Source: Parcubacteria group bacterium GW2011_GWA2_40_14 | Lineage (GTDB): Bacteria; Patescibacteriota; Minisyncoccia; Phycocordibacterales; DATDWN01 | DNA length: 64,000 nucleotides | Assembly: GCA_000996025.1 (NCBI GenBank) | Contig: LBYF01000001.1 | Span: 3,507 to 67,506 of the forward strand | Direction of reading: 5' to 3' | Shown: positions 1 through 64,000 of the stretch, in pieces | Layout: every line of letters starts with the position of its first letter | Position numbering within the stretch: the first letter of the stretch is position 1 | The notes under the pieces: generated by a model | What the model saw: the letters and a program-made list of their open reading frames with translations, nothing else | Databases searched by the model: none | Told to the model about the DNA's origin: nothing | Position numbers and translations under genes: made by a program

Positions 1-490
1 CTTTTGAGAGTGGTTGGCCTGTATTTTTTGCAAGCATCTTATTTAGAGTCTCACGATTTTTTAGAATGCGTTTTGCGGATATTTCTATATCAGAAGCTTG
101 TCCTTCGGTTCCGCCATGAGGTTGGTGAATCATAACTTCAGCATTTGGCAGGGCAAATCTTTTGCCTTTTGCGCCGGCGGAGAGTATGACTGCTCCCATA
201 GATGCGGCAAGTCCAACACCTACAGTAGAGATATCATTTTTGAGGTGATTCATAGTATCTACTATTGCAAGACCGGCAGTGATTGAACCTCCAGGTGAGT
301 TTACATAGAAAGAAATGTCTTTTTTGGAATCTTCAGACTGGAGGAAAAGCATTTGGGCGATAATAAGGTTTGCCACATGGTCGTCAATAGGACCATCCAG
401 GAAAATAATATTGTCGCGCAAAAGCCGTGAGAAAATATCGTAAGCTCTTTCCCCGAATTGTGATTTTTCTATTACTGTAGGTATAAGCAT
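1..490 (-). CDS. clpP: ATP-dependent Clp protease proteolytic subunit ClpP; 3' end runs off the window
   Basis: The reverse-strand translation starts [24 protein letters not shown] and contains the ClpP Ser-His region ([22 protein letters not shown]). It was not in the ORF track because it has no stop inside the window. Confidence 0.85.
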
Positions 491-572
491 AAATATACGA
501 AATAACGAATTAAAACACGAATGGCTACGAATAATTCGTTGCAATTCGTAGACTCATTTGTTACTTCGTATA
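491..572. repeat. Family-1 palindromic repeat copy (upstream of rsmE)
   Basis: The sequence atacgaaataacgaattaaaacacgaatggctacgaataattcgttgcaattcgtagactcatttgttacttcgtatat is nearly identical to the copy at 8884. Confidence 0.75.
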
Positions 573-619
573 TTATCAGAAAATAAAAAATAGTCAAAAT
601 TGTGTTATATTAGGTAATC

Positions 620-1354
620 ATGAGACTTCATAGATTTTATGTAGACAAACCTATCACCGATGAAACATTTGATGTGAATGACAGAGACTTAATTGCCCAG
701 TGGCGGAGTGTTTTTCGCTACAATGTCGGTAGTCAAGTGGTACTTTTTGATGGTTCGGGGGTAGATTATCTTTGCATGATTACATCACTTCGCAATCTTG
801 GCGCCACTGTTTCTATTATAAAAAAGACCAAGAATGATTTTGTTCCGAGTTGTGAACTGTGGCTGTGTGTTGGAATTATAAAAAAAGATAATTTTGAGCT
901 GGTGGTGGAGAAAGCAACAGAACTTGGGGTGTTACATATCGTTCCAATACTTTGCGACAGAAGCGAGAAAAAAAATATAAATATGGAACGCTTACAAAAA
1001 ATTGCAATTGAGTCTAGCGAGCAGTCCGGCAGGGGAGATGTGCCTGTTATACACGAAATCATTAACCTTTCTATGTTACTAATGTCAAAGAGTCCCTTTG
1101 ACATTATGCCAAAGGAGAAAATAGTATTACAGCTAAATAGCCGATATATCGGTGATTTTCTTGAAAAGCAACCGCTGGAAGCGAGCAGTGGTCGCATGAC
1201 CAAGTTGGCGGTTTTTATTGGTCCGGAAGGTGGATGGAGTGATAACGAACTGAAAGATTTTGCTCTGCACAACATACCCTCTGTCTCTCTTGGCCACCAA
1301 ATCCTCCGCACCGAAACCGCATCCATCGCCGTTTCAAGTTTATTGCTTTTGTAA
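620..1354 (+). CDS. rsmE: 16S rRNA (uracil1498-N3)-methyltransferase RsmE
   Basis: The 244-aa ORF has RsmE family signatures, including the C-terminal SLGxxILRTETA motif. Confidence 0.8.
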   Translation: MRLHRFYVDKPITDETFDVNDRDLIAQWRSVFRYNVGSQVVLFDGSGVDYLCMITSLRNLGATVSIIKKTKNDFVPSCELWLCVGIIKKDNFELVVEKATELGVLHIVPILCDRSEKKNINMERLQKIAIESSEQSGRGDVPVIHEIINLSMLLMSKSPFDIMPKEKIVLQLNSRYIGDFLEKQPLEASSGRMTKLAVFIGPEGGWSDNELKDFALHNIPSVSLGHQILRTETASIAVSSLLLL

Positions 1355-1357
1355 AAA

Positions 1358-1397
1358 TAAATGTGTAAGGGTTCGCCTTACACATTTGGTTTCATTT
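1358..1397 (+). terminator. Rho-independent terminator after rsmE
   Basis: An 11-bp stem (aatgtgtaagg / ccttacacatt) is followed by a T-rich run. Confidence 0.55.
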
Positions 1398-1528
1398 GAG
1401 GAGCCAGTTATTGAATTGTGTTAATAGTAGTTGTGTCACCCAAAAGGCAATTACTGACGGTATCAAACCTATTAGAAATTGTTTTGTAATTCTCATACAA
1501 ATCTCCAGTCTCCTTTCCTATTTGCATT

Positions 1529-2425
1529 TTAACATTTTTCCAGAAATTGGAATACCAACTCGTTAGTCAGAAAAGTCTCCACATACATTCGTACTCGGAA
1601 ACGGTCAGCATCTTTGTGATGGACCAGAATATTTTCCATCTCTTTTTTTACATCCTCCTCTTTTGGCACAATATTTTCTTCTTTTGCTATTGTATTTAAT
1701 ATCACTTGCGATTTGGCTCGTTTGATTGCTGTGTCTTTCCATTCCATACGCAAATCATTTTCAGTTTTCTTTATACGTTTCAAATAGTCCTCAAATGATA
1801 TGCCGGATTTACCAATATCGTCTTTGAACTGGGCCAACATTTTCTCCATCTCGCCTTCCACGATTATTTTTGGCAGGTCAATTGTTGATTCACTCATAAT
1901 TTTTTCCAAAATCCCTATTCGTCTTTTGTCTTTCTCTGTCGTAGCGTCCGCCTTATATGTTTTATTGCTTTCGGTCTCTGTCAGCGAAATACTAGATGCG
2001 ATTTTTTTGTAATCGGTTAGCGAAACCTCCGGCATAAGGGCCGTTTTTATTTTGAATTCCAAAGGATTTCTAGGAGCCATTTTTGTAATAGATATCTCTG
2101 GTCGTCCGATTGCATCCACATGATGTTCTTCTAAAATGTTTGGATACTCTTCGGACAAGGCCATTTCTGCCGCTTCTTCCAAAATTCTCATTTCGCCAAC
2201 TTTTTGTACGAGGATAGCATCCGGAACATTTCCTTTGCGAAAACCAGCTATTTCCACAGATTCTTTCAGTCTATTGAGTGCTTTTTGTCGCATAAGCGAC
2301 ATTTTTTCAACAGTGATTGCGCCTACAATCTCCAGTTCTCTCTCGGGAAGGGAATTAAGCGTTATGTCTTTGTATCCTTTTATCATAATGTTTTCTAGTC
2401 TATATTTTTCGTGGATTTTTTGCAA
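1529..2425 (-). CDS. tig: Trigger factor (short form)
   Basis: The N-terminal ribosome-binding signature GFRKGNVP is present. At 298 aa it is shorter than the canonical trigger factor. Confidence 0.7.
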   Translation of the reverse strand: MQKIHEKYRLENIMIKGYKDITLNSLPERELEIVGAITVEKMSLMRQKALNRLKESVEIAGFRKGNVPDAILVQKVGEMRILEEAAEMALSEEYPNILEEHHVDAIGRPEISITKMAPRNPLEFKIKTALMPEVSLTDYKKIASSISLTETESNKTYKADATTEKDKRRIGILEKIMSESTIDLPKIIVEGEMEKMLAQFKDDIGKSGISFEDYLKRIKKTENDLRMEWKDTAIKRAKSQVILNTIAKEENIVPKEEDVKKEMENILVHHKDADRFRVRMYVETFLTNELVFQFLEKC

Positions 2426-2429
2426 TCTA

Positions 2430-2470
2430 AAAACTTGCTAACACTGGGTGTTAGCAAGTTTTTAGATTTA
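2430..2470. repeat. Family-6 hairpin with conserved ACACTGGGTGT loop; bidirectional terminator between tig and the upstream minus-strand gene
   Basis: The sequence gctaacactgggtgttagc is flanked by A and T runs, and the same loop recurs at 26868-26935. Confidence 0.6.
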
Positions 2471-2505
2471 GAACTGCAAACTTTTTAAATCTTTTGACTT
2501 ATCTC

Positions 2506-2772
2506 TTACTCTGCTTCTGGGCTAAGGTTCGTAGTGTTTGTGCTACTTAAGTCTGCCTCTATTGAGCCCAGGTCATCTGACGAACTCATGCTTTTTATTG
2601 TTGCCGCTTCAGAAATATCTGCTGTCGGCTCACTACCGCCCCCGACTAAATTTTGAGCTGTTTTTGATTCCTCAATTCGCTTGCCCCAGAAATATAGTCC
2701 GCCGAGGATAATCAAAGCGATGATAACGATTGTGCCCACGATAGAGCCGATTGATGATTTGTTTTCTTCCAT
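2506..2772 (-). CDS. Small membrane protein (one TM, Ser/Asp-rich tail)
   Basis: The 88-aa ORF has a hydrophobic segment IVGTIVIIALIILGGLYFW. No family was recognised. Confidence 0.35.
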   Translation of the reverse strand: MEENKSSIGSIVGTIVIIALIILGGLYFWGKRIEESKTAQNLVGGGSEPTADISEAATIKSMSSSDDLGSIEADLSSTNTTNLSPEAE

Positions 2773-2806
2773 GGTGTTTGGTTAATTTTCAATTTTTAAA
2801 CAATTT

Positions 2807-3517
2807 TTAATTTTGTACTTTTGTTTCTGTTTTCACAGTAGTAGAAACTCCTTTCAGACTACCAACTGCTTTTTCTAGAGATTTGCGAGCGCTCCCCAAA
2901 TTTTTCTCAATATCTTTCGCTATTTTAGCCAAAGCGGAGAGAGAGACTTTTGCTTGTGCTCTGGTTGTTGTTGCATTTTCTAGAGCGACTGTCGCCTCTG
3001 CAGTTGTTTTGAGACTGATAAGTAAAACTTTTGCCGCCTCAAGTGATACTTTTGCATCATTAACATATCTTTCAGCAACTAGAATATCTCCTCCGGCATT
3101 TTTTATTTTTTCAATTCTACTCTGAACTCGGACTACAAGCCCTTCTAGTCGTTCAATAGTTGCTTGAAATCTCGCATTCATCTTTTCAAAACGATTTTCC
3201 ACCCTTTCTCTTAATTTCTCTATTCTCTTTTCTTCAATTTTTCCTTTTACCTCCTCTTTTCTCTCTTTTATATCACTTTTTGCCTCTTCTCGCCTATCTT
3301 TTATTTCACCCTTAGCTTCTATTCTTATAGCTTTGACATCCGCTCTTGTTTCTGTTCGAATTTCCTTTTTACCTTCAATTAATGCTTTTAACCTTGGTAA
3401 TAATTTTTGTTTTGTTTCCACCGTTACATTTGTATCCGTATCTGTTTCTGCATACGCAAATCCTGCGCTGGATAAAACAAGCATGGCAATTAATGTTTTT
3501 AGTATTATATGTTTCAT
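2807..3517 (-). CDS. Secreted coiled-coil protein (signal peptide plus K/E-rich heptads)
   Basis: MKHIILKTLIAMLVLSSAGFAYA looks like a signal peptide, and the rest is a charged repetitive coiled-coil-like sequence. Confidence 0.5.
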   Translation of the reverse strand: MKHIILKTLIAMLVLSSAGFAYAETDTDTNVTVETKQKLLPRLKALIEGKKEIRTETRADVKAIRIEAKGEIKDRREEAKSDIKERKEEVKGKIEEKRIEKLRERVENRFEKMNARFQATIERLEGLVVRVQSRIEKIKNAGGDILVAERYVNDAKVSLEAAKVLLISLKTTAEATVALENATTTRAQAKVSLSALAKIAKDIEKNLGSARKSLEKAVGSLKGVSTTVKTETKVQN

Positions 3518-3656
3518 TTGTTTTGTTATTATAATTTATTACCAGAACTTATCTGGCAGTAGCTCCATTATACAGTAAAAAGCCACTGTCTACAATAAGC
3601 AAGGGCTTTCATAACAAAAGAGGACTAAAGCCCTATTTTACTTGATAGTCTAGTTT

Positions 3657-4241
3657 TTACTCAAAATTCTTTAGATAGATATCTTTGTATCTTTGTTTAC
3701 ATTCCTCGATAACCTTGATAGCTTCATCTTTATCAAAAAAACCCTTGGTAATACCTGCACCAGGTTTTTTTAGGTATTTAATGTGTTCCCAGTAATAAGT
3801 GGTTTCTTTTTTGAATTGTTCGCCCAGGTCTTCAACTGACTGGATGTGGTCACTTCTTCGATCATCTGCAAGCACGGCGATTATTTTGTCGTCAACTTCT
3901 CCAGCATCTTCAAACTTCATAACTCCAATGATTCGAGCTTCAACTAAACACCCAGGTACAAGTGGTTCCATAACATTTACAATTTCAACATCAAGAGGAT
4001 CATTATCATAGTCCCAAGTTTGTGGGATTGCTCCGTAAGCAAAAGGGCAAGCAAGAGAGGAGTAACCAACCCGGTCAAGTTTTAACTGTCCTGATTCGGT
4101 TACGGTCTCGTATTTGTTTATAGTACCAGAATTAATCTCAACAATTGCGTTGACTCTATCTGATTGTTCGTCTACAAAAGCCGGTAGGACATGCAACAGA
4201 TTGAGCATGTATTTTGAAGGTTTGTGATTTATGTTTGCCAT
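3657..4241 (-). CDS. ppa: Inorganic pyrophosphatase (family I)
   Basis: The 194-aa ORF carries PPase-like motifs (PLDVEIV, IIAVLADD). Confidence 0.85.
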   Translation of the reverse strand: MANINHKPSKYMLNLLHVLPAFVDEQSDRVNAIVEINSGTINKYETVTESGQLKLDRVGYSSLACPFAYGAIPQTWDYDNDPLDVEIVNVMEPLVPGCLVEARIIGVMKFEDAGEVDDKIIAVLADDRRSDHIQSVEDLGEQFKKETTYYWEHIKYLKKPGAGITKGFFDKDEAIKVIEECKQRYKDIYLKNFE

Positions 4242-4255
4242 ACTGATTGATTATA

Positions 4256-5491
4256 TTATTTTTCTTCCTTAATTTCAACAGGAGTTTCTTCAACCTTCTC
4301 TTCTTTTATTTCACCTCGAGGATTTGTGGACTTTATATCTATTTTCCACCCAGTCAGTTTGGCCGCCAGCCGGACATTTTGTCCACCTTTGCCTATAGCC
4401 AAAGATTGCTGGTCTTCGGAAACAGTGACGCTTGCTTGTTTTTCTGTCTCATTTATTTCTACAGACAATACTTTGGCAGGGGACAGAGCATCTTCTATAA
4501 ATTTCTTAGGGGCTTCCGACCATTCAATAATATCTATTTTTTCTCCACCAAGCTCGGACATGACAGTAGAAACACGAACACCGCGCCCACCGACCATAGA
4601 GCCGACAGGGTCAATATGAGCATCTTTGGACGTCACGGCTATTTTTGTCCGAGAGCCGGCTTCACGGGCAATAGACTTTACAACCACAGTGCCATTGGCA
4701 ATCTCTGGTGTTTCTGTTTCAAAAAGTTTTTCTAAAAATTTTGGATGTGAACGAGAAAGTCGCAAAAACACTCCTTTGCTAGAGTCTTCCACTCGATAGA
4801 GATAGGCCCGGACACGCTCGCCTTGAGCAAATCGCTCTCCCGGAATCTGTTCTTCGTACGGTAATATACCTGGGGCACGACCCATATCTATGAAAATATT
4901 TCCTCGCTCCATTCTTTGTACTGTGCCAGAGACAATTTCACCTTCTTTCTTGCCATACTCACTGACAATATGTATTTTCTCGGCCTCGCGAATTTTCTGC
5001 ATGATAACTTGTTTGGCGGTTTGAGCGGCAATGCGACCATAGTCTCCTTGCGATTCCAGAGGGAAAACCATTTCATCACCCAAGGCAATATCTTTTTTGA
5101 TGCGTCGAGCATCGCTTAACATAATATGATGTTCGGGGTTATAGAGTTCAATTTCGGCATCGGGCGTCCCGGTGCCGATGTTGCCTTCTGCTCCGACGAC
5201 GTCACTTTTGGCCTTTTGGGACTTGCTGCCAAAGGCAGGTTCAACGTCGGCATCGGGACGCTCTGTCATAAAGACAGTATTTTCATCCACCACAATTTTA
5301 ACCTGAAACATTTCAGTTTTTCCGGTATTGAGGTCAAATTTTGCTCGCACAATCTGGCCTTTCTTGCCATATTCTTTTTTGTAGGCAGTTGCCAAAGCAA
5401 GCTCAATGGCTTCTATTATTTTTTCTTTTGGAATCCCGCGCTCTTCTTCAAGTTGGGTTAGCACAGAATTTACTACTTTTAGATCAATCAT
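4256..5491 (-). CDS. nusA: Transcription termination/antitermination factor NusA
   Basis: The N-terminal domain, S1 and KH regions are recognisable (MIDLKVV...QLEEERGIPKE), with a K/E-rich C-terminal tail. Confidence 0.9.
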   Translation of the reverse strand: MIDLKVVNSVLTQLEEERGIPKEKIIEAIELALATAYKKEYGKKGQIVRAKFDLNTGKTEMFQVKIVVDENTVFMTERPDADVEPAFGSKSQKAKSDVVGAEGNIGTGTPDAEIELYNPEHHIMLSDARRIKKDIALGDEMVFPLESQGDYGRIAAQTAKQVIMQKIREAEKIHIVSEYGKKEGEIVSGTVQRMERGNIFIDMGRAPGILPYEEQIPGERFAQGERVRAYLYRVEDSSKGVFLRLSRSHPKFLEKLFETETPEIANGTVVVKSIAREAGSRTKIAVTSKDAHIDPVGSMVGGRGVRVSTVMSELGGEKIDIIEWSEAPKKFIEDALSPAKVLSVEINETEKQASVTVSEDQQSLAIGKGGQNVRLAAKLTGWKIDIKSTNPRGEIKEEKVEETPVEIKEEK

Positions 5492-5500
5492 ACAAATAAG

Positions 5501-5540
5501 TTTATAAAGTTATAAAGTTTGTAAAGTTCATAAAGCTAAT
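5501..5540. repeat. Family-2 repeat (GTAAAGTTATAAAGTT words), partial copy upstream of nusA
   Basis: The sequence gtttataaagttataaagtttgtaaagttcataaagc recurs at 37634, 38802 and 56755. Confidence 0.6.
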
Positions 5541-5624
5541 TTTGATAAAAAGAATGTCCGCTCCCATGAGCGAACTTCAATGCACCTATACTATCATAAG
5601 CTCTATAGTCTTGTCAACAAAACA

Positions 5625-5672
5625 AAAAAAGAAAAACCCACCTAAGTCTTGCAAAGCAAAACTTAGGTGGGT
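5625..5672. terminator. Hairpin terminator between the convergent or divergent ends of nusA and the Clp-type ATPase
   Basis: The stem cccacctaagt...acttaggtggg is preceded by an A-run, which gives a T-run on the minus strand. Confidence 0.55.
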
Positions 5673-5698
5673 CCAATCCCAATGTTCAATCGGAAAGT

Positions 5699-6772
5699 TC
5701 ATAACGACACAGAGGTTCCCATCTCTTTGGAAAAGAGCATTTTGTCTACCGATTTTGCCAGATCAACCTTGATGATGTCGCCCAGGCCAATCTGTCCTGT
5801 GGCAATCAAATTGGAAAGTGGATAGACCAAAAACTTTTCGATCGCTCGCTTCAAATGACGCGCGCCATACTTTAGGTCCGTTCCTTGACGAAGCAGGAAT
5901 TCCTTGGCTTCTCCTGTGCATCTGAAGATGAACTGTTTGCCGGACTGCGACGCCAGGATGCGGTTCTGAACGTCGTTGAGTTCGATGTCCAGGATCTGCC
6001 TGAGGTGTTGTTGATTCAATGTGCGGAACACCACGACCTTATCGAGTCTGTTCATGAACTCCGGCGAAAACTTGCGCTTCGCCACTTCGAGAGCAGTGCG
6101 GTACATCTTCCGGTCGATATCGGCCAGATTGGATTCATCGGTCCGTACACCGGACGTGAATCCGATTCCGCCGGTCAGCATTTCACTCATCTCAACCGCC
6201 CCGAGGTTGGATGTCATGAACACCACGCATCGCGACAAGTCCACCTTGCGGTTGTCGCCTAAGGTGAGCGTGGCTTTATCCAGAATACCCAAGAGAAGCT
6301 GCCACAGCGCGTTATTGGCCTTTTCGATTTCGTCGAAGAGTATGAAACTTAACTTGCAAGTATCGGTCTGGTACTGATCAATTGCCCCCTGCGTCAAAAT
6401 CGGCGGAGTTTCGCGGTGTCCCAGATAGCCCGGAGGCGATCCGATGAGTTTCGCAATCTCATGGCTGTGCTGAAACTCGGCGCAATCGAGCTTGATAAAT
6501 GCCCGGGGGCTACCAAACAGGATTTCCGCGGAAGCTTCGACAACTCTGGTTTTTCCGGAACCGGTCGGTCCCAAAAACAGGAGGTTACCAATGGGACGAT
6601 TGGGCTGTGCCATACCTACCAGATAGACTTGGTACATGTTCACAATTTGACGAACTGCGCGATCCTGACCAATGATTTTGTTCAGCAGACCCTGTTCAAA
6701 GTCCAAGATTTCGTTGCTTTTTCTATCGGGGTTTAACACTACTTCTTCAGACTTTTTCATTACAGGCTTCAT
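5699..6772 (-). CDS. Stand-alone Clp/Hsp100-family AAA+ ATPase, D2 domain only
   Basis: Walker A (GPTGSGKTR), the sensor region and GSPPGYLGH are present, and the sequence aligns with the ClpB/ClpC second nucleotide-binding domain. It is noticeably more GC-rich than its neighbours and has a strong SD (aaaggagagact ATG). Confidence 0.8.
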   Translation of the reverse strand: MKPVMKKSEEVVLNPDRKSNEILDFEQGLLNKIIGQDRAVRQIVNMYQVYLVGMAQPNRPIGNLLFLGPTGSGKTRVVEASAEILFGSPRAFIKLDCAEFQHSHEIAKLIGSPPGYLGHRETPPILTQGAIDQYQTDTCKLSFILFDEIEKANNALWQLLLGILDKATLTLGDNRKVDLSRCVVFMTSNLGAVEMSEMLTGGIGFTSGVRTDESNLADIDRKMYRTALEVAKRKFSPEFMNRLDKVVVFRTLNQQHLRQILDIELNDVQNRILASQSGKQFIFRCTGEAKEFLLRQGTDLKYGARHLKRAIEKFLVYPLSNLIATGQIGLGDIIKVDLAKSVDKMLFSKEMGTSVSL

Positions 6773-6914
6773 AGTCTCTCCTTTGGATTAAAGCAGACAT
6801 TTAGAATTTGAAACACTATCAAAAAACAATCTGATTTACTTATAATATATTTACGAAAAAATATCAAATCAGAGTTTATCTGTTCTTATTCACACAATTT
6901 CGTGCCGGAGGAAG

Positions 6915-7015
6915 AATATTTTGATATACTAGATACGAAGTAACGAATAAGTTAACGAATTGCAACGAATAGAATCCATTCGTAGCCATTCGTGTTTTAA
7001 TTCGTTACTTCGTAT
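6915..7015. repeat. Family-1 palindromic repeat (TACGAA/TTCGTA words); abuts the pilB start codon
   Basis: This copy is the reverse complement of the copies at 491-572 and 8884-8967, and it ends ...cgttacttcgtatATG. Confidence 0.75.
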
Positions 7016-8785
7016 ATGCATATTGAAGAAAAACAATTAAAAGATTTTATTTTGGACTCGGGGCTTGTCTCGCGGGCTGACTTAACTCTGGCTGAAAAAG
7101 AAGGTCTGGAAAAGGGAGTAAGCTTGGGCAAAGTTTTGGTGAGCAAAGGAAAGCTTTCAGAAGATGATTTACGACGGATGCAGGCCTATATTCTGGGTAT
7201 TCCTTTTGTGGACCTCAAGGGCGAGAAATTGCCATTTGAAGTTCTCTCTCTTATTCCGGAGCCGATTGCTCGCAATCACAATATTGTAGCTTTCAAGAAA
7301 ACAGACTCTAGTTTGGAGGTAGCTATGTTAGACACCGAGGATTTGACTGCCATTGATTTTATCAAAAAGAAAGTAGGCCTCCGAATTTTACCTCGCTTGA
7401 CCGATGCCGACTCTGTCAAAAGCGCAATCCTCCAATATCAAAAGTCTCTCAAGGCGGAGTTTGGCGATTTAATTGCCAAGGAGGTTTCGTCACTTGAATT
7501 GAATCCGCTGAAACGAAGTGAAGGCGATGAAAACGAGGTCATAACTACGACAGAAGATTTGAAAAAAATGGCCGATGATGTGCCTGTGGTGCGCATAGTG
7601 GATACATTGCTGAAGCATGCCATTTTGCAAAACGCATCCGACATTCACATAGAGCCGCAGGAGCTGGAACTTCTGGTTCGCTATCGTATTGATGGCTTGC
7701 TTCACGATGCCATGCTCCTGCCGAAAAATGTGGGAGCATCCATTGCCGCTCGTATCAAAGTTTTGGCCATGCTCAAGCTTGATGAAAAGCGTTTGCCACA
7801 GGACGGCAGATTCAAAATTGACATGAATGGCGAGAAAGTTTCTTTTCGTGTTTCCACCTTGCCGACATATTATGGTGAGAAAACAGTTATGCGACTCCTC
7901 CGCGAAAATGTTTCCGGCTTTACACTGGAATCCCTCGGTTTTCATGGTGTGGGACTGGAGCGTATTCACAGAGCCGTCCAATCCACGACCGGCATGATAC
8001 TGGCTACCGGCCCGACTGGTTCTGGAAAAACCACCACTTTGTATACTATTTTGGATATTTTAAATACTGTTGATGTCAATATTTCCACAATTGAAGACCC
8101 AATAGAATATCAGATGAAGCGTATTAACCAAACTCAAGTTCGTCCAGAGATAGGATTAACATTTGCAAACGGATTGCGCACTTTGGTTCGCCAAGACCCG
8201 GATATTATTATGGTCGGTGAAATTCGTGACAATGAAACGGCTAATCTGGCTATAAATGCGTCGCTCACCGGTCATGTCGTTCTCTCAACACTTCATACAA
8301 ACTCTGCCGCCGGAGCCGTCCCTCGCTTGATAGATATGAAAGTGGAACCGTTTCTTATTGTTTCCACTGTTAATGTTATTATTGCCCAGCGTCTTATCCG
8401 AAAACTTGGAGATGGAAAAGAAAAATATTTTTTGACCAAAGCCGAGCTTCTAACTTTGGGCAAGAGAGTTAATTTAGACAAAGTCTTAGCTACTTTGAAG
8501 GAAGAAAAAATTGTAGGTCAAAGCGATGTTTGGGAACAAGTTCCTTTTTGGCGCCTGAAAAAGAATGTTTCATCCGAAGACGGTTTCTCCGGACGCATTG
8601 GCATTCACGAAATATTGAAAGTTTCTTTGCCAATAAAAGATATTATTCTCAAAGACGGCACCTCGGACGCAATCCAAAAACAAGCTGAAAGCGAAGGTAT
8701 GCTGACTATGTTTGAGGACGGCATCTTCAAAGCGGTACAAGGTGTAACCACCATTGAGGAAGTTCTTAGGGTTATCTCGGAATAG
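7016..8785 (+). CDS. pilB: Type IV pilus / type II secretion assembly ATPase PilB/GspE
   Basis: The ORF has an N-terminal GspE-N domain, Walker A GPTGSGKTTT, and Asp and His boxes. Confidence 0.9.
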   Translation: MHIEEKQLKDFILDSGLVSRADLTLAEKEGLEKGVSLGKVLVSKGKLSEDDLRRMQAYILGIPFVDLKGEKLPFEVLSLIPEPIARNHNIVAFKKTDSSLEVAMLDTEDLTAIDFIKKKVGLRILPRLTDADSVKSAILQYQKSLKAEFGDLIAKEVSSLELNPLKRSEGDENEVITTTEDLKKMADDVPVVRIVDTLLKHAILQNASDIHIEPQELELLVRYRIDGLLHDAMLLPKNVGASIAARIKVLAMLKLDEKRLPQDGRFKIDMNGEKVSFRVSTLPTYYGEKTVMRLLRENVSGFTLESLGFHGVGLERIHRAVQSTTGMILATGPTGSGKTTTLYTILDILNTVDVNISTIEDPIEYQMKRINQTQVRPEIGLTFANGLRTLVRQDPDIIMVGEIRDNETANLAINASLTGHVVLSTLHTNSAAGAVPRLIDMKVEPFLIVSTVNVIIAQRLIRKLGDGKEKYFLTKAELLTLGKRVNLDKVLATLKEEKIVGQSDVWEQVPFWRLKKNVSSEDGFSGRIGIHEILKVSLPIKDIILKDGTSDAIQKQAESEGMLTMFEDGIFKAVQGVTTIEEVLRVISE

Positions 8786-8790
8786 ACGAA

Positions 8791-8826
8791 GACTTCCAAA
8801 TCTGGCGCATTTCGTTGTTGGAAAGC
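8791..8826. repeat. Family-5 motif (GACTTCCAAATCTGGCG...GTTGTTGGA) immediately after the pilB stop
   Basis: The same words follow the tuf stop at 31221. Confidence 0.6.
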
Positions 8827-8883
8827 AAAAAATAAATCTTATACACAATTTTTGTGAAAATAAAATAAAATTTTGGTACAATA

Positions 8884-8967
8884 AACATACGAAATAACGA
8901 ATTAAAACACGAATGGCTACGGATTATTCGTTGCAATTCGTAGACCCATTCGTTACTTCGTATATTT
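8884..8967. repeat. Family-1 palindromic repeat; abuts the pilC start codon
   Basis: The copy ends ...cgttacttcgtatatttATG. Confidence 0.75.
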
Positions 8968-10182
8968 ATGTTATTTCATTACAAAGCACTGGATAGTACA
9001 GGGAAAGAGGTTGAGGCAAATCTGGAAGCCAAGGACAGGTTTGCTCTGTATCATGCCGTAAAAAAAGATGGCAATACAGTTATCTTTACAGAGGAAGTCA
9101 AAGCCAAAGGAAGATTTTCCTTGATAAAACTTTTACCATTTTTGGATAATGTTACAGCCCATGACAAAATAATTTTTGCCAGAAATCTTTCCAAAATGAT
9201 TCTGGCCGGTCTGCCCATTACTCGGGCCCTCTCTATTATGGAGAGGCAAGCCCGCGGCGGATTAAAGTCAGTTTTGAAAAATTTGAGTGAATCGGTAGGA
9301 AAAGGCACTACACTTTCCGAATCAATGAAAAATTTTCCAGATGTTTTTTCAACCCTTTTTACTTCAATGGTCCGAGCTGGAGAAGAATCAGGGAATTTGG
9401 CAACTAGCTTGGAGAATGTTGGTATGCAAATGGAGAAAACATACCAGCTTAATCGTAAAATACGCGGAGCAATGCTCTATCCGGCCATTATTCTGCTACT
9501 GATGGTCGCTATAGGTATTCTGATGATGGTTTATATGGTGCCGACATTAACTGCCACATTTATCGGTCTCAATTTAGACCTGCCGGTTTCTACACGCATT
9601 ATCATTTTTGTCAGTAATTTTCTAGCCGGTTATTTTACATTTTTTATTTTGGGAGTTGTGGTGACGACTGTCCTCCTCGTTTTTGCTTTTCGTAGCGACC
9701 AAGGGAAACGACTTTTAGAGGCGTTTCTTCTTCGCCTACCTATTATCGGAGAAATAGTAAAGGAGATTAATTCAGCGCGGACGGCCCGAACATTATCCTC
9801 GCTTCTTTCTTCGGGGGTGGATATTGTCTTGGCAGTCGGAGTGACAAAAGATGTCATACAAAACTCCTATTACAAAAAAGTTTTGGAAGAAGTGCAGATT
9901 AATATTCAAAAAGGAGAGGCCATCTCATCAGTTTTTTCATCTCATATTGATTTATATCCTATTTTTGTCGGGGAAATGGTAAATGTGGGAGAGGAAACGG
10001 GTAAAATAGCCGAAATGCTTAGCAATGTTGCTTTATTTTATGAGGAAGAAGTAGACCAAAAGACAAAAGATATTTCCTCTTTGATTGAACCGTTTTTGAT
10101 GATTTTTATTGGTTTGGCAGTTGGATTTTTCGCCATGGCGGTTATTAGCCCTATCTACTCATTAGGGGACTCCATACAATGA
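8968..10182 (+). CDS. pilC: Type IV pilus inner-membrane platform protein PilC/GspF
   Basis: There are two GspF repeats with TM segments. The stop overlaps the next start (ATGA). Confidence 0.9.
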   Translation: MLFHYKALDSTGKEVEANLEAKDRFALYHAVKKDGNTVIFTEEVKAKGRFSLIKLLPFLDNVTAHDKIIFARNLSKMILAGLPITRALSIMERQARGGLKSVLKNLSESVGKGTTLSESMKNFPDVFSTLFTSMVRAGEESGNLATSLENVGMQMEKTYQLNRKIRGAMLYPAIILLLMVAIGILMMVYMVPTLTATFIGLNLDLPVSTRIIIFVSNFLAGYFTFFILGVVVTTVLLVFAFRSDQGKRLLEAFLLRLPIIGEIVKEINSARTARTLSSLLSSGVDIVLAVGVTKDVIQNSYYKKVLEEVQINIQKGEAISSVFSSHIDLYPIFVGEMVNVGEETGKIAEMLSNVALFYEEEVDQKTKDISSLIEPFLMIFIGLAVGFFAMAVISPIYSLGDSIQ

Positions 10183-10643
10183 AATTAAATTATAAATCTG
10201 GGTTTACAATTTTTGAATTTCTCATAGCCATTTCTATCATGGCTCTTCTTGTGGCCATAGTATTTTCTGGTTTTATAAACTTGAGGAAACATCAGGCCTT
10301 AAAATTGGATACGGAAACTATCGCGGGAATATTACGAGAAGCTAGGAGTGAAACTCTGGCATCCAAAAATGGAACGCGATATGGAGTGCATTTCTCGGCT
10401 ACAAAAGTTACTCTCTTTGCCGGTTCTGTGTACAATCCAAGCGACCCCAATAACAAAGATTTTATGTTGAATGCAAGTGATGCAGTTTTTAACATCACTC
10501 TTGCCGGTGGAGGAAGCGATGTTATCTTTAATCGTTTGACCGGAGAAACATCGCAAAATGGCGTGATTACTCTTTCCTCCCCATCCACAGCACAAATAAA
10601 AACTGTTACAGTATACAAAACAGGAGTAGTTGAAAGTAATTAG
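10179..10643 (+). CDS. Prepilin-type N-terminal cleavage/methylation domain pseudopilin
   Basis: The N-terminus KSGFTIFEFLIAISIMALL is a class III signal (G|FTxxE plus a hydrophobic helix). Confidence 0.7.
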   Translation: MKLNYKSGFTIFEFLIAISIMALLVAIVFSGFINLRKHQALKLDTETIAGILREARSETLASKNGTRYGVHFSATKVTLFAGSVYNPSDPNNKDFMLNASDAVFNITLAGGGSDVIFNRLTGETSQNGVITLSSPSTAQIKTVTVYKTGVVESN

Positions 10644-10669
10644 GGAGTCTATAATACAATTTATATACA

Positions 10670-11158
10670 ATGTGGTCATACAATAAAAAAAACAATCGCG
10701 GTATGGCTCTAATAGAAATAGTCATAGGGGCCTCTATCATATCGGTCGGCATTTTGGCCATTTCTACCGCTTACAATACATATGTACAGCATGCTTTTGC
10801 AAACGAGAAAAATATCCAGGCGGCCTATATTTTGGAGGAGGGATTGGAAGCGGTAACACTCCTGCGTGACAAGGGGTGGAATGCAAATATCAAACTGCTT
10901 TCCACCACAACCACATATTATTTGACCTTGGTCCCGACCTACTGGGCTACCACAACCACACCACAATATATTGATGGAACATTTCTACGAAATATTGCTA
11001 TTACCGATGTAAAGCGCGACCTAAACGACCGTATCGCCACCGCAGGCACATATGACCCAAACACAAAACTAGTCACGGCGACAGTTTCCTATTTCCAAGG
11101 ACACGGCACGACCACGCGCTCCCTTTCAACTTATATAGCTAACATATATAACAACTGA
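10670..11158 (+). CDS. Pseudopilin (prepilin-type N-terminus)
   Basis: The N-terminus reads RGMALIEIVIGASIISVGILAI. Confidence 0.65.
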   Translation: MWSYNKKNNRGMALIEIVIGASIISVGILAISTAYNTYVQHAFANEKNIQAAYILEEGLEAVTLLRDKGWNANIKLLSTTTTYYLTLVPTYWATTTTPQYIDGTFLRNIAITDVKRDLNDRIATAGTYDPNTKLVTATVSYFQGHGTTTRSLSTYIANIYNN

Positions 11159-11160
11159 AC

Positions 11161-11670
11161 ATGAAAGTCCTTACATACAAATCAGGATATTCGCTTGTGG
11201 AAATGCTTATATATGTCTCTATTTTATCGGTCATTTCGTTTTTAATGGTTAGTACGGTGCTCTCTTTTATCGGCTCGTATAGACAGCTTGTGGCCTTGCG
11301 TATCGTGGAGCATTCGGGCATAGATGCTATGGAAAAAATGACTCGTGATATTCGGGCCGGTACGACAATTGATACAGTGAACAGCACATTTGGAACAAAT
11401 CCGGGTGTTTTGACTTTGATTACCACAGCAAACAATGTTTCCACTACCACAAAATTTTATCTTCAAAACGGTATTGTCAAAGTAGACATAAATGGAAGTT
11501 ATTTCGGTCCCATAACTTCCTCCACTGCATCCACAACCAGTATCGTATTTACAAAATTAAACAGCTCTATTTCTAACGCAGTAAAAATTGACATGACTGT
11601 ATCGGCTACAGTTGGCACGACAAGTAGAACGAAAACCTATCACTCCACGGTTATTTTAAAAGGACAATAG
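11161..11670 (+). CDS. Pseudopilin (prepilin-type N-terminus)
   Basis: The N-terminus reads KSGYSLVEMLIYVSILSVISFL. Confidence 0.65.
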   Translation: MKVLTYKSGYSLVEMLIYVSILSVISFLMVSTVLSFIGSYRQLVALRIVEHSGIDAMEKMTRDIRAGTTIDTVNSTFGTNPGVLTLITTANNVSTTTKFYLQNGIVKVDINGSYFGPITSSTASTTSIVFTKLNSSISNAVKIDMTVSATVGTTSRTKTYHSTVILKGQ

Positions 11671-11701
11671 GGAAAAATTTCTAATTTCTAATTTTTAAAT
11701 A

Positions 11702-13000
11702 ATGGAGCAGAAGCAAAAAATGAAATATGATAAGGGAGCGGCTATGTTAATAGCAGTGATTTTATTTTTATTTGTCTCCTCCACAATTGTTCTTGGCATT
11801 ACCGCGCCAATCTTAAAGCAAGCAAGAATTTCTACCGACCTCGTTCGTTCAAAAGAAAGTTATTATTACGCCGAAGGGGCGCTGGAAGATGCTTTTTACA
11901 GAATTAAAAATGGCAAGAGTATTAGTTCTGGAGATACAATAATTACAAACGGCTATACCACTACGATTACTATCACCACGGCATCTGGAGTTAAAACTAT
12001 TCTCGCCGTGTCAAATCGAGATGGCATTATTAGAAAAATGCAATCCCAAGTAGTTGCTGGTGTGGGAGCATCTTTTAATTACGGTGTTCAAGTCGGTCTT
12101 GGAGGTTTTGTTTTGGAAAATAGTTCAACCATAACGGGCAATATTTACTCTGGTGGTCCCATAACTGGTGCTGGAAATACCATAAGTGGCGATGCTGTTT
12201 CCTCCGGTTCCTCTGGACTTATAGATGATGTTCACATCACCAATTCAGCTTACGCTCATACCATACAAGATTCTGATGTAGATGCTAATGCTTATTATGT
12301 AATAAAAACTAACACTACTGTAGGTGGCACTTCTTTTCCAAATAGTCCAGACCAACCTGTTGCCAACCTACCCATTTCCGATGAGCAGATTGCTCTACTA
12401 GAAGCCGACGCGGTAGCCGGGGGAGTCATAAGTTCTCCTTGTCCTTACAAAATTACTTCTACAGTAACTTTGGGTCCAAAGAAAATTACATGTGATTTGG
12501 AGGTCAGTGGTAGCGCAGTTGTCACTCTTGCCGGTTCTGTTTGGGTAACGGGTGATATTGATATAAAAAACAGCGCCTTAATTAAAATATCTTCCAGTTT
12601 TCCGGAAAATACAAGTCCGGCTCTTATAGCTGACAATCCGGCCAACAGGTCTTCAGGCAGTAAGATATCTTTGCAAAACACCGCCACTTTCCAGGGCTCC
12701 GGAGGTTCCGGTAATTCAGACTCTTACATATTTGCCATATCTCAAAACAATAGCGCCGAAACAGGCGGTACAAATGACGCTATTTCTATGAAAAACAGCA
12801 GTGCCGGGGAGGTTGTGTTGTACGCTGGTCATGGACAAATAAGCATAGAGAACAGCGCTACATTAAGGCAAGTTACTGGCTACAAAATTAAAATGAAAAA
12901 CTCGGCCAATCTTATATATGAGGAAGGTCTGGCCGACACGCTTTTCTCTTCAGGACCTTCGGGTGGGTGGAATATTTCCACTTGGCAAGAAGTACAATAA
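11702..13000 (+). CDS. PilX-like large pilus-associated protein (N-terminal TM, Thr/Ser-rich beta-rich body)
   Basis: The N-terminal anchor is AAMLIAVILFLFVSSTIVLG, and the gene sits in the pilin operon. Confidence 0.5.
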   Translation: MEQKQKMKYDKGAAMLIAVILFLFVSSTIVLGITAPILKQARISTDLVRSKESYYYAEGALEDAFYRIKNGKSISSGDTIITNGYTTTITITTASGVKTILAVSNRDGIIRKMQSQVVAGVGASFNYGVQVGLGGFVLENSSTITGNIYSGGPITGAGNTISGDAVSSGSSGLIDDVHITNSAYAHTIQDSDVDANAYYVIKTNTTVGGTSFPNSPDQPVANLPISDEQIALLEADAVAGGVISSPCPYKITSTVTLGPKKITCDLEVSGSAVVTLAGSVWVTGDIDIKNSALIKISSSFPENTSPALIADNPANRSSGSKISLQNTATFQGSGGSGNSDSYIFAISQNNSAETGGTNDAISMKNSSAGEVVLYAGHGQISIENSATLRQVTGYKIKMKNSANLIYEEGLADTLFSSGPSGGWNISTWQEVQ

Positions 13001-13021
13001 TCCCGTGTTACAATAAAACTC

Positions 13022-13780
13022 ATGAGAAAATTCAAAAAACTGATTATTGGAAACTGGAAGATGAACCCGCTTACTCTGGAAGAGGCCAAAGAAATGACCA
13101 CAAGAATAAAACGACTAACAAAATCTCTAAAAAAGACAAAGGTCGTTCTCTGCCCACCCTTCATTTTTCTTTCCGCGCTTCTCTCTAGTAAAAGCAGAGC
13201 AGTCTCCCTCGGCGCGCAGGATGCATTCTACCAATCAGCAGGACCATACACTGGAGAAGTCAGTTCAACTCAACTTTCCGCTTTTGGTGTTGATTATGTA
13301 ATCGTTGGACATTCAGAAAGGCGCTCTCATGGCGAAAGCGACGATATTGTAAACAAAAAAGTTAAAGCGACTGTAGGTGACGGTATGACTGCCGTACTGT
13401 GTGTTGGAGAAAAAGTTCACGACCAGCATGGAGAATATTTCAGTTTGGTAAAACAGCAGATTATTTCCGGGCTGAAAGATATTTCCAAAAAATCACTTGA
13501 TAGGATTGTTATTGCTTACGAGCCGGTCTGGGCTGTTGGCGCGAAAGAGGCCATGCGTCCTGCCGACATTGCTGAAATGGCCATTTTTATAAAGAAAACT
13601 TTGCGAGACGCATACGGTATTTTTGGAGACGATGTCAGAATTTTATATGGCGGAGATGTGACAGTGGGGAATTGTCTGGAAATTACCCTCGATGGTCATG
13701 TTGGAGGACTTCTCATAGGCCGTGAAAGTTTGAAAGTCAAAAATTTTATTGAGATTATAAAGATTATTGACTCAATATGA
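13022..13780 (+). CDS. tpiA: Triosephosphate isomerase
   Basis: The motifs GNWKMN, VGHSERR and AYEPVWAIG are present. The TGA stop overlaps the pgk ATG. Confidence 0.9.
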   Translation: MRKFKKLIIGNWKMNPLTLEEAKEMTTRIKRLTKSLKKTKVVLCPPFIFLSALLSSKSRAVSLGAQDAFYQSAGPYTGEVSSTQLSAFGVDYVIVGHSERRSHGESDDIVNKKVKATVGDGMTAVLCVGEKVHDQHGEYFSLVKQQIISGLKDISKKSLDRIVIAYEPVWAVGAKEAMRPADIAEMAIFIKKTLRDAYGIFGDDVRILYGGDVTVGNCLEITLDGHVGGLLIGRESLKVKNFIEIIKIIDSI

Positions 13781-14943
13781 TTAAATATTTAGATCAGTTA
13801 GAAAAAGATGATCTAAAAGGCAAAAAAGTTTTGCTTCGGCTGGATTTAAATGTGTCTGTTGCAGATGGCAAAGTGGTTGACCAGTTTCGGCTGGAAAAAA
13901 TAATTCCGACAATTGATTTTCTGCGAGAACACGACGCTCAAACTATTATTATTTCTCATGCAGAAAATAAAGAAGGTCAAAATGAAAGTCTTTTAACTGT
14001 ATGGAATTATTTGAAAGGATATTTTCCTGTGGAATTTTGTCCGACATATTTTACGCCGGAGGCAATTGATAAACTTTTGAAAATGCAGGACAAAGACGTA
14101 TTACTTTTTGAAAATGTTAGGAATAACATGGGTGAGAAAGAAAATAATCCAGAATTTGCCAAAAAATTAGCGCAAATGGCAGATATTTACGTAAATGATG
14201 CTTTCGGAGTTTCACATCGTCAGCATGCTTCAATTGTCGGTGTGCCACAATTCCTTCCACATTACGGCGGATTACTTATGCGACAGGAAATAGAGCATCT
14301 CTCACGTATTTTCAACCCACAACATCCGTTTGTTTTTATTTTGGGTGGAGCAAAGTTTGACACTAAACTTCCTCTGATAAAAAAATATCTGGAAAAAGCT
14401 GACCATGTCTTTGTCGGTGGCGCTCTTGCAAACGATATTTTCAAAGCCCGTGGCTATGAAGTCGGCACCTCTCTTGTGTCAAAGGCCGCCTTTGACACTT
14501 CTATTTTAGAAAATCCAAAGCTTGTTTTGCCTATTGATGTGACTGTAGCGAAAGATGATAAGAGTGTTTCATTTAAAAAACCAAATGAGGTAAAAAGTGA
14601 CGAATGTATTGTAGATGCTGGACCAGAAACTATTGAACAATTAAAAAACCTTTGTAATGATGCCCATTCGACAAGCTCAGGGCAGGCAAAAACAGTTGTT
14701 TGGAACGGACCGCTTGGCAATTATGAAAAAGGTTTTGGTGATAAAACGGAAAGTCTGGCAGAAATTATTGTGGAAATGACAAAAAATGACATTGAAACAA
14801 TTATTGGTGGGGGAGACACGCTGGCCTCAATTCATAAACTCGGCTTGAACGATTCTTTCACTTTCATCTCAACCGGTGGTGGGGCAATGCTGGATTTTCT
14901 TGTCAACGAAACCCTCCCCGGTCTTCGTGCTTTAGAAAAATAA
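13777..14943 (+). CDS. pgk: Phosphoglycerate kinase
   Basis: The ORF is 388 aa, with LRLDLNV near the N-terminus and a C-terminal GGGDT / STGGGA hinge. Confidence 0.9.
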   Translation: MIKYLDQLEKDDLKGKKVLLRLDLNVSVADGKVVDQFRLEKIIPTIDFLREHDAQTIIISHAENKEGQNESLLTVWNYLKGYFPVEFCPTYFTPEAIDKLLKMQDKDVLLFENVRNNMGEKENNPEFAKKLAQMADIYVNDAFGVSHRQHASIVGVPQFLPHYGGLLMRQEIEHLSRIFNPQHPFVFILGGAKFDTKLPLIKKYLEKADHVFVGGALANDIFKARGYEVGTSLVSKAAFDTSILENPKLVLPIDVTVAKDDKSVSFKKPNEVKSDECIVDAGPETIEQLKNLCNDAHSTSSGQAKTVVWNGPLGNYEKGFGDKTESLAEIIVEMTKNDIETIIGGGDTLASIHKLGLNDSFTFISTGGGAMLDFLVNETLPGLRALEK

Positions 14944-15042
14944 TTTTGGACTATAGATTGACATATTTTTTGGTTTCGTTACACTTAATAAGTTGAACTG
15001 TTTAACAGTTGAACTTTATAGTAATCATAATACGCATATTTT

Positions 15043-15327
15043 ATGTCTATAGTCACAATCAAAAATAAATATCAAATTGTTATTCCTCAAAGTGTTCGCA
15101 AACAAGTTGGGGTTGTTGTCGGTGACTTTCTGGAAGCTACAGTTGAAAAAGGCAAGATTGTCTTTCAGCCAAAATCCCTAGTTGATCGAGGTATTGCGCA
15201 GAGTTTAAAAGAATTTAAACAAGGACATTCTTTTGGTCCATTTGCCACTGCTAATGAAGTAATAGCGTCGCTTAAAGGTCAATTGAAAAAACGCGCTCTA
15301 GAGAAACATAAAAAAGTTTTGAAATAA
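15043..15327 (+). CDS. AbrB/MazE/SpoVT-type swapped-hairpin DNA-binding protein (orphan antitoxin-like regulator)
   Basis: KNKYQIVIPQSVRKQVGVVVGDFLE is typical of the SpoVT_AbrB domain. No toxin partner is adjacent. Confidence 0.6.
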   Translation: MSIVTIKNKYQIVIPQSVRKQVGVVVGDFLEATVEKGKIVFQPKSLVDRGIAQSLKEFKQGHSFGPFATANEVIASLKGQLKKRALEKHKKVLK

Positions 15328-15354
15328 TGAAAGCAATTTATAAATCCTTATCAT

Positions 15355-15759
15355 CTAAAAACTTTTTATTTTTTCGGCTGTCTGGTTCGCTAAGTTTTTA
15401 TCATAATCATTTGTCCTCCAGTGTGTGTGACCATCCGCTATATGTCGTGGTATGAGATGGAAATGTGTATGAAATACAACTTGGCCAGCAGCCTTTTCTA
15501 TGTTTGTAATGATGTTCATACCTTCAGCATTGACTACTTTTTGAATAATTGGACCAAGTTTTTTGGCTTGGGAAGCGATATAAGCTAGTACATCATCCGG
15601 TGTTTCAAAATAATTTTTATAATGAATTTTTGGGATAAGCACTGTATGCCCGTCATTATTTGGATTGATGCTTAAAAAGGCAAGACATTTATCGTCCTCA
15701 TAAACTTTTTCTGTAGGGATTTCTCCTTTTATTATTTTACAAAAAACGCAATCTTCCAT
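15355..15759 (-). CDS. HIT-family (histidine triad) hydrolase
   Basis: The HTHFHLIP histidine triad and an N-terminal CxxC (CVFCKI) are present. Confidence 0.85.
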   Translation of the reverse strand: MEDCVFCKIIKGEIPTEKVYEDDKCLAFLSINPNNDGHTVLIPKIHYKNYFETPDDVLAYIASQAKKLGPIIQKVVNAEGMNIITNIEKAAGQVVFHTHFHLIPRHIADGHTHWRTNDYDKNLANQTAEKIKSF

Positions 15760-15821
15760 GGGAAAATAATAGCATATCTCAGTTGTTATTCACTATTTCG
15801 GACTGTGGTAGACTGATACCT

Positions 15822-17645
15822 ATGAAAACGTATGCTATTCGTGAAGAGATTCCAAAAGATGTGTACGAGGCTCTAAGAGCGCATGATCCTCTAGTGCGCT
15901 CACTCCTTTACTCTCGCGGTGTCACAGATGGCGCTGCAGCAGATGTTTTTCTCAACCCCAACTATGATACGCATACTCACGATCCATTTTTGCTCCTAAA
16001 TATGGACAAGGTTGTGGAGAGAATTTTGAAAGCAATTGAGAGTAATGAAAAAGTAGCGATTTACAGCGATTATGATTGTGATGGCATACCGGGTGCTGTA
16101 GTTCTACACGATTTTTTAAAAAAAATAGGTTTCACAAATTTTGTAAATTATATACCAATGCGCAATGAAGAGGGTTATGGTCTAAATCACGATGCCATAG
16201 AAAGTTTGATAGCTGATGACGTGAAATTAATCATTACAATAGACTGCGGTATAACTGATTATACACATGCAGAATTTGCCCAGAGTGAAGGGATTGATTT
16301 GATTATCACAGACCACCATATTCCGGGAAAGGAAGTGCCGAAAGCATTTGCGGTGATAAATCCAAAACAAAAAGGATGCAAATATCCAGAGAAAATGATT
16401 TGCGGCTCTGGTGTCATTTTCAAAGTTGTTCAGGCGCTTATGAAAACAATGTCAAGGACTGCCCTTGACATGAATCCAAAGATGTCAAAGGCAGTCCTTG
16501 ACATTCCGCTTGGTTGGGAAAAATGGCTTCTGGATATGGTTGGTCTTGCCACGTTTTCGGACATGGTGCCGCTTGTGGGGGAGAACAGAGTTTTCTCGTA
16601 CTACGGTATGAAAGTTTTGCGTAAAAGTCCGCGAGTTGGGCTTATGAAAATGTTTAAGTCGCTCAAAATAAATCAACAAACGGTGACCGAAGACGATATT
16701 GCTTTTATGATTACACCTCGTATTAACGCCGCATCGCGTATGGGTATTCCACGAGATGCTTTTACATTACTTTCCACAACAGACGAAGTGGAGGCAGGAA
16801 AATATGCTGAACATTTAAATAAAAATAATGATGAGCGCAAAGGTGTAGTAGGAAGTATGGTCAAAGAAATAAAAAAATGGATTGCAAGTAGGGATGAAAT
16901 CCCGCCGAAGCAAAGTATAAATAAAGCTCAGGCGAATGCTACGACTGAGTCAGCTACGACAGCGATGAGGGGAGTGATTGTGCATGGCAATCCGCTTTGG
17001 AAACCGTCACTTCTTGGTTTGGTGGCAAACAGTTTTTCCGATGAACATTCACGTCCAGTATTTTTCTGGGGGCGGGAGGGCAATAAAGAGGGGAGCACGA
17101 TAATAAAAGGTTCGTGTCGTGCTGGTGGAGATACAGACGTTGTTAAGCTTATGGAAAAAGTCAAAGATATCTTAGTTGATTATGGTGGACACACGGGCGC
17201 AGGAGGATTTTCACTTCTTCAGGAAAATATTCATATGCTTGAAGAGAGATTAAACGAAGCTTTTCAGAAGCTAGCTCAGGAAGAAGAAATAATCCTTGAT
17301 ACACTCGTAGATACAAAACTCTCACTTGATGATGTGAACTGGCAGACATATTCGCACATAGAAAAATTCGCCCCATTCGGACTAGCAAATCCAAAACCGT
17401 TGTTTCTTTTTGAAAATATAATTGTTGACGCGGTGAAACAGTTCGGTAAAGATAAAAATCATTTGGAATTGAAATTTAAGAAATCAGACGGAAAAGATGT
17501 CACAGCTATCGCATTTTTCTCCACACAAGAAAAGTTCCCAGTGTCTCTCGACTCTGGAAACGTAATTAACCTCGTGGCAACTCTGGAAAAATCCACATTC
17601 CGCAACTTTCCAGAATTACGTCTGCGAATCGTAGACATTTTTTAG
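15822..17645 (+). CDS. recJ: Single-stranded-DNA-specific exonuclease RecJ
   Basis: DHH motifs (YSDYDCDG, ITDHH) and a DHHA1-like C-terminus are present. I chose the ATG at 15822; the track ORF begins at an upstream TTG (15783). Confidence 0.85.
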   Translation: MKTYAIREEIPKDVYEALRAHDPLVRSLLYSRGVTDGAAADVFLNPNYDTHTHDPFLLLNMDKVVERILKAIESNEKVAIYSDYDCDGIPGAVVLHDFLKKIGFTNFVNYIPMRNEEGYGLNHDAIESLIADDVKLIITIDCGITDYTHAEFAQSEGIDLIITDHHIPGKEVPKAFAVINPKQKGCKYPEKMICGSGVIFKVVQALMKTMSRTALDMNPKMSKAVLDIPLGWEKWLLDMVGLATFSDMVPLVGENRVFSYYGMKVLRKSPRVGLMKMFKSLKINQQTVTEDDIAFMITPRINAASRMGIPRDAFTLLSTTDEVEAGKYAEHLNKNNDERKGVVGSMVKEIKKWIASRDEIPPKQSINKAQANATTESATTAMRGVIVHGNPLWKPSLLGLVANSFSDEHSRPVFFWGREGNKEGSTIIKGSCRAGGDTDVVKLMEKVKDILVDYGGHTGAGGFSLLQENIHMLEERLNEAFQKLAQEEEIILDTLVDTKLSLDDVNWQTYSHIEKFAPFGLANPKPLFLFENIIVDAVKQFGKDKNHLELKFKKSDGKDVTAIAFFSTQEKFPVSLDSGNVINLVATLEKSTFRNFPELRLRIVDIF

Positions 17646-17678
17646 TTAACCCTTGACCACACTAATCTTTCTGATAAT

Positions 17679-17722
17679 ACACATACGTTAACTTCTTGCT
17701 ATAGCAAGAAGTTAACGTATGT
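17679..17722. repeat. Perfect 19-bp-stem palindrome with GCTATAGC centre (family-7-like) after recJ
   Basis: The sequence is cacatacgttaacttcttgctatagcaagaagttaacgtatgtg. Confidence 0.6.
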
Positions 17723-17768
17723 GGGTCTAAGAAGTTATTTATTGTGGATTGCCGTGTATAATGATGAA

Positions 17769-18449
17769 ATGGAAACAGTTATATTTACTGACGGTTCCGC
17801 TCGGGGCAATCCCGGACCGGGAGGTTGGGGAGCTATTGTCTTGACGTCTGACACAGCTATGGAGCTTGGTGGTAGGGAGGGACATACAACAAACAACAGG
17901 ATGGAACTTTTGGCTGTTATTTCTGCGCTGGAAAATGTAGCAACACATGAGGAAATCACCGTTTATACTGATTCAGCCTACATAGTCAACGGTATTACTC
18001 GTTGGGTCAAAGGATGGGCAGAAAATAAATGGAAAACCACTAAGAAAGAAGAAGTTTTAAATAAAGATTTGTGGCAACAGCTTACGCGGGCAACTGAACG
18101 CAGAGTAATTAAGTGGGAATTGGTAAAAGGACATGCGGGAGTAGGGGGAAATGAAAGGTGTGACGCTATCGCCACCGAATTTGCCGACAATAATCCTCTG
18201 GTTCTCTATAATGGTTCGCGTGAACGCTATGGTGTGGATGTTTCTGGTATTCAAACCAAAGAAGCAAAAAAATCAAAATCTAAAAGCAAAACCACAGCCT
18301 ATTCGTATGTAAGCGAAATTAACGGAGAGATTAAAGTCCACAAAACATGGGAAGAATGCAAGGCTCGAGTGCATGGAGTAGCCGCTCGTTTCAAGAAATC
18401 CGTCTCACCCGCAGACGAAGAGGAAATCATTCGTGAGTTCACCGAATAA
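17769..18449 (+). CDS. rnhA: Ribonuclease HI with a C-terminal hybrid-binding (Cauli_VI / RNase H1 N-terminus-like) domain
   Basis: The RNase H core reads TDGSARGNPGPGGWGAIV...YTDSAYIVNG. The C-terminal 50 aa (AYSYVSEINGEIKVHKTWEECKARVHGVAARFKKSVSPADEEEIIREF) match the HBD consensus. Confidence 0.8.
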   Translation: METVIFTDGSARGNPGPGGWGAIVLTSDTAMELGGREGHTTNNRMELLAVISALENVATHEEITVYTDSAYIVNGITRWVKGWAENKWKTTKKEEVLNKDLWQQLTRATERRVIKWELVKGHAGVGGNERCDAIATEFADNNPLVLYNGSRERYGVDVSGIQTKEAKKSKSKSKTTAYSYVSEINGEIKVHKTWEECKARVHGVAARFKKSVSPADEEEIIREFTE

Positions 18450-18523
18450 TTTGCATATGTATTCAAGAAACTCAATTATAATTTTGGCACAGTATATTGT
18501 ACCAAAATAGAAATATTAAACTC

Positions 18524-19999
18524 ATGATTATTTCAAGTATTTTTGGTTTTATTTCAGGTATTGGCGTGGGTTCATTTTTTTATATCAATCTCGGAATTTT
18601 TCTTGCCCTCGGGTTTTTGATAATAATATTTTTTATATATAAAAATTTTGTTCCTGAGGAAAATCGTCGTGTTTTAGTTTTTATTTCCATTTTTCTTCTA
18701 GGAACACTCTGTGGATTAGCTAGAGTAACATTTTCCAATCTTTATACCACATCGCAACTCGGTTCATTTGTAGAACAGAAAATTTCTACGGAGGGTATTA
18801 TCGTCGGTGAGCCGGATGTTAGAGAAAACAATACAAAATTGACCGTGCGTTTGTCGCAAGTTAATTTTTTAAATAGCACTACTTCTGTTTCAGAGAAAAT
18901 ATTGGTAACCACATCTCTGTATCCAGAATTTCATTATGGCGACAAAGTTGCAATAGTTTTAACTTTGAAAGAGCCAAAAAATATAGATTCTGGCGATGGA
19001 CATGTCTTTGATTATAAAGGGTATCTGAAAGTCAGGGGAATTTGGTATACAGCCAGTTTTGTCAAAATAAGCCTTATTTCTAGGGGCCATGGCAGTTTGA
19101 TTAAAACGGGATTATTCAAAATAAAGCACGCATTTACGGCTTCATTAAATAGAGTATTGCCCGAGCCAGAATCCAGTCTCATGGCAGGATTACTTCTCGG
19201 TACAAAACAATCTTTGGGCAAAGATTTACTTCTGGAATTTCAGAAGACGGGTGTGTCACATATAATTGTGCTTTCTGGTTACAATATTGCCATTGTGGCA
19301 ACAAGCATTATGTCTTTTTTGAGTTTCTTGCCGAAAAGTTTTTCTTTCAGTTTTGGAATTGGCAGTATTATTTTGTTTACTATTCTCTCTGGAGGAAGCG
19401 CTTCAGCATGGCGAGCGGCTATTATGGTCATGGCCGCTCTTGTAGCCAAAAGATATAACCGCGATTACAAAGCCAGTCGCGTACTCGGCTTTGCTATCGT
19501 GCTTATGCTTGCTCCCAACCCACTCCTTCTTATTTTTGACCCATCATTTCAACTTTCAGTGTTGGCTACTATCGGAATTATTTTTGTTTCACCTCTTATT
19601 TTCCCATATTTTAAATGGGTAACAAAAAAATGGGAGTTCCGAGAAATTATTTCCACCACCATCGCCACTCAATTAACCGTCCTGCCATTTCTTATTTACA
19701 ATACAGGTCTTTTCTCTCTTGTTTCTCTGCCGGTGAACATTTTAATTCTTGCTACCATACCCACAACAATGTTTCTCGGTTTTATTACCGGTATCGCTGG
19801 TTTAATTTCACTTTATCTATCTTTCATCCCGGCATTTTTTGCTTATATTCTCCTCTGGTATCAGCTCACAGTCGTCCACATTGGAGCTAGCCTACCTTTC
19901 GGCTCAATTCTTCTCGCCACATTTTCTCCACTCGTTTTAATTTTCACCTACTTAATAATTTTCCTATTTTTGTATTTTCTAAAAAAGCAAACTATTTAA
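18524..19999 (+). CDS. comEC: ComEC/Rec2 competence membrane channel protein (N-terminal and transmembrane part only)
   Basis: It is polytopic with a ComEC-like core; no beta-lactamase domain lies in the same ORF. The track ORF begins at a TTG at 18497. Confidence 0.7.
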   Translation: MIISSIFGFISGIGVGSFFYINLGIFLALGFLIIIFFIYKNFVPEENRRVLVFISIFLLGTLCGLARVTFSNLYTTSQLGSFVEQKISTEGIIVGEPDVRENNTKLTVRLSQVNFLNSTTSVSEKILVTTSLYPEFHYGDKVAIVLTLKEPKNIDSGDGHVFDYKGYLKVRGIWYTASFVKISLISRGHGSLIKTGLFKIKHAFTASLNRVLPEPESSLMAGLLLGTKQSLGKDLLLEFQKTGVSHIIVLSGYNIAIVATSIMSFLSFLPKSFSFSFGIGSIILFTILSGGSASAWRAAIMVMAALVAKRYNRDYKASRVLGFAIVLMLAPNPLLLIFDPSFQLSVLATIGIIFVSPLIFPYFKWVTKKWEFREIISTTIATQLTVLPFLIYNTGLFSLVSLPVNILILATIPTTMFLGFITGIAGLISLYLSFIPAFFAYILLWYQLTVVHIGASLPFGSILLATFSPLVLIFTYLIIFLFLYFLKKQTI

Positions 20000-20441
20000 A
20001 GTATTTGCTGAAGTAGTCTTTACAGTACTCAAAACTATATTGAAATCCAGAATGTAATGGTTCTGGTAAGTTATCTATTTTAAACCAACCAAGCTCTTCA
20101 ATTTTATGAGGCTCATTATTTTTTACTTCATCTCAATTTACTTTGATGATAAACGGCATTGCAATCCAGTGAGTTTTTACACCGTTGAACATTCTAAAAA
20201 TATCATGTGCGGGAAGGCGCTCTGAAATCTCTCCTTTGCACCCGTATTCTTCCCGCACTTCTTGGAGAACATTTTCCTCGACTAAAAGATTAAATTCTAG
20301 TTTTCCTCCACCCGGATCCCATTTTCCTTGCTCATCCCTACACTGCAGACCTCTTTTGTGCATGAATAGATTTCCTTCTCCATCGTGGCAATAGAATGGA
20401 GTTGTGATACCAACATAGTCGTATCCAATTTTCATATCCAT
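19992..20441 (-). pseudogene. NUDIX hydrolase interrupted by an in-frame TGA at 20133-20135
   Basis: The upstream part has the Nudix box GGGKLEFNLLVEENVLQEVREEYG. After the TGA the same frame continues for 46 codons with NUDIX-like sequence (DEVKNNEPHKIEELGWFKIDNLPEPLHSGF...) to a TAG at 19992. Confidence 0.55.
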
Positions 20442-20443
20442 AC

Positions 20444-21046
20444 TTATTTTGCTACACTGTTAAAATTCTCCTCAACCTTCTTCCAATTCAGATTTGCAAA
20501 AAAATCTTCAACGTATTGTTTCTTGCCAGATGGTTGGTAGTCGGCGACAAAGGCGTGTTCCCACATATCTAAAGCGAGTATCGGAGTGCATCCAACGAGC
20601 TGGCCGAGCTGATGGTCTTCAATGTAGGCGTTCAGTAGTCTGTGTTCTTTTGTATCTAGGTAGAGCATTGCCCAGCCTACTCCGCGAGTCATGGCGATTG
20701 ACTTGAACCTCGCAAGCCAAGTGTCAAATGAACCCCATAGATAGACAATTGATTTATATAATTCTCCGTCTGGTGAAATGGGAGATGGTCCGTCGGACAG
20801 AGAATCAAAATAAACTTCATGATTTCGCATACCGTCATATTCAAATCCAAACCTTCTCTGTGTTTCGTTGATAATGATAATATATGTATCCGTCTGGCCG
20901 GATTTTGTGAACTCATCGATTTTTTCCAAAGCAAAATTGGTATGTTTGACATATCCCGCATAGAGCTTCAAATGTTCCTCAATTGTCTTGCTCGAAACTC
21001 CTTTTAATTCGGGGATATTAAATTTTTTCTCTTCAAATTGCATCAT
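20444..21046 (-). CDS. sodA: Fe/Mn superoxide dismutase
   Basis: The DMWEHAF motif and the N-terminal helical hairpin H-x-x-H are present. Confidence 0.9.
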   Translation of the reverse strand: MMQFEEKKFNIPELKGVSSKTIEEHLKLYAGYVKHTNFALEKIDEFTKSGQTDTYIIIINETQRRFGFEYDGMRNHEVYFDSLSDGPSPISPDGELYKSIVYLWGSFDTWLARFKSIAMTRGVGWAMLYLDTKEHRLLNAYIEDHQLGQLVGCTPILALDMWEHAFVADYQPSGKKQYVEDFFANLNWKKVEENFNSVAK

Positions 21047-21094
21047 AGTAGTTTTTAAATTTTAAATTAAAAATTTTCCTATATACTATAGCAT

Positions 21095-22006
21095 ATGAGG
21101 CAAATTTTTCTGAATGTTCGGACTTATCTACGATGGTATGCTCTCATTTTTCTAGTATTTTTTAGCGTCATTTTGTGGTTTGCTGTAATCCACGAAGACA
21201 GAAATGGGATTTTGACTTTTGCTGTTCTGGATGTTGGCCAAGGCGATGCCCTTTTTATTGAATCTCCCACGGGTACGCAGGTTTTGGTGGATGGCGGTCC
21301 CGGCAAAACCCTTATGCGAGAAATAACCGCTGTCATGCCATGGTATGACAGACATATAGATATGTTGGTTGTAACCAATCCGGACAAAGACCACTACGAG
21401 GGATTCATACCTCTTACGGGCAAATATTCTATTGATGTAGTGGTTGAACCGGGAACAGTATCGCTAACTTCGGAGTATGCAGTGTTGGAAAAAGAAATTG
21501 CTGTGAAGAAAATAACCAAAATTTTGGCCAGACGAGGACAAATAATAGACCTCGGTGGAGGAGCGTATTTGCAAATCCTTTTTCCTGACCGTGACGTTTC
21601 CGGATTATCCTCAAATAACGGCTCAATTGTTACGCGTTTAGTTTATGGCCATACATCCGTTATCTTACAGGGCGATTCTACTTCAAATATAGAGAATTAT
21701 CTAGTTACACTAGGGGAGGGTAACTTAAAAAGCACCATACTCAAAGCTGGTCACCACGGCTCGCGGACAAGTACATCGGAAGAATATGTTACAGCGGTTT
21801 CACCGCTGTGGACGGTTATTTCTTCTGGGATAAATAATAGTTACGGACATCCGCACAAAGAAACGTTGGACACTTTGAATAAATTAAAAATCCCCACGCT
21901 CGATACTTGTAATAATGGCAGAATCATTTTTGAATCGGATGGCAAAAGTTTTATTCTGAAAAATAAAAATCCTATTCTCGCGATATCTGGATGTGTTAAG
22001 AAATAA
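21095..22006 (+). CDS. Membrane-anchored metallo-beta-lactamase-fold protein resembling the ComEC C-terminal domain
   Basis: There is an N-terminal TM and a LDVGQGDA...H.GSRTS MBL-type motif set, as in the ComEC nuclease domain. Confidence 0.65.
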   Translation: MRQIFLNVRTYLRWYALIFLVFFSVILWFAVIHEDRNGILTFAVLDVGQGDALFIESPTGTQVLVDGGPGKTLMREITAVMPWYDRHIDMLVVTNPDKDHYEGFIPLTGKYSIDVVVEPGTVSLTSEYAVLEKEIAVKKITKILARRGQIIDLGGGAYLQILFPDRDVSGLSSNNGSIVTRLVYGHTSVILQGDSTSNIENYLVTLGEGNLKSTILKAGHHGSRTSTSEEYVTAVSPLWTVISSGINNSYGHPHKETLDTLNKLKIPTLDTCNNGRIIFESDGKSFILKNKNPILAISGCVKK

Positions 22007-22023
22007 AATTTTCATATAATAAA

Positions 22024-22072
22024 ATCATACACGTTCTTTGCGATCGCAAAGAACGTGTATGATTTTATTATG
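22024..22072. terminator. Perfect 22-bp-stem palindrome centred on GCGATCGC between the convergent MBL gene and rpmB
   Basis: The sequence is aaaatcatacacgttctttgcgatcgcaaagaacgtgtatgatttt. Confidence 0.6.
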
Positions 22073-22089
22073 AGTAAAACGTGGGAGTT

Positions 22090-22332
22090 CTAAATAAGGT
22101 CGGCTTTTTTGAGAGTAGCAAAAGCGCCGTTTTTCTGGATGGTTTTGATGCCACGAGCAGAGAGGGTCAGTGTCATTGACTTTTTCAGTTCAGGAATGTA
22201 GATCTTCTTTTTTTGAAGATTTGCGTATTTACGCTTCATTCCCGTGGGGTTGAACTGGGTTGCACGAGTGCGGTTTGAGTATCCACCTTGCAGTTGGGAA
22301 GATTTCCCAGTTATGATACATACTTTAGCCAT
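22090..22332 (-). CDS. rpmB: 50S ribosomal protein L28
   Basis: MAKVCIITGKSSQLQGGYSNRTRATQFNPTGMKRK is typical of L28. The start was moved to the internal ATG. Confidence 0.8.
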   Translation of the reverse strand: MAKVCIITGKSSQLQGGYSNRTRATQFNPTGMKRKYANLQKKKIYIPELKKSMTLTLSARGIKTIQKNGAFATLKKADLI

Positions 22333-22445
22333 AGTGTTTACGACTTCCAAATTTGGCGAACTCCTTGCTAAAATCTGAAAAATTCTCGTCACCGTACATG
22401 AGTACGACTCCTCGCTTTTTTCAGATTTTCACTTCGGATTTCATC
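22333..22445. repeat. Family-5 element forming the rpmB 5' leader (CGCCAAATTTGGAAGTC motif 10 nt upstream of the ATG)
   Basis: It shares a GTCACCGTAC..GTACG hairpin core and CCAAATTTGG terminal words with the copies at 31221 and 43411. Confidence 0.65.
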
Positions 22446-22507
22446 CAAATTATGAAAGTCTTGAATATATAATAATATCCGCGTTATGGTATCATAGAAT
22501 TATAAAT

Positions 22508-23122
22508 ATGCAAATTGATTTTATATTTTCCATTTTGATACTTATTTTTTCTGTCATTGTCCATGAGGTTTCTCACGGGTTTGCGGCATATTTGCAAGGC
22601 GACAATACGGCAAAATTTGCTGGACGATTAACCCTAAATCCCCTCAGTCATTTGGAATGGTTCGGTTCCTTCCTCCTGCCAGTCATGTCCTATTTTCTCG
22701 GAGGGTTTATTATTGGCTGGGCAAAACCGGTGCCGTTTAATCCATACAATTTACGCAACCAAAGATGGGGAGAATCCATTGTAGCTTTTGCTGGACCGGC
22801 TGCAAATATTTGTTTAGCTCTAATCTTCGGATTGCTTATTCGTTTTGGAGTTTTGATTCAGTTTGGTGAAGCTTTTGTCCAAATAGCCGTTATGATTGTT
22901 TTTATAAATCTTATCCTTGCTACATTTAATCTCATTCCCATACCACCACTGGACGGTTCCAAAATCCTTTTTTCTGTTTTGCCAAATAGTTTACTTGAAG
23001 TCCGTTCGTTTCTAGAAAGAAACAGTATATTTATTTTAATTTTCTTTATCTTTTTCCTCTGGCAATTTATTTTGCCTCTCGTATCTCTTGAATTTTCTCT
23101 CATTACTGGATTTGCCTTGTAA
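22508..23122 (+). CDS. Site-2 protease family (M50) zinc metalloprotease
   Basis: HEVSHG (HExxH) lies within a TM helix, and the protein is polytopic. Confidence 0.75.
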   Translation: MQIDFIFSILILIFSVIVHEVSHGFAAYLQGDNTAKFAGRLTLNPLSHLEWFGSFLLPVMSYFLGGFIIGWAKPVPFNPYNLRNQRWGESIVAFAGPAANICLALIFGLLIRFGVLIQFGEAFVQIAVMIVFINLILATFNLIPIPPLDGSKILFSVLPNSLLEVRSFLERNSIFILIFFIFFLWQFILPLVSLEFSLITGFAL

Positions 23123-23180
23123 AATAAAGCTTTTTGGTGGGTTAGAAAAGAAAATAGAAAAATTGCTTGATTTTCAATGT

Positions 23181-23216
23181 CATCTCATACGATATATCGT
23201 ATGAGATGAAGTTTTG
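23181..23216. repeat. Family-7 perfect palindrome (catacgatatatcgtatg)
   Basis: The sequence is tctcatacgatatatcgtatgaga. Confidence 0.55.
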
Positions 23217-23264
23217 CATTTTGTTTGCAATTTTTTTCTATACACCACGAGCTTAAAAGACTTT

Positions 23265-23400
23265 CAGATTTGAGACAAGGTCGCGTATAAAATGCAAAAG
23301 AGAAGCGGAGGCGTACTTAGTGGTACGACGAGCATCACTTTTGCATTTTAGACGATGAGATTGGCCAAATGTGGAAGTCAAAAACCACACGGTTGCAATA
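23265..23400. promoter_or_regulatory. rpsL leader: 12-bp-stem hairpin (aaaatgcaaaag...cttttgcatttt) plus a GATTGGCCAAATGTGGAAGTC family-5 motif
   Basis: The same 14-mer gagattggccaaat occurs in the rplT leader, and related motifs occur in the tuf, rpmB and rpmC leaders. Confidence 0.55.
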
Positions 23401-23429
23401 TTGGTACATATGTATTACCATTGCAACCA

Positions 23430-23843
23430 ATGTCTACGATAAATCAGTTAGTCCGTCACAAGCGAACAAAAGTTAAAGTTAAGCCGCGAGCAGTGGCTCT
23501 TACTCGCGGATTTAACAATCTGACAAACCGTCCGGTTTTTTATCCTGCTCCATTCAAACGAGGGGTTTGCACAAAAGTAACAACAAAGACTCCAAAGAAA
23601 CCAAACTCTGCTATACGAAAGATTGCCCGTGTTCGTCTGACAAACGGCATGGAAGTGACAGCTTATATTCCGGGTATGGGACATACTCTACAAGAGCACT
23701 CTGTGGTTTTGCTTCGAGGCGGAAAGGTGAAAGATGTCGGTGTACGTTATACTATTGTCCGAGGGATGTTAGACGCGACTGGGGTAGAAAAGAGAATGAA
23801 GGGGCGAAGCCGTTACGGTGCCAAGAGACCGAAAGGCAAATAA
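23430..23843 (+). CDS. rpsL: 30S ribosomal protein S12
   Basis: [12 protein letters not shown]...[10 protein letters not shown] is S12-like. The start was moved to the internal ATG. Confidence 0.9.
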
Positions 23844-23936
23844 TCGAGACACGAGTACCGAGATACGAGAAACGAAGAAAATAAATGCATTCATAATCGT
23901 AATTCGGGTCTCGTAACTCTTAACTCTATCAAAAAG
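23844..23936. repeat. Family-3 palindromic repeat (CGTAACTCT words) between rpsL and rpsG
   Basis: The arms are cgagacacgagtaccgagatacgag...cgtaattcgggtctcgtaactcttaactc, and the copy ends 10 nt before the ATG. Confidence 0.7.
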
Positions 23937-24425
23937 ATGAGAAGAAAAGTCATAAACAGAAATATAGTTGGAAAAGATATTGAGTTCAACTCGGAAAAAG
24001 TTGGCAAATTTATTAATTATGTTATGGAAAGGGGTCAGAAAGAAACTGCGCGAAAAATTGTTTACGACGCATTTGAAATAATAAAAGATAAGGCGTTAGC
24101 TACGAAAGAAGCTACGATCGCGGATGCGCTTGAAATTTTTGAAACAGCTTTGAAAAATACGGGACCTTTGACAGAAGTTCGTTCACGAAGAGTTGGTGGG
24201 GCCAACTATCAGATTCCTCGTGAAGTTCGCCCAGAGAGACGAGTTTTCCTTTCCATGAAATGGATTATTGACTCTGCTCGCGATGGCAAGGGCAAGCCAA
24301 TGGCAAAAAAATTGGCAGATGAAATTATTTTAGCAAGTAAAAATGAAGGTAAAGCTGTTAAAAAGAGGGAAGATACGCACAAGATGGCGGAGGCCAATAA
24401 GGCCTTCGCCCATTTTGCATGGTAG
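23937..24425 (+). CDS. rpsG: 30S ribosomal protein S7
   Basis: The 162-aa ORF is typical S7 (GKKETA..VGGANYQIP). Confidence 0.9.
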   Translation: MRRKVINRNIVGKDIEFNSEKVGKFINYVMERGQKETARKIVYDAFEIIKDKALATKEATIADALEIFETALKNTGPLTEVRSRRVGGANYQIPREVRPERRVFLSMKWIIDSARDGKGKPMAKKLADEIILASKNEGKAVKKREDTHKMAEANKAFAHFAW

Positions 24426-24620
24426 TTTTTCTGGTCTTTTTGCCGAATTTCTTTGCTCTCGGTTTTGCCTGCTCCACGCAACGTACTGCTGTACGTTTTG
24501 GTCACAGTCAAAACCTGCGATCTTCGAAATTCAACAAAAATCCTCACAAAAACTTACAACTTTGACCTTTGCGAAAAATCCTCGGACCGAAAATATTCTC
24601 AACATCTGAATTTAACTAGG
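24426..24620. repeat. Degenerate family-5-like element in the rpsG-fusA spacer
   Basis: It contains an acgtac..gtacgt hairpin and a ggtcac word. This is the weakest match in the family. Confidence 0.35.
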
Positions 24621-24715
24621 CAAGACCTAGTCATATATTATAGATTGCTCAAAAAGGTGTTTTAGTATATAGTCTTATCTATTCTTATCCGAGAGGATTT
24701 TTTATTTTATAAACG

Positions 24716-26857
24716 ATGAATAGAGATTACACATTAGATAAAGTCAGAAATTTTGGAATCATAGCCCACATTGATGCGGGTAAAACAACCACATCTGAAC
24801 GCGTTTTATTCTATACAGGGATGACTCACAAAATCGGTGAGGTGCATGAAGGTGAAACGGTTACTGATTGGATGGATCAGGAGCGCGAGCGCGGAATTAC
24901 TATCACGGCTGCGGCCATTACCTGCTTCTGGAATAAAACGGATACAGAGAAAAAACCTGACAGCATGTATCGTTTCAATATTATTGACACTCCTGGTCAC
25001 ATTGATTTTACTGCAGAGGTTAAACGCTCGCTTCGCGTACTTGACGGGGCAGTAGTGGTTTTTGACGGTGTTGCCGGGGTTGAACCACAATCAGAAACTA
25101 ACTGGCGATATGCAGATGACGGAAATGTTCCAAGAATATGTTTTATAAACAAACTTGACCGAACAGGAGCTTCTTTTGAGCGTTCATACGCATCTATTTT
25201 AGACCGATTAAATAAAAATGCCGTACGTATGCAGATTCCGATGGGTTTGGAAGATAAGTTTGAGGGTGTTATTGACCTTTTAAAAATGAAAGCATACTTT
25301 TTTGAAGGAAATATGGGAATAACCATACGAGAGGAAGAAATTCCAGCTGAATTTCTAGAAGAAGCGAAAAAATACAGAGCAGAACTGATAGAGAAAATAG
25401 TGGAGCAGGACGACAAGATGATGGAGGCGTTTCTAGAAGGCAAGGAGCCATCGTTTGAGGATTTGAAAAAAACTTTGCGCAAAGCAACTCTGGCGGTAAA
25501 AATTATTCCTGTTTTTGCCGGTTCTGCACTGAAAAACAAAGGCGTTCAGCTTGTCCTTGACGCAGTGGTGGATTACCTGCCATCTCCTGTTGATATGCTT
25601 CCGGTTTGCGGACTTGACCCAAAAACAGGCGAGGAGATTTTCCGTAAGCCATCAGACGAAGAGCCATTTTCTGCTCTGGCTTTCAAACTCCAAAACGACC
25701 CGTTTGTTGGGCAGCTGACATTTTTCCGTGTCTACTCCGGAACGTTAGAAGCTGGAACATATATATACAACTCAACAACGGGCGAGAAGGAACGCCTTGG
25801 ACGTATTGTTCGCCTCCAGGCAGACAAACGTGAGGAGGTCAAAAAAGTTTTCTCTGGAGAAATCGCTGCGGCAGTGGGATTAAAGAGCGCAAAAACTTCT
25901 CACACTCTCTGCGATGAAGACAAACCGATTATTCTAGACCCAATTAAATTTGTGGACCCTGTCGTCTCTTTGCGTATTGAACCAAAAACAAAAGCTGACC
26001 AAGAAAAAATGGGTATGTCACTCAAAAAACTTGGAGACGAAGACCCCACCTTTGTTATTTCCTCAAACAGCGAAACAGGTGAAAGTATTATTTCCGGAAT
26101 GGGTGAATTGCATTTGGAAATTATGGTGGAACGTTTGAAACGAGAGTTTGGGGTAGAAGTAAATGTCGGCAAACCACAAGTGGCATATAGAGAAACAATT
26201 TTGGGTACTGCAGAAGCGGAACATAAATACATAAAACAAACAGGAGGCAAAGGACAATACGGACACGTCAAACTGACACTGAAGCCTTTGGAGAAAATTG
26301 AAGAAGGAAAAAAGATTCCAAAGAACACACATAGATACGAGGATTTTGAATTTATTGACTCAATAAAGGGAGGGGTTATTCCGCAAGAATTTATTCCGGC
26401 TGTAGAAAAAGGCGTACATGAGGCCATGGACCGGGGAATTGTGGCCGGATACAAAATGGTCAATGTATCCTGCGAGCTTACCTACGGTTCTTATCACGAC
26501 GTGGACTCATCGGAAATTGCATACAAAATTGCCGCTTCGCAGGCATTTCAAGATGCGGCAAAGAGAGCTCGTCCTGTTATCCTTGAGCCGATTATGAAAG
26601 TGGAAGCAATCATGCCGGAACAGTTCATGGGAGACATCACTGGTTCGCTTTCTGGAAAACGAGGTCAGATAGAAGGTATGGATGAACGTGGAATGCTCCG
26701 AGTTATACACGCCAAAGTGCCTCTGTCTGAAATGTTTGGCTATACCACAGACATCCGTTCAATGACCCAAGGTCGCGGTTCAGTCCAAATGGAATTTGAC
26801 CACTATGAGGTGGTGCCACCGAACGTGGCTACAACAATTATAGAATCAAGAAAATAA
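24716..26857 (+). CDS. fusA: Elongation factor G
   Basis: The 713-aa ORF has the G1 motif AHIDAGKTT and all five EF-G domains. Confidence 0.95.
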
Positions 26858-26867
26858 CATAAATTTT

Positions 26868-26935
26868 AAAAACTCTACAGACACTGGGTGTCTGTAGAGT
26901 TTTTTGCTAACACTGGGTGTTAGCAAGTTTTTAAT
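26868..26935 (+). terminator. Tandem pair of family-6 hairpins (both with an ACACTGGGTGT loop) after fusA
   Basis: Each of ctctacagacactgggtgtctgtagag and gctaacactgggtgttagc is followed by a T-run. Confidence 0.65.
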
Positions 26936-26969
26936 TGCGAGTAGTTTCTAAAGGCGATACAATATAAGT

Positions 26970-29528
26970 ATGAAAACTACTCCGGAGTATCCTACTCTCG
27001 CTATTTCATCTGAACTTGATGAAGTTTTAAATTCGAAAACACCTGCGCATTTTGATATTTTGCGTAAGCAAACTGAAACACCTCTGATTAGAGGAGGTGA
27101 AAAAGCTTTTTTGCAAGCAGCCAGAGAAAATCAGCCGACAGATTTACCTATTCCTTCCGATGAGGGAATTGTTCATTTTGAAAATGTAACAGTTTCTTCC
27201 TCTCCAGATAAAAATCGCCCTGAAAAAGTAAAAAATACGGAAGAAAAGAAAGAGGAAAAATTTCTTTTGCCTTCGCAAATATTGTTATCTCTGGATGAGA
27301 TGATAAAGAGTGGTCGCCTATTAAAATTCTTGAGATTTAGTGTGGCCGATGCAACTTCAAGTGACGACGTTGAATATTTTTTATTCATTGCCTGTGAAAA
27401 GGGTGATATTACAGTAGAAGAAAAACGAGAGATGCTCGCTTTTTTGAAATCGGAGACAACAGTTTCCTCCATCAGTGAAAAAGTGAAAAATCCTCCGAAT
27501 GCTGAAGGGGATTTAAAAATAGAAGAAGTGGTTGGAGAGACTTTACCGGAGCAGATAGAGGACACTCTTAGAGAGGCGCGTTCAGAATACGCAACACAAC
27601 TTATTGCTTGGAAAAATGAAATTCGGCAGAAAAAAGGAAAATTTGCAAAAGTTCTAGCAGACCTGGGTGGAGAACGGTCTCTGCCAGACCAAGAAAAGCC
27701 CCAAGAATTGAAAGATGCAGAAGAAGCTTATCTGGTAGCTAAAAAGAAAAAGAGACAAGTAATGTTTAGTCAGAGTGAAACTATGGTTGGAATGGAAGGC
27801 GACTACCAGTTCAATATGGAAATGATAAAAGAAGCCGAGAATGAATACATTTCTCTGCAAAGAAAAATTACAGAGTCACTGCCTCCTTTGGAAAAAGGCA
27901 TTGTCACAAAGGCCTTTGAAAAATGGGCCAAACTTCCTATGCCTGCACGGGTTGCTCTTAGTACGGCATTGCTTACAGGTACTTCTGTTGCTATTGGTTC
28001 TTTGGCACTCGGCGGCGCAGCGGCATATGGCGGATATCGTCTGGCACGCGGACTTGCTGGCGCCAGTGTCTCACAAGGAGTTGGTAAATTGGTAGACGGT
28101 ATATTTAGAAAAGGAAATGAAAGAATGAAGAGTAATATACTAGAGCAATATGGTACCAATATATCAGAAGAAAATTTTGAAAAGAAAGAGAAAGAAATGA
28201 TGCGAGCATTTGAGAAAGAAGAAAACGCTATAAAACGTCAGCGTTTATACAAAGCGACCGCGATGATAACTTCCGGTGGATTTGCAGCAGGAGTGCTTGG
28301 TAAAATTTCTTCTTTACAGAGCGCTGTGAATGCGCCAACTGTCGGAGGAGGAGTTCGTCTGTCGGAAAATATTCCAAAATCTGGGGTAATTGTATCGGAA
28401 CCTACGCCTCCTCCTGTGCCTGGACCCATGCTTGGACCAAAGGTGGTGGCAGAATTGCCGACAACGAAAGTGGAGCTTTCTCCGCGTGGATTTATTCAAG
28501 ATTTTGAAAATCTAAAAGCCAAGCTTGTAGAACAATATGGCGGGACGGATAAAGTGCCTGGGCAATACGAGCATTTTGTCAAAACTCCGGCTGTGAAACT
28601 GGCACAAGAGTTTGGTTTTTACGATGCAGAAAAAAATATGAGTGGAATAGGACTGAAAGGTGAGAGTTTGATACTGGACACAAAAGGCAACCTGGTCTAT
28701 CACCAGCTGGATGGTTCTGACCACATCATGATGGATACAAATACAGGAAGCGTGGAAGAAAAATTCAGTGGGAAAATGTTTACAAAGGATATTTCCGAAG
28801 AAGCAACTGCAGATAACGTTTCAGTTGAAACCAAGCCACAATCTGAAGTTTCTGTTGAACCGGAAGTAGTAGAAAATGCTCCACAGGCAACCGAGGCAGA
28901 AAATGTTCCTGAGATAAGTGAACCTGTTTCAGAGTCTGAAATGCCTGCTGAACCTCACGGAGCTGTTGAAAGCACTCCTATGGAAGCGGAAGCTAGTGTC
29001 TCCGAACCTCAGATTTTAAGGCATTTTCCAAGAAGCTTTGAAGAAACATCCATTAGTACACCTTCTGGAGTAACTCTCCACTATGACATTTCAACTGGCA
29101 AGAGCATTCCTGAATCGCTTCTTCTCAATGAGGTAGAATTTGCCCGTCGCTATAACTCTGGCGGAGCTGAAATATGGAAACTGGATGATAAATTTCAGAA
29201 TGGGAATGAATACAAAAATGTGCGCGCACTTTTAGCCCAATCAACCGAAGACCCAAGATATGTAAAACAGTTGGGCCGAATTGTGATGTCTGTGCCGTTT
29301 GAAGATGGCAAAATCCATATTGTTCAGGGTGTAGGCGGAGGCAATCCGAATGAAGCGACAGTTCTTTTGAATGGCAAAGAAGTTGCTAGAGGCACTCTGA
29401 CCCAAACCGGCCCGAAAATAGAATTAATCAAGGGACTCAAAGGAGGATTGCTTTTCCCTGACACGGCTTACGAGCGAGCATTCAAAAAAGTTTTACCTGT
29501 TATTAAGACATTAAAAATGAGAGAATAA
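26970..29528 (+). CDS. Large hypothetical membrane protein (852 aa; acidic, two Gly/Ala-rich TM helices)
   Basis: The long ORF has no internal stops and TM segments at ARVALSTALLTGTSVAIGSLALGGAAAYGGY and ATAMITSGGFAAGVLG. No family was recognised. It lies between fusA and tuf. Confidence 0.6.
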   Translation: MKTTPEYPTLAISSELDEVLNSKTPAHFDILRKQTETPLIRGGEKAFLQAARENQPTDLPIPSDEGIVHFENVTVSSSPDKNRPEKVKNTEEKKEEKFLLPSQILLSLDEMIKSGRLLKFLRFSVADATSSDDVEYFLFIACEKGDITVEEKREMLAFLKSETTVSSISEKVKNPPNAEGDLKIEEVVGETLPEQIEDTLREARSEYATQLIAWKNEIRQKKGKFAKVLADLGGERSLPDQEKPQELKDAEEAYLVAKKKKRQVMFSQSETMVGMEGDYQFNMEMIKEAENEYISLQRKITESLPPLEKGIVTKAFEKWAKLPMPARVALSTALLTGTSVAIGSLALGGAAAYGGYRLARGLAGASVSQGVGKLVDGIFRKGNERMKSNILEQYGTNISEENFEKKEKEMMRAFEKEENAIKRQRLYKATAMITSGGFAAGVLGKISSLQSAVNAPTVGGGVRLSENIPKSGVIVSEPTPPPVPGPMLGPKVVAELPTTKVELSPRGFIQDFENLKAKLVEQYGGTDKVPGQYEHFVKTPAVKLAQEFGFYDAEKNMSGIGLKGESLILDTKGNLVYHQLDGSDHIMMDTNTGSVEEKFSGKMFTKDISEEATADNVSVETKPQSEVSVEPEVVENAPQATEAENVPEISEPVSESEMPAEPHGAVESTPMEAEASVSEPQILRHFPRSFEETSISTPSGVTLHYDISTGKSIPESLLLNEVEFARRYNSGGAEIWKLDDKFQNGNEYKNVRALLAQSTEDPRYVKQLGRIVMSVPFEDGKIHIVQGVGGGNPNEATVLLNGKEVARGTLTQTGPKIELIKGLKGGLLFPDTAYERAFKKVLPVIKTLKMRE

Positions 29529-29537
29529 ACATATTGT

Positions 29538-29837
29538 ATGAGCAACATTTTATCAAAGGATATAATAAAAGAATGGGGACTTGGTACTTTACCAGAAGCA
29601 AAACAATTGGAGATTGTAGAGCGTATGGGACGTCTCTTGTACCAGGCTTTACTTGTACGAGCTCTGGATATTCTCTCTGAAAAAGAGCAGGTGGAGTTTG
29701 ATTTGCTTTTGGACGAAGATACTACAACACCTCAAGATGTTTTAAAATTTCTGGAGTCAAAAATTCCAACATTTGACATTCTCCTTGCCGAAGAAAAACA
29801 AAAATTGAAAGAAGATTTACTTGTGCCCGTGGCGTAA
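29538..29837 (+). CDS. Hypothetical 99-aa protein, coupled to the preceding ORF by a 9-nt spacer
   Basis: This is an ORF-only call. The sequence is acidic and helical. Confidence 0.4.
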   Translation: MSNILSKDIIKEWGLGTLPEAKQLEIVERMGRLLYQALLVRALDILSEKEQVEFDLLLDEDTTTPQDVLKFLESKIPTFDILLAEEKQKLKEDLLVPVA

Positions 29838-29838
29838 T

Positions 29839-29867
29839 TTGACATTGGAAGTCATTTTGTATAGTAT
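29839..29867 (+). promoter_or_regulatory. Sigma70-type promoter for tuf (TTGACA - 17 nt - TAGTAT)
   Basis: The -35 and -10 hexamers and the spacing are a perfect consensus. Confidence 0.6.
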
Positions 29868-29940
29868 ATTAAACATCGCGTTTTCGTGATTTTTTAATTT
29901 TATAAACAATTTATTAAATAACCACACGCTTTCAGATTTG

Positions 29941-29993
29941 GATGCCGAGCACCAGAAAATTCATTGGTGCTTCGGCGCCAAATGTGGAAGCTC
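29941..29993 (+). promoter_or_regulatory. tuf 5' leader: hairpin (gccgagcacc...ggtgcttcggc) followed by the family-5 motif GCGCCAAATGTGGAAGCTC
   Basis: The motif is complementary to the tuf trailer motif at 31221-31240. Confidence 0.5.
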
Positions 29994-30016
29994 TGTGACT
30001 AACATACAAAAATACA

Positions 30017-31222
30017 ATGGCAGAATCAGCAAAATTTGATAGAAGCAAGCCCCACATCAATGTGGGTACTATTGGTCACGTTGACCACGGCAAGACTACA
30101 TTAACAGCAGCTATTTTGGCTGTGCTTGGAAGAGCTGGCGCGGGATATTCATCCAGACTAAAAGGAGTTGACCAAATCGACTCCGCACCTGAAGAAAAAG
30201 CTCGTGGAATCACCATCGCTTTATCCCACAACGAGTATGAGACACCTGCCCGTCACTATGCTCACGTGGATGCTCCTGGTCACGCCGACTATATTAAAAA
30301 CATGATTACTGGCGCCGCACAGATGGACGGCGCAGTCCTTGTGGTTGCCGCAACAGACGGTGTCATGCCTCAAACACGAGAGCATGTTCTCCTTGCAAAA
30401 CAAGTTGGTGTGCCAAAGATAATCGTATTTCTAAACAAATGCGATATGGTTCCAGACAAAGAGCTTATTGATTTGGTGGAGGAAGAAGTTCGAGAACTTC
30501 TAACAAAACAAGGTTTTGATGGCGCGGGAGCTCCTGTAATCCGAGGTTCAGGATTGAAAGCTCTTGAGTCAAAAGACAATACAGACGAATGGGCAATGAA
30601 AGTTCTGGACTTGGCTAGTGCATTGGACACATATTTCCCAATTCCACAGCGAGATTTGGACAAGCCATTCCTCATGCCAGTTGAAGACATTTTCTCTATT
30701 GAAGGACGAGGTACTGTAGTAACAGGCCGTATTGAAAGAGGCGTTGTTAAAGTTGGCGAGGAAATAGAATGTATTGGATTGAAAGACACACAGAAATATA
30801 CAGTTACTGGTATTGAAATGTTCAACAAGTCTCTTGACCAAGGTCAGGCAGGAGACAACGCTGGAATCTTGCTCCGTGGTGCCAAGAAAGAAGAAATTCA
30901 CCGAGGTCAGGTGCTGTCAAAGCCAAAGTCTGTTACTCCTCACACAGAATTTACAGCAGAGGTTTATATCTTGAAGAAAGAAGAAGGTGGACGACACACA
31001 CCTTTCTTTACTGGTTACAAACCGCAGTTTTACATCCGAACAACAGATGTTACAGGTGACGTTACTCTAAACGAAGGTGTTGAGATGGTCATGCCTGGAG
31101 ATACAGTCACTTTCAAAGTAAAGCTCGTTGCTCCGGTTGCGCTTGAAGACAATACGCGATTTGCTATACGCGAGGGAGGAAAGACTGTTGGCGCTGGGGT
31201 CGTTACCAAGATCATAGCGTAA
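30017..31222 (+). CDS. tuf: Elongation factor Tu
   Basis: The G1 motif [10 protein letters not shown] and the rest of the 401-aa ORF are canonical EF-Tu. Confidence 0.95.
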
Positions 31223-31340
31223 CTTCCAAATTCGGCGTACTGCGTTGTTGGACTTCAAAATTTGATTGTCACCGTACGACGAGTACGGCTCCAATCAAAT
31301 TCCTCGTCCGCCTAGCATCGCATCTAAATTTGAAAGTTAG
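31221..31340. repeat. Family-5 element after tuf (AACTTCCAAATTCGGCG ... GTCACCGTACGACGAGTACGGCTCC ... AAATTTGAAAGTT)
   Basis: It has CCAAAT-type terminal inverted repeats and a central hairpin, and there are about nine related copies. Confidence 0.7.
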
Positions 31341-31374
31341 AGATTACTTACTATTTAGTTTTCAAAAGTTATAA

Positions 31375-31405
31375 TAAAAAACTGCTCATGTGAGCAGTTT
31401 TTTGT
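31375..31405 (+). terminator. Rho-independent terminator downstream of tuf
   Basis: The sequence aaaaactgctcatgtgagcagttttttg has a 9-bp stem and a T-run. Confidence 0.65.
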
Positions 31406-31740
31406 ATTGACTTTTATTTTTCATCTTCTATTTTAAATCCGTCTGCAGGTTGACCTTCTTTTAATGCTCGTACCGCAGCTTCCAAAGCAAGCACACTCAT
31501 TTTATATTGGTCTTCCTTGGCTTTGTTAATTATAGATAGAATTTATTCTCCTAAAGCTTTTTTCTTTTCAATTTCTCCCACTTGTTCTGGTGGCATCTCC
31601 ATACTGGATGTTTCTTCACTCATGATTTTTTGTTATTTAATATGTCATCATTATAGCATGGGAAGTGATTTTGAGTTAATAACTTCACTACGATACCCCA
31701 TCATTTAGAGGCGGGGGTTTGTTTTGCCAAAAATTCATCT

Positions 31741-31805
31741 CTTACGATATCTCGTAATAAATACACCTATCATACGCTATAGCGTATGATAGGTGTATAG
31801 TGAAC
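31741..31805. repeat. Family-7 perfect palindromes (cttacgatatctcgtaa; atacacctatcatacgctatagcgtatgataggtgtat)
   Basis: The second palindrome is nearly identical to the copy at 40262. Confidence 0.6.
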
Positions 31806-31925
31806 TATTCATTTTAGGGTTACTATGTAGTTTTGTTTTTGTCAAAAATTTGCCAAAATTTAATTTAAAACTGATATAATTTAGTAAATGATTAATTTCA
31901 AAAAACTACTGAAAGAGAAAAGGGC

Positions 31926-32291
31926 TTGATATATAAAACTGTCGGAAAAGTTTATCGTCCTATTTTGAAAGAATATGTTACTTTTAATTCTAAAGGTTTT
32001 TATCACTTACGATACGATACTCACGAGAAAGCGAGAAGGGTGAAAGAACAAATATACAAATTTAATTTGCTTCCACTTATTATTCCCGCAATTAAAAACG
32101 CAAAAAATGTGTTTGATTATAAAAAAGAGCAGTATTCCAAACTCCTTGGCAAATATTACGAAATATGGGAACTTCGAGAAACTGTTGGAGGGAAAAACCC
32201 AACTTCGCTATCTGTGATTTTGAGAAGGATCGGGAACGGAAATATTACATTTCTTAGTGTGTATGACAGAAAACCAAAAATGAAAAAATAG
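31926..32291 (+). CDS. Hypothetical protein; the C-terminal half weakly resembles RelE/ParE-fold toxins
   Basis: YEIWELRETVGG...SVILRRIGNGNITFLSVYDRK echoes the RelE pattern (ELR..YRIIY..V.IL.IGHRK). The match is weak. Confidence 0.3.
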   Translation: MIYKTVGKVYRPILKEYVTFNSKGFYHLRYDTHEKARRVKEQIYKFNLLPLIIPAIKNAKNVFDYKKEQYSKLLGKYYEIWELRETVGGKNPTSLSVILRRIGNGNITFLSVYDRKPKMKK

Positions 32292-32435
32292 AAACAAAAA
32301 AGCCATCATGGGGATGGTATTTTTGTGACGTCCACTTTCGGCGTAGAGTAACCTCAAGCCGAATAAAGCTTGCGCTTGATGGACGCTAGAGGCAGTATAT
32401 ATGGAAAGGCATTAAAAGTCAATGAATGAATAAAT

Positions 32436-32464
32436 TTGACCCCATAACTATTCTCTGCTAGTAT
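32436..32464 (+). promoter_or_regulatory. Sigma70-type promoter for the S10 operon (TTGACC - 17 nt - TAGTAT)
   Basis: The hexamer spacing is exact, and the promoter lies 12 nt upstream of rpsJ. Confidence 0.55.
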
Positions 32465-32475
32465 CTTTCTTACAT

Positions 32476-32898
32476 ATGGTAACGAAAGAAGCTCCTACAA
32501 AGAAAGTGGCGGGAAAGACGGCGGTCAAAAAGACTGCGGCTAAAGTTGTTGCCAAACCTAAAGTTGCAAAGGCGCCCGCAAAGCAAGAAACAGTTTCCAA
32601 ACTGCGTATTCGGGTACAGGCCTACGAATACAAGATTCTTGATTTGTCAGTCAAGCAAATCATAGATACGGCTATTCGTTATGATGCTGTAGTGCAAGGA
32701 CCTATTCCTCTTCCGACAAATATAAAAAAATACACTGTCAATCGTTCGGCATTTATTTTTAAAAACGCCCGCGAGCAGTTTGAAATGCGAATTCACAAAC
32801 GACTGATTGATATTTTGAACCCTACTCCAAAGATAATGGAGGCACTGACGAATCTCTCACTTCCGAGTGGTGTAAATATTGATGTAAAAATTATTTAA
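32476..32898 (+). CDS. rpsJ: 30S ribosomal protein S10 with a 40-aa Lys/Ala-rich N-terminal extension
   Basis: The S10 core begins KLRIRVQAYEYKILD. The N-terminus KKVAGKTAVKKTAAKVVAKPKVAKAPAK is histone H1-like. Confidence 0.9.
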   Translation: MVTKEAPTKKVAGKTAVKKTAAKVVAKPKVAKAPAKQETVSKLRIRVQAYEYKILDLSVKQIIDTAIRYDAVVQGPIPLPTNIKKYTVNRSAFIFKNAREQFEMRIHKRLIDILNPTPKIMEALTNLSLPSGVNIDVKII

Positions 32899-33019
32899 CC
32901 GTATGGTTGAATAAAAAGCTGATATCTGCTAATGTATCTCAATCCCATTAGAACTAACGGATTTATAAAATCCTATTTCTAACGGGATAAATCGCCGTTA
33001 CGGCATTTTTATTTTTCTT

Positions 33020-33655
33020 ATGACTAAATTTATATTAGGCACAAAAATAAATATGACCCAAATCTTTGACGAGGCGGGGATTGTTCATCCAGTAACTGCC
33101 ATCAAGGCGGGACCGATGATTGTCACACAGGTTAAGTCTGAAAAAACAGATGGTTATTCTGCCATCCAAGTCGGTTTTGGCGCACGCAAAGCAAAAAATA
33201 TAAATAAACCTTTGAGAGGTCATATTAAAGATAATAATTTTATGTATCTTCGCGAATTTCGTACAGATGATACACAGGGTAACCCTGTGTATACTGTCGG
33301 CGATGCGATTGACATTTCCACTTTTTCTGAAGGTGATAAAGTTACTGTTTCCAGTATTTCAAAAGGCAAAGGTTTTCAAGGTGTTGTAAAGCGACACGGT
33401 TTTAAAGGGGGTCCTCGTTCACACGGACAAAAGCATTCCGAACGCGAGCCGGGCTCTATAGGTGGCGGTGGTCGTGACGGCGGACGTGTGGCAAAAGGAA
33501 AAAGAATGGCAGGTCGTATGGGCGGAGACAGAATCACTTCAAAAGGTTTGACGATAGTTTCTGTCAAACCAGAAACAGGCGAGCTTTTTATTCGTGGAGC
33601 GGTGCCGGGAAGAAGGGGAACATTAATAGAGATAAGAGATACGAGTAAAGAGTAA
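33020..33655 (+). CDS. rplC: 50S ribosomal protein L3
   Basis: MTKFILGTKINMTQIFDEAG begins a typical L3. The last 7 codons are encoded by the family-3 repeat arm. Confidence 0.9.
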   Translation: MTKFILGTKINMTQIFDEAGIVHPVTAIKAGPMIVTQVKSEKTDGYSAIQVGFGARKAKNINKPLRGHIKDNNFMYLREFRTDDTQGNPVYTVGDAIDISTFSEGDKVTVSSISKGKGFQGVVKRHGFKGGPRSHGQKHSEREPGSIGGGGRDGGRVAKGKRMAGRMGGDRITSKGLTIVSVKPETGELFIRGAVPGRRGTLIEIRDTSKE

Positions 33656-33710
33656 CGGATTTGAATTATTCGTAACTCGTATCTCGATACTCGTAACTCT
33701 ATTCAAAATT
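33640..33710. repeat. Family-3 palindromic repeat overlapping the rplC 3' end
   Basis: The arms are agagataagagatacgagtaaagagtaacg / cgtaactcgtatctcgatactcgtaactct, and the copy ends at the rplD ATG. Confidence 0.75.
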
Positions 33711-34427
33711 ATGGAAGGAACAATTTACAACCAAAAAGGAAAGGAATCAGGAAAAATCTCCCTGCCGGAAGCAGTTTTTGGTTTGAAGTGGAATGCCGAC
33801 CTTGTGCATCAGGTTGTTGTTTCTATGGAATCAAGCGCCCGTACACCTGTGGCTCATGCAAAAAACCGTGGGGATGTAAGAGGCGGAGGTAAAAAGCCAT
33901 GGAAGCAAAAAGGCACTGGTCGTGCTCGCCATGGTTCAATCCGTTCTCCCCTCTGGAGACATGGAGGTGTTACGCACGGCCCAACAAATCTGAAAAATTT
34001 TGATAGAAAAATAAACAAGAAAATGAAAGCCAAAGCGCTTTACACAATCCTTTCCAAAAAATTTAAAGATAATCAGGTAGTTTTTGTTGATAAGATTGAA
34101 TTTTCTTCTATAAAAACAAAATTTGCGAAAGAAGTGATGGATTCACTGTTTGATAAAGCTTCAAAAAAGAAAAACAATGCAATTCTTCTTACAATTCCAA
34201 AGAAAGATAAAAACGTGGAAAAAAGTTTCAGTAATTTTGGCAATCTAAAAGTGGATGAAATTCGAAACATTAGTCCGATTGATTTGATGAAATATAAATA
34301 TGTTGCTATCGTTGATCCAGAAAAAGGTCTACCACAAATTTCTAATAAAATCGAGGTAAGAGTAAAGAGTAAAGAGTTACGAAAAATCCAAAATTCAGAT
34401 TCTAAACTCGATACTCATAACTCGTAA
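33711..34427 (+). CDS. rplD: 50S ribosomal protein L4 with a repeat-encoded C-terminal tail
   Basis: The L4 core is followed by 25 aa (VRVKSKELRKIQNSDSKLDTHNS) encoded by a family-3 repeat. Confidence 0.9.
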   Translation: MEGTIYNQKGKESGKISLPEAVFGLKWNADLVHQVVVSMESSARTPVAHAKNRGDVRGGGKKPWKQKGTGRARHGSIRSPLWRHGGVTHGPTNLKNFDRKINKKMKAKALYTILSKKFKDNQVVFVDKIEFSSIKTKFAKEVMDSLFDKASKKKNNAILLTIPKKDKNVEKSFSNFGNLKVDEIRNISPIDLMKYKYVAIVDPEKGLPQISNKIEVRVKSKELRKIQNSDSKLDTHNS

Positions 34428-34438
34428 CTCTACCCAAT
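34355..34438. repeat. Family-3 palindromic repeat overlapping the rplD 3' end
   Basis: The copy reads gagtaaagagtaaagagttacg...cgatactcataactcgtaactct. Confidence 0.7.
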
Positions 34439-34717
34439 ATGAATGATCTGACACATATTTTAATAAGACCGCACATTACCGAGAAAGCAACAATATCGGC
34501 GGAGTCTTCAGTCTATGTTTTTGAAATAGATGCTCGTACCACAAAAGCTATAGTGAAAAAAGCATTTGTAGAAAAATACAAAATCACTCCGCTAAAAATC
34601 AGAACGGTTACTATTCCAGCCAAGCAAGTTTTTGTCCGAGGCAAGAGAGGGACAAAGGCCAGTTACAAAAAGGCCTACATTTATTTAAAGAAAGGAACTA
34701 AGGTAGAAAATTTATAG
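34439..34717 (+). CDS. rplW: 50S ribosomal protein L23
   Basis: The 92-aa ORF reads ...ITEKAT....VFEID. Confidence 0.85.
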   Translation: MNDLTHILIRPHITEKATISAESSVYVFEIDARTTKAIVKKAFVEKYKITPLKIRTVTIPAKQVFVRGKRGTKASYKKAYIYLKKGTKVENL

Positions 34718-34772
34718 GAATAATAAAGCCGCGCTAAAAGGACGGTTGCGCGACATGATTTCGCTAAATCAC

Positions 34773-35615
34773 ATGAAAAGATATAAACCAACAACAAAAT
34801 CCCGCCGACAAATGACAACTATTTCATTTGGGGATTTTGTGACAACAAACGAGCCGGAGAAATCGTTAACGCACGGTTTCCGAAGACAAATGGGACGAAA
34901 CCATCACGGCAAAGTAACAACTCGTCACAAAGGAGGTGGTCACAAAAGACTCTTCCGAGAGATTGATTTTAAATACGACAAAATAAATGTTCCGTACACT
35001 ATAAAAACAGTAGAGTATGACCCAAACCGCTCTGGCTTTATTGGCTTGGCACAGTATAAAGATGGTGAGAAAAGATACGTTCTTCTTCCTCGTGGAGTAA
35101 AAGTGGGCGATATCCTAGTGACTTCGGAGACAGCAGAAGTAAAAGTTGGAAACAGGCTACCTCTCCGTAACATCACTATCGGCACATTTGTTTACAATGT
35201 AGAAGTCAAGCCAAAAGGTGGCGCAAAAATGGCTCGTTCTGCAGGAAACTTTGTGGAGGTCATTGCAAAGGACGCCGGTTATGTGGACATCAAACTTCCT
35301 TCTACTGAAATCCGCAAAGTGTTGGACACAGCATGGGCATCAATTGGAGATGTTTCAAATCAGGAAAACCGACTGGTCAATCTCGGCAAAGCCGGCCGTT
35401 CACGATGGCTTGGCATACGCCCAACTGTTCGTGGTACGGCCATGAACCCAGTTGACCACCCACACGGAGGAGGTGAAGGTCGCCAAGGTCGCGGCCGCAG
35501 ACGAGCAATCTCCATCTACGGTAAGGGAACAGGAAAGGGTCAGAAGTCCCGAACTCCAAAGAAGTACTCCAATAAATTCATCGTCTCACGAAGAAAAGTT
35601 GGAAAAAGAAAGTAA
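34773..35615 (+). CDS. rplB: 50S ribosomal protein L2
   Basis: MKRYKPTTKSRRQMT...GGGHKR...HPHGGGEG are L2 signatures. The start was moved to the internal ATG. Confidence 0.9.
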   Translation: MKRYKPTTKSRRQMTTISFGDFVTTNEPEKSLTHGFRRQMGRNHHGKVTTRHKGGGHKRLFREIDFKYDKINVPYTIKTVEYDPNRSGFIGLAQYKDGEKRYVLLPRGVKVGDILVTSETAEVKVGNRLPLRNITIGTFVYNVEVKPKGGAKMARSAGNFVEVIAKDAGYVDIKLPSTEIRKVLDTAWASIGDVSNQENRLVNLGKAGRSRWLGIRPTVRGTAMNPVDHPHGGGEGRQGRGRRRAISIYGKGTGKGQKSRTPKKYSNKFIVSRRKVGKRK

Positions 35616-35644
35616 AAATGATATAGTTGGTTGAGGAGGGACAC

Positions 35645-35893
35645 ATGAGTCTAGAAGAGAGAGAGAGCTTAGAGACAATCGCCAGTCAATTAGGAAAAGA
35701 ATTGGTCGGAGTTATTCCGGGCGTTTGGGGCACCAGTCTTACTGCAAGGCCTGTAAAAGAGCCAGAGTTAAAGCTTAAAGTGATTTGTACCGAGGAAGCT
35801 AAACAAAAAGTTCTTCAAAAATACGGCGACGATAGTTACCGAGGTCATAAACTTTATTTTCAAATTTCAGAACAAGGTCCTCGATTTGCGTAA
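35645..35893 (+). CDS. Hypothetical 82-aa protein inserted between rplB and rpsS, with a strong SD (GAGGAGGG) and its own terminator
   Basis: This is an ORF call. It has an SD 6 nt upstream of the ATG and is followed by a GC hairpin plus T-run. No family was recognised. Confidence 0.5.
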   Translation: MSLEERESLETIASQLGKELVGVIPGVWGTSLTARPVKEPELKLKVICTEEAKQKVLQKYGDDSYRGHKLYFQISEQGPRFA

Positions 35894-35905
35894 CCATAAT
35901 TTTCT

Positions 35906-35936
35906 CCAGGGCGGTCCAGGCGACCGCCCTTTTTCA
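35906..35936 (+). terminator. Rho-independent terminator (gggcggtc caggc gaccgccc plus a T-run)
   Basis: The GC-rich stem is unusual in this AT-rich context. Confidence 0.7.
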
Positions 35937-35965
35937 TTTGACAATATATAGTATATTATATAGTA
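35937..35965 (+). promoter_or_regulatory. Internal sigma70-type promoter ahead of rpsS (TTGACA - 17 nt - TAGTAT)
   Basis: The hexamers and spacing are a perfect consensus, directly after the terminator. Confidence 0.55.
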
Positions 35966-36055
35966 TGTAGCCCAAGTAAAGAGCCCATTACCTCTTATAC
36001 GATTTGTTTGCGGTAGTCGACAGAATACCACTAACAAAGTGGTTTTTAATTTGTT

Positions 36056-36100
36056 TTTTTATTCGTATCCATTCGTGTTTTAATTCGTTATTTCGTATTT
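36056..36100. repeat. Family-1 repeat half-copy abutting the rpsS ATG
   Basis: The sequence is attcgtatccattcgtgttttaattcgttatttcgtatttATG. Confidence 0.65.
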
Positions 36101-36454
36101 ATGACAAGGTCATCAAAAAAAGGTCCATATGTAGATGAACGAGTTCTCAAGAAAATTGAGGGCAAAAAGCCACTTGAAACAGGGGTTATTAAAACGTGGT
36201 CAAGAGCTTGTGTCATATCACCAGAAATGGTCGGTTTTAATTTTGGTGTTCACAATGGCAGAACTCATCTGGAAGTTCTTGTCTCCGAAGACATGGTCGG
36301 ACACCGTCTGGGTGAATTTTCTCCAACTAAAAAGTTTATAAAACACGGAGGAAAGATGCAGAAAGAGCAAGAGCAGAAAGCAAAGGAAGGCGAGATTGCC
36401 GCCGCACAGTCTGCAAAGGCAGTGACCGCTGAACCAGCAGGAGCAAAAAAATAA
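36101..36454 (+). CDS. rpsS: 30S ribosomal protein S19 with a 24-aa K/Q/A-rich C-terminal extension
   Basis: [13 protein letters not shown]...GHRLGEF is the S19 core. Confidence 0.9.
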
Positions 36455-36465
36455 CCGCGATACAA

Positions 36466-36545
36466 ATATGCGAATACATACGAATAAAACGAATAGAATA
36501 CAAGAAATGGAATTAATTTTCGTATCATTCGCATAAATTCGTATA
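36466..36545. repeat. Degenerate family-1 repeat upstream of rplV
   Basis: The tacgaata / attcgcata words are arranged palindromically. Confidence 0.5.
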
Positions 36546-36563
36546 TTGGTATCGATAAACTAT

Positions 36564-36962
36564 ATGAAAACTGCTCACGCCACACTTTCAAATTTCCGAC
36601 AAGCACCACGCAAAATGCGTATGGTGGCAAATACTGTACGTGGTAAAAGAGTTGTTGATGCCTTGATTAATTTGGAATTTACTGCAAAAAAAGCCTCACT
36701 TCCTATAAAAACTCTTATACAATCTGCCGTGGCAAATGCAAAAGCTATGGACTTGCCTACAGAAAATCTAATAATAAAAACTATCAAAGTAGATTCAGGC
36801 AAAATTTTATACAGGCGAATGCCAGCCGCTCAAGGAAGCGCGCACCCTATACGTAAGAGAACCAGTTCAATCTTTGTTGAACTGGGCGAGAATCGAGAAC
36901 CGAGTACCGAGAAACGAAAAATCAAGAATCCAAAATCGAAACTCGTATCTCGTATCTCTTAA
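36564..36962 (+). CDS. rplV: 50S ribosomal protein L22 with a repeat-encoded C-terminal tail
   Basis: The L22 core is followed by ENREPSTEKRKIKNPKSKLVSRIS, which is encoded by the family-3 repeat. Confidence 0.85.
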   Translation: MKTAHATLSNFRQAPRKMRMVANTVRGKRVVDALINLEFTAKKASLPIKTLIQSAVANAKAMDLPTENLIIKTIKVDSGKILYRRMPAAQGSAHPIRKRTSSIFVELGENREPSTEKRKIKNPKSKLVSRIS

Positions 36963-36973
36963 CTCTACCTACC
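36885..36973. repeat. Family-3 palindromic repeat overlapping the rplV 3' end
   Basis: The copy reads gagaatcgagaaccgagtaccgagaaacg...cgaaactcgtatctcgtatctcttaactct. Confidence 0.7.
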
Positions 36974-37633
36974 ATGACACATACCGTTCATCCATATTCA
37001 CATCGCCTAGGAATCATCCGAGATTGGAAATCTCGCTGGTTTGGCGTAAAAAATAAATACAAGGAATTTTTGAAAAGTGATGTGCTTTTACGGGAGTATT
37101 TGGAGAAAAAACTTCGTGATAACTATGTCAGCAATATAGAAATGGAGCGAGGTGAGAAAGTGTTGCGTATTATTATTGAGACATCTCGTCCAGGTATGAT
37201 TATTGGTCGCTCAGGTGATGGCGCCGTTAAATTAAAAAAGGATATTTCTGCATTTTTGAATAAACATAAACTTTCTCCTCTCGGCGAAGTGAAAGTGGAT
37301 ATAAAAGAAATTAAATCTCCCGAGTCAAACGCCACAATCGTTGCCCAAATGGTTGCCGATGGATTGGAAAAGCGTTTGCCTTTCCGCCGTGTGGTGAAAC
37401 AGATGGTGGAAAAAGTTATGGCAAATCGTGATGTCCTTGGTGTAAAGATAGAATTGTCTGGACGACTCGGTGGCGCTTCAATGGCACGTCAGGAAAAAAT
37501 AAAGAAAGGTCGTATTCCGCTTCAGACTTTCCGCGCCGATGTGGATTTTTGTAAATATAAAACAAGAGTCCCTTATGGGGGTGTTGGTATTAAGGTTTGG
37601 ATATATAAGGGAGAAGTGTTCGCAAAAAAGTAA
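36974..37633 (+). CDS. rpsC: 30S ribosomal protein S3
   Basis: The 219-aa ORF has a KH domain and the S3 C-terminus. Confidence 0.9.
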   Translation: MTHTVHPYSHRLGIIRDWKSRWFGVKNKYKEFLKSDVLLREYLEKKLRDNYVSNIEMERGEKVLRIIIETSRPGMIIGRSGDGAVKLKKDISAFLNKHKLSPLGEVKVDIKEIKSPESNATIVAQMVADGLEKRLPFRRVVKQMVEKVMANRDVLGVKIELSGRLGGASMARQEKIKKGRIPLQTFRADVDFCKYKTRVPYGGVGIKVWIYKGEVFAKK

Positions 37634-37721
37634 AAAGTTTGTAAAGTTATAAAGTTCATAAAGTAAAATCCATAATCCACTTTACAAACTTTAAAAACTT
37701 TCAACTTTATAAACTAAATTT
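37634..37721. repeat. Family-2 palindromic repeat between rpsC and rplP
   Basis: The copy reads aaagtttgtaaagttataaagttcataaagt ... ctttacaaactttaaaaactttcaactttataaact. Confidence 0.75.
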
Positions 37722-38138
37722 ATGTTGTTACCAAAAAAAGTAAAATACAGAAAGTGGCAAACATTTCGAAAGAACGCTAATAAAGTTGGTGTGGCTTCAC
37801 GTGGTACCACTATTTCTTTCGGCTCTCATGCCTTGAAAGCCCTGTCAGGAGCGCGTATTATGTCAAACCAGATTGAAGCTGGCAGAAAAGCCCTATCTCG
37901 CGCAGTTGGTAAGACCGGCAAGATTTGGATCCGCATTTTTCCAGATATGCCCCTGACCAAAAAGCCAGCTGAAGTGAAGCTTGGTAAAGGAAAGGGTGAT
38001 TTGTTTGGCTACTGCGCGCCGGTTAAGCCAGGAAGAATTATTTTTGAAGTTGATGGTGTTACGGATGCAGTTGCCAGAGAAGCTTTGCGAAAAGCTGGAA
38101 CGAAATTACCCCTCAAAACAAAGATAATCTCTCACTAG
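37722..38138 (+). CDS. rplP: 50S ribosomal protein L16
   Basis: [11 protein letters not shown]...GKGKGD is typical of L16. Confidence 0.9.
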
Positions 38139-38320
38139 AACTTCCAAATTATGACCAATGTGATTTTTCACAATTCAACTTCAGATTTTCCTCCTTACAG
38201 GAGCAGTACACCTTTTCGATCTTTTGAGTACAAAAACTCTGAAAAGGTCTTGCGAAGTCATACCCATGACTTCTCACTCGACCTTGGCCAAATTTGAAAG
38301 TTCTAGCCAAATGTGAAATT
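38139..38320. repeat. Family-5 element after rplP with 14-bp terminal inverted repeats (AGAACTTCCAAATT / AATTTGAAAGTTCT); it also supplies the rpmC leader motif GCCAAATGTGAAAT
   Basis: It has a terminal-inverted-repeat structure and shares its internal start AAATTATGACC with the copy at 43411. Confidence 0.7.
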
Positions 38321-38333
38321 TAGTGTATATTAA

Positions 38334-38537
38334 ATGAAATTTATGAAAGAGTTTACAAACAAAAGTAAAAAGGAACTACAGACAATACTTTCAGAAAAAA
38401 GACTAGCTTTGCGCACATTTCGCTTTTCCATAGCGGGTAGCAATATGCGCAATGTGAAAGAAGGTAGCGCACTGAAGAAAGATATTGCTATGGTGTTGAC
38501 TCTTTTGAATGTGAAAGCAAAAGTGAATAACGAATAA
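38334..38537 (+). CDS. rpmC: 50S ribosomal protein L29
   Basis: The helical ORF is 67 aa, begins KSKKELQTIL, and is in the expected operon position. Confidence 0.75.
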   Translation: MKFMKEFTNKSKKELQTILSEKRLALRTFRFSIAGSNMRNVKEGSALKKDIAMVLTLLNVKAKVNNE

Positions 38538-38543
38538 AGAATA

Positions 38544-38801
38544 ATGAATAATGAAAAAATAAAAAATAATACAGTAAAAACTCTCTCGGGAGTAGTAGTG
38601 TCAAATAAGATGACAGACACTGTTGTGGTGGAAGTTGTTCGTTTTGTAAAACATCCAAAGTACGGCAAGTACGTCTCTAAAAGCAAAAAGTTTAAAGCCC
38701 ACGATGTCGGCAATACAAAGCAAATTGGGGATAAGGTTACCATAGAGGAGTGCAGACCAATTTCAAAAGATAAACACTTTAGAATAGTCGAAAGTTCGTA
38801 A
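38544..38801 (+). CDS. rpsQ: 30S ribosomal protein S17
   Basis: [18 protein letters not shown]...HD is the S17 OB fold. Confidence 0.85.
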
Positions 38802-38878
38802 AGTTATAAAGTTCATAAAGCAGACTCAAAACCCACTTTACAAACTTTAAAAACTTTATAACTTTATAAACTAAAATT
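38802..38878. repeat. Family-2 palindromic repeat between rpsQ and rplN
   Basis: The copy reads gaaagttcgtaaagttataaagttcataaagc...ctttacaaactttaaaaactttataactttataaact. Confidence 0.75.
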
Positions 38879-39250
38879 ATGATCCAACCGCAATCAATTG
38901 TCAAAATAGCAGATAACACCGGAGCAAAAATCGGACGCGTGTTCAAAGTGCTCGGAAGTTCCAAAAAGAGATACGCCAGCATAGGCGAGTTGGTGGTTCT
39001 CTCTGTCCAGAAAGCTGAACCTAGAAAAACAACAAAGAAAAAAGATATTTTGTATGCAGTGGTTGTCCGTCAACGAGCGCCTTTTCGAAGAAAGGACGGC
39101 TCATATATTCGTTTTGACGAAAATGCAGTAGTTATAGTGGTCAAAGATAAAAAAGAGCCGGTAGCAGGACGTATTTTCGGTCCTATCCCGCGGGAACTTG
39201 GTGAGATGGGGTATCAAAAGATTATTAGTTTAGCCCCAGAAGTAGTCTAA
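38879..39250 (+). CDS. rplN: 50S ribosomal protein L14
   Basis: MIQPQSIVKIADNTGAK is typical of L14. Confidence 0.9.
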   Translation: MIQPQSIVKIADNTGAKIGRVFKVLGSSKKRYASIGELVVLSVQKAEPRKTTKKKDILYAVVVRQRAPFRRKDGSYIRFDENAVVIVVKDKKEPVAGRIFGPIPRELGEMGYQKIISLAPEVV

Positions 39251-39335
39251 AATTGAGTCAAGAGTAGCGAGATAAGAGTCACGAAGAATGCAAAATCGTA
39301 ACTCGAGTCTCGGAACTCGTAACTCTATCAATATC
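39251..39335. repeat. Family-3 palindromic repeat between rplN and rplX
   Basis: The copy reads gagtagcgagataagagtcacg...cgtaactcgagtctcggaactcgtaactct. It creates a spurious upstream ORF extension of rplX. Confidence 0.7.
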
Positions 39336-39602
39336 ATGAATGTAAAAAAAGATGACAAAGTAATAGTGCTCACCGGTAAAGACAAAGGTAAAACAGGAAC
39401 CGTTGTCAAATCATTTCCAAAAGAAAACAGAGTCATTGTTTCTGGTGTAAATATTTTGAAAGTTCATCAGAAGCCTCGAAAGAGTGGAGAGAAAGGACAG
39501 ATACTAGACAAGACCATGCCGATAGATGTATCCAACGTAAAAAGGGTCGAGGCACGAGGTACGAGAAAAGAGACCCGAAAAATCAAAGGCTCAAAATCGT
39601 AA
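39336..39602 (+). CDS. rplX: 50S ribosomal protein L24 with a repeat-encoded C-terminal tail
   Basis: MNVKKDDKVIVLTGKDKGK is the KOW domain. The track ORF starts 16 codons upstream, inside the repeat. Confidence 0.85.
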   Translation: MNVKKDDKVIVLTGKDKGKTGTVVKSFPKENRVIVSGVNILKVHQKPRKSGEKGQILDKTMPIDVSNVKRVEARGTRKETRKIKGSKS

Positions 39603-39637
39603 CTCTATACTCGTAACTCTTAACTCTATTAAAAACT
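39560..39637. repeat. Family-3 palindromic repeat overlapping the rplX 3' end
   Basis: The copy reads gtacgagaaaagagacccg...cgtaactctatactcgtaactcttaactct. Confidence 0.7.
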
Positions 39638-40234
39638 ATGGAATCAATCAAAGAAAAAACAAAAGAAGCTTTTGATATTATGAAATCGGAGTTTCATTAT
39701 AAAAACATCATGCAAGCCCCAAAAATAGAAAAGGTGGTGATTTCTTGTGGTGTTGGTTCGCAGAAAGACAAAAAGAAACTAGACCTTATAGAAGACCGCC
39801 TCTTAAAAATCACAGGACAGAAACCTGTTCGCAAGGGCGCAAAAATATCAATCGCCGCTTTCAAAGTGCGAGAAGGGGATACTGTCGGTATGCAAATCAC
39901 TTTGCGTGGACAGAGAATGTATGATTTTCTGGACCGATTGGTCAATATTGCACTTCCTCGCACGAAAGATTTTCGAGGAATCTCAGCAAATGCAGTTGAT
40001 GAAATGGGTAACTACACTTTAGGTATAAAAGAAAACACTATTTTCCCAGAGTCGTCCGATGAAGATTTGAAAGATGTTTTCGGTCTTGCCGTTACTATTG
40101 TTACAAATGTTAAAAACAAAGATGAGACAAAAGCTTTTTTGACTCACCTCGGTTTTCCCTTCAAAAAACAATCAGCCGATAAGGCGAAAGCTACGACAGT
40201 CCATGTATCAAAAAGCCGAGCCCCAAAGAAGTAA
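39638..40234 (+). CDS. rplE: 50S ribosomal protein L5
   Basis: The 198-aa ORF has L5 motifs and a basic C-terminal tail. Confidence 0.9.
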   Translation: MESIKEKTKEAFDIMKSEFHYKNIMQAPKIEKVVISCGVGSQKDKKKLDLIEDRLLKITGQKPVRKGAKISIAAFKVREGDTVGMQITLRGQRMYDFLDRLVNIALPRTKDFRGISANAVDEMGNYTLGIKENTIFPESSDEDLKDVFGLAVTIVTNVKNKDETKAFLTHLGFPFKKQSADKAKATTVHVSKSRAPKK

Positions 40235-40261
40235 AATTATTTTCATCTACAATAAATGGAA

Positions 40262-40310
40262 TTTTTTACTCATACACCTATCACACGCTATAGCGTGTGA
40301 TAGGTGTATG
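40262..40310. repeat. Family-7 perfect palindrome (20-bp stem, GCTATAGC centre)
   Basis: The sequence is actcatacacctatcacacgctatagcgtgtgataggtgtatgagt. Confidence 0.7.
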
Positions 40311-40424
40311 AGTTGAACAAGTTTTAATAGGTTTATATATTATTATGTGCTAATATTAATAATAGAAGTTGAGACAGTTTAGTCTCAATATATTTTGTCA
40401 GAAATCACGACTAAAGGAGAAAGT

Positions 40425-40664
40425 ATGAAGTCAAAGAGTTATCTTGGATTTTTGATGTTGTTGGCGTTGATGTTATTTTTGGTTTTGCTTCCGTCCGCAT
40501 TTTCAAGTGTCTATCAAAACACCGGAAACGGGTTGATTCCAGAGTGGACATTTGGAACAAAAACACAAGACCGTGTTGAGACAAACCAAAAGAAGGAGTG
40601 TTTTGAGACGGATGCAAAACAGCCATTCAAGTTTGATGTCTGTTATGTGCCAAACAGACCTTAG
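40425..40664 (+). CDS. Small secreted/membrane protein (signal-anchor) with an SD (AAGGAG)
   Basis: MKSKSYLGFLMLLALMLFLVLLPSAF is a hydrophobic N-terminus. The ORF is inserted between rplE and rpsN. Confidence 0.45.
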   Translation: MKSKSYLGFLMLLALMLFLVLLPSAFSSVYQNTGNGLIPEWTFGTKTQDRVETNQKKECFETDAKQPFKFDVCYVPNRP

Positions 40665-40937
40665 AGAAAGAAAGACGTTCCAGCTTCGACCTTGCCGAAC
40701 TTTTCTCTGCTGTAAAGTCCACGAACTATAAGGAGTTAAAACTTGTATTTGTGGCCACAAGTAGGAGTGGAGATGTAAGTAAAGTTGAATGCACATTCAA
40801 GTTTCAATGAACTGGGCGGGTGGATTTTCAAGGCGGTGAGGAGAGACCTGCCGCCTTTTTGTTTTGTTTGACAATTTGTGTGTATATATGGTAGTTTGTT
40901 TTTAGAATCAGTTCGTCAAAAACAGGGGGGATTATCG

Positions 40938-41912
40938 ATGTCAAAGACTCAACAGCTTGGCAAAAACATGAGTCCAAGCAAAACAAAACTGGGAAAGTTT
41001 TTACGAAAATGTCGTATTAAACTTGGATTAAGGCAAGTTGAAGTAGGCAGACTTTCAATGGTTAAACAATCAGACTACAGTCATTTTGAAACTGGTAGAT
41101 CCAAATATCTCAATCCCAAACAAATCAAAGGTTTAGCCAAAACTCTGAAGTGTCAAGAGGTGGAATTGGAAATTCTTGTTCCACCAAAACCAAAACCAAA
41201 ACAGGAACCTACAACTGAACTCGGCTTACTTATCCGCAACCGAAGGGAAGAGCTTGGGCTGACGATTGAGACTTTTGCCAAAAAGCTCAAAATATCCCTG
41301 GCACAAGCAAAATGTTTGGAAACCCGAATAGCCGAGCGAATGAAGTACAAGTTGTTTGAACCTCTTTTAAGAGTTCTGGAATTAAAACCGTCAGATTTAG
41401 GTAGATTTGTGGGCTGGACTAAAAACGAAAGCCTCACCAGTTTAGGTCAAGTCATCCGTTCACGCCGTAAAGAGCTTGGATTTTCGTTAGCAAGTCTTGG
41501 CCAGAAATTAGGTATCACTCGCGAGCGAGTACGTCAGATTGAGAATAATCGGTCTTCCTTTAGTAATAAAGGGAATAAACTTAAGAAGATAGCTAAAATT
41601 CTCAATCTGAATTTTTCTGAATTGCAAGCATTACAGCCGGCGCGGAGATTCAAAAGAGGCAAGATAGGTACCGACACATTTGGTGGGTTTCTGACTGCTC
41701 GGAGGGTAGAACTTCACCTGACACAATACGAACTTGCTGAACGTGTGGGAATTTCACCAAACACAATCTGTGCCACAGAATTAGGAAAATTTGTGCCTAA
41801 TTCCGATATGTTGGGAAAGATGGCGACGGCTCTTGACTGCGTTATTCCATCTCAACTCATTCTGATTCCTCGTAAGCGCGGTCGTCCTCGGAAGGATTTG
41901 ATTAACTCGTGA
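40938..41912 (+). CDS. Four-repeat XRE-type helix-turn-helix DNA-binding protein with a C-terminal AT-hook (RGRPRK)
   Basis: There are four HTH_XRE-like units (LRQVEVGRLS..., LTIETFAKKL..., FSLASLGQKLGITRERVRQIE..., LTQYELAERVGISPNTIC...), an SD (aggggg), and the ORF sits inside the spc operon. Confidence 0.7.
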   Translation: MSKTQQLGKNMSPSKTKLGKFLRKCRIKLGLRQVEVGRLSMVKQSDYSHFETGRSKYLNPKQIKGLAKTLKCQEVELEILVPPKPKPKQEPTTELGLLIRNRREELGLTIETFAKKLKISLAQAKCLETRIAERMKYKLFEPLLRVLELKPSDLGRFVGWTKNESLTSLGQVIRSRRKELGFSLASLGQKLGITRERVRQIENNRSSFSNKGNKLKKIAKILNLNFSELQALQPARRFKRGKIGTDTFGGFLTARRVELHLTQYELAERVGISPNTICATELGKFVPNSDMLGKMATALDCVIPSQLILIPRKRGRPRKDLINS

Positions 41913-41924
41913 CTGAACTGAATA

Positions 41925-41965
41925 GCCCGTGACCCTCTTTTGGGGTCATGGGCTCATTTATTTTC
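41925..41965 (+). terminator. Rho-independent terminator after the HTH gene (gcccgtgaccc / gggtcatgggc plus a T-run)
   Basis: The GC-rich stem is followed by a T-run. Confidence 0.65.
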
Positions 41966-42030
41966 ATTTGACTTTGTAGATTCTCTTTGCTACTATCTTT
42001 TGAGCTTGCAAAAGCTATTTTTTGTTAGAT

Positions 42031-42216
42031 ATGGCGAAAACATCCGTAAAAGCTAGAGCGGCAAAAGTGCCGAAATTTAAAACACGAGCTACAAATCGTT
42101 GTTTTAAATGCGGACGCGGACATGGATTTATGAGAGACTTCGGTCTATGCAGAATCTGTTTTAGGGAATTAGCAAACGAAGGCAAAATCCCCGGTGTTAA
42201 AAAGTCTAGCTGGTAA
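42031..42216 (+). CDS. rpsZ: 30S ribosomal protein S14, zinc-binding Z-type
   Basis: The 61-aa ORF has CFKCGR...CRICFR (two CxxC pairs). Confidence 0.85.
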
Positions 42217-42345
42217 CCAGAAAAATGTAAACTGTAAAAATCAAAATGGAAAATGACAGATTAAAATTAAAAATGATGAATTCAGAAATTTTGCATTTTA
42301 CATTGTCATTTTGATTTTTGATATTTACATTTTTAATTATATTTT
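42217..42345. repeat. Family-4 AT-rich ~120-bp palindromic repeat (core AGATTAAAATTAAAAATGATGAATTCAGAAATTTTGCATTTT)
   Basis: Three copies share an identical 42-nt core, and each ends at the next start codon. Confidence 0.8.
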
Positions 42346-42732
42346 ATGGACCCAATTGCAGACATGATTGTCCGAATAAAGAATGCATCAGATTCAAAGA
42401 AAAAATCTGTGGTTTTTCCACATTCAAAATTGAAACTGACTATTGCGGACGTTTTGATGAAAGAGGGATTTATAAAATCTTTCAGTAAGAAAGGCAAAAA
42501 ATTGATTAAGTTTATTGAAGTGGAGCTTATTCATACGGATGGCGTCCCAAGAATTCACGGAGTAGAGCGTGTATCAAAATCTTCCAAGAGGATTTATCAA
42601 AAATCTAAAGATATTCGAAAAGTTAAATCTGGAATGGGAGCTCTTGTACTTTCCACACCAAAAGGCATTATGACGGACAAGCAAGCAAGGATAGAAAATG
42701 TCGGTGGAGAAGCTCTCTTCAAAGTGTGGTAA
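42346..42732 (+). CDS. rpsH: 30S ribosomal protein S8
   Basis: MDPIADMIVRIKNA is typical of S8. Confidence 0.9.
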   Translation: MDPIADMIVRIKNASDSKKKSVVFPHSKLKLTIADVLMKEGFIKSFSKKGKKLIKFIEVELIHTDGVPRIHGVERVSKSSKRIYQKSKDIRKVKSGMGALVLSTPKGIMTDKQARIENVGGEALFKVW

Positions 42733-42864
42733 CACTTTGAAGAATGTAAAGTGTAAATATCAAAATGAAAAATTATAGATTAAAATTAAAAATGATGAAT
42801 TCAGAAATTTTGCATTTTACATTGTCATTTTACACTTCGATTTTTTAATTTTACATTTACTACC
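42733..42864. repeat. Family-4 repeat copy
   Basis: It has the same core as the copy at 42217. Confidence 0.8.
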
Positions 42865-43410
42865 ATGTCAAGAATCGGAAAAAAAGTAATAGCAATTCCT
42901 GAAAAGACCGAAGTATCCATAACTTACGGAATTTTCACCGTAAAAGGCCCGTTAGGAACTCTTACAAAAAAATTCAAGCCAGAAATTGAAATCACAATCG
43001 GGGCAAATGAAAAAAGTAGCGAAGTTAGACTTGTGCCAAAGCGTATAACTCTAGAGAACAAAGCTTTGTGGGGGACATACGCTTCTCATATTATGAATAT
43101 GATTTCTGGTGTAACTACCCCATACATTAAGAAATTGATTATTGAAGGTATTGGATACAAATCAGAAGTTAAGGGTGATAAACTTGTTCTTGCTCTCGGC
43201 TTTTCTCATCCTGTTATTGTTCCTATACCGGCGACACTTAAAGTTACTGCCGAGAAAAATATAATCACAGTAACTGGTATAGACAAAGAGGAGGTCGGTG
43301 GATTTGTGGCCAATATTCGCTCTCTCAAAGTACCAGAGCCATATAAAGGAAAAGGAATTAGGTATGAGGGGGAAGTAATCAAACGCAAGCAAGGCAAGAA
43401 AACTGCCTAA
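42865..43410 (+). CDS. rplF: 50S ribosomal protein L6
   Basis: MSRIGKKVIAIPEK is typical of L6. Confidence 0.9.
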   Translation: MSRIGKKVIAIPEKTEVSITYGIFTVKGPLGTLTKKFKPEIEITIGANEKSSEVRLVPKRITLENKALWGTYASHIMNMISGVTTPYIKKLIIEGIGYKSEVKGDKLVLALGFSHPVIVPIPATLKVTAEKNIITVTGIDKEEVGGFVANIRSLKVPEPYKGKGIRYEGEVIKRKQGKKTA

Positions 43411-43535
43411 ACTTTCAAATTATGACCCATCTCATCGTCTAAAATTTGAAAAAGAATCGTCACCTACGCACTCAGGTAGGCTCCAATTCTTTTTCAAATT
43501 TTATACGCGACCTAGGTCAAATTTGAAAGTTTAGG
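43411..43535. repeat. Family-5 element with a perfect 13-bp terminal inverted repeat (AAACTTTCAAATT / AATTTGAAAGTTT) and a central hairpin GTCACCTAC...GTAGGCTCC
   Basis: It has terminal inverted repeats, and its internal hairpin is shared with the copy at 56405. Confidence 0.75.
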
Positions 43536-43539
43536 TATC

Positions 43540-43899
43540 ATGGAAATTATGAAATCATCAAATGTAAAAAAAGAAAAGAGAATACGGAGACATGCCAGGA
43601 TTCGGGCAAAGATTTCTGGCACGGCGGATTTACCACGCTTATCGGTTTTCAAATCAAATAAACATATCTCCGTTCAACTTATTGATGACCAAAATGGACA
43701 AACGCTCGCTTCAGCTCACTCACGCGATGTTAAAGGTAAAACCATGATGGAAAAAGCAGGCGAGGTCGGACAGCTCATTGCCGAAAAAGCAAAAGCAAAA
43801 AAAATCACTGAAGTTGCCTTTGACCGCGGAGGATTTATTTATACAGGAAACATTAAAACACTGGCGGACGGAGCTAGGAAAGGAGGGTTACATTTTTAA
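43540..43899 (+). CDS. rplR: 50S ribosomal protein L18
   Basis: RRHARIRAKISGT...LSVFKSNKHI is typical of L18. Confidence 0.85.
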   Translation: MEIMKSSNVKKEKRIRRHARIRAKISGTADLPRLSVFKSNKHISVQLIDDQNGQTLASAHSRDVKGKTMMEKAGEVGQLIAEKAKAKKITEVAFDRGGFIYTGNIKTLADGARKGGLHF

Positions 43900-43908
43900 T
43901 TTATTATC

Positions 43909-44487
43909 ATGGAACCAGAAATACAAAAAGAAATAATAAACGAAGAAGTCATAGAAACACCTGTTGTAAAGGGTATTATTTCTGTACCTGCTATCCGTGA
44001 ATTCAGAAAGAATTCTCGCAAGCCATCTCCTCGTCGGGAAGGACGTGTCAAAGCGGAGTTTGACCAGAAAATTGTCAGCATCAGACGTGTTACTCGTGTT
44101 GTTACCGGTGGTCGTCGCTTTGCTTTCTCTGTCGGTATAGTTATCGGTGATAGAAAGGGCAGAGTGGGTGTTGGACAAGGAAAGGCCGGAGATACACCTC
44201 TTGCTATAGACAAAGCGGTACGCGATGCAAGAAAAAATATGATTAGAGTGGCTATGACAAAGAACTCCTCCATTTCTCACGAGGTGGATGCCAAGTTCGG
44301 GAGCTCTCGCGTTCTTATCATGCGAGCTCCGGGCAAGGGAATTCTAGCGGGTTCTTCTGTCCGAACAGTTCTGGAATTTGCCGGTGTAAAAGAAGTAAGC
44401 GCAAAGTTGTTTTCTAGGAGCAAAAATAAAGTAAACAATGCCAAAGCGGCCATTAAAGCTTTAGCACAGCTAAAGCCTAAAATGTAA
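43909..44487 (+). CDS. rpsE: 30S ribosomal protein S5
   Basis: The S5 dsRBD and C-terminal domain are present (RRVTRVVTGGRRF). Confidence 0.9.
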   Translation: MEPEIQKEIINEEVIETPVVKGIISVPAIREFRKNSRKPSPRREGRVKAEFDQKIVSIRRVTRVVTGGRRFAFSVGIVIGDRKGRVGVGQGKAGDTPLAIDKAVRDARKNMIRVAMTKNSSISHEVDAKFGSSRVLIMRAPGKGILAGSSVRTVLEFAGVKEVSAKLFSRSKNKVNNAKAAIKALAQLKPKM

Positions 44488-44602
44488 AATTTAAAAATCA
44501 AAATGGAAAATGACAGATTAAAATTAAAAATGATGAATTCAGAAATTTTGCATTTTGTATTGTCATTTTAATTTTTGATATTTACATTTTTAATTTATTA
44601 TC
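44488..44602. repeat. Family-4 repeat copy (in the position where rpmD/L30 would normally sit)
   Basis: It has the same core as the copy at 42217. Confidence 0.8.
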
Positions 44603-45043
44603 ATGCAATCCCATAACTTAAAAAGAAATCACCCGAACAAAAAGTCCCGACAAAAAGGTCGTGGCGGTACTCGTGGCAAGACAGCTGGTCGTGGTACAAA
44701 AGGCCAAAATGCCAGAGCTGGACACAAAAAACGTCCGGAAATTCGCGATTTTATAAAACGAATACCAAAGCTTCGCGGTCGTGGTAAAAATATAAACACA
44801 AGCATCCAAAACAAACCTTCTGTTGTTAATGTTGGAGATTTGAATAAAATGTTTAAGGCGGGAGATATCGTATCACCTCAAACACTTCTAAAAAATGGTA
44901 TGGTTAAGATGTTCGCTGGTGTTCTGCCGAGAGTAAAAATTCTTGCTACTGGAGCTTTGGATAAAATCCTTATAATAAAAGATTGCCAAGTTTCAGCATC
45001 TGCAAAGGTCGCTATAGAAAAAGCAGGTGGGCAGATAGTTTAA
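44603..45043 (+). CDS. rplO: 50S ribosomal protein L15
   Basis: GRGGTRGKTAGRGTKGQ is the L15 glycine/arginine signature. Confidence 0.85.
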   Translation: MQSHNLKRNHPNKKSRQKGRGGTRGKTAGRGTKGQNARAGHKKRPEIRDFIKRIPKLRGRGKNINTSIQNKPSVVNVGDLNKMFKAGDIVSPQTLLKNGMVKMFAGVLPRVKILATGALDKILIIKDCQVSASAKVAIEKAGGQIV

Positions 45044-45070
45044 AGCAAAGCATAACTTACACAACTAATC

Positions 45071-46330
45071 ATGAATAAATTAAAACTAGTTTTACAAGAC
45101 AAAATACTGCGAAAGCGCATACTTTTTACTCTTTCTGCATTGGTTATTTTCCGCATACTGGCCTCTATCCCCGTTCCTGGTGTGGATGGCAGTCGCTTGG
45201 CCCAATTTTTTGCAAGTAATGAATTTTTTGGCTTGCTTAATATTTTCTCTGGAGGCGGACTTTCTCAATTATCCATCGTTATGCTTGGTGTTGGTCCATA
45301 TATCACTGGCTCTATCATCATGCAGCTTTCAACCATCATGTTTCCCAAGCTGAAGGAGATGTATCAAGAAGAAGGCCAAGCTGGTCGCAGAAAATTTGCA
45401 CAGTATGGTCGTATCTTGACTATTCCCCTGGCTCTTATCCAAGGTTTCAGTTTTATTAAAATCCTTCAGAGTCAACAAGTTCTCGGGGAATTGTCCTATT
45501 TTACTCTGGGAGTTGACCTTATTATTATTACGGCTGGTTCAATTCTCCTGATGTGGATTGGAGAACTTATTTCTGAATATGGCGTAGGCAATGGGCTTTC
45601 GCTTATTATATTTGCCGGCATTGTGGCTAGTTTGCCTGCAACCGTCAGTCAGCTCATCTTTGCTTTTGACCCTGCACAGCTTCCACTTTATATTGTGGCT
45701 TTCGTTGCTTCTATTTTGGTTATTATCGGTGTGGTTATTATCACCGAAGCGGAGCGGCCAATACCTGTGACCTATGCCAAGCAAGTTCGCGGTAATAGGG
45801 TCTATGGCGGTACCTCTACCTATCTGCCTTTGCGCATAAATCAAGCTGGGGTTATTCCTATTATATTTGCTTTGTCCATTTTACTTTTTCCTCAAATGAT
45901 TTTGCGCTTTTTGCAGAATTCAAGCTATACATTTCTAAGTAGCATTTCAAGGACTCTCCTAGATGTTTTGGCTAATCAATGGTTCTATGCCATAGCATAT
46001 TTCTTTTTGGTTTTTGTTTTTACTTATTTCTACACGGCTGTTACATTTGACCCTGACCAAATCTCTACAAATCTCCAGAAAAATGGGGCTTTCATTCCTG
46101 GTGTTCGTCCAGGACACTCAACTTCCGAGCACATCTCTCGGATACTCACTCGTTTGACCTTGGTTGGGGCTATTTTCCTCGGTTTTATCGCCGTTCTTCC
46201 CCTCATCATGAGTGGGGTTACGGGCATTACTGCAATTTCCATCGGAGGGACAGCCCTTTTGATTGTTGTGTCGGTGGTTATTGACCTGATTAAAAAAATC
46301 GACGCGCAAGTTTCTATTAGAGAATATTAG
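45071..46330 (+). CDS. secY: Preprotein translocase subunit SecY
   Basis: The 419-aa ORF has 10 TM segments and LNIFSGGGLSQLSI. Confidence 0.9.
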   Translation: MNKLKLVLQDKILRKRILFTLSALVIFRILASIPVPGVDGSRLAQFFASNEFFGLLNIFSGGGLSQLSIVMLGVGPYITGSIIMQLSTIMFPKLKEMYQEEGQAGRRKFAQYGRILTIPLALIQGFSFIKILQSQQVLGELSYFTLGVDLIIITAGSILLMWIGELISEYGVGNGLSLIIFAGIVASLPATVSQLIFAFDPAQLPLYIVAFVASILVIIGVVIITEAERPIPVTYAKQVRGNRVYGGTSTYLPLRINQAGVIPIIFALSILLFPQMILRFLQNSSYTFLSSISRTLLDVLANQWFYAIAYFFLVFVFTYFYTAVTFDPDQISTNLQKNGAFIPGVRPGHSTSEHISRILTRLTLVGAIFLGFIAVLPLIMSGVTGITAISIGGTALLIVVSVVIDLIKKIDAQVSIREY

Positions 46331-46407
46331 TAAAAACCTCGATAAAAGACTTCCATACTGTTGTTTGTTTTTAACTTTTGTAAGAAAATTGCATATGCTA
46401 TAATCTT

Positions 46408-47022
46408 ATGTATATGGACAGAGGAGAAGAATACAAAAAAAGGCTAAAAGACTTTCTAGATTCTGATACTACAGAAGCAAAAATTGCAATGGTGGCTCTT
46501 TGTGTATTTGCTGTAGCCTCCCTCCCCATTCTCGTGGTTGGGGTTGCGGCTATGGGTAATGTGGTGCAGACGTTTCAGATGTTTAAGAGGTCTAAAAAGT
46601 ATTCTAGAATGCAAATTCAAAGCGCGGTTGAAAGTACTAAGCGTCAAAAGCTTATAGAATATGTTACTGACAAAGACGGAAAAACAATAGTAAAAATTAC
46701 AAAGAAAGGTGAAACTAAGTTAAGAACTTTTGACATTGAGCTTATGTGTATTAATACGCCAAAGAAATGGGATGGTAAATGGAGATTGGTCATGTTTGAT
46801 ATTCCTATGCGATTTACAAAAGGCAGAGAAGCTCTGAGATATCATTTGAAAAATTTAGGTTTTCTCCAATTTCAGAAATCCGCATGGATACACCCTTTTC
46901 CTTGTGAAGATGAAATCTTGTTTATTGCCGATTTTTTTGGAATAGGGAAGCACGTGGAAATTTTAACTGTAGAAAATCTCTTAAACGACGAAAAATTAAA
47001 GAAACATTTCCGACTTGATTAG
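46408..47022 (+). CDS. Membrane-anchored PaaX C-terminal-domain-like (Cas2/VapD-fold) protein
   Basis: There is an N-terminal TM. KKWDGKWRLVMFDIPMRFTKGREALRYHLKNLGFLQFQKSAWIHP matches the PaaX_C W-G-W motif region. Confidence 0.5.
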   Translation: MYMDRGEEYKKRLKDFLDSDTTEAKIAMVALCVFAVASLPILVVGVAAMGNVVQTFQMFKRSKKYSRMQIQSAVESTKRQKLIEYVTDKDGKTIVKITKKGETKLRTFDIELMCINTPKKWDGKWRLVMFDIPMRFTKGREALRYHLKNLGFLQFQKSAWIHPFPCEDEILFIADFFGIGKHVEILTVENLLNDEKLKKHFRLD

Positions 47023-47098
47023 TTTTTTTCTTACATAAGATTACAGCATATGCAGAAAAGTTATTAATTATACAAATCATATAAATTGAAACAATGTT

Positions 47099-47845
47099 TT
47101 GCAAGTTGTGGTTTCCGACATTCTTATACAAGACATAAATGACCAGAAAGAGTTTTTCTGCTATACTTATTTAAGTATGTTTATATGGAATCTATTAGTT
47201 AAAAATTTTCCTGAATACTGTGAATCAGTAGCTGGCTTTTGGACGGTTGAACCACTGAACGCACTAACTAACTTCGCGTTTTTTATCGGAGCATATTATT
47301 TATTGAAATATATCCGTGTTAATAATTTAAAAAACCGCTTAAGCATTTTCTTGACAGGATTAATGGTAGTTATGGGATTAGGCAGTCTATTGTGGCATTC
47401 GTATAGATCAGAAATAACGATGTTGCTTGATACCTTGCCGATTTACATTTTCTTTATTTTAGCCCTTTATCTTTTTGTACAGGTTCTTACAAAAAATAAA
47501 AAACTTACCATTGTTATTTTGGCTTTATTAGGATTAATATATTATTTAATTTTTACTTATATTCCTGGTCTAAATATTTTTAGTGGTTCACTAAAGTATA
47601 TTTTTATTCTTATAGTTTTAGTAGCATTAAGTTTTTTTATAAGAAAGAAGTATGGATATGATTATAACTTTTTAACACCACTAGGCATCTTTTTAGTGGC
47701 GATAATGTTAAGGACGATTGATATTTTTATGTGTCCATTTTTCCCATTCGGAACTCATTTTATATGGCATATTTTGATTGCAATAGCTATGTATTTCGGT
47801 TCAACTCTAATTTTGCGTTTAAATGCTAAAATGAATCAAGTCTGA
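47099..47845 (+). CDS. Polytopic membrane protein (7-TM, possibly ceramidase-like hydrolase)
   Basis: This is a hydrophobic ORF with conserved His residues (WHSYRSE, THFIWHIL). The family assignment is uncertain. Confidence 0.35.
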   Translation: MQVVVSDILIQDINDQKEFFCYTYLSMFIWNLLVKNFPEYCESVAGFWTVEPLNALTNFAFFIGAYYLLKYIRVNNLKNRLSIFLTGLMVVMGLGSLLWHSYRSEITMLLDTLPIYIFFILALYLFVQVLTKNKKLTIVILALLGLIYYLIFTYIPGLNIFSGSLKYIFILIVLVALSFFIRKKYGYDYNFLTPLGIFLVAIMLRTIDIFMCPFFPFGTHFIWHILIAIAMYFGSTLILRLNAKMNQV

Positions 47846-47863
47846 TTAACAATTTCAATTCTC

Positions 47864-48184
47864 GTGTTTTTGGTGTATAATAAAGAAATGAAATTAAGTA
47901 TTGAGGAAATAAAAGAAAAAATAACTCCGATTTTGGAGAAGTACGGCGTGACTTACGCCGGTGTTTTCGGTAGTGTGGCGCGCGGTGATGCTCGTCCGGA
48001 CAGTGACGTGGATATTCTCGTTAAAATCCGTAATCCCATTAGCATATTCGTCTTTTTTAAGATGAATGATGAATTGGAAGAAATATTGGGACGAAAGGTG
48101 GATTTAGTGACGGAAAACTCTCTTATTCGTTATTTCAAGCCATATGTGATGCTTGATTTAAAGCCACTCTATGAAGTCAGATAA
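47864..48184 (+). CDS. Nucleotidyltransferase antitoxin MntA (minimal NTase)
   Basis: GVFGSVARGDARPDSDVDILV is the pol-beta-type NTase signature. Confidence 0.8.
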   Translation: MFLVYNKEMKLSIEEIKEKITPILEKYGVTYAGVFGSVARGDARPDSDVDILVKIRNPISIFVFFKMNDELEEILGRKVDLVTENSLIRYFKPYVMLDLKPLYEVR

Positions 48185-48488
48185 AGTATACTGCGAATAT
48201 ATTATCAGTTGTATAGATAAAGTTGGCCGTTTTACTTCTGGAATGAAACGAGAGGATTTTCTTGCAAGTGAGTTAGTGCAAAGTGCAGTAATCTTGCAAC
48301 TCCTTCTTATTGGTGAATTGTCAAAAAATTTATCGTCTGAATTTAAGAAAAGTACTGATTTGCCTTGGACACAAATTTCCGGTTTCCGAAATAGAGCAAT
48401 CCATAATTATTATGAACTTGAGCTGGAATTCGTTTGGTTTGCAGTTCAAAATGATTTGTTTCCTATTAAAGAAGCTGTCTCCAAATAA
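48171..48488 (+). CDS. HepT (DUF86) HEPN-family toxin
   Basis: RNRAIHNY matches the R-x4-H-x-Y HEPN motif. The gene overlaps the NTase gene by 14 nt. Confidence 0.8.
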   Translation: MKSDKVYCEYIISCIDKVGRFTSGMKREDFLASELVQSAVILQLLLIGELSKNLSSEFKKSTDLPWTQISGFRNRAIHNYYELELEFVWFAVQNDLFPIKEAVSK

Positions 48489-48493
48489 AAATC

Positions 48494-49084
48494 ATGTCTC
48501 CTCAAACTTTTATTTTTATCGGCAGGTCCGGGTGTGGTAAAGGAACACAGGCCGAGCTTTTACAAAAACGGGTCAAAGAAAAAGACCAATCGAGTGAGAT
48601 TTTTTATCTTGAAACTGGAGCATATTTCAGAGAGTTTTTAAGGGGAGAAAAATATTCAAATAAATTAGCAAATGAAATATATAAAAAAGGCGAGCGCCAG
48701 CCGGACTTTCTGGCTGTGCATATTTGGTCGCATATTCTTATCGGAGATTTCAAAGGCACAGAGCACGCATTTTTTGACGGTATTTGCCGCTCTCTTCCGG
48801 AAGCCACCACTTTTACCACTGCTTTGGAGTTTTATGGACGCAAAGCCATTGTAATTTATCTGAATGTTTCGCGGGAATGGTCGGAGGAGCGCCTTCTTCT
48901 CCGCGGGCGAGCAGATGACAAGAGTAAGGAAGAAATAAAAAAACGACTTGACTGGTTTGATAAAGATTCGTATCCTGCAGTAGAGTATTTTAATATGCAC
49001 AAACAATATACTCTTTTGGATATAAACGGCGAGCAGAGTATAGAAAAGGTACATGCCGATATTGTAGGGAAGCTGGGATGGTAG
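48494..49084 (+). CDS. adk: Adenylate kinase (short-LID type)
   Basis: The P-loop is GRSGCGKGTQ, the LID is short (RGRADD), and the gene is in the expected operon position. Confidence 0.7.
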   Translation: MSPQTFIFIGRSGCGKGTQAELLQKRVKEKDQSSEIFYLETGAYFREFLRGEKYSNKLANEIYKKGERQPDFLAVHIWSHILIGDFKGTEHAFFDGICRSLPEATTFTTALEFYGRKAIVIYLNVSREWSEERLLLRGRADDKSKEEIKKRLDWFDKDSYPAVEYFNMHKQYTLLDINGEQSIEKVHADIVGKLGW

Positions 49085-49129
49085 CAAAACCCTTGACTTC
49101 TGTATATACTCCGCATATACTGTGTATAT

Positions 49130-49399
49130 ATGACACAAGTAGTTATAAATTTCAAAACGGATGCTAAGCTAAAGAGCGCAGCCAAAGATGTTCTCGATGA
49201 GATGGGTCTGAATTTTTCCATTGCTTTTAACGCCTACATGAAAAAGTTGATTACTGAGAGGAGAATAGAGTTTACCACGCCAGAGATACCCAACGCTCGA
49301 CTCCGGAAAGCAATAAAAGAGGCGGATAAAGAGTATAAGAGCGGTAAGTTAAAGTTTTATACTGATATGCGCGAGATGCGCAAGTCATTAGGTGTATAA
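49130..49399 (+). CDS. RelB/DinJ-family antitoxin
   Basis: The small RHH-like protein immediately precedes a YafQ-like toxin. Confidence 0.6.
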   Translation: MTQVVINFKTDAKLKSAAKDVLDEMGLNFSIAFNAYMKKLITERRIEFTTPEIPNARLRKAIKEADKEYKSGKLKFYTDMREMRKSLGV

Positions 49400-49402
49400 A
49401 CT

Positions 49403-49663
49403 ATGCACATCGCTTTTTCTTCGAGTCTTAATAAAAAGATTAAGAAAATTCCAACAAAAATAGTTGATAAATTTTTTGAGCGATTGGAGATTTTTAAAAA
49501 GGATATATTTAGTCCAATTTTAAACAATCATAAATTGCACGCTGAATACGAAGGGTGTAGCAGTATAAATGTCACAGGTAATTTTCGAGCGATATTTAAG
49601 CATGTCGATGATAATCATGTCGTTTTTTCTGATTTAGATACTCACCCCGAACTCTACGGCTAA
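49403..49663 (+). CDS. YafQ/RelE-family mRNA interferase toxin
   Basis: The C-terminus HKLHAEYEGCSSINVTGNFRAIFKHVDDNHVVFSDLDTHPELYG parallels the YafQ C-terminus. Confidence 0.65.
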   Translation: MHIAFSSSLNKKIKKIPTKIVDKFFERLEIFKKDIFSPILNNHKLHAEYEGCSSINVTGNFRAIFKHVDDNHVVFSDLDTHPELYG

Positions 49664-49679
49664 TTTTTATTTTTGAATT

Positions 49680-50447
49680 ATGATTACAATAAAAAAACCA
49701 GAAGAAATAGAAATTTTGAAAGAAGGCGGGAGACGGCTTGGTATTGTTTTGCGCAAAGTAAGCGAGATTGTCAAACCAGGCATTTCTACACAGGAACTTG
49801 AGGACTTGGCACGCAAACTGATAGAAGATGGTGGTGATACCGCATCATTTCTAAATTACAAACCGCGTGGAGCAAAACGGCCGTTTCCTGCGGCCATATG
49901 TGTGTCCATAAACAACGAAATCGTTCACGGTATTCCCAACGAAAGGCCACGCATAATTCAAGAGGGCGACATTGTTTCTCTTGATTTAGGTATTACACAC
50001 AAAGGTATAATAACAGACAGTGCCGTGTCTGTGGGTGTTGGTAAAATGGCGCCTATTGACCAGAAGCTGATAGACCATTGCAGGGAAGCTTTAGCACTCG
50101 GTATCAAGGCCGCTCGCGGCGGTAATCACATAGGCGATATTGGCTATGCAATAGAGTCGTTTGCCCGCCCTCTGGGCTACGGGCTATCAGAGGGGCTTGC
50201 AGGACATGGGGTTGGTTACAAGGTTCACGAAGACCCATTTGTGCCAAACGAAGGGGAAATCGGTAGAGGCGAGCTTCTGCGTCCAGGTATGGTCCTAGCC
50301 CTTGAGCCGATGCTGACTCTCGGCACAGACAAAATAGTTCTAGACAAAGATGGCTATACATACAAAACCGCCGATGGTACAAACGCCGCCCACTGGGAAC
50401 ATTCTATTGTCATCACGGAAGGAGAGCCGATAATTTTGACAAAATAA
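49680..50447 (+). CDS. map: Methionine aminopeptidase type I
   Basis: The pita-bread metal ligands are in typical context (D..D, H, E, E). Confidence 0.9.
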   Translation: MITIKKPEEIEILKEGGRRLGIVLRKVSEIVKPGISTQELEDLARKLIEDGGDTASFLNYKPRGAKRPFPAAICVSINNEIVHGIPNERPRIIQEGDIVSLDLGITHKGIITDSAVSVGVGKMAPIDQKLIDHCREALALGIKAARGGNHIGDIGYAIESFARPLGYGLSEGLAGHGVGYKVHEDPFVPNEGEIGRGELLRPGMVLALEPMLTLGTDKIVLDKDGYTYKTADGTNAAHWEHSIVITEGEPIILTK

Positions 50448-50503
50448 ATATTTAAACATACAAATAGTTGCTTTTCAGAGAAATATGATTTACTATACGT
50501 TAC

Positions 50504-50692
50504 ATGAACACTATGACTAAAAAAGTAAAAAAACAAAAAAATCTTTTACAGCATATTTTTAACGAAATCCGCTTATTGCGAAGCGAGGTAACTTTATTTA
50601 TGCCTGACGAAAATTTAAATGGGTATGCCCATCCATCAAGAATAAAAAAATCTTTCGAAAGAGCTTTACGTCAATACCCAAGAACAATCTAA
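50504..50692 (+). CDS. Putative antitoxin partner of the downstream RelE/ParE toxin
   Basis: The small basic ORF overlaps the toxin start (TAATG). Confidence 0.35.
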   Translation: MNTMTKKVKKQKNLLQHIFNEIRLLRSEVTLFMPDENLNGYAHPSRIKKSFERALRQYPRTI

Positions 50693-50949
50693 TGTATGTC
50701 ATTAAAACTTCTGATTTTGAAAGAGCATATAAAAGGTTACCTTTTGGCATACAAAAACTTTGTCTTATTCAAGAAGAAAGATTTGCTTTAAGTTCTCGCG
50801 ATCCAAGGTTACATATAAAAAAACTGAAAGATTTTGATGATGCCTTTTCTTTCAGGATTACTAGAAAATATCGGGCATTGTTTTATTTTCAAAATGCAGA
50901 GACTGTGATATGTTTTGATATTGACCATCGTAAAGATGTTTACAAATAG
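50692..50949 (+). CDS. RelE/ParE-family toxin
   Basis: LHIKKLK...FSFRITRKYRALFYF...VICFDIDHRKDVYK matches the RelE/ParE fold pattern. Confidence 0.7.
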   Translation: MYVIKTSDFERAYKRLPFGIQKLCLIQEERFALSSRDPRLHIKKLKDFDDAFSFRITRKYRALFYFQNAETVICFDIDHRKDVYK

Positions 50950-50985
50950 TTGCTTTTTATTACCGTATCGATATACTGATGCTCT

Positions 50986-52056
50986 ATGAAAGTTGATACT
51001 TTGAAGCTGTCCAGAACTAAAGTTGCTGGTCTTACAAAAAAATTTGATTTAAATAACCCCGTATCGCGCAAGCTATATTTTGTGGCTAAGGTGGGTAAAG
51101 AGATAAAGGCTCTGCAAAAATATTTAAAATCGGGCAAGCGTTTTGTGGCATTTCTCATTGGTATAAAAAATTCCGGTAAAGGAACGTATGCAAAATTGTT
51201 TCTGGAAGCAGTAGGTCCTCTCGCCGTCCATATATCTATCGGGGATATTGTGCGCGATGTTCATACGAGCATCGAAACCCCAACTGGCAAGAAAAAATTA
51301 ATCAATTTTTTGAAGAAAAACTATCGCGGATTTCATAGTCCAGAAGAAACTATTAAAGCAATACTCGGACGCAGTCAATCAACTCTCATTACTTCTGAAC
51401 TTATTTTGGCCCTTATCAAATTTGAAATAAGCAAACATCCGAACCAGTCATTATTTATTGACGGTTTCCCTCGCGCTTTTGACCAGATTCCGTACTCACT
51501 CTTTTTGAAAGAGATTATTGGTTATCAAGGAGTGCCAGACGTTTTTGTTTTCTTTAATGTTCCAACCAGTGTGATTGACGAGCGCATTAAGACTCGGGTT
51601 ATTTGTCCTGTTTGCAAAACATCGAGGGGTTTGAAACTTTTGCCAACAACAAAAGTCGGATATGATGCAAAAAATAAAAAGTTTTATCTAGAATGTGACA
51701 ATCTTTCCTGTCCTGGCTCACGAATGATAGCGAAAGAGGGCGACGAGCTTGGTATAGAACCTATCCGTGAACGAATCGAAACTGATTCAAAAATTTCCAA
51801 AGAATTACAAAAAATTCACGGTGTGCCAAAAGTATTTCTGCGCAACGCCATTCCAGTTGTACACGCCAAAAAAATCGTAGATGATTACGAAATTACCCCT
51901 GAATATCAGTACAAACTAGATAAATCAGGTAAGGCGGTTATTGTAGAAGTACCATGGACAGTTAAAGACGACCAGGGAGTAAAATCTTACAGTCTCCTGC
52001 CCTCTGCGGTTGTCATTTCACTTATAAAGCAATTAGCCAATATTCTTACTAAATAA
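50986..52056 (+). CDS. Second adenylate/nucleoside-monophosphate kinase paralog with a zinc-ribbon LID and N- and C-terminal extensions
   Basis: The P-loop is GIKNSGKGT, followed by IDGFPRAFDQ and a LID with CPVC...CDNLSCPG (four Cys). Only the middle ~250 aa of the 356-aa ORF is the kinase core. Confidence 0.65.
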   Translation: MKVDTLKLSRTKVAGLTKKFDLNNPVSRKLYFVAKVGKEIKALQKYLKSGKRFVAFLIGIKNSGKGTYAKLFLEAVGPLAVHISIGDIVRDVHTSIETPTGKKKLINFLKKNYRGFHSPEETIKAILGRSQSTLITSELILALIKFEISKHPNQSLFIDGFPRAFDQIPYSLFLKEIIGYQGVPDVFVFFNVPTSVIDERIKTRVICPVCKTSRGLKLLPTTKVGYDAKNKKFYLECDNLSCPGSRMIAKEGDELGIEPIRERIETDSKISKELQKIHGVPKVFLRNAIPVVHAKKIVDDYEITPEYQYKLDKSGKAVIVEVPWTVKDDQGVKSYSLLPSAVVISLIKQLANILTK

Positions 52057-52589
52057 GCTTTCTCATGACAAAGTCATTAATTATCACTTAGTTCAGGAAG
52101 ACATTCTCTACGACGTTAATTTAGACGGTATATTAGAATAGAAGCTGCTTCGCGCTTTTATTTCACTCACCCTACGTCAGGCTTAAAAGTCAATAGCCCA
52201 ACTTCATCGTGTATTCCTCCAGCTGTGATACAATATAAACAGGGTTACGTATATTTTCTACCTAACCATTTTTTAGGGAGTCCAATATTTTTGTGCCACG
52301 ATGAGTAAAATTTATTATTTTGTTCTGACGAGTACAATTGCGGACACCCACCTACGAGTTTTGTAGGAGAATATTCGTAATCCGATTAAGCTATCCAGTA
52401 TTTTTGCAAAAAGAGCTGGATGTTTTAATTTATCTTATTTTCGGATTTTTTGTAATCCTGAATACACATCATCAAAATTACAAAATCGTTAATAAGTACT
52501 TATTTATAGCCATATATACTTTGTTAATTCATTGAATATATTAACTTAATCAATTTGGATTATAAACAAATTCGTGTTAAAATAGATGT

Positions 52590-52868
52590 ATGAATACACC
52601 CTTAAGTCAGTTTATAAAACAGAGGCCTCATTTGATTTGGTATACCAAAAACTATGACGGTTTGGACGCCGAATCCATCGTTGAAGCTACACTAAACTAT
52701 GGTAATTGGGACGATGTGCAGGAACTTATAAAAATTCTAGGAATGAAAAAAACCGCCCAGATTTTCCGAGAAAAATCCAAACCGGATAAATTTGGCAGAC
52801 AGAATTACGATTCTCGGGTAAAAAATTATTTTCAACTATACTTTGGTAAATATGTCAAACATGCATAA
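52590..52868 (+). CDS. Hypothetical protein, possible cognate partner of the downstream AbiEii-like toxin
   Basis: The ORF overlaps the next gene by 26 nt. No family was recognised. Confidence 0.3.
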   Translation: MNTPLSQFIKQRPHLIWYTKNYDGLDAESIVEATLNYGNWDDVQELIKILGMKKTAQIFREKSKPDKFGRQNYDSRVKNYFQLYFGKYVKHA

Positions 52869-53472
52869 AGAAATTTTTACACAAGAACAGATTAAACTTC
52901 TACCTTTGATTAGGAAATTTTCCAAGGATTTCGGTCTTGTTGGTGGGACAGCCATTGCATTGCATTTAGGTCATAGGCGCTCAATAGACTTTGACATGTT
53001 TTCCAATAAACCGTTCAATAATGTGGCTGTGCGTAGGAAAATAAAAAATACGCACAGTATTCAAAAGGTCTTCAAAGACGAAACAGGACAATACACTTTT
53101 TTTGTTAATGAGGTGCAAATGACTTTTTATCATTTTCCCTATGAGATTGATTATTCGGAAAAATTTGAAGATTATGTCAAAATACCAAATCTGCTCATTC
53201 TCGCTGCGATGAAAGCTTTTGCTCTTGGTGGAAGAAATAAATGGAAGGACTATGTTGATTTATATTTTATTCTCAATAACCGTTTTTCTGTAGATGAAAT
53301 CTCCAAAAAAGCCAAAGAACTTTTCCAGGGAGAATTTAATGAAAAAATTTTTCGAAATCAGCTAGCTTATTTTGACGATATAAATTACAAGGAAACGGTG
53401 GACTTTCTGCCGGATTTTGAAGTGAGCGATGAAACGGTAAAAAAAGCTCTGATTGATTTTAGTATTTCCTGA
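52843..53472 (+). CDS. AbiEii/AbiGii-family nucleotidyltransferase toxin (DUF1814)
   Basis: GLVGGTAIALHLGHRRSIDFDMF is the characteristic DUF1814 motif. Confidence 0.7.
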   Translation: MVNMSNMHKEIFTQEQIKLLPLIRKFSKDFGLVGGTAIALHLGHRRSIDFDMFSNKPFNNVAVRRKIKNTHSIQKVFKDETGQYTFFVNEVQMTFYHFPYEIDYSEKFEDYVKIPNLLILAAMKAFALGGRNKWKDYVDLYFILNNRFSVDEISKKAKELFQGEFNEKIFRNQLAYFDDINYKETVDFLPDFEVSDETVKKALIDFSIS

Positions 53473-53654
53473 CATTGAAAGGGATATGTATAAAAACGAT
53501 TTATTTAAGTTCACAGATTTTACTTTCGAGCCCAAACACATTCAATTTTCCCAAGAAATTTTAAGAGAATCTCGAGTGCCGAACGAGGTATGGGTCATTG
53601 CTTCCCGGAAGTTCGAGTAAAATTGGACGAACTTAAAGCTATTAAAGTCACAGT

Positions 53655-54056
53655 ATGATGTTTCAAACAAAACTTTTTAAACAAGCATTCCTTCTGCTTT
53701 TTGTTGTTGGTATTTTAAATTTGGTTGGAACAGAACTATATTTGTATTGGACACTCTGGTGGTATGACATTATTCTACATTTTCTCTCTGCTGGGGTGGT
53801 TTCTCTAGCTACCATTGTATTCTTTCGCATCTTTCTTGGAAAACGGTTGTCAGGTCAGACATTAATTAAATATGCGGTTTTTTGCGCCCTAGTAGTTGGT
53901 ATTATCTGGGAAATATATGAACTTTATTTTGAGATGACATATCTTTCTGACGGCATGATTTATGTAACAGACACAGTATCAGACCTTATTATGGACATTG
54001 CAGGTGGACTTCTCGGTTCAATATATGCAATTAGATTAGTAAAAAATAATGAGTAA
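53655..54056 (+). CDS. Small 4-TM membrane protein
   Basis: The hydrophobic ORF overlaps the downstream beta-CASP gene by 8 nt. Confidence 0.4.
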   Translation: MMFQTKLFKQAFLLLFVVGILNLVGTELYLYWTLWWYDIILHFLSAGVVSLATIVFFRIFLGKRLSGQTLIKYAVFCALVVGIIWEIYELYFEMTYLSDGMIYVTDTVSDLIMDIAGGLLGSIYAIRLVKNNE

Positions 54057-55422
54057 ATTACAAATAACTTTTTATGGCGGAGTAGGCACTGTTACAGGGG
54101 CAAATTTCTTGCTTGAAAGTAATAACACCAAGATTCTTATTGATTGTGGACTATTACAAGGCACACCCGATGGAGTGGAGGAAAATAGGAAACCATTTCC
54201 ATATGATACAAAATCAATAGATTATCTTTTTATCACCCATGCTCACATGGACCATATAGGCAGAGTGTGCAAGCTAGTCAGAGATGGTTTTAGAGGGACA
54301 ATTTATTCAACACCTGAAACAAGAGAGATTGCTAGTGTCATGATTCTTGATGCATTAAAAATAATGGACCAAAATTATCGCAATCCACAAAACGGAGTTA
54401 GCGAAAGGCCATTATATGAACTAGCTGACTATAACCAAGCGTTTTCTATATGGAAAACCATAGAATATGATACCCAAACTGAAATTAATGAAGAATTTTC
54501 AGTTTATCTGAAAGATGGTGGGCATATTCTGGGCTCTGCCATGTATGAATTTAGTTATAATGGTAAAAAAGTTGTTTTTACGGGCGATTCTGGGAATTCT
54601 CCCTCACCGCTTTTGAAAAATACAGAAAATGTGACTGATGCAGATTATCTAATCATTGACAGTGTTTATGGCGACAGAAATCATGAGCCAAAAGAGGAAA
54701 GAGACCAAAGATTTAAGCAAATTATTTTAGATACGATAGAAAAAAGAGGGGCACTAGTTATTCCAGCATTTTCTGTAGAGCGAACGCAAGTTATTTTGTA
54801 TGAATTAAATAATCTAGTTGAAGAAAAAAAGATCCCATCTGTGCCAGTTTTTCTAGATTCACCTTTGGGTTCAAAAGTGACGAACATTTACGCTAGAAGT
54901 TCAAAAGATTTTAATACTGGAGTGCAGAGAGAAATAAAAGAAGGAGATGATATTTTTAATTTTCCAAAACTGACTATCACTGCGGGTTCAGGGGATTCCA
55001 AACAGATTGTCAGTATTCCAAATCCCAAAATAATCGTGGCGGGTTCAGGAATGTCTTCTGGTGGCAGGGTATTGTGGCACGAGATGCAATACTTGCCAGA
55101 CCCAAAGAACACAGTACTTCTCATGGGCTACCAAGCACTTGGCACATTGGGTAGAAGAATACAGGACAAACCAAAGGAAGTGGAAATACATGGTCAAATC
55201 GTACCCATTCGTGCTCGTATAGAAATGATTTCCGGCTACTCATCGCACAAAGACTCTGATAGCTTGGTGGCTATGGTTGAGCAAACAAAAGCTACGTTGA
55301 AAAAAGTTTTTGTAGTCATGGGCGAACCAAAGTCATCCACATATCTGGCCCAGCGTCTGCGCGATGAGCTTCTCGTGGAAGCTATTTACCCAGAAAAAGG
55401 CAAACCTTATCTATTGGAGTAA
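54049..55422 (+). CDS. Beta-CASP / MBL-fold RNA-metabolising metallo-hydrolase (RNase J/CPSF-like)
   Basis: ITHAHMDHIG (HxHxDH), DSVYGD, and a beta-CASP middle region with an RNA-specificity C-terminus are present. Confidence 0.8.
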   Translation: MSKLQITFYGGVGTVTGANFLLESNNTKILIDCGLLQGTPDGVEENRKPFPYDTKSIDYLFITHAHMDHIGRVCKLVRDGFRGTIYSTPETREIASVMILDALKIMDQNYRNPQNGVSERPLYELADYNQAFSIWKTIEYDTQTEINEEFSVYLKDGGHILGSAMYEFSYNGKKVVFTGDSGNSPSPLLKNTENVTDADYLIIDSVYGDRNHEPKEERDQRFKQIILDTIEKRGALVIPAFSVERTQVILYELNNLVEEKKIPSVPVFLDSPLGSKVTNIYARSSKDFNTGVQREIKEGDDIFNFPKLTITAGSGDSKQIVSIPNPKIIVAGSGMSSGGRVLWHEMQYLPDPKNTVLLMGYQALGTLGRRIQDKPKEVEIHGQIVPIRARIEMISGYSSHKDSDSLVAMVEQTKATLKKVFVVMGEPKSSTYLAQRLRDELLVEAIYPEKGKPYLLE

Positions 55423-55467
55423 ATTGCTAATTGATTTTTAATGACGAAGTGATATACTGGAGGCACT

Positions 55468-55656
55468 ATGAGCAAAGCTGAAAAGGAAATTGTAAAAGTG
55501 GTCAAAAAGACAATTCTCGAATCTATTCATGGGGTTTTTGCCGACCCTGATCAAGGACTGGAACTCAAAGAATCTATAAAAAGACGCCTGAAAAAAGCAT
55601 CGTTATCTCCCAAAGGATTTATTACCCTTCCATCCGCCAGAAGAAAATTTGCTTAA
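55468..55656 (+). CDS. Putative antitoxin for the downstream RelE/ParE toxin
   Basis: The 62-aa ORF has an SD (GGAGG) and sits 5 nt before the toxin gene. Confidence 0.45.
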   Translation: MSKAEKEIVKVVKKTILESIHGVFADPDQGLELKESIKRRLKKASLSPKGFITLPSARRKFA

Positions 55657-55661
55657 TTTAT

Positions 55662-55925
55662 ATGTTGCGCTGGAAAGTAATTTTTTCGCTTGACGCACAA
55701 GATGATTTGGATAATTTGTCTCGCTCAGTGCGGGATAGGGTTTTTGATAAGCTGGGATGGTTTGAAAATAATTTTGACTCAATAACACCTCTCCTTTTAA
55801 CTGGGAAGTTTAACGGTTTCTACAAGTTGCGAGTGGGTGATTGGCGGGTAATGTATCAGATTGATTGGAATAAAAATTATATTATTATTCATGTTATTGA
55901 CCACAGATCAAACATCTACAAGTAA
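55662..55925 (+). CDS. RelE/ParE-family toxin
   Basis: YKLRVGDWRVMYQIDWNKNYIIIHVIDHRSNIYK is the canonical RelE/ParE C-terminus. Confidence 0.75.
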   Translation: MLRWKVIFSLDAQDDLDNLSRSVRDRVFDKLGWFENNFDSITPLLLTGKFNGFYKLRVGDWRVMYQIDWNKNYIIIHVIDHRSNIYK

Positions 55926-56059
55926 CTGTTATGAGGAAACGCTTTAAAAATAAGAGAGAGAGTCATGTGCTTTATGTAAACCCCATAAGCGAGGTTGGGC
56001 AATGCGCTGGAGTTCAAAAGAAGCCGAACTACTTAGAGTTTTTGAAAGAGAGAAGGCTC

Positions 56060-56404
56060 TTACTTTGCGAATTCCAGAATTTTTTTAAATGTATTAGGAT
56101 TTTCAATAACAAGAGTAGCTAGAATTTTGCGGTCTAGGAGGATGCCTTTCTTTTTTAAACCACCCATAAGTTTGCTATATGATGTCCCAAGTTCTTTTGA
56201 GGCGTATGAAATTTTGACATTCCAGAGTTTGCGAGCGTCGCCCTTTTTGTCTCGTCTGTGCGCAAAAGCGTAAGCTCCAGCGTGAAAGATGGCTTCTTGG
56301 GCTTCCCGCTCCTTTGTAGAACGGCCATGTCGATAGCCTTTTGTCTTACGAAGAATGTTTTTACGATTCTTTAATGCATTGACCCCTTTTTTTACTCGTG
56401 TCAT
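56060..56404 (-). CDS. rplT: 50S ribosomal protein L20
   Basis: MTRVKKGVNALKNRKNILRKTKGYRHGRS is typical of L20. Confidence 0.9.
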   Translation of the reverse strand: MTRVKKGVNALKNRKNILRKTKGYRHGRSTKEREAQEAIFHAGAYAFAHRRDKKGDARKLWNVKISYASKELGTSYSKLMGGLKKKGILLDRKILATLVIENPNTFKKILEFAK

Positions 56405-56530
56405 AAATGTTACGATTTACATATTTGGCCAATCTCTGCGTTAAAACTGCAAAAATGCTCGTCACCTACCAACGAGGTAGGCTCCTCAATTTTTGCAATT
56501 TTGCCTTGATATTGTCTCAAATCTGTAAAT
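56405..56530. repeat. Family-5 element forming the rplT 5' leader (minus strand); GAGATTGGCCAAATATG lies 20 nt upstream of the ATG
   Basis: It shares the 14-mer gagattggccaaat with the rpsL leader and the hairpin CGTCACCTAC..GTAGGCTCC with the copy at 43411. Confidence 0.7.
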
Positions 56531-56563
56531 CTCGTTTTCATAATTATTTTTAATTTTTAACTT

Positions 56564-56752
56564 TTAATTTGTAATAAATCTTGCCTTATCTTTGTTACTC
56601 ATCGGGAAATTGACCATGCCTTTTTTGGCAAGTTGAGAACGGCGACTTTCTTTTGCATTGAAATGGTTTTGACCAGTTTTTCTTGCCGAAATTTTTCCAT
56701 TCTTGCTGACTTTTAGTCGTTTTGTAAAACTTTTATTTGTTTTTGTGCTCAT
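56564..56752 (-). CDS. rpmI: 50S ribosomal protein L35
   Basis: The small basic ORF (MSTKTNKSFTKRLKVSKNGK) sits between infC and rplT. Confidence 0.85.
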   Translation of the reverse strand: MSTKTNKSFTKRLKVSKNGKISARKTGQNHFNAKESRRSQLAKKGMVNFPMSNKDKARFITN

Positions 56753-56754
56753 AT

Positions 56755-56844
56755 GTTTAGTTTGTAAAGTTATAAAGTTTGTAAAGTTTCTAAAGTGGAA
56801 TGCATTTGATGTTACTTTATGAACTTTATAACTTTATGAACTTT
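56755..56844. repeat. Family-2 palindromic repeat between infC and rpmI
   Basis: The copy reads tttgtaaagttataaagtttgtaaagtttctaaagt...ctttatgaactttataactttatgaactttc. Confidence 0.75.
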
Positions 56845-57354
56845 CTAACTTCTCTCGATTACTATCGAGAGACCTTTCAAACTTTTCTTGGCGGGATCTG
56901 CCACTTTATATTCTTCGGTAATCAGTTTCAAAACCCTTTCTATGCGTTCCTTTAGAAACTTGATATCCATATATTTGGTTCTACCTGGCAAAAAAAGGTC
57001 TATTTTGATGCGATTTCCTTCCTTGAGCCAGCCACTGGCCTTTTTGGCTTTGAGCTCTAAGTCGTGTTCCCCAGTGCCTACTTTTATTTGAATATTCTTT
57101 ACCTCTACCGTATGTTGCTTGGTTTTTGCTGTTTTAAGCTTTTTGTTTTCAGCGTATTGAAATTTACCATAATCCATGATTTTTGCAACCGGTGGGTTGG
57201 CGTTTGGTGATATTAGAATAAGGTCAAGCCCCGCCTCACGGGCTTTTTCCAAAGCTTCTTTGAAAGAGATAACTCCCAGATTCGTGCCATCATCTAAAAG
57301 CACACGTAACTCTGGAGCTTGGATTTGATTGTTTATTTTTACGAATGTAGACAA
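56845..57354 (-). CDS. infC: Translation initiation factor IF-3
   Basis: IRAPELRVLLDDG..GVISFKEAL and the C-terminal domain are present. The true start codon may be non-canonical. Confidence 0.9.
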   Translation of the reverse strand: MSTFVKINNQIQAPELRVLLDDGTNLGVISFKEALEKAREAGLDLILISPNANPPVAKIMDYGKFQYAENKKLKTAKTKQHTVEVKNIQIKVGTGEHDLELKAKKASGWLKEGNRIKIDLFLPGRTKYMDIKFLKERIERVLKLITEEYKVADPAKKSLKGLSIVIERS

Positions 57355-57514
57355 TATTTTAGAACTGAATGTTCGCGATTTAACTTATAATAAAATATAG
57401 CAATAAGATATCATATTTTTTTTGGGAATGCAAAATTCATACAAGCAGTTGACTTTGGAGAGATATTACTTTAGTTTTATCTATGGATTAGCACATCGAC
57501 ATAAGGAGGCATTC

Positions 57515-58252
57515 ATGGATGCAAAAGAAAAAATTATCCTCGCACTGGATGTTAATTCCAGAGAGGAAGCACTAGAGTTGGTTCGGATATTCAGGAATTT
57601 CGTTTCAATGTTCAAAGTAGGATTGCGGCTTTTTGTGGCTTGCGGGCCAAACCTTGTCAAAGAAATCATCGGGCAAGGGAATAAGGTTTTTCTTGACTTG
57701 AAATTTAATGATACGCCAAAGACAGTAGGAGAGGCGACCAAAGAAGCTTCCATGCTGGGCGTGGAAATGTTCACTGTTCACGCCTCTGCTGGTATTTCTG
57801 CCATGAAGGAGGCAGTTGCCAATAAGGGGAATTCAAAACTGCTGATTACCACGGTTCTGACCTCGCTTTCGGATAACCATCTGAATCCTCGTAATACTAC
57901 GCGTTATATTTTAGGAGAAATAACACAACAGAAGGTCAGGCACTTCTCCGAAGACGCTGTTTATGTTGGGGCAGATGGCATTACCTGTTCACCTCAAGAC
58001 CTCAAAATGCTTGAGTTTCACATGGGACATGAATCCTTTCGGCGGTTACTAAAAGTAACTCCTGGAATTTGCGAAACAAATGATCTGCCAAGTGGTCAAA
58101 AACGCACAATGACAGCAAGAGAAGCTATCTTGGATGGAGCAGATTATCTCGTTCTTAGCCGAGTTATTACAGAAACAAAAGTAGGTAGTCCGATGAACGC
58201 GCTACTTCGCATCACTGCGGAAATTTCTTCCGTCGAAAGGAGAACGAATTGA
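57515..58252 (+). CDS. pyrF: Orotidine 5'-phosphate decarboxylase
   Basis: ILALDV...DLKFNDTPKT is the catalytic Asp-Lys-Asp context. An SD (AAGGAGG) is present and GC is higher than in flanking DNA. Confidence 0.8.
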   Translation: MDAKEKIILALDVNSREEALELVRIFRNFVSMFKVGLRLFVACGPNLVKEIIGQGNKVFLDLKFNDTPKTVGEATKEASMLGVEMFTVHASAGISAMKEAVANKGNSKLLITTVLTSLSDNHLNPRNTTRYILGEITQQKVRHFSEDAVYVGADGITCSPQDLKMLEFHMGHESFRRLLKVTPGICETNDLPSGQKRTMTAREAILDGADYLVLSRVITETKVGSPMNALLRITAEISSVERRTN

Positions 58253-58980
58253 ATATTTTGGAAATGAATCGAGCGAAGCTTATGACCTTGCCTATCTGGA
58301 AAGTGCGGGAGCCGTTCAGTGCCGACGAAATTTTCCACATCGTAGATGTTTTCGGGGCTTCCTGGTCGTATGACTATGAAGCGGCAAAAAGAGGTAAGGT
58401 AGGCTTGCATGCTAAGCTGAAATCCGGCCGACACGCCAATCGAGCCTTTAATTCGCGGGTCTTGTTTCAAGCTCCGAATATCAGACGTATCATGGCTTGC
58501 CAGATTGCCATGCGTTTGTATGGAGTTCTTCCGCAAACCCCTGACTATGTAGCCGGCATTCCCAACGGCGCAACAGACTTGGGTAAAGACCTTGCCTGGA
58601 TATTGAGCGCCAAAGAAGCCGAGATGAAAAAGTGTAATGGGAAGATTCATCTTGTAACGAACATTGGCTTGAGCTCAATTCTTTTTGTGGACGATTTCTT
58701 TTCCGTAGGTACAGGCTTGCGAGAAGCAGTCTTGCAGACTCACCAATCTCAACCGGAGGCAAATATAGTAAACTGCGCTCCATCCATTCTGAATCTGGGA
58801 GAGAAAAACCTTATTGTAGTTGAAGATGTCGGGATTTTTCCAATATTTTCAGTCGCCGATGGAAAAGTTCAAAGTTGGGAAAAATCTAAGTGTGTGCTCT
58901 GCAATGAGTTTGGTTCCAAACCAATAAAGTTCAAAGAGACCGATGAAAACTGGACTCTTCTGACCACATCTCAAAAATAA
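58249..58980 (+). CDS. Phosphoribosyltransferase-family protein (orotate PRTase-like)
   Basis: ILFVDDFFSVGTGL resembles a PRPP-binding motif. It is coupled to pyrF by a TTGA overlap and has an SD (AGGAGA). Confidence 0.55.
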   Translation: MNILEMNRAKLMTLPIWKVREPFSADEIFHIVDVFGASWSYDYEAAKRGKVGLHAKLKSGRHANRAFNSRVLFQAPNIRRIMACQIAMRLYGVLPQTPDYVAGIPNGATDLGKDLAWILSAKEAEMKKCNGKIHLVTNIGLSSILFVDDFFSVGTGLREAVLQTHQSQPEANIVNCAPSILNLGEKNLIVVEDVGIFPIFSVADGKVQSWEKSKCVLCNEFGSKPIKFKETDENWTLLTTSQK

Positions 58981-59094
58981 AGAAAGGAGAAACGGGGCGG
59001 ACTGCATGTTCGCCTCTGTTTATGTTTATGGCATATATACAAAAAGTATGTTATTGTGGAGAGTAAACTATTTAATATTTTTAAAATCAAAAAC

Positions 59095-59691
59095 ATGAAA
59101 ACAGAAAATTCTGTACTGATGAAACAGGCACGAGAAGCACTCTCGGGCAAATGGGGTTTAGCGATTTGGGCATTTTTTCTCTACTTTTTAATTACTTTGA
59201 TCATTCAAAATATTCCAAAAGTTGGGTCATTTATCCCGTTGTTCATCAGTGGACCAATGGCTCTTGGCTTTGCTATTTTTTCTTTGTCTATATCAAGAAA
59301 TCAAAACCCAAAACTTGAACAAATATTTGAGGGTTTTAAAAGATTCGGTACATCACTTGTAGCGTTTATACTGATGAGTTTGTTTACATTATTATGGACG
59401 CTCCTTCTCATAGTTCCGGGCATTATAGCCAGTTTATCGTATTCAATGACATTTTATATTATCGCTGATGACAGTTCTATGGGAGCAATAGAAACCATAA
59501 AAAGAAGCAAAAAAATGATGTACGGTTTCAAATGGAAGTATTTAGAACTACAACTTCGATTTTTAGGTTGGGCTCTCTTGTCTATCCTGACGCTCGGCAT
59601 TGGTCTCCTTTGGCTTGTTCCGTATATGAGTATCAGTAATGCTAAATTCTACGAGGATATAAAAATAGTTAACCTGACACCTGTATTTTAA
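59095..59691 (+). CDS. DUF975-like polytopic membrane protein
   Basis: This is a hydrophobic ORF with a conserved GxW / LLW pattern. Confidence 0.45.
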   Translation: MKTENSVLMKQAREALSGKWGLAIWAFFLYFLITLIIQNIPKVGSFIPLFISGPMALGFAIFSLSISRNQNPKLEQIFEGFKRFGTSLVAFILMSLFTLLWTLLLIVPGIIASLSYSMTFYIIADDSSMGAIETIKRSKKMMYGFKWKYLELQLRFLGWALLSILTLGIGLLWLVPYMSISNAKFYEDIKIVNLTPVF

Positions 59692-59732
59692 TACAGGTGT
59701 TGCAATTGATTGTTGAACTAGATTAATTATAC

Positions 59733-59760
59733 AAAAAGCCTTAAAAATAGGGCTTTTTGT
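59733..59760 (+). terminator. Rho-independent terminator (aaaagcc ttaaaaatag ggctttt)
   Basis: A stem plus T-run is present, and a near-identical copy occurs at 61353-61380. Confidence 0.55.
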
Positions 59761-59908
59761 TAGTTTGTGGACATGGACCCAAATACTTGGAACCAGTTGC
59801 ATGATTATGTACTGGAATGGCACCCGGCTGTAGAGGAAAATTCTCGTCGAGTGGAAGAAAAGTAATCAATAATTGAAATATTAAAAATAATTTGAGACAA
59901 TACAGTCA

Positions 59909-60295
59909 ATGAAAAAAGATTTTGATGATTGGAACAAAAAGAAAAAGAAAATTCATAAAAATGATAATGCTCCATTTTGTCACGAAAGGGAGCTCTGGTG
60001 GGGTGCTCTCGGTGTGAACATAGGTTCTGAACAAGATGGTTCTGGTAAAGAAGATTCTCGTCCAATACTTGTACTGAAAGGTTTGAGTGTCCAAACATGC
60101 GTCGTTATACCTCTTACTACTTCTACAAGTATTCATACACTGCGACCATCAGTCGGAATTGTGGAAGATGAAGAAGCACATGCTTTGATGTCACAAATTA
60201 GAGTCATTGATACAAAACGACTAATCCGCAAAATAGGTTATCTTGATAAAAAGATATTTCAACAGATACGAAAAATCGCCAAAGACATGCTTTAG
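59909..60295 (+). CDS. MazF/PemK-family toxin (no adjacent antitoxin gene recognised)
   Basis: WWGALGVNIGSEQDGSGKEDSRPILVL...VVIPLTTS parallels the MazF/Kid fold motifs. Confidence 0.65.
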   Translation: MKKDFDDWNKKKKKIHKNDNAPFCHERELWWGALGVNIGSEQDGSGKEDSRPILVLKGLSVQTCVVIPLTTSTSIHTLRPSVGIVEDEEAHALMSQIRVIDTKRLIRKIGYLDKKIFQQIRKIAKDML

Positions 60296-60383
60296 CGATT
60301 TTTCTCCCTCTTATTTTTTCTGCCGTTTGCCTCTTACGAGGCGAGGCCGAAGCCACTTGTACTGTAAGTATAGCAAGTCTCTA

Positions 60384-61340
60384 ATGAATGTCAAATTAAA
60401 TATAATAAAACGAATGAAAGAAAATCTACAACTTAATGAAGAAATTGTAAAAATTATTCAAAAATTAAAACTAGAACCAGTTCGAATGTCTTTTGCAGTT
60501 ATAAATTTACATACTCCAGAGCCAGAAATTGCTGGATATCACATGGATGAGTTTATATATCCCGCAAGTATATATAAAGTTTTTGTGGGAGCAGAAATTT
60601 TGCGGAAAGTTTATGAAAAAATATTGAACCTATCGGATATAGTAGAAATCAAATCTCCAAATGATGTTGATAGGGATATTTGCCTTTTTCCTAAAACTAC
60701 TAGCAAAGACCACAGACCACCCTTGAAAGCTGGCGATAAAATGACCATTGATTATCTCCTTGATCTTGTATTCAGTCGAAGTGACAATACTGCTTCTAAT
60801 ACGCTCATAGATATTGCAGGTAGAGAAGATATCAATAGCCATATTATTTTACCAAATGGATGGAAAGGAAGTGAAGTTACTAGAAAATTTCTTGACCGAT
60901 TAAAAGAAGAAAAAGAATATAGAGTTTCGCGTATTACCGTATCAAATGCTCGGTATCTGGCAGAATTTTTTTATAAAATAGAAAAAGGAGAATTAGTTAG
61001 TAAATGGGTCTCAGAGAAATTAAAAGCTTACATGCAAAATTGGAATCGTGAAGGAAGAAGTGGATTAAACCTTCCTGAGTTTGTTAATTACTATAGAAAA
61101 GGCGGATGGCTTGAAATAAATGGATACAAATATAACTTTTTAAGCGCGATAAAAAACGTCACCAAGAAAGGATATGCGGTCAACAAATGGAGTAATGACG
61201 CTGGAGTAGTCACTGGTCAAAATTCACATTATGCTCTGGCACTTTTATCACTTACTAAGTCAGCGTGGCCATGGACAGAGTTTCCTTTGAAATCATTTGC
61301 AAAAGAGATACACATCTTGATGGAAAAATTAGATAGATAA
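60384..61340 (+). CDS. Class A beta-lactamase-related serine hydrolase
   Basis: S-x-x-K (ASIYK), SDN (SRSDN) and a KGG triad-like motif are present. The start was moved to the internal ATG. Confidence 0.6.
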   Translation: MNVKLNIIKRMKENLQLNEEIVKIIQKLKLEPVRMSFAVINLHTPEPEIAGYHMDEFIYPASIYKVFVGAEILRKVYEKILNLSDIVEIKSPNDVDRDICLFPKTTSKDHRPPLKAGDKMTIDYLLDLVFSRSDNTASNTLIDIAGREDINSHIILPNGWKGSEVTRKFLDRLKEEKEYRVSRITVSNARYLAEFFYKIEKGELVSKWVSEKLKAYMQNWNREGRSGLNLPEFVNYYRKGGWLEINGYKYNFLSAIKNVTKKGYAVNKWSNDAGVVTGQNSHYALALLSLTKSAWPWTEFPLKSFAKEIHILMEKLDR

Positions 61341-61352
61341 ATTTTATACAAC

Positions 61353-61380
61353 AAAATAGCCTTATTTTAGGGCTTTTTGT
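61353..61380 (+). terminator. Rho-independent terminator paralogous to the one at 59733
   Basis: The sequence is aaatagccttattttagggctttttgtt. Confidence 0.5.
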
Positions 61381-61919
61381 TGTTGTGGCGCTTCACGAGT
61401 ACATTCAGCATCCTACAAAAATATAGTCGCTTCGCTTGTTATTTTGTGGAAGTGGCGATATCGAAATCGCATGCATACAGAGAATTGAAACGAATCTACA
61501 GCGCGTAGTTTATTTAATGTTTAAATCATATTGCTTGGAACAAACAAAATGCGATACAATCGAGTCTTCTTTATTTCAAAATATTTCCGAGACAAAAAAT
61601 ATTTCTAACCTCAAGTTATGTCAATCAACTCCTCGTACGAGATATGTGAGGAGCGACCGTCTCTTAGGGCTGTTGTTTAGACAGTGGCGTAAGAGAAAGC
61701 GAAGTCGTTTGCTCCATAAAATGGAGAGACGATTGCTTTAGATAAGTTTTTTACACTTAATCTTTCCAAACTGTTTTAGGAGAGCTTGGCGCTCCGCGTT
61801 GCCTGAATCAATGTCATCTATATGTCAAAACCTGTCACTCCCGAAAAATAGTAGTCAATAGCTAGTATTTAGTAGCCAGGTGAAGACAACTACTTTTCGG
61901 GAATTTTTGGTTTATCTTG

Positions 61920-62363
61920 TCAACGATCTTTAAAATCTCTTCCTATCTCTCTTTCCGTATCTCGTTTTTTCAATGTCTCGCGTTTATCAAACTTTTTCTT
62001 ACCTTTTGCAGTGGCAATATCAATCTTCACTTTCGGTCCTTTATTATATACCGAAAGAGGGACAATTGTCAACCTGTTTTTTTGGTCTATGGATACGAGC
62101 TCGGATATCTCTTTTTTTGTAAGCAATAGTTTGCGATTGCGGTAGGGGTCATAATCTTTCGGCGTATTTGCCGGCTGATATGGTGGAACGAACATCCCAA
62201 CTACGTATGCTTCACCACCTCGTATGGTAATATGAGCACCCTCCAATGAGCCCTGACCAGCTTTTAGGGATTTTACTTCAAAACCAAAAAGCTCTATGCC
62301 AGCAACATAGGTATCCAATATCTCGTAATTAAACCTAGCTTTTTTATTGGTTATGAGTGACAT
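61920..62363 (-). CDS. smpB: SsrA-binding protein SmpB
   Basis: ARFNYEILDTYVAGIEL.G.EVKSL is the SmpB signature. Confidence 0.9.
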   Translation of the reverse strand: MSLITNKKARFNYEILDTYVAGIELFGFEVKSLKAGQGSLEGAHITIRGGEAYVVGMFVPPYQPANTPKDYDPYRNRKLLLTKKEISELVSIDQKNRLTIVPLSVYNKGPKVKIDIATAKGKKKFDKRETLKKRDTEREIGRDFKDR

Positions 62364-62433
62364 GCCATAATCCTAACACAAAAACTTTTACTTCACTTTT
62401 ACTTTACTTAAATTCGTGTATACTACGGCTAAT

Positions 62434-64000
62434 ATGAATAGTCCCAATCAAAAGTCATCAGAAAAGACCAAGATAATTATAAAGAAAACAAACAAAGGTG
62501 ACAAAGGGCCAGAAGGTAACTCTATTGTCAGCTACATTGTTTCTGTGCTGATCATGTTTATTGTTTTATCCGCATTGTACTCTTTTGTTTCTGGCAAAAC
62601 TGAGAAGAAAGCGGAAAACATTCCTATTTCAGAGTTGGCGGCGGATATTAAATCTGGCGTCGTAAAAAATATTATCGTCAAAGGAGATGTGCTTCTCGTT
62701 GAGTATACATCCGGCGACGAAAAAACATCCAAGAAAGAAACAGACGTTGCTTTATCGCAAACCCTGGTGAATTATAGTGTGACCAAAGAGCAACTTGCTC
62801 TTATAAGCATAAATATAAAAGAGGAAAGCAGTCTTAGTTACTGGCTCATGAATCTGGCGCCGATTATTTTTCCAATTTTATTTATTTTTGTTTTTATTTG
62901 GTTTATCTCCAGGCAAGTTAAAGGTGCTGGCATACAAGCGTTGACTTTTGGCCAGTCCAAAGCGCGGATGATTGACCCAAACGACAAGAACAGCCGAGTA
63001 ACTTTCAAAGACGTGGCTGGTTGCAAGGAAGCAAAAGAAGAACTGGCAGAAATAGTGGACTTTCTGCGTAATCCAAAAAAGTTTTTAGACATTGGGGCTC
63101 GTATTCCAAAAGGTATTCTACTTATGGGGCCACCGGGTAGTGGAAAAACTCTACTGGCAAGAGCTGTTAGCGGTGAAGCTGGTGTGGCCTTTTTTTCCAT
63201 CTCTGGCTCGGAGTTCGTGGAAATGTTTGTTGGTGTGGGAGCGTCACGAGTCAGAGATTTGTTTCTCTTGGCCAAGAAAAATGCCCCAGCTATTATTTTT
63301 GTAGATGAGATAGATGCTGTTGGGCGAATACGTGGCGCTGGTCTCGGTGGGGGAAACGACGAGCGCGAACAAACATTGAATCAGATTCTAGTTGAGATGG
63401 ATGGTTTTGAGCCGAATGAAAAAGTTATTGTTATGGCTGCAACGAATCGTCCAGACGTTCTGGACCCTGCCCTCCTTCGTCCCGGCAGGTTTGATAGGCG
63501 AGTAACTCTGGACTTACCAGACCGCAAAGACCGTGAAGATATTTTGATTGTTCATAGCAAAGAAAAACCATTTGCAGAAGATGTAAATCTGAAAGTTATA
63601 GCCGAACGTACTCCGGGATTTTCTGGCGCGGATTTGTATTCACTTATGAACGAAGGAGCAATACTTGCCGCTCGTGAAAATCGCACCACGGTTGCTCAAT
63701 ACGACCTTATACGTTCTATTGAAAAAGTTATGCTCGGTCCTGAACGCAAAAGTCACATTCTTTCCAAAAAAGAAAAAGAAATCACTGCCTATCACGAAGC
63801 GGGACACGCAGTTTTGGCATCTCTTTTGCCATATGCCGACCCGGTACACAAGATTTCAATTATTGCTCGTGGTCATGCCGCTGGGTATGTTTTGAAACTT
63901 CCACTAGAAGACAGCAGAATGCAATCAAAAAAAGAATTTCTGGATGATATTGCAGTTTCCCTAGGAGGATATGTTACAGAGAAATTGCTTTTTGATGACT
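62434..64000 (+). CDS. ftsH: ATP-dependent zinc metalloprotease FtsH; 3' end runs off the window
   Basis: Two TM segments, an AAA domain ([16 protein letters not shown]), SRH, and the start of the HEAGHA zinc site are present. It is absent from the ORF track because there is no stop inside the window. Confidence 0.9.

Follow-up and report, generated by a model that had tools for sequence, protein, structure and literature searches.

Results

Palindromic cassettes occupy stop-to-start junctions of ribosomal-protein operons

On the evidence of genome comparison, ancestral stop-to-start spacers of 1-20 nt between co-transcribed, highly expressed genes have been replaced by palindromic cassettes of short repeated words in a groundwater bacterium of the Candidatus Zambryskibacteria (CPR). 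The family under study, family 2, is represented by three full copies and a half copy in the 64-kb stretch of the bacterium's genome analysed here (hereafter the window), where sister families account for 13 further copies. A cassette begins with three to five purine-rich words (NTAAAGTT, period 8-9), continues through an A-rich loop into three to five complementary, G-poor words (AACTTTAN), and closes with a short tail (AAACTAAA plus 3-5 nt) that runs up to the ATG. Overall size is 80-125 nt, with family 2 at about 85. The 5-6-nt core of each word is conserved and the 2-3-nt linkers vary.

A search for GTAAAGTTATAAAGTT, allowing up to two mismatches, returned six matches in the 64 kb (positions 5504, 37641, 38798, 38852 on the minus strand, 56764, and 56822 on the minus strand) as opposed to 0.16 expected by chance; none of 100 shuffled sequences got to six. 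In a scan of the whole 64 kb, clusters of at least three AAAGTT/AACTTT words turned up at the four family-2 loci and nowhere else, and the three full copies are 75-92% identical in pairwise alignments. Since the copies align and the word clusters are confined to gene junctions rather than being equally frequent in coding sequence, the sequence-only reading of these loci as discrete repeated units, and not low-complexity composition, is borne out. The window cassettes are base-for-base identical across eight independent metagenome assemblies and hence are not assembly artefacts; no population polymorphism was seen among the eight.

The rpsC-rplP copy spans positions 37625-37721 on the plus strand (rpsC stop at 37631-37633, rplP ATG at 37722). 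Its 5' arm (approximately 37630-37664) is made of AAAGTA/AAAGTT words with a period of 8-9, its loop covers approximately 37665-37687, and its 3' arm (approximately 37688-37715), composed of ACTTTAnAA words, leads into the tail AAATTT. The rpsQ-rplN copy (38784-38878, plus strand; rplN ATG at 38879) has its 5' arm at 38793-38820, loop at 38821-38844, 3' arm at 38845-38872 and tail AAAATT. Here the rpsQ frame terminates within the 5' arm (stop at 38799-38801), so that S17 acquires the extra residues ESS; in hairpin-free relatives the protein ends in ...HFRIV. The third full copy, between infC and rpmI, lies on the minus strand (56753-56850; infC stop TAG at 56847-56845, rpmI ATG at 56752-56750). 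As had been claimed for rplP and rplN, the 3' ends abut the start codons: ATG directly follows ...CTTTATAAACTAAATTT in the rplP copy and ...CTTTATAAACTAAAATT in the rplN copy, and ...CTTTACAAACTAAACAT on the coding strand of the infC-rpmI copy. Pfam identifies nusA (4256-5491), infC (56845-57354) and rpmI (56564-56752), all on the minus strand, and agrees with rpsC, rplP, rpsQ and rplN as flanking genes.

The remaining copy (5499-5540, minus strand), directly 5' of the nusA ATG (5491-5489), comprises the start-codon-proximal arm only, with four AACTTTAN words (coding strand) and the tail CTTATTTGT. It sits in a leader of about 95 nt, preceded by a terminator hairpin (5640-5675) and a promoter-like site, TTGACA-18-TAGTAT. 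The array also holds a 9-codon upstream ORF (ATGAACTTT...TAA).

Full copies are predicted to fold into long hairpins

The predicted RNA folds of the three full copies range from -19 to -21 kcal/mol (z -4.4 to -6.3), with none of 200 shuffles equalling them: dG is -19.1 and z -4.5 for rpsC-rplP, -21.2 and -6.3 for rpsQ-rplN, -21.1 and -4.4 for infC-rpmI. No significant fold was obtained for the one-armed nusA copy (z = -1.3), which is not a palindrome. Thus, the earlier description of a palindrome in four spacers stands for rpsC-rplP, rpsQ-rplN and infC-rpmI and fails for nusA.

The predicted helices are long and nearly uninterrupted; the arms of the infC-rpmI copy and of a second hairpin are 28-29 nt long and 86% complementary. 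The upstream gene's stop codon is placed at, or within, the 5' base of the predicted helix, and a median of 9 nt separates the last paired base from the ATG. In the rpsC-rplP copy, UUUAU from the start region is the partner of the stop-codon region in the outermost predicted helix, and both the rplP and rplN copies have the A and U of the AUG included in the predicted outer helix. This is the geometry of a coupling hairpin: the modelled helix would sequester the initiation region while keeping the upstream stop within reach.

Three sister word families fill further junctions

Hairpins of the CGAG, ACGAAT and AAAATG families, which share the architecture of family 2, occupy 11 more stop-to-start junctions in the 64-kb window, in agreement with the claim that nearly every spacer of the ribosomal-protein operons carries a unit. 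CGAG/ACTCGTA cassettes are found between rpsL and rpsG (23838-23936, plus strand), rplC and rplD (33618-33710), from inside the rplD 3' end to rplW (34349-34438), from inside the rplV 3' end to rpsC (36884-36973), between rplN and rplX (39244-39335) and between rplX and rplE (39545-39637). AAAATG/CATTTT cassettes lie between rpsN and rpsH (42222-42345, plus strand), rpsH and rplF (42741-42864), and rpsE and rplO (44479-44602); these copies are 86-96% identical, loop included. The ACGAAT/ATTCGT family is represented upstream of a pilB-like ATPase gene (6930-7015, plus strand), upstream of rsmE (489-580, a full hairpin), between pilB and pilC (8881-8967) and, as a one-armed copy, upstream of rpsS (36061-36100). 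Within the translation-gene set, nusA and rpsS, the two genes in promoter-proximal position, have one-armed copies, and all 14 two-armed stop-to-start copies are followed by internal cistrons. Two further full copies precede the first cistrons pilB and rsmE, which counts against a role in coupling (see Discussion).

Cassettes often reach into the upstream gene at its 3' end, and the resulting C-terminal extensions amount to 3 residues in S17 and about 20 in L4, and L22 is extended too. Separately, cassettes give rise to false start codons in annotation (e.g., rplX at 39288 instead of 39336) and to artificial C-terminal extensions.

Relatives reveal lineage-specific insertion and spread

In most of the 80 related species compared, 1-20 nt separate S3 from L16 (e.g., AATACTACC) and 3-20 nt separate S17 from L14. 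The hairpins are therefore lineage-specific insertions, and their presence is indeed unusual for a compact genome, as the sequence-only reading had proposed. Presence over the 80 species is patchy, with cassette-rich genomes interspersed among compact ones. In 44 of 54 hairpins, some 5-mer is repeated two or more times in the 5' half and its reverse complement two or more times in the 3' half, and at least 10 lineage word families follow this design. Family 2 thus belongs to a superfamily of periodic-word palindromic cassettes present in some Candidatus Zambryskibacteria.

These cassettes are multi-copy, have spread by copying between spacers, and gain or lose whole words. L019 carries three identical 125-nt copies, each spanning exactly from the stop (plus 1-3 nt) to the ATG. 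The arms of the rpsE-rplO hairpin in L023 match the window rpsC-rplP copy in the order of words and linkers, and the loop is unrelated. Sister genomes have the same spacer taken by different families. One-armed arrays, as well as side-by-side arrays of different words, occur in L090, L091, L092 and L093; the presence of one-armed arrays at internal junctions in relatives counts against coupling. Among the matches listed in an unbiased metagenome scan, family-2 hairpins adjoin secY, rpsC, rpmG, rplS and L25 genes and, again among the matches listed, lie between tRNA-Phe and tRNA-Pro and between rplS and tRNA-Leu. Translation being irrelevant in a tRNA-tRNA spacer, hairpins at such sites also argue against coupling.

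The loose word pattern matches many viral contigs (among the matches listed). A phage origin was rejected, as the hairpin architecture is present in 1 of 120 viral versus 8 of 120 metagenome loci among the matches listed.

Sequence constraint and strand asymmetry

Comparison of L045 with L051 gave an identity of 0.89-0.91 for orthologous cassettes, as against 0.59 at 4-fold sites and 0.39-0.55 in other spacers. Between the window and L010, identity is about 0.93 in the cassette arms versus 0.38 at 4-fold sites. Across species, arms are conserved and loops randomised. Such values demonstrate, at the level of sequence comparison, that orthologous cassettes are under strong constraint.

The orientation of the cassettes relative to the downstream gene is fixed, and the arm next to the start codon avoids ATG: this triplet occurs 7 times in 3' halves, whereas CAT occurs 32 times in 5' halves (ATG in 5' halves and CAT in 3' halves number 76 and 81, respectively). 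Opposite the CAT linkers of the 5' arm, the 3' arm has ACA, not ATG. All-frame stop codons just before the ATG are not enriched (10 observed versus 6.5 +/- 2.3 in shuffles). Wobble-pair asymmetry was considered as proof of a sense-strand RNA helix and discarded since the outcome was the opposite: in 31 hairpins versus 12 (p = 0.009), the antisense RNA is predicted to be more stable than that of the coding strand, and G-U pairs are likewise in its favour. There is thus no wobble-pair signature of selection for a sense-strand helix, which counts against the coupling reading, although the better folding of the antisense is partly a consequence of ATG avoidance. Within family 2 no covariation was detected; the base pairs are invariant, which makes the test uninformative. 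Compensatory differences are seen only between word variants: AAAGGTT/AACCTTT (L009), TAAGTT/AACTTA (L015, L069) and AAAGTC/GACTTT (L048, L051). Family 2 conserves the sequence itself, beyond what a pure pairing model requires, a further point against coupling.

Translation signals of the host

An SD-like tetramer precedes 9 of the 89 ORFs examined, only 6 of these being credible genes; fewer than 10% of genes possess a Shine-Dalgarno (SD) sequence. In 26 of 62 genes, a TANNNT peak is found 6-8 nt before the ATG, and many genes of the host appear, from these signals, to be leaderless. The genome also encodes a beta-CASP RNase, and the window type IV pilus genes and ComEC.

Discussion

Few known genomes are smaller or more densely packed with genes than those of the CPR (Patescibacteria), and, to our knowledge, no stretch of any bacterial genome is more conserved than their S10-spc ribosomal-protein cluster. 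In some lineages almost every S10-spc junction holds an 80-125-nt word hairpin conserved far beyond synonymous sites. Either a novel kind of repeat is tolerated and kept in the most sensitive operons of compact genomes, or these organisms possess an undescribed device for passing ribosomes from one cistron to the next. At a practical level, the cassettes matter for annotation (false starts, extensions) and may disturb MAG assembly.

The explanation that we favour, if tentatively, is that the cassettes are copy-and-paste intercistronic modules acting in the mRNA for translational coupling or initiation. The cassette would be transcribed inside the operon mRNA and its RNA would form a helix of about 30 bp, rich in A and U, whose base would hold both the stop codon of the preceding gene and the AUG of the next, as the fold model predicts. 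The 3' arm and tail would constitute a G-poor, AUG-free initiation region for the downstream gene, which the 5' arm would keep in paired form until the helix base is melted by a ribosome completing the upstream gene. Because of this masking, downstream translation would stay coupled to upstream translation, through RNA unfolding and/or re-initiation, in spite of some 85 additional nucleotides. The one-armed copies at nusA and rpsS would represent an unmasked version. There is precedent for coupling through RNA unfolding and through ribosome scanning, both established concepts, with E. coli rpmI-rplT among the known cases (PMC12548453). It must be noted that abutment to stop and start codons is in part a trivial result of insertion into a 10-nt spacer. 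As the host is nearly SD-free and leaderless-type promoters are abundant, the cassettes may offer a sequence-defined handle on SD-less translation of internal cistrons.

A bolder version, which we judge distinctly unlikely, makes the cassettes portable, self-propagating translation modules, mobile and exchanged among species, in which an SD-independent enhancer of G-poor words travels with its own mask. The repeated words would be read by the ribosome, through protein S1 or a segment of rRNA, and pasting between any two genes or before a tRNA would create an obligatorily coupled junction. T7 epsilon, UUAACUUUA, resembles the family-2 word. If true, this would be a mobile regulatory RNA element reshaping operon translation in SD-less CPR bacteria.

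The same features could be accommodated by selfish, non-autonomous palindromic repeats (MITE/REP/RPE-like) that invaded some Zambryskibacteria lineages, functionless and tolerated because self-folding spares the stop-start spacing. Such elements would be expected from the patchy presence over 80 species, from near-identical copies at different spacers of one genome, from one family at non-orthologous sites of different species and different families in the same spacer of sister genomes, and from the invasion of coding 3' ends, with S17, L4 and L22 lengthened as by Rickettsia RPEs. We nonetheless regard this reading as rather unlikely: orthologous copies are about 90% identical, compared with 38-59% at 4-fold sites and 39-55% in other spacers, with arms conserved though loops are randomised; copies stop exactly at the ATG with neither a remnant of the old spacer nor an apparent target-site duplication; no transposase, integrase or RAYT was seen among about 40 window proteins; the elements are concentrated in the most selection-sensitive operons; and both orientation and ATG avoidance are strand-specific. 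A role in RNA processing or stability appears unlikely too. Here, the helix of about 30 bp would be cleaved by an endonuclease, RNase III or a different one, or would block exonucleases, separating cistrons or tRNAs of long transcripts and leaving the downstream gene with a short, unstructured, AUG-free leader for leaderless-like initiation. The long, nearly uninterrupted predicted helices suit this role, as do the hairpins next to tRNA-Phe/tRNA-Pro and rplS/tRNA-Leu (among the matches listed), the limitation of ATG avoidance to the downstream arm, the leaderless-type promoters and the encoded beta-CASP RNase, and Neisseria Correia elements, bound or cut by RNase III, provide a precedent (PMC2649163). 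However, RNase III needs helix shape, not sequence, and the sequence-level conservation would be left unexplained; moreover, the sense strand folds worse than the antisense, and no rnc gene was seen in the window.

If the hairpin were irrelevant, the 8-9-bp word could be the site of a DNA-binding protein, or an uptake signal for the DNA-uptake machinery, arrayed at the DNA level, and the palindrome would reflect no more than sites set in inverted order. MetJ boxes and the heptads of the omega repressor are comparable arrays of DNA-binding sites. The conserved 5-6-nt core with variable 2-3-nt linkers, the conservation of sequence across species, the one-armed and mixed-word arrays of L090, L091, L092 and L093, and the type IV pilus genes and ComEC in the window are in line with this idea. 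It seems quite improbable all the same: the four families coexisting in one genome, and the at least 10 in the lineage, would each call for a specific protein of their own, a DNA-only role gives no reason to expect strand-specific orientation or ATG avoidance, and every array abuts a start codon or the 5' end of a tRNA. Furthermore, the sole unusual DNA-binding gene nearby (four HTH motifs, 40878-41912, inside the spc operon) is missing from other hairpin-rich loci; its product was discarded as a reader of the words, being found only in assemblies of this genome. Very improbable, finally, is a terminator-plus-promoter cassette whose -10 box (TATAAA/TAAACT), 6-8 nt before the ATG, would produce a leaderless mRNA for each gene. 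Genome-wide, ATGs show a strong enrichment of TANNNT at 6-8 nt upstream, the family-2 tail puts TAAACT at 6-7 nt, and one AAAATG-family copy reads TTTACA-17-TACATT-7-ATG. Still, a -35-like hexamer is missing at 16-19 nt in family 2, where at most 2 of 6 positions match, the CGAG tail TAACTCTA does not contain the -10 invariants, no U-tract follows the helices, and a consensus scan calls no sense-strand promoter or terminator at the hairpins. We rejected a promoter or terminator cassette for want of a -35 box and of any call in the scan, and an intrinsic terminator because the stems are A/U-rich, are followed by AAAUUUAUG and go uncalled by the terminator scan.

Comparison with known systems

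E. coli rpmI-rplT is a known case of structure-mediated translational coupling (PMC12548453), and one cassette lies in the same infC-rpmI-rplT operon. The known coupling structures (rpmI-rplT, MS2 coat-lysis/replicase; PMC12548453) are single, gene-specific and SD-containing, whereas the cassettes are portable, repeated and SD-less. No cassette reaches the gathering threshold in Rfam 15, where tmRNA alone passes in the window; in a permissive scan of 37500-39000, the best hits were eukaryotic hairpin families at 14-25 bits versus thresholds of 35-130. Literature searches on palindromic repeats, MITEs and SD or leaderless initiation in CPR bacteria yielded no description of these elements.

TIGR guide-RNA arrays are known in Parcubacteria. 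[quoted passage not shown] This identity was dismissed for the cassettes, which have a period of 8-9 nt, no CCA/UG boxes and no Nop-domain protein among the window proteins scanned. Integron attC sites and Vibrio cholerae repeats are species-specific imperfect palindromes between ORFs, with conserved arms and a variable centre, and influence translation of the next ORF. Unlike attC, which has R''/R' core sites and an adjacent intI integrase, the cassettes have no GTTRRRY/RYYYAAC core sites (the words give GTTATAA and GTTCATA) and no integrase is found in the window; attC sites are flanked by mobile cassettes, family 2 by universally ordered ribosomal-protein genes.

MIRUs (mycobacterial interspersed repetitive units) receive mention in PMC12548453 and PMC3184786. 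Those that Supply and coworkers reportedly described in 1997 are intercistronic repeats of operons, inserted in one orientation, with ends overlapping stop and start codons and a variable number of units. The overlap has been interpreted as preserving translational coupling. In contrast to the cassettes, MIRUs are direct tandem repeats of 46-101 bp, peptide-coding, rather than hairpins of 8-9-nt words. In REPs the stem is G+C-rich and 20-40 nt long; they mostly lie on the 3' side of genes, carry a GTAG motif and are associated with a RAYT transposase. Elements of the proteobacterial REP/BIME/REPIN group are extragenic palindromes inside operons, are transcribed, can stabilise upstream mRNA and form long-lived families (PMC3184786). 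The cassettes differ from REPs and REPINs in having A/U-rich stems of about 30 bp made of repeated words and no GTAG, and no Y1 transposase is encoded in the window.

MITEs and Correia elements (CREE) are short and non-autonomous, with inverted-repeat ends; they are co-transcribed, form mRNA hairpins that affect expression and vary in presence among strains and species (PMC2649163, PMC10969869, PMC2229807). The cassettes share with MITEs the terminal inverted repeats, a small size within the 50-500 bp of that class, lack of coding capacity and multiple copies at unrelated sites (in the 64 kb and in L019). They depart from MITEs and CREE in that the arms are arrays of sub-repeats instead of a single terminal inverted repeat, that they fill the exact stop-to-ATG interval, and that orthologous copies are strongly constrained. 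The L019 copies are flanked by the stop plus GA, AGT or T on the left and directly by ATG on the right. No target-site duplication is apparent at these three copies, the A/T-rich flanks leaving a 2-nt TA duplication possible, and a look through about 40 window proteins revealed no cognate IS or transposase with matching ends.

The Rickettsia palindromic elements (RPE), reported by Ogata and coworkers in 2000, are said to be of about 100 nt, to form several families with a patchy distribution in a reduced genome, and to lie in frame within genes. The cassettes behave likewise, being dispersed palindromes of several families, patchy in relatives and able to extend genes in frame. RPEs, unlike the cassettes, are not known to have 8-9-nt words, a concentration in stop-to-start intervals or a fixed orientation to the start codon. 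The likeness is one of behaviour only, by description, and the hosts, Rickettsia and Candidatus Zambryskibacteria, belong to different phyla. In conclusion, in a form of which we found no published description, the cassettes are akin to REP, MITE, RPE and MIRU elements.

Family-2 elements at four places in the window

With up to two mismatches allowed, the 16-mer GTAAAGTTATAAAGTT is found six times in the 64-kb window, against a mean of 0.16 in shuffled sequence. The matches fall in four places: 5504; 37641; 38798 and 38852 (minus strand); 56764 and 56822 (minus strand). Nowhere else in the window do AAAGTT/AACTTT words cluster in groups of three or more. A sequence-only reading had described palindromes in all four spacers. 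Pfam confirmed the flanking genes that it had named: nusA (4256-5491, minus strand), rpsC/rplP, rpsQ/rplN and infC/rpmI. Sequence reading delimits full elements at rpsC/rplP (37625-37721, plus strand), rpsQ/rplN (38784-38878, plus strand) and infC/rpmI (56753-56850, minus strand). On the coding strand, each has a 5' arm of 3-5 N-TAAAGTT words that recur every 8 or 9 nt, an A-rich loop of 17-24 nt and a 3' arm of 3-5 complementary words (AACTTTA-N), ending in the tail AAACTAAA plus 3 nt, immediately followed by the ATG. The predicted RNA structures of all three have free energies between -19 and -21 kcal/mol (z-scores between -4.4 and -6.3), which none of 200 shuffles equals. The fourth place departs from the original description: upstream of nusA (5499-5540, minus strand) only the start-proximal array is present, as four AACTTTAN words directly 5' of the ATG, and it has no significant RNA fold relative to shuffles. 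Family-2 sequences of the window are identical across 8 independent metagenome assemblies.

The nusA array also contains a 9-codon upstream ORF (5489-5535, minus strand; ATG AAC TTT ACA AAC TTT ATA ACT TTA TAA), whose stop lies 10 nt before the nusA ATG.

Hairpins as insertions between ribosomal protein genes

The exact S3 protein of the window is found on GCA_001824095.1 and several groundwater metagenome contigs. Among species representatives, Candidatus Zambryskibacteria (Parcubacteria/Paceibacterota, CPR) are the closest, sharing 72-94% identity in L16. Comparison with related genomes, which the sequence-only reading had proposed, covered 80 species; in most of them the S3-L16 spacer measures 1-20 nt (e.g. 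AATACTACC) and the S17-L14 spacer 3-20 nt. The hairpins are insertions. Several copies overlap the upstream gene's 3' end in part or lie entirely within it. The frame of rpsQ terminates within the family-2 arm, S17 ending in ...HFRIV* without the hairpin and ...HFRIVESS* with it, and C-terminal extensions of L4 and L22 are encoded by CGAG hairpins. Across the S10-spc region most genomes are compact throughout, and hairpin-rich genomes are in the minority (the window, L009, L015, L019, L023, L037, L045, L048, L051 and others among the loci compared). On a crude ribosomal-protein tree the latter form several small clusters, or lone leaves among compact relatives.

Hairpins raise annotation problems. 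L4 (33711-34427) has 238 aa vs about 215 in relatives, and L22 (36546-36962) has a CGAG-encoded C-terminal tail as in L4. For rplX, the longest ORF begins at 39288 with an ATG located in a hairpin loop, the true start probably being 39336. The ribosomal-protein clusters also contain non-ribosomal genes (40878-41912, 35627-35893, 26970-29528, 31926-32291). The rplE/rpsN interval encodes a protein with four tandem XRE-type HTH domains, seen only in this genome's assemblies; an 88-aa ORF lies between rplB and rpsS, and an 852-aa protein without Pfam match is encoded between fusA and tuf.

Word families, copying and constraint

Three further families in the window have the architecture of family 2 with different words. 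The CGAG/ACTCGTA family has six copies, from rpsL-rpsG to rplX-rplE; the AAAATG/CATTTT family has three, around rpsH, rplF and rplO; the ACGAAT/ATTCGT family lies upstream of rsmE and pilB and between pilB and pilC, with a one-armed copy preceding rpsS. Hairpin-rich genomes together have at least 10 word families (AAAGTT, AAAAGTT, ACGAAT, CGAG, AAAATG, GATTAAA, AATGAATAA, CTAATT, TTTTCAAT, GTAAGA, CTAGG). In 44 of 54 hairpins a 5-mer is repeated in the 5' half and its reverse complement in the 3' half; loops, read by eye, share an A-run ending in AATTC, ATCC or GCATTC. One junction can hold different families in sister genomes (AAAAGTT hairpins in L009 vs CGAG in the window). The arrays behave in a modular way, as shown by metagenome contigs L090-L093, where the TAAAGTT array stands alone or is fused to others made of unrelated words. 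A metagenome motif scan was run without selection for ribosomal loci. Among the matches listed, the family-2 hairpin architecture precedes secY, rpsC and rpmG, follows rplS and the L25 gene, and fills the whole 81-nt tRNA-Phe/tRNA-Pro spacer; the viral contigs listed in a viral pattern scan essentially lack it.

L019 carries three identical 125-nt ACGAAT copies, each spanning exactly the interval from stop codon (+1-3 nt) to ATG, with neither an ancestral-spacer remnant nor a flanking duplication seen. The three AAAATG copies of the window are 86-96% identical, loops included. Arms at rpsE-rplO of L023 match those at rpsC-rplP of the window in word and linker order, the loop being unrelated. 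The roughly 40 proteins of the window include no transposase, integrase, RAYT or Nop protein. Comparison of L045 with L051 shows a difference of exactly one word in one arm, a sign of slippage. Between these two, orthologous cassettes are 0.89-0.91 identical, as compared to 0.59 at 4-fold sites and 0.39-0.55 in other long spacers. Arms retain about 0.93 identity between the window and L010 (4-fold sites saturated at 0.38; loop not conserved) and about 0.9 between L019 and L023 (4-fold 0.47). In an alignment of eight family-2 copies, 23 pairs show almost no variation, and compensatory differences are confined to comparisons between word variants. On these alignments, conservation extends to the sequence of both arms and is not limited to their ability to pair.

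Two other kinds of insert were seen. A non-periodic structured element of about 130 nt in the rplF-rplR spacer (43411-43539; AACTTTCAAATTATGACC...inner hairpin...GGTCAAATTTGAAAGTT; dG -45) keeps 93% identity between window and L010 despite saturated 4-fold sites. Related pieces lie at 38139-38175, 56442-56502, 23284-23354 and 22369-22396; the type also occupies the S3-L16 spacer of L009, L015 and L040 and recurs in several ribosomal-protein spacers. It may be a new type of ribosomal-protein leader or a further element family. A third type, about 165-210 nt long, occurs at the same junctions in other species (186-187 nt in the S17-L14 spacer of L017/L037; 166 and 207 nt in the S3-L16 spacer of L060/L087), with the pattern CGACT..(GAGCAT/CACGAC)CC..long-range stem..GGGNGGTGATTTTTATAATC(A/G)CTTCG..TTAAAAATCAAC.

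Start codons, strand asymmetry and host signals

Antisense RNA is predicted to be more stable than sense (31 vs 12 hairpins, p = 0.009), with 170 G-U pairs in antisense folds vs 110 in sense folds. The half between loop and true start contains 7 ATG, facing 32 CAT in the other half, while the opposite pairing is balanced (76 ATG vs 81 CAT). The antisense advantage is due in part to this ATG avoidance. In family 2 the CAT linker of the 5' arm is faced by ACA or AAA in the 3' arm, not ATG; in families with ATG inside the word, that word is always in the 5' arm. ATG avoidance is a translation-level constraint on the coding strand.

An SD-like tetramer precedes 9 of 89 ORFs examined, only 6 of the 9 being credible genes; Shine-Dalgarno sites are nearly absent from the genome. 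In 26 of 62 genes TANNNT forms a sharp peak 6-8 nt 5' of the ATG, and a TTGnnn hexamer often lies another 16-19 nt upstream, as in TTGACT-17-TATACT-8-ATG at 49130; example stretches are 49085-49132, 3657-4300 (minus strand), 26940-26972 and 50950-50988. This pattern is a signature of leaderless transcripts and suggests that such mRNAs are the norm for first cistrons. Internal operon cistrons must accordingly be reached without an SD.

Other features of the window

Perfect palindromes at 40268-40313 (46 nt) and 31761-31798 (38 nt) share the core ATACACCTATCAYACGCTA/TAGCGTRTGATAGGTGTAT. Several public contigs end just past the former, at about 41.3 kb of the window, and contig L001 is an inverted-duplication chimera folded back near it. 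Identical 30-nt terminator-like hairpins occur at 2435-2464 and 26904-26933. Rfam places a tmRNA gene at 61444-61842 (minus strand; 76.9 bits), missed by ARAGORN; the window has no tRNA genes. Around 5.7-7.0 kb, gene orientation flips from minus to plus (6772/7016), with the lowest cumulative GC skew near 6 kb; this could mark a replication origin. Type IV pilus/competence genes (pilB-like, pilC-like, three prepilins, ComEC) lie in 7016-13000, 15783-19999 and 52843-55422, along with RecJ, RNase H, an AbiEii toxin and a beta-CASP RNase.

Possible roles of the cassettes

The cassettes are firmly established as real, lineage-specific, multi-copy elements replacing stop-to-start spacers of highly expressed co-transcribed genes. 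Equally firm is that they spread by copying, breathe through word slippage, are kept under sequence constraint and are shaped by the demands of the downstream start codon. As to mechanism, we tentatively favour an action within operon mRNA. The helix would bring stop and start codons to its base; in the folds predicted for rplP and rplN, the stop-codon region as well as the A and U of the AUG take part in the outer pairs. An SD-less initiation region would be formed by the 3' arm, which is poor in G and free of AUG, together with the tail, and the 5' arm would mask it until a ribosome terminating on the upstream gene unwinds the helix. Such unwinding would correspond to the RNA-unfolding and re-initiation modes of translational coupling reviewed in PMC12548453. 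Each of the 14 two-armed copies that the window has at a stop-to-start junction lies before an internal cistron, and nusA and rpsS, the two promoter-proximal translation genes, have unmasked one-armed copies.

Several points weigh against coupling: the copies in the tRNA spacer, the complete hairpins ahead of pilB and rsmE, the one-armed arrays that relatives carry at internal junctions, and the lack of covariation in family-2 pairs. That the cassettes are selfish palindromes, simply tolerated, seems somewhat unlikely. A role as RNase III or stability sites is unlikely too; Correia elements offer a precedent, being co-transcribed and targeted by RNase III (PMC2649163). We consider it improbable that the arrays serve binding or uptake at the DNA level, and very improbable that they are leaderless promoter cassettes: family-2 tails have TAAACT at a fitting distance from the ATG but without a -35 box, and a consensus scan called no promoters or terminators at the hairpins. 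These readings are compatible with each other, since a self-copying element can also be functional.

Relation to known repeats

Similar in behaviour are Rickettsia RPEs, palindromic elements that insert in frame within a reduced genome, as well as REP/REPINs and MITEs such as Correia elements. The cassettes share size, inverted repeats and copy number with MITEs but show no target-site duplication. Neither the features of REPs (G+C-rich stem, GTAG motif, RAYT transposase) nor attC core sites with an integrase are found in them, and no Rfam family matches. They also differ from TIGR arrays, which have 36-nt units, box C/D motifs and a Tas gene (PMC12045711). A search of the literature on CPR bacteria found no description of such elements. 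Closest in position are the MIRUs, orientation-specific repeats bridging stop and start codons within operons. Altogether, the cassettes are small dispersed palindromic repeats with an unusual sub-repeat architecture, in an unusual niche that is probably functional.

What the first reader, a model, noticed from the sequence alone, without database searches (positions are those of the whole stretch)
5699..6772. Orphan D2-only Clp/Hsp100 AAA+ ATPase with elevated GC and a strong Shine-Dalgarno sequence; likely horizontally acquired
The 357-aa protein aligns with the second ATPase domain of ClpB/ClpC (GPTGSGKTR, GSPPGYLGH, FMTSNLG). It has no N-domain, no D1, no M-domain, and no ClpP-docking loop context. 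Its sequence is visibly more GC-rich than flanking genes and it is preceded by AAGGAGAG, whereas flanking core genes lack an SD. Terminators and repeats surround it. A single-ring Clp-type unfoldase of foreign origin wedged between nusA and the pilus operon is unusual. It could be part of an uncharacterised defence or quality-control module.
Basis: partly seen in the sequence, partly recalled or inferred. Interest (0 to 1): 0.6.

Follow-up and report, generated by a model that had tools for sequence, protein, structure and literature searches.

The report
Foreign single-ring Clp unfoldase in CPR bacterium

Summary
ORF 5699-6772 (-) encodes a 357-aa protein that is only the D2 AAA+ module plus D2-small domain of ClpB/ClpC-type Hsp100 proteins. 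It is the strongest compositional outlier of 73 ORFs (GC3 0.615 vs 0.35, z=5.0; codon-usage z=5.9). It also has one of only four strong Shine-Dalgarno sites. Horizontal transfer is strongly supported. Three related CPR genomes have pilB directly next to nusA with no such gene. All close relatives (81-85% identity) are acidobacterial, and the window copy is sister to a tight acidobacterial clade (100/100 bootstraps). One claim is wrong: the protein does have a ClpP-docking loop. An invariant GGIGF after sensor-1 aligns exactly with the IGF of ClpX and the VGF of ClpC, where ClpB has a gap. The host's canonical clpP lies 5.2 kb away. The best reading is a ClpX-like single-ring ClpP partner built from a ClpC-type D2 module. 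It belongs to a broad, uncharacterised family found in Acidobacteriota, on phage-like contigs, and independently acquired by a Saccharibacteria MAG. No defence context was found. ClpP binding is inferred, not shown.

The parts
5699..6772 (-). CDS of the 357-aa single-module Clp/Hsp100 ATPase (D2-type AAA+ large domain plus D2-small domain). The stop codon is TGA at 5699-5701.
   Evidence: The identical protein sits in the same context on at least 24 contigs from JGI, ENA and NCBI assemblies; one search adds Logan and UniRef as sources of the same sequence.
6778..6783 (-). Shine-Dalgarno AAGGAG, 5 nt upstream of the ATG
   Evidence: Sequence read. Only 4 of 73 ORFs in the window have a strong SD.
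6839..6867 (-). Candidate sigma-70-type promoter TTGATA-17 nt-TATAAG. This is inferred by eye; the scan tool missed it because the last base of the -10 hexamer is not T.
   Evidence: Sequence. Inference only.
6548..6571 (-). Walker A GPTGSGKT (res 68-75)
   Evidence: 7 of the 8 residues invariant in 194 family members (S72 in 193)
6419..6430 (-). Pore-loop-1 GYLG (res 115-118, Tyr116)
   Evidence: invariant in 194 sequences. It aligns to the ClpB D2 GYVG.
6329..6334 (-). Walker B catalytic Asp147-Glu148 (ILFDEIEKA)
6206..6214 (-). Sensor-1 TSN (res 187-189)
6149..6172 (-). Putative ClpP-docking loop tip GGIGFTSG (res 201-208), inside a segment that is gapped in the ClpB alignment
   Evidence: It aligns with the B. 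subtilis ClpC VGF and the E. coli ClpX IGF; ClpB is gapped here. G204 and F205 are invariant in 194 sequences. An xG[F/Y/L] tripeptide occurs at the aligned position in 101 of 107 diverse single-module representatives.
6047..6049 (-). Arginine finger R242 (PEFMNRLD)
   Evidence: aligned to the ClpB PEFLNRLD
5858..5860 (-). Sensor-2 arginine R305 (YGARHLKR)
5624..5674 (-). Intrinsic-terminator-like hairpin (19-bp stem, 3-nt loop) plus U-run, starting 25 nt after the stop codon
   Evidence: (dG -34.8 kcal/mol, z -6.9)
5690..6880 (.). Approximate extent of the lineage-specific insertion between host pilB and host nusA. The boundaries are uncertain by about +-80 nt. Host-like sequence resumes at about 6880-7015 (pilB upstream element) and at about 5492-5605 (nusA promoter and leader).
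   Evidence: Fine-scale GC profile and comparison with the empty-site spacers of L088, L089 and L091; empty sites
2..490 (-). First 163 codons of the host clpP gene (it runs off the window start). This is the putative proteolytic partner, 5.2 kb downstream on the same strand.
   Evidence: tblastn at 100% identity to the L001 ClpP. Canonical ClpP, 3e-80 to the best-matching solved ClpP structure, with the AASMG, MIHQP and DRD motifs.

Best explanation
The gene encodes an intact, catalytically competent, single-ring Hsp100/Clp unfoldase. It is one D2-type AAA+ module plus the D2-small domain, with no N-domain, D1 or M-domain.

Unlike ClpB, and like ClpC, ClpA and ClpX, it carries a surface loop with an invariant Gly-Gly-Ile-Gly-Phe tip at the ClpP-docking position. 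The most likely mechanism has three steps:
1. It forms hexamers.
2. It docks through the IGF loops onto the host's canonical ClpP.
3. It threads substrates through the Tyr116 pore loop into ClpP for degradation.
In function this is a ClpX-like partner built from a ClpC-type D2 ring.

It belongs to a large unnamed family of roughly 330-480-aa proteins. The family is a stable chromosomal gene in Acidobacteriota and also occurs on phage-like contigs.

In this Candidatus Zambryskibacteria lineage it arrived as a roughly 1.1-1.2-kb single-gene insertion between pilB and nusA. The donor was an unsampled acidobacterial lineage. The copy keeps donor-like GC3 and a Shine-Dalgarno site, and it lacks the roughly 35-aa C-terminal tail.

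Shown: identity, domain content, intact motifs, loop homology, foreign origin, insertion site.
Inferred: hexamer formation, ClpP docking, expression, benefit to the host.
For: Identity:
- (AAA_2 plus ClpB_D2-small; ClpB D2 at 8e-58).
- Motifs intact and invariant or nearly so in 194 relatives.

Docking loop:
- The best PDB match for the loop segment is ClpC, with ClpC KYVGFN aligned to the query GGIGFT.
- BLASTP puts query G-I-G-F on ClpX G-I268-G-F270.
- NCBIfam and PDB ClpX hits map query 200-322 to ClpX 261-387.
- ClpB is gapped at that position.
- The ClpI paper states that presence or absence of the LGF loop discriminates ClpC from ClpB (PMC10149685).
- An xG[F/Y/L] tripeptide at the aligned position in 101 of 107 diverse single-module representatives.

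Partner: a canonical host clpP lies 5.2 kb away.

Horizontal transfer:
- GC3 z 5.0 and codon-usage z 5.9.
- SD present here but in only 6 of 73 ORFs.
- Empty pilB|nusA sites in L088, L089/L090 and L091, with the downstream synteny conserved in L088 and L089/L090, as far as clpP in L089/L090.
- Nearest relatives are acidobacterial.
- Sister to the acidobacterial clade in 100/100 bootstraps.

Constraint: dN/dS is 0.04-0.07, the same as among acidobacterial orthologues. Distance to the outgroup is normal, 0.631 vs 0.637.

Real locus: the same context occurs on at least 24 contigs from independent assemblies.
Against: - No experiment or structure shows ClpP binding. The AlphaFold model was too poor to use (pLDDT 58).
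- clpP is not a conserved neighbour of the family: 0 of 80 genome loci and 1 of 80 viral loci within +-8-10 kb. There is therefore no guilt-by-association support, although from general knowledge clpA and clpC are usually unlinked from clpP too.
- No substrate-recognition domain or adaptor is evident.
- The window copy lacks the C-terminal tail present in the acidobacterial clade.
- Most of the measured purifying selection probably predates the transfer, because dS is saturated while GC3 is still donor-like. Function in the CPR host is therefore not demonstrated.
- Some low-coverage alleles carry mutated pore loops (P0243 PGCRGH, P0248 PGHLGH).
- Whether the host already has ClpX or ClpC could not be checked.
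Confidence: 0.6

Rival explanations
1. It is a stand-alone unfoldase or disaggregase that works without ClpP, like the isolated NBD2-type motor of mitochondrial Skd3/CLPB or the D2 ring of ClpB. On this reading the GGIGF loop serves another contact.
For: - The overall best sequence matches are to ClpB D2.
- Skd3 is a precedent for a single D2-like ring acting as a disaggregase (PMC7343390, listed; PDB 7ttr matches at 4e-29).
- The family shows no clpP linkage.
- In Pyrinomonadaceae a DnaJ-domain protein is a conserved neighbour.
Against: - The loop is an insertion relative to ClpB at exactly the docking position.
- Its tripeptide aligns residue-for-residue with the ClpX IGF and the ClpC VGF, and it is invariant.
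- There is no M-domain for DnaK coupling and no ankyrin or other substrate-binding domain.
- Transplanting a ClpA loop into ClpB yields the chimera whose structure is PDB 5ofo (listed). That such a loop suffices for ClpP binding is established knowledge (Weibezahn 2004, cited within PMC10149685).
Confidence: 0.2
2. It is a recently acquired passenger gene with no role in the CPR host. It would be neutral DNA taken up and not yet lost, and its intactness would only reflect recency.
For: - GC3 (0.615) is still donor-like, with no visible amelioration.
- The C-terminal tail is missing.
- 3'-end heterogeneity and pore-loop-mutant alleles occur in low-coverage assemblies.
- The gene is absent from all three related genomes examined.
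Against: - The ORF is full length, with every catalytic residue kept.
- It has an SD, a plausible promoter and a strong terminator.
- The identical protein is recovered from many samples and assemblies.
- A second CPR lineage (Saccharibacteria contig L006) independently retains a tail-less copy.
- At least one of the aberrant alleles, L087, is an exact mosaic and probably an assembly chimera.
Confidence: 0.13
3. It is a component of an anti-phage defence or other conflict system.
For: PADLOC matches to PDC-M37B (2.7e-22) and DolB (1.8e-15). Relatives occur on phage-like contigs.
Against: - The PADLOC matches cover only the generic ATPase core (residues 16-199).
- The neighbours here are pilB and nusA, so there is no partner gene.
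- In 77 mostly acidobacterial loci the neighbours are housekeeping genes (inositol-phosphate synthase, BshC, a BshA-like GT4 glycosyltransferase, HEAT, DnaJ; the conserved neighbours F4 and F7 were read as PepA and SmpB by eye only), with vertical synteny.
- There are no integrase, transposase or target-site repeats.
Confidence: 0.04

Closest known systems
ClpC / ClpA / ClpE D2 ring (class I Hsp100 ClpP partners)
   Same: D2-type AAA+ module plus D2-small domain. The pore-loop GYxG, sensor-1 TSN, Arg finger and GAR sensor-2 are all present. A helix-loop insertion after sensor-1 carries a hydrophobic-Gly-Phe tripeptide that aligns with the ClpC VGF.
   Different: Only one AAA+ ring. There is no N-domain, no D1 and no M-domain or adaptor (MecA/ClpS) docking surface. 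It scores far below the full-length family cut-offs (ClpA model 209.7 vs 993 bits).
ClpX
   Same: Single-ring HCLR-clade unfoldase. The IGF loop aligns exactly with E. coli ClpX I268-G-F270. The expected mode of action, a hexamer docking on the ClpP heptamer, is the same.
   Different: Only about 24% identical. There is no N-terminal zinc-binding domain. The score is 38 bits against a 359-bit ClpX cut-off. The ATPase core is ClpB/ClpC-D2-like rather than ClpX-like.
ClpB D2 (NBD2) / Hsp104
   Same: Highest overall sequence similarity (8e-58 to T. thermophilus ClpB residues 547-840).
   Different: ClpB lacks the docking loop; the alignment is gapped there. ClpB has an N-domain, D1 and M-domain and does not bind ClpP (PMC10149685).
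Skd3 / human CLPB
   Same: A natural protein whose only ATPase ring is D2-like (PDB 7ttr, 4e-29).
   Different: Skd3 has an N-terminal ankyrin-repeat domain and acts as a ClpP-independent disaggregase (PMC7343390, listed; read at abstract level plus general knowledge). The window protein has no ankyrin domain and has the IGF loop.
ClpI (Actinomycetota)
   Same: A recently recognised Clp class found by bioinformatics. Its subtypes are told apart by presence or absence of the LGF loop (PMC10149685).
   Different: ClpI proteins are two-ring enzymes with an N-terminal domain and an M-domain.

Membership tests
Hsp100/Clp AAA+ (D2-type module, Pfam AAA_2 plus ClpB_D2-small) | AAA_2 large domain and D2-small domain both above Pfam gathering scores | tested here: met
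   116.9 bits (cut-off 27) and 57.6 bits (cut-off 21.9)
Hsp100/Clp AAA+ (D2-type module) | Walker A Lys, Walker B Asp-Glu, pore-loop Tyr, sensor-1 Asn, Arg finger and sensor-2 Arg all present | tested here: met
   K74, D147/E148, Y116, N189, R242 and R305 are present and invariant in 194 relatives
ClpB (TIGR03346 / PRK10865) | Full-length two-ring architecture with N-domain, D1 and M-domain; curated score cut-off | tested here: not met
   231.9 bits vs a 1232-bit cut-off. Only model positions 552-847 are matched.
ClpB | Absence of a ClpP-docking loop | tested here: not met
   The GGIGF insertion is present where ClpB is gapped
ClpA / ClpC / ClpE (class I ClpP partners) | Two AAA+ modules plus an N-domain | tested here: not met
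   A single module of 357 aa. The ClpA model matches positions 445-733 only.
ClpA / ClpC / ClpE (class I ClpP partners) | Hydrophobic-Gly-Phe/Leu tripeptide loop after sensor-1 in D2 | tested here: met
   Aligned with the B. subtilis ClpC VGF; invariant G-F
ClpX | Curated family score; N-terminal zinc-binding domain | tested here: not met
   38 bits vs a 359-bit cut-off. No zf-C4_ClpX hit.
ClpX | Single AAA+ ring with an IGF loop | tested here: met
   (exact alignment of GIGF)
Any ClpP-partner unfoldase | Physical, tripeptide-dependent binding to ClpP and stimulation of proteolysis | not testable with these tools
   Only sequence inference is available. The monomer model is poor.
Skd3 / CLPB | N-terminal ankyrin repeats | tested here: not met
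   No ankyrin hit in Pfam
PADLOC PDC-M37 / Dol candidate defence systems | Full-length match plus partner gene(s) adjacent | tested here: not met
   Matches cover residues 16-199 only. The neighbours are pilB and nusA.
Horizontally transferred gene (operational definition) | Atypical composition, absence from the syntenic site in relatives, and phylogenetic placement within or next to a foreign clade | tested here: met
   composition; empty sites; tree

The most novel reading that the evidence does not exclude
The roughly 330-480-aa D2-only proteins with a hydrophobic-Gly-Phe loop are an unrecognised, widespread class of minimal ClpP-activating unfoldases. They would be a third architectural type beside ClpX and the two-ring ClpA/C/E. 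They have no N-terminal recognition domain and are mobile between phyla and phages. On this reading, CPR bacteria with reduced proteostasis networks have recruited them at least twice independently, each time as tail-less versions, to re-equip their ClpP.
Probability: 0.4. Interest if true: 0.65.

Novelty: new variant of a known kind. Interest (0 to 1): 0.45.

Why it matters
If the docking-loop inference holds, this family is the smallest natural ClpP partner: one AAA+ ring with no accessory domain. That raises the question of how such a motor chooses its substrates, and it offers a simple system for studying ClpP activation.

For CPR biology this is a clean, well-bounded case of single-gene acquisition from a free-living soil or sediment phylum into a streamlined genome. 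The foreign translation signal is retained in a genome that almost lacks Shine-Dalgarno sites. There is also a second, independent acquisition in Saccharibacteria.

If the gene is only a passenger, the interest is limited to a tidy horizontal-transfer example.

Tried and rejected
1. AlphaFold2 on a 36-sequence alignment gave mean pLDDT 58 and pTM 0.56. The alignment was too shallow because only hits of at least 80% identity were allowed. The model was not used and no fold search was run.
2. L087 (P0003, 392 aa) first looked like a full-length CPR copy that preserved donor synteny: the tail plus the 3' end of the TonB-dependent-like neighbour of L007/L008. It is an exact mosaic of the window allele and the acidobacterial contig L092 from the same study. 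I treated it as a probable assembly chimera and excluded it.
3. clpP adjacency as guilt by association: 0 of 80 genome loci and 1 of 80 viral loci. Uninformative.
4. Rfam on 5300-9100, and on the empty-site spacer of L091, found nothing above noise.
5. A search for target-site duplications or inverted repeats flanking the insert found none.
6. A spaced ACGAAT pattern search returned 0 matches; the pattern was badly chosen.
7. Literature searches found no paper describing a bacterial D2-only, IGF-bearing Clp family. The old class-II names ClpM and ClpN appear only as list items.
8. Common origin of the two CPR copies: rejected by the tree (0/100), although a modest excess of shared states remains.
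9. Whether the host also encodes ClpX, ClpC or ClpB could not be determined.

Full report
**1. What is in the sequence**

The minus-strand ORF 5699..6772 encodes 357 aa.
- Pfam finds only AAA_2 (res 59-245, 1.2e-33) and ClpB_D2-small (res 252-336, 1.3e-15).
- NCBIfam matches cover only the last third of the two-ring models: ClpB positions 552-847 of 853 and ClpA positions 445-733 of 734. Both are far below the family cut-offs.
- The best solved-structure match is T. thermophilus ClpB residues 547-840 (8e-58). The isolated ClpB NBD2 crystal constructs follow.
- The neighbour upstream is pilB on the other strand (7016..8785), so no D1 has been split off by a frameshift.

The protein is a genuine stand-alone D2 module.

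**2. Composition and signals**

- Among 73 ORFs of the window, the gene has the highest GC (0.503 vs 0.396+-0.036) and the highest GC3 (0.615 vs 0.350+-0.053, z=5.0). GC1 and GC2 are ordinary.
- Synonymous-codon divergence from the rest of the window is also the highest (z=5.9, n=46).
- AAGGAG lies 5 nt before the ATG. Only 4 of 73 ORFs have a strong SD and 67 have none.
- A 19-bp hairpin plus U-run follows the stop codon (dG -34.8 kcal/mol, z -6.9).
- The other 'terminator' at 5575..5556, together with the promoter-like TTGACA/TAGTAT, belongs to the nusA leader. It is conserved in relatives that lack the gene, L091 and L088.
- The 'repeats' are two 83-nt imperfect palindromes in front of pilB (6933-7015) and pilC (8881-8969). 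They are host elements.

**3. Origin**

The exact protein is annotated in Candidatus Zambryskibacteria MAGs from Rifle. It occurs in the same context on at least 24 contigs from JGI, ENA and NCBI assemblies; the cluster lookup adds Logan and UniRef as sources of the same sequence. The locus is therefore not an assembly artefact.

*Empty sites.* Three related CPR genomes have NusA 81-83% identical to the window's. In all three, pilB and nusA are adjacent and divergent, with spacers of 245, 483 and 489 bp and no Clp gene (spacer lengths measured). L088 and L089/L090 keep the downstream gene order (tig, rsmE, rny, hup, and in L089/L090 also ppa and clpP); L091 ends within nusA.

*Nearest relatives.* Outside the species, the closest proteins (81-85% identity) are about 391-aa proteins. 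The named ones are acidobacterial. A scan of one genome per species returned 80 loci, nearly all Acidobacteriota: Pyrinomonadaceae, Blastocatellia, Chloracidobacterium and Terriglobia.

*Tree.* In a bootstrapped NJ tree the window copy is sister to the tight acidobacterial 'P-group' (100/100). It lies outside the crown of that group in 85/100 replicates.

*Rate.* Its distance to the more distant acidobacterial sequences is normal (identity 0.631 vs 0.637 for the P-group). It is therefore a separate lineage and not a fast-evolving offshoot.

*Timing.* dN/dS against acidobacterial orthologues is 0.04-0.07, with saturated dS. GC3 still equals that of the donors (0.58-0.74). Most of the divergence must therefore predate the transfer. 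The donor is unsampled, and the transfer is recent relative to the time amelioration would take.

*Insert.* It is essentially the ORF alone, about 1.1-1.2 kb (roughly 5690-6880), with no mobile-element genes or flanking repeats.

**4. The ClpP-docking loop**

- Right after sensor-1 (FMTSNLG) there is a segment (about 15 residues longer than in ClpB by the alignment) containing GGIGFTSG (res 201-208).
- When the loop region alone is searched against the PDB, ClpC is the best hit. B. subtilis ClpC KYVGFN aligns with GGIGFT, and ClpB is gapped there.
- BLASTP against E. coli ClpX aligns TG-GIGF with TGSGIGF, which is the IGF loop at 268-270. The mapping is independently consistent with the NCBIfam and PDB ClpX hits.
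- G204 and F205 are invariant and I203 nearly so in 194 relatives, as are all the catalytic residues.
- The literature treats this loop as the marker that separates ClpP-binding ClpC from ClpP-independent ClpB (PMC10149685).
- The host encodes a canonical ClpP 5.2 kb downstream. Its first 163 codons are window 2..490 on the minus strand.
- No other Clp ATPase is present in the window or in the CPR loci fetched.

**5. The family**

An exhaustive HMMER search of 1.84 billion representatives gave 31,808 hits at E<=1e-3. The 150 best are mostly proteins of about 300-500 aa (114 of 150), that is, single-module proteins. Of 107 such representatives, 101 have an xG[F/Y/L] tripeptide at the aligned loop position: IGF 27, LGF 21, MGF 17 and others. 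A strict hydrophobic-Gly-aromatic match is present in 85. The catalytic residues are conserved.

In Pyrinomonadaceae the gene has vertical synteny: inositol-phosphate synthase, then Clp, then a convergent HEAT-repeat protein, a DnaJ-domain protein, and two further conserved ORFs that I read by eye as PepA and SmpB (these two were not scanned). In the closest loci it follows BshC and a BshA-like GT4 glycosyltransferase.

clpP is not a neighbour: 0 of 80 genome loci and 1 of 80 viral loci.

Single-module relatives (45-64% identity) also sit on IMG/VR contigs amid arrays of small co-oriented ORFs.

NCBIfam has no specific model for the family, and no paper describing it was found.

**6. A second CPR copy**

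A Saccharibacteria MAG contig (L006) carries an 83%-identical, tail-less copy. By my reading of the ORF translations, which I did not scan, its neighbours are rplU, recR, dnaB, cysS and hrcA. Locus GC is 0.475. It nests inside the acidobacterial P-group and is never sister to the window copy (0/100). This indicates an independent acquisition.

It does share slightly more derived states with the window copy than average (10 vs 4.4+-1.9). It also shares an AAAGGAG SD and an MKP start. A shared CPR-adapted source for part of the gene is therefore not fully excluded.

**7. Caveats**

The window protein lacks the roughly 35-aa C-terminal tail of the P-group. The tail is not conserved in the one Pyrinomonadaceae sequence in that alignment (P0004), so its loss may be neutral.

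Several rare alleles share the CPR 5' end but differ at the 3' end. One of them, L087, is an exact mosaic with an acidobacterial contig from the same project and is probably chimeric. Two others have mutated pore loops. These were not used as evidence.

ClpP binding, oligomerisation and expression are inferences.

**8. Verdict**

The 'no docking loop' statement is wrong. The defence idea is unsupported.

The protein is best described as a minimal, single-ring, ClpC-D2-type unfoldase with a ClpX-like mode of ClpP docking. That makes it a new variant of a known kind.

Interest is moderate. The horizontal-transfer case is tidy but unsurprising. The more interesting point is that a very large family with this minimal architecture appears to be uncharacterised.

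Noticed in passing
window 6933-7015 and 8881-8969: Two copies of an 83-89-nt imperfect palindrome lie immediately upstream of the pilB and pilC start codons. The arms are about 41 nt and 75-80% self-complementary, are rich in ACGAAT/ATTCGT, and the two copies are 90-95% complementary to each other. A similar CGAAT-rich palindrome precedes pilB in the relative L091 (by eye). It may be a regulator-binding array or an RNA element of the pilus operon. There is no Rfam match.
   Followed up: partly
window 5492-5617: The nusA promoter-like TTGACA/TAGTAT and a small leader hairpin (5556-5575, GTTCGC...GCGGAC plus U-run) are conserved in relatives that lack the Clp gene (L091 at about 87% over 123 nt; a similar hairpin is visible in L088). 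This may be a nusA autoregulatory attenuator.
   Followed up: partly
whole window: Only 6 of 73 predicted ORFs have any GGAG/GAGG/AGGA motif upstream, and 4 of those are strong. This CPR genome appears to initiate translation largely without Shine-Dalgarno pairing.
   Followed up: partly
L087 (ENA ERZ27254762 k141_849197), L086, proteins P0243, P0248, P0249: Alleles that are identical to the window through pilB and the 5' half of the Clp gene diverge in the 3' part. L087 is an exact mosaic with the acidobacterial contig L092. P0243 and P0248 have pore-loop changes (PGCRGH, PGHLGH). These could be real recombinants or assembly chimeras; this is unresolved.
   Followed up: partly
L006 (CAZOKW010000003.1, Candidatus Saccharibacteria MAG), positions 60-130 and 116-1198: A second CPR lineage carries an independently acquired tail-less copy. 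Its 5' end shows a perfect 33-nt tandem duplication that includes the SD and the start codon (AAGAAAGGAGGGCTTATGAAGCCCCAAA, twice).
   Followed up: partly
L093-L137 (IMG/VR contigs): Single-module D2-type Clp ATPases (330-430 aa, 45-64% identical) occur on phage-like contigs. Some are low-GC (0.28-0.30) with arrays of small co-oriented ORFs. Only one locus (L117) has a clpP-like gene nearby.
   Followed up: partly
L091 (GCA_016202965.1 JACQNQ010000004.1), positions 135-3402 and 6483-6971: This related Zambryskibacteria contig has a reverse transcriptase plus bAvd (DGR-like) and a HicAB pair next to the pilus genes. Its pilB-nusA spacer holds a roughly 200-nt GC-richer segment ending in a terminator-like hairpin, with no Rfam match. 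It may be an unannotated small RNA.
   Followed up: partly
protein P0004 (Pyrinomonadaceae, 547 aa): It contains an internal tandem duplication of roughly 150 residues of the ATPase core, seen as a large insertion in alignment A1. The duplicated stretch runs from after Walker A (starting at AAEVLFGDPNAVIK) to sensor-1.
   Followed up: no
window 6547-6571 vs 8009-8033: The Walker A coding DNA of the Clp gene and of pilB form a 25-nt, 88% complementary inverted repeat. This is probably a coincidence of P-loop codons.
   Followed up: no

Follow-up and report, generated by a model that had tools for sequence, protein, structure and literature searches.

The CCAAATTTGG motifs that flank operons in the window (the whole 64,000-nt stretch of DNA analysed here) are the two arms of one imperfect palindrome of about 120 nt, and the leader and trailer motifs belong to the same element, here called Family 5. 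It looks like an apparently new REPIN/MITE-like element rather than a regulator of translation genes. The best reading, to which we give an even chance, is a mobile structured repeat of the REPIN/ERIC kind that is co-transcribed as hairpins at the ends of cistrons. Family membership, conservation of structure, strand asymmetry, polarity relative to ORFs, turnover of sites, and insertion and rearrangement within one copy among strains were observed directly. The exact CCAAATNTGG occurs five times against 0.84 expected, a far weaker signal than the matches of full elements to one another (nhmmer E = 1e-25 to 1e-27), and these full elements score 87-112 bits with a covariance model (CM). Of the nine members in the window, five are canonical and the others are a divergent, a composite, a short and a truncated copy; all nine are intergenic although about 89% of the window is ORF (chance ~3e-9). 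They are given below with the isolated fragment; 'strand' is the one forming the better-folding ('strong') hairpin, and fold energies are for the strong versus the other strand.

8791-8833, minus strand: truncated trailer-type copy of 43 nt, ORF-proximal part only, 5 nt past the pilB stop (nhmmer model positions 1-43, E = 4.6e-6).
22342-22460, minus strand: full leader-type copy within the 5' leader of rpmB (L28), stopping 9 nt short of the ATG, strong strand in the mRNA (CM 109/103 bits; RNA fold -47.5 vs -32.7 kcal/mol).
23258-23378, plus strand: full copy in the rpsL leader, ~50 nt ahead of the true ATG at 23430 (CM 104/87 bits; -47.6 vs -34.5 kcal/mol).
24426-24553, minus strand: divergent trailer-type member beginning directly past the rpsG stop, with alternative termini …CTGGTCTTTTT / AAAAATCCTCA… (CM R2 28.7 bits, E = 0.0045, filters off; -50.3 vs -34.6 kcal/mol).
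29929-29993, plus strand: short 65-nt variant in the tuf 5' UTR, 23 nt ahead of the ATG, with family termini and a different GC-rich interior (CM 24.8 bits; -35.2 vs -25.1 kcal/mol).
31221-31340, minus strand: full trailer-type copy sharing its first bases with the stop codon of tuf, TAA-CTTCC… (CM 106/112 bits; -48.7 vs -37.2 kcal/mol).
38139-38303, minus strand: composite copy after the rplP stop, with Family 5 termini and lower stem around a foreign three-hairpin 'module X' at 38192-38279 (CM 29 bits; -58.5 vs -48.4 kcal/mol).
38306-38320, plus strand: terminal fragment GCCAAATGTGAAAT standing alone ahead of rpmC, read from the sequence; neither nhmmer nor the CM detected a full element here.
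43410-43533, minus strand: full copy occupying the entire rplF-rplR spacer, from the rplF stop codon to 6 nt short of the rplR ATG (CM 106/91 bits; -62.1 vs -45.9 kcal/mol).
56414-56530, minus strand: full leader-type copy between the minus-strand genes rpmI and rplT, ending 9 nt short of the rplT ATG (CM 106/89 bits; -40.3 vs -31.3 kcal/mol).

All of the motifs quoted in the original prediction lie at or near the positions it gave: in the leaders of rpsL (23357-23379), tuf (29974-29992), rpmB (22342-22358, minus strand), rpmC (38307-38320) and rplT (56421-56440, minus strand), and in the trailers of pilB (8791-8807), tuf (31221-31237), rplP (38137-38150) and rplF (43409-43421). Those of the rpsL, rpmB and rplT leaders are present but not isolated, each ending a complete element of 117-121 nt in the opposite orientation, while the tuf leader and pilB trailer motifs belong to the short hairpin and the truncation, respectively. 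What had been read as an rpmC leader motif is the 15-nt fragment listed above. The region 38139-38320 had been taken for one full element with a GTCACC...GGCTCC centre; the interior of 38139-38303 is foreign and lacks that centre, and the remaining fragment is separate. The divergent member after rpsG is new to the list.

The hairpin is maintained by compensatory change. Double changes are seen at 44 of 50 pairs, termini included, a result matched by none of 500 shuffles, and 83% of cells are paired, compared with 65% in shuffles and 34-47% when slid. The terminal helix, P1, is the helix with the least sequence constraint: 10 of its 12 pairs covary, several alternative terminal sequences exist, and in at least eight members the terminal sequences are unrelated with pairing retained. 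The terminal type of the rpsG member recurs in L032:8485 and L171:4225, and in L039 a copy likewise follows rpsG. The two strands are not equivalent. In every one of 39 copies the strong strand folds more stably, averaging -50.1 kcal/mol against -37.0 for the other strand, and the difference is also present with DNA parameters. The non-canonical pairs are unequal too, 165 G·U standing against 56 A·C and 129 G·A against 24 C·U.

The strong strand also has a fixed direction relative to the genes. Across many genomes, the 3' end of the strong strand points to the nearest ORF boundary in 40 of 47 copies (Fisher p ~7e-7), so that the orientation first described for the window, one way before starts and the complement after stops, is general. 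Convergent stop codons carry 27 copies at -2 to +10 nt, and 13 copies lie 4-50 nt before a start codon, about half of them at 6-9 nt. Trailer copies lie between the stop codon and the intrinsic terminator, as at tuf, where the terminator (31374-31405) comes after the copy; leader copies lie downstream of promoter-like sites, such as the TTGACA-17-TAGTAT site upstream of the tuf leader copy. ORF polarity does not track GC skew independently of gene direction. No known HUH or DDE mechanism predicts it, which counts against the mobile-repeat reading.

The window comes from a tiny groundwater bacterium of the CPR. At least 47 copies were found over ~30 contigs of Ca. Zambryskibacteria-like Paceibacteria (GTDB and metagenome contigs), and the placeable ones are relatives of the window, with rplC 50-76% identical and synteny in L097, L164, L177 and L186. 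The family could well be native to this part of the Paceibacteria, the subclade of Ca. Zambryskibacteria and its relatives, a proposition for and against which we would wager equally. A CM scan of 80 viral loci (86 pattern hits in total) turned up no member, and no Rfam family matches Family 5. Conservation of position is only partial, and occupied sites differ from one related species to another. At the tuf 3' site a copy is present in the window, L009 and L032 and absent from L008 and L044, and the copies in the window and L009 are of different subfamilies; the rplB 3' and rplC 5' sites hold a copy in L097 only. Some sites are shared: L164 has a full orthologous copy (7135-7259) after pilB, the flanks being syntenic at 67-77% nucleotide identity, and L177 holds an orthologous copy in the rplF-rplR spacer. 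For each copy the nearest relative, 70-85% identical, sits in a different genome and at a site that is not orthologous.

Among strains, the rplF copy is present in all seven contigs and the rplT copy is unchanged in eight, and no empty-versus-filled polymorphism of a whole copy was seen within a population. With no two copies more than 85% identical, the family is old, and its mobility would be slow or past. Position 23359|23360 within the rpsL-leader copy is a hot spot of insertion or recombination: strain contigs L211 and L212, otherwise 100% identical, carry an 84-nt insertion exactly there, with no target-site duplication (TSD), and the breakpoint of a rearrangement in L209 falls at the same point. 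Module X of the rplP composite is 90% identical to this insertion and 83% identical to L032:3222-3307.

How such a repeat would move and persist can be sketched as follows. At the DNA level, copies of Family 5 would arise, disappear and rearrange, probably through the folded single-stranded DNA of one particular strand, acted on by a putative enzyme that recognizes structure and internal motifs rather than terminal inverted-repeat (TIR) sequence; candidate motifs are an internal loop, CGAGGC / CAACAAAGG, and an apex, GAG-NC-GUAC…GUAC-GN-UGA, that contains tandem G·A. Copies would persist only in intergenic DNA, abutting an ORF end with fixed polarity. Since the elements are co-transcribed, the mRNA would be shaped by both kinds of copy: leader copies would place a very stable hairpin just ahead of the AUG, and trailer copies a weaker one with the stop codon within its base. 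The genome is nearly without Shine-Dalgarno (SD) sites (SD core in 3 of 54 genes), and in nearly every ribosomal-protein spacer a hairpin, from one of several repeat families, spans the distance between the stop codon and a point ~10 nt ahead of the AUG. Family 5 therefore most plausibly serves, or is tolerated, as cistron-end hairpins, the benefit at the RNA level most plausibly being protection or processing of mRNA ends, or translation coupling.

Among the alternatives, a cis-acting regulatory RNA akin to ribosomal-protein leaders or protein-binding elements survives best, though we regard it as improbable. In that view, contacts to the purine-rich internal loop and to the tandem G·A apex would let a protein bind the strong-strand RNA, which would thereby control the downstream cistron. 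Leader copies indeed always have the strong strand in the mRNA sense, 9 of 13 leader genes are related to translation (rpsL, tuf, rpmB, rplT, rpsN, rplC, bipA and pth among them), the purine-rich non-canonical pairs are conserved, and a doubled GAGGAG/UGACGAG apex is commoner in leaders. However, two thirds of the copies (27) are antisense to the mRNA with the same strand asymmetry, no antisense promoters were found beside trailers, and the strand bias in trailers (106:34) is at least that in leaders. If trailer hairpins acted as RNA, G·U should be favoured on their sense strand; the bias runs the other way, which counts against the RNA-level benefit proposed in the best reading. Moreover, relatives do not share leader positions (L008, L032 and L039 have differing tuf leaders, that of L008 carrying a hairpin of another repeat type), subfamilies mix leaders and trailers, and the pilB trailer in the window is truncated with no evident consequence.

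Two further readings concern the DNA, and both appear distinctly unlikely. In the first, Family 5 is a classical MITE moved in trans by a DDE transposase that recognizes ACTT(C/T)CAAAT.TGG TIRs and duplicates a TA target. The size of ~120 bp, the imperfect 13-15-bp TIRs of canonical copies, TA or CTAG at both ends of some copies (tuf3, rplF, rplP) and a 13/14-nt direct repeat around L032:8485 are consistent with it. Yet the termini are the least constrained part of the sequence, TA flanks are missing from most copies and indistinguishable from an extension of the palindrome, no parent IS with such ends was found in ~2 Mb of related loci (an automated end-pair search returned only noise), and a DDE mechanism accounts for neither the strand asymmetry nor ORF polarity. 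The predicted MITE character holds for repeated hairpin elements but is not supported for a classic TIR/TSD transposon, no consistent TSD having been found.

The second reading, which we rate no higher, takes the copies for folded single-stranded recombination sites, attC- or dif-like, of a tyrosine recombinase or similar enzyme; they would sit at ORF ends since whole ORFs or operons would be what is exchanged. Consistent with this are AAC…GTT at the ends of imperfect palindromes of attC-like size, structure conserved with sequence poorly so, a strand asymmetry independent of transcription, copies directly 3' of ORFs and often over the stop codon, and the breakpoint and TSD-less insertion at one exact position. 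On the other side, the flanking genes are core genes whose operon order is conserved, the copies do not fit the R-box consensus RYYYAAC/GTTRRRY, leader copies are oriented opposite to the expectation for a cassette array, and no integrase occurs among the ORFs put through Pfam.

Very improbable is the proposal that a cistron's leader copy pairs with its trailer copy in a long-range processing stem, like those flanking rRNA. The tuf leader and trailer ends are complementary, the isolated co-fold reaches -82.3 kcal/mol against -78.2 for two separate hairpins, and in L097 a four-gene block is bracketed by an rplC leader copy and an rplB trailer copy. The gain of ~4 kcal/mol nevertheless precedes the cost of a 1.2-kb loop, the tuf copies are stable local hairpins (leader -39.6, trailer -38.6 kcal/mol), and the minimum free energy fold of the full tuf mRNA pairs 50 leader bases locally and none with the trailer. 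Duplexes between copies are poorer than the intramolecular hairpins because copies are just 60-80% identical, and most genes have one copy only, tuf alone in the window having both. Equally remote is a palindromic double-stranded operator for a regulator of translation genes, since CCAAATTTGG, though a palindromic and over-represented 10-mer, is never found away from the 120-nt hairpin, is replaced in other members with pairing intact, is as frequent after stops as before starts, and also adjoins non-translation genes (Pfam-checked neighbours include pilB, dnaE, ribonucleotide reductase, PPIase, ftsA and clp, as well as secY), two thirds of the copies lying after stops.

We return to the mobile structured repeat and its likeness to known systems. 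Early mRNAs of phage T7 carry intercistronic RNase III hairpins, and mycobacteria have MIRU-type intercistronic repeats. These too fill intercistronic spacers, with stop and start codons at their edges, and a processing or translational-coupling role is proposed; unlike Family 5, they have a single orientation to transcription and no strand asymmetry against the mRNA sense. Integron attC sites, of 57-141 bp, are likewise imperfect palindromes directly 3' of ORFs that conserve structure above sequence and use one folded strand whatever the transcription; unlike them, Family 5 lacks the R-box consensus, cassette genes and, among Pfam-checked ORFs, an integrase, and its start-proximal copies are reversed. 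The TIRs of ERIC, Correia (NEMIS) and RUP-type MITEs are conserved and 15-30 bp long; these elements also show TA duplications and have been tied to DDE transposases. Like Family 5, they are imperfect palindromes of 100-150 bp beside coding regions, occur in both orientations and are co-transcribed as robust RNA hairpins, but the Family 5 termini covary, its TSD is inconsistent and the adjacent ORF boundary almost perfectly predicts orientation. Such MITEs may stabilize or destabilize flanking mRNAs (PMC3733652).

That Family 5 consists of interspersed non-coding hairpin-forming repeats of ~120 bp behaving like REPINs or ERIC/Correia elements is, in our judgement, a proposition of even odds. 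REPINs, described in Pseudomonas and E. coli, are REP doublets that form hairpins with compensatory changes (PMC3116915) and are mobilized by RAYT HUH transposases (PMC3116915, PMC3733652); MITEs and REPs adjoin ORFs and may provide stop codons (PMC3733652). Family 5 differs in having no GTAG tag, with a CGTC(A) tag in about half the copies at the apex rather than the end, and in conserving internal loops and apex while its termini covary, whereas REPINs conserve the ends around a variable middle. Its copies are old and divergent rather than near-identical swarms, its strict ORF polarity extends to start-proximal copies, and no transposase or RAYT was found among 30 proteins compared with Pfam, which included 10 ORFs of the window. 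Both, however, are long non-coding hairpins of ~100 nt interspersed extragenically and preserved by compensatory changes; both dispense with the logic of a TIR-type transposase and invoke folding of a single strand, ssDNA or mRNA; and in both the ends may provide the stop codon of an ORF, tying the orientation of the repeat to that of the gene.

CPR (Patescibacteria) genomes are considered streamlined and repeat-poor, and no description of MITE- or REPIN-like families in them was found in the literature searched. Family 5 is a bacterial structured intergenic repeat from this lineage, without earlier description in that literature. Nine copies of it, together with several other hairpin families, lie in this one core region of ~64 kb. 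All the motifs quoted in the original prediction from gene leaders and trailers are present in the window, but the repeated unit is larger: alignment and an nhmmer profile show a whole imperfect palindrome of ~120 nt with a quoted motif at each end. For rpsL, rpmB and rplT, the 'leader motifs' are likewise present, not as separate elements but as the far ends of full copies lying in the other orientation. Copies are 117-128 nt long, apart from the truncated, short and composite ones listed here, and every window copy is intergenic, though ~89% of the window is ORF.

Family-5 copies in the window
8791-8833, 43-nt truncated copy after pilB
22342-22460, canonical full copy
23258-23378, canonical full copy
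24426-24553, divergent member after the rpsG stop, found by a second covariance model with filters off
29929-29993, 65-nt short variant before tuf
31221-31340, canonical full copy
38139-38303, 165-nt composite copy after rplP, with an additional terminal fragment at 38306-38320
43410-43533, canonical full copy
56414-56530, canonical full copy

Each copy folds into a single long hairpin (folding z-scores -4.5 to -12), and its better-folding strand, here called the strong strand, reads 5'-AACTTTCA…CCAAAT.TGGAAGTT-3'. It was the more stable of the two strands in all 39 copies compared, averaging -50.1 versus -37.0 kcal/mol, and the gap persists, albeit smaller, under DNA parameters. Pairing was counted over 26 copies on a 50-pair structure taken from the per-copy MFE consensus. 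Paired cells made up 83%, compared with 65% in shuffles and 34-47% with slid partners, double (compensatory) changes occurred at 44 of the 50 pairs, and none of 500 shuffles reached the observed pairing values; since the alignment was fitted to a related model, these counts tilt slightly in favour of structure. Non-canonical pairs are one-sided, the strong strand having 165 G·U against 56 A·C and 129 G·A against 24 C·U.

The basal helix P1, which carries the motif of the original prediction, covaries at 10 of its 12 pairs, and alternative termini keep the pairing (for example, CTCTGAGGATTTTT…AAAAAGACCAGAG and GGTTCAAAAAATT…), at least eight members having unrelated ends. The strongest conservation is internal, not terminal. 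It comprises an asymmetric loop, CGAGGC / CAACAAAGG, and an apex, GAG-NC-GUAC…GUAC-GN-UGA, interpreted as tandem G·A plus one G·U and doubled in some copies (GAGGAG/UGACGAG). Small asymmetries also recur, namely a 1-nt bulge in the distal arm and one extra base in the proximal arm. Any likeness of the GA motifs to K-turns or box C/D elements is unsupported, as there is no bulge and the sequences depart from the consensus. In Rfam 15, the sole match above the gathering score in the window was the tmRNA gene (61444-61842, minus strand; RF00023, 76.9 bits), with no match to Family 5, and E-value scans of two Family-5 copies and the composite copy returned noise only.

An identical rplF protein is encoded on Rifle groundwater contigs, including NCBI GCA_000995545.1 and GCA_001825405.1, and a comparison of rplC puts Candidatus Zambryskibacteria MAGs closest among GTDB species (75-76% identity), with other Paceibacteria/Parcubacteria next, which makes the host a CPR bacterium. 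With a first covariance model (CM), Family 5 was detected in 4 of ~46 Patescibacteria rplC loci (L009, with three copies, L032, L039 and L044), and a metagenome pattern scan followed by the CM yielded ~35 further copies on ~25 contigs; copies in relatives number 47. Contigs syntenic with the window are L097 (tuf-rpsJ-rplCDWB), L164 (pilB-pilC), L177 (rplR-secY) and L186 (rpsE-rplO). Viral contigs gave 86 pattern matches, but the CM, run on 80 of these loci, detected no family member, and a subtype-A pattern had no viral match. Subfamilies are common to several genomes, and the closest relative of each window copy lies in another genome at a different site, with 74-80% identity. As a near-identical swarm is absent, Family 5 is old.

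The window has a G+C content of 39% and contains pilB/pilC, rpmB, the str/S10/spc ribosomal-protein operons, infC-rpmI-rplT and the tmRNA gene. Several of its other features are recorded here in their own right. Between fusA and tuf lie an 852-aa ORF without a Pfam match (26970-29528) and a 99-aa ORF with a weak DUF5663 match (29538-29837); L032 has a 24%-identical counterpart in the equivalent place. In the spc operon, rplE and rpsN are separated by the insertion of a 344-aa protein composed of at least four Cro/C1-type HTH domains (40395-41912); its length (273-378 aa) and surroundings vary among the otherwise identical strain contigs L001-L007 (variable ~40663-41179). Toxin-antitoxin or defence-type pairs (nucleotidyltransferase/HepT, RelB-like, AbiEii and ParE-like) are interleaved with secY-adk-map and adjoin rplT, at 47864-48488, 49130-49663, 52590-53472 and 55468-56122. 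A perfect 38-nt palindrome, ATACACCTATCAYACGCTATAGCGTRTGATAGGTGTAT, occurs twice (31761-31798 and 40272-40309), and a 70-nt perfect palindrome after rpmB (22009-22078) is a bidirectional terminator.

ORF calls were made for 47 copies, with 20 flanking proteins verified by Pfam. In 27 copies, the trailer copies, the 3' end of the strong strand lies -2 to +10 nt from the stop codon of a convergent gene, and this TAA stop is frequently built with the first A's of the element. In 13 others, the leader copies, the same end lies 4-50 nt before a start codon on the same strand; the remaining 7 are of unclear placement or are exceptions to the rule. The opposite (strong-strand 5') end seldom adjoins any gene end. 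Trailer copies follow tuf (3 copies), rplF (2), rplP, rplW, rplB, rplK, rpsG (2), rpsE, secY, pilB (3), pilC, dnaE, and genes for ribonucleotide reductase, a PPIase and others, and leader copies precede rpsL, tuf, rpmB, rplT, rpsN, rplC, bipA, pth, ftsA, clp and others. By this rule trailers present the weak strand in the mRNA, whereas leaders present the strong one (Fisher p ~7e-7 for the association of strand with position). The predicted pattern, with the motif in sense orientation in leaders and its complement after stops, is a general property of Family 5, and the genes concerned extend beyond those for translation. Trailer copies are preceded by the stop codon and followed by either a genuine intrinsic terminator or another cistron, and leader copies sit downstream of promoter-like sites. 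Upstream of the tuf-leader hairpin, a strong promoter-like site, TTGACA-17-TAGTAT, precedes a small hairpin bearing a T run (29839-29890), which could represent an attenuator-like arrangement.

Replication-linked orientation, as judged from GC skew, is confounded with gene direction, and the informative cases obey the ORF rule, not the skew. Family 5 does not have the form of an intrinsic terminator, as no U tract follows it and the real terminators lie 15-45 nt downstream of trailer copies. No consistent antisense promoters were found beside trailer copies; terminators are present there instead. Both P1 covariation and the non-translation gene contexts speak against the idea of a palindromic operator shared by translation-gene leaders, which is not supported. 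The long-range processing stem proposed around tuf is not supported either: co-folding gains only ~4 kcal/mol, leader and trailer each fold locally (-39.6 and -38.6 kcal/mol), and all pairs formed by the leader in the MFE structure of the full-length tuf mRNA are internal to it.

A Shine-Dalgarno (SD) core (4-nt GGAG, GAGG or AGGA within 25 nt of the start) was found in 3 of 54 window genes, and the sequence before start codons is G-poor and A/U-rich, so that initiation appears to be independent of SD pairing. Because the genome hardly uses SD sequences, their sequestration by the GGAAG end of Family 5 was rejected. In the ribosomal-protein operons, nearly all spacers longer than 40 nt are hairpins that have the stop codon in their base and end ~10 nt short of the AUG that follows. 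Several repeat families, some of them common to L008 and L009, supply these hairpins, and Family 5 is the only one found in both orientations. At least four further hairpin families made up of short periodic units were noted (CGAG/CTCG heptamers, AAAGTT nonamers, ACGAAT units and an A/T-rich 117-nt family), which take up the ribosomal-protein spacers, beginning at the stop codon and stopping ~10 nt short of the following ATG, in constant orientation to transcription.

Members of other hairpin families in the window
489-574
6933-7017
8881-8970
23842-23940
33618-33713
34349-34444
36059-36107
36884-36979
37626-37724
38783-38881
39244-39339
39545-39640
42222-42338
42741-42857
44479-44595
56749-56863

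Sites of Family 5 turn over among relatives. At the tuf 3' site, the window, L009 and L032 have a copy but L008 and L044 have none, and the window and L009 copies belong to different subfamilies. The rplB 3' and rplC 5' sites are filled in L097 only, the pilB 3' copy is full-length in L164 but truncated in the window, and the rplF-rplR spacer contains Family 5 in both the window and L177. Spacers without Family 5 often hold another hairpin family instead. Population polymorphism of the copies themselves was not seen in strain contigs around rplF, rpsL and rpmI, all of which retain them; only module X, an 84-nt three-hairpin insert, and one rearrangement vary there.

Copies of module X (TGAGAAGTC…CCTGTAAGG)
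window, 38192-38279, the foreign interior of the rplP composite copy
L032, 3222-3307, after fusA
L114, 2641-2723
L159, 8559-8651
L211, 1381-1463
L212, 71-153

Within the near-clonal Rifle population, strain contigs L211 and L212 differ from the window by module X alone (100% identity elsewhere), which is inserted in the rpsL-leader copy exactly at 23359|23360 without target duplication. Its orientation is constant relative to the strong strand of the host copy, and its third (last) hairpin is closed by flank bases in a site-dependent manner (ATCC…GG|AT versus CTCC…GG|AG). Module X had no Rfam match, and its hammerhead-like motifs deviate from the consensus, an unsupported resemblance. Another strain contig, L209 (2700-2930 compared), is identical to the window downstream of 23359|23360 and unrelated to it upstream, where it carries a tRNA-Tyr, a terminator and a LAGLIDADG_3 ORF. 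L209 is a gene-neighbourhood rearrangement with its junction within the Family-5/module-X element.

The best-supported interpretation is that Family 5 is a REPIN/ERIC-like structured repeat that turns over at the DNA level and is transcribed along with its neighbours to give hairpins at cistron ends. The form in which it is handled is probably a folded single strand, given the structure-based conservation that includes the termini, the transcription-independent strand asymmetry and the lack of consistent target-site duplications (TSDs). The ORF polarity is predicted neither by replication-linked HUH or DDE models nor by GC skew apart from gene direction. Simple selection on mRNA folding also fails as an explanation, as trailer copies hold their G·U/G·A excess on the strand antisense to the mRNA (106:34). 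Flipping the element from the 5' side to the 3' side of an ORF would leave the same arm ORF-proximal; from this and the small arm asymmetries we infer that a structure-specific enzyme, acting on DNA or RNA, could see identical cistron-relative geometry in leaders and trailers, an idea that agrees with both the polarity and the trailer asymmetry.

A more far-reaching reading, which we consider rather unlikely, is that Family 5 is an undescribed CPR structured DNA element, a strand-specific hairpin with fixed ORF polarity that serves as a docking or recombination point. Such a hairpin would be recognised via its geometry and internal G·A motifs, not its end sequences, and would be installed or retained with fixed polarity to ORF boundaries. 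The docking or recombination role would be pointed to by the TSD-less nesting of module X and the neighbourhood swap, both at the same internal phosphodiester bond. The mechanism would be either a new system of single-strand recombination or transposition directed at hairpins, or a structure-specific nuclease system able to sense how hairpin asymmetry lies with respect to the cistron. If this were true, a hairpin-reading system could shape operon architecture in streamlined SD-less genomes.

Family 5 and the other hairpin families fill almost every str/S10/spc ribosomal-protein spacer of an essentially SD-less organism. If these hairpins are functional (in end protection, processing or translational coupling), they show how such organisms arrange polycistronic expression; if selfish, they show that structured elements which are active, nested and TSD-less survive in ~1-Mb genomes. 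The ORF polarity and the transcription-blind strand asymmetry offer a possible handle on a putative hairpin-recognising enzyme.

Among known elements, REPINs form hairpins with compensatory changes (PMC3116915), and both MITEs and REPs adjoin ORFs and are able to provide stop codons (PMC3733652). Like the REP/REPIN-RAYT class, Family 5 is an inverted doublet that forms a long hairpin with compensatory changes. It differs in having no GTAG tag at the REP end; as to the CGTC tag, ~45% of copies contain TGACG (CGTCA on the other strand), but at the apex, not at the end.

TIR-type MITEs (ERIC, Correia/NEMIS, RUP) are non-coding, 70-300 bp long and dispersed in multiple copies, and Family 5 is similar in all these respects; its canonical copies have ACTTYCAAAT.TGG ends in common. 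However, its terminal inverted repeats are not sequence-conserved across the family, as seen from P1. Comparison of the sequences beside 26 copies gave no consistent TSD: only a minority are bordered by TA or CTAG, which are inseparable from palindrome extension, and a 13/14-nt direct repeat flanks one copy, most having none. Comparison of empty and filled tuf 3' and rplB 3' sites gave no consistent duplication, the flanks being too diverged for alignment. No parent IS with Family-5 ends was recognised in the window or in ~2 Mb of related loci, where the end-pair regex search was dominated by noise, and Pfam revealed no transposase, integrase or HUH protein among 30 flanking or unknown proteins, 10 of them from the window. 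The view of these copies as MITE-like repeated elements is upheld as regards their MITE-like nature; that of a classic TIR/TSD MITE is not, given termini free of sequence constraint and no consistent duplication.

IS200/IS605-derived PATEs have no TIR, no TSD and a fixed tetra- or pentanucleotide target against one end; the lack of consistent TSDs in Family 5 is compatible with this class, but the flanks of 26 copies have no conserved target at either end. Integron attC sites have R'' (RYYYAAC) and R' (GTTRRRY) boxes, cassette ORFs and an integrase, whereas Family 5 has AAC…GTT alone in common with them, its flanking genes are core genes and no integrase was found among the ORFs put through Pfam. 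Ribosomal-protein leaders and other cis-regulators have sense orientation and keep their place upstream of the same gene from species to species, a pattern that Family 5 does not follow: 27 of the 40 placed copies are trailers, antisense to the mRNA, and the tuf, rplC and rplB sites differ between relatives. TIGR-Tas systems consist of tandem box C/D hairpin arrays adjoining a Tas (Nop-domain) protein (PMC12045711); Family-5 copies are single and dispersed among core genes, and the window ORFs run through Pfam contain no Nop/Tas domain. The strict ORF polarity and the transcription-blind strand asymmetry of Family 5 are features for which known REP, MITE and attC biology does not account.
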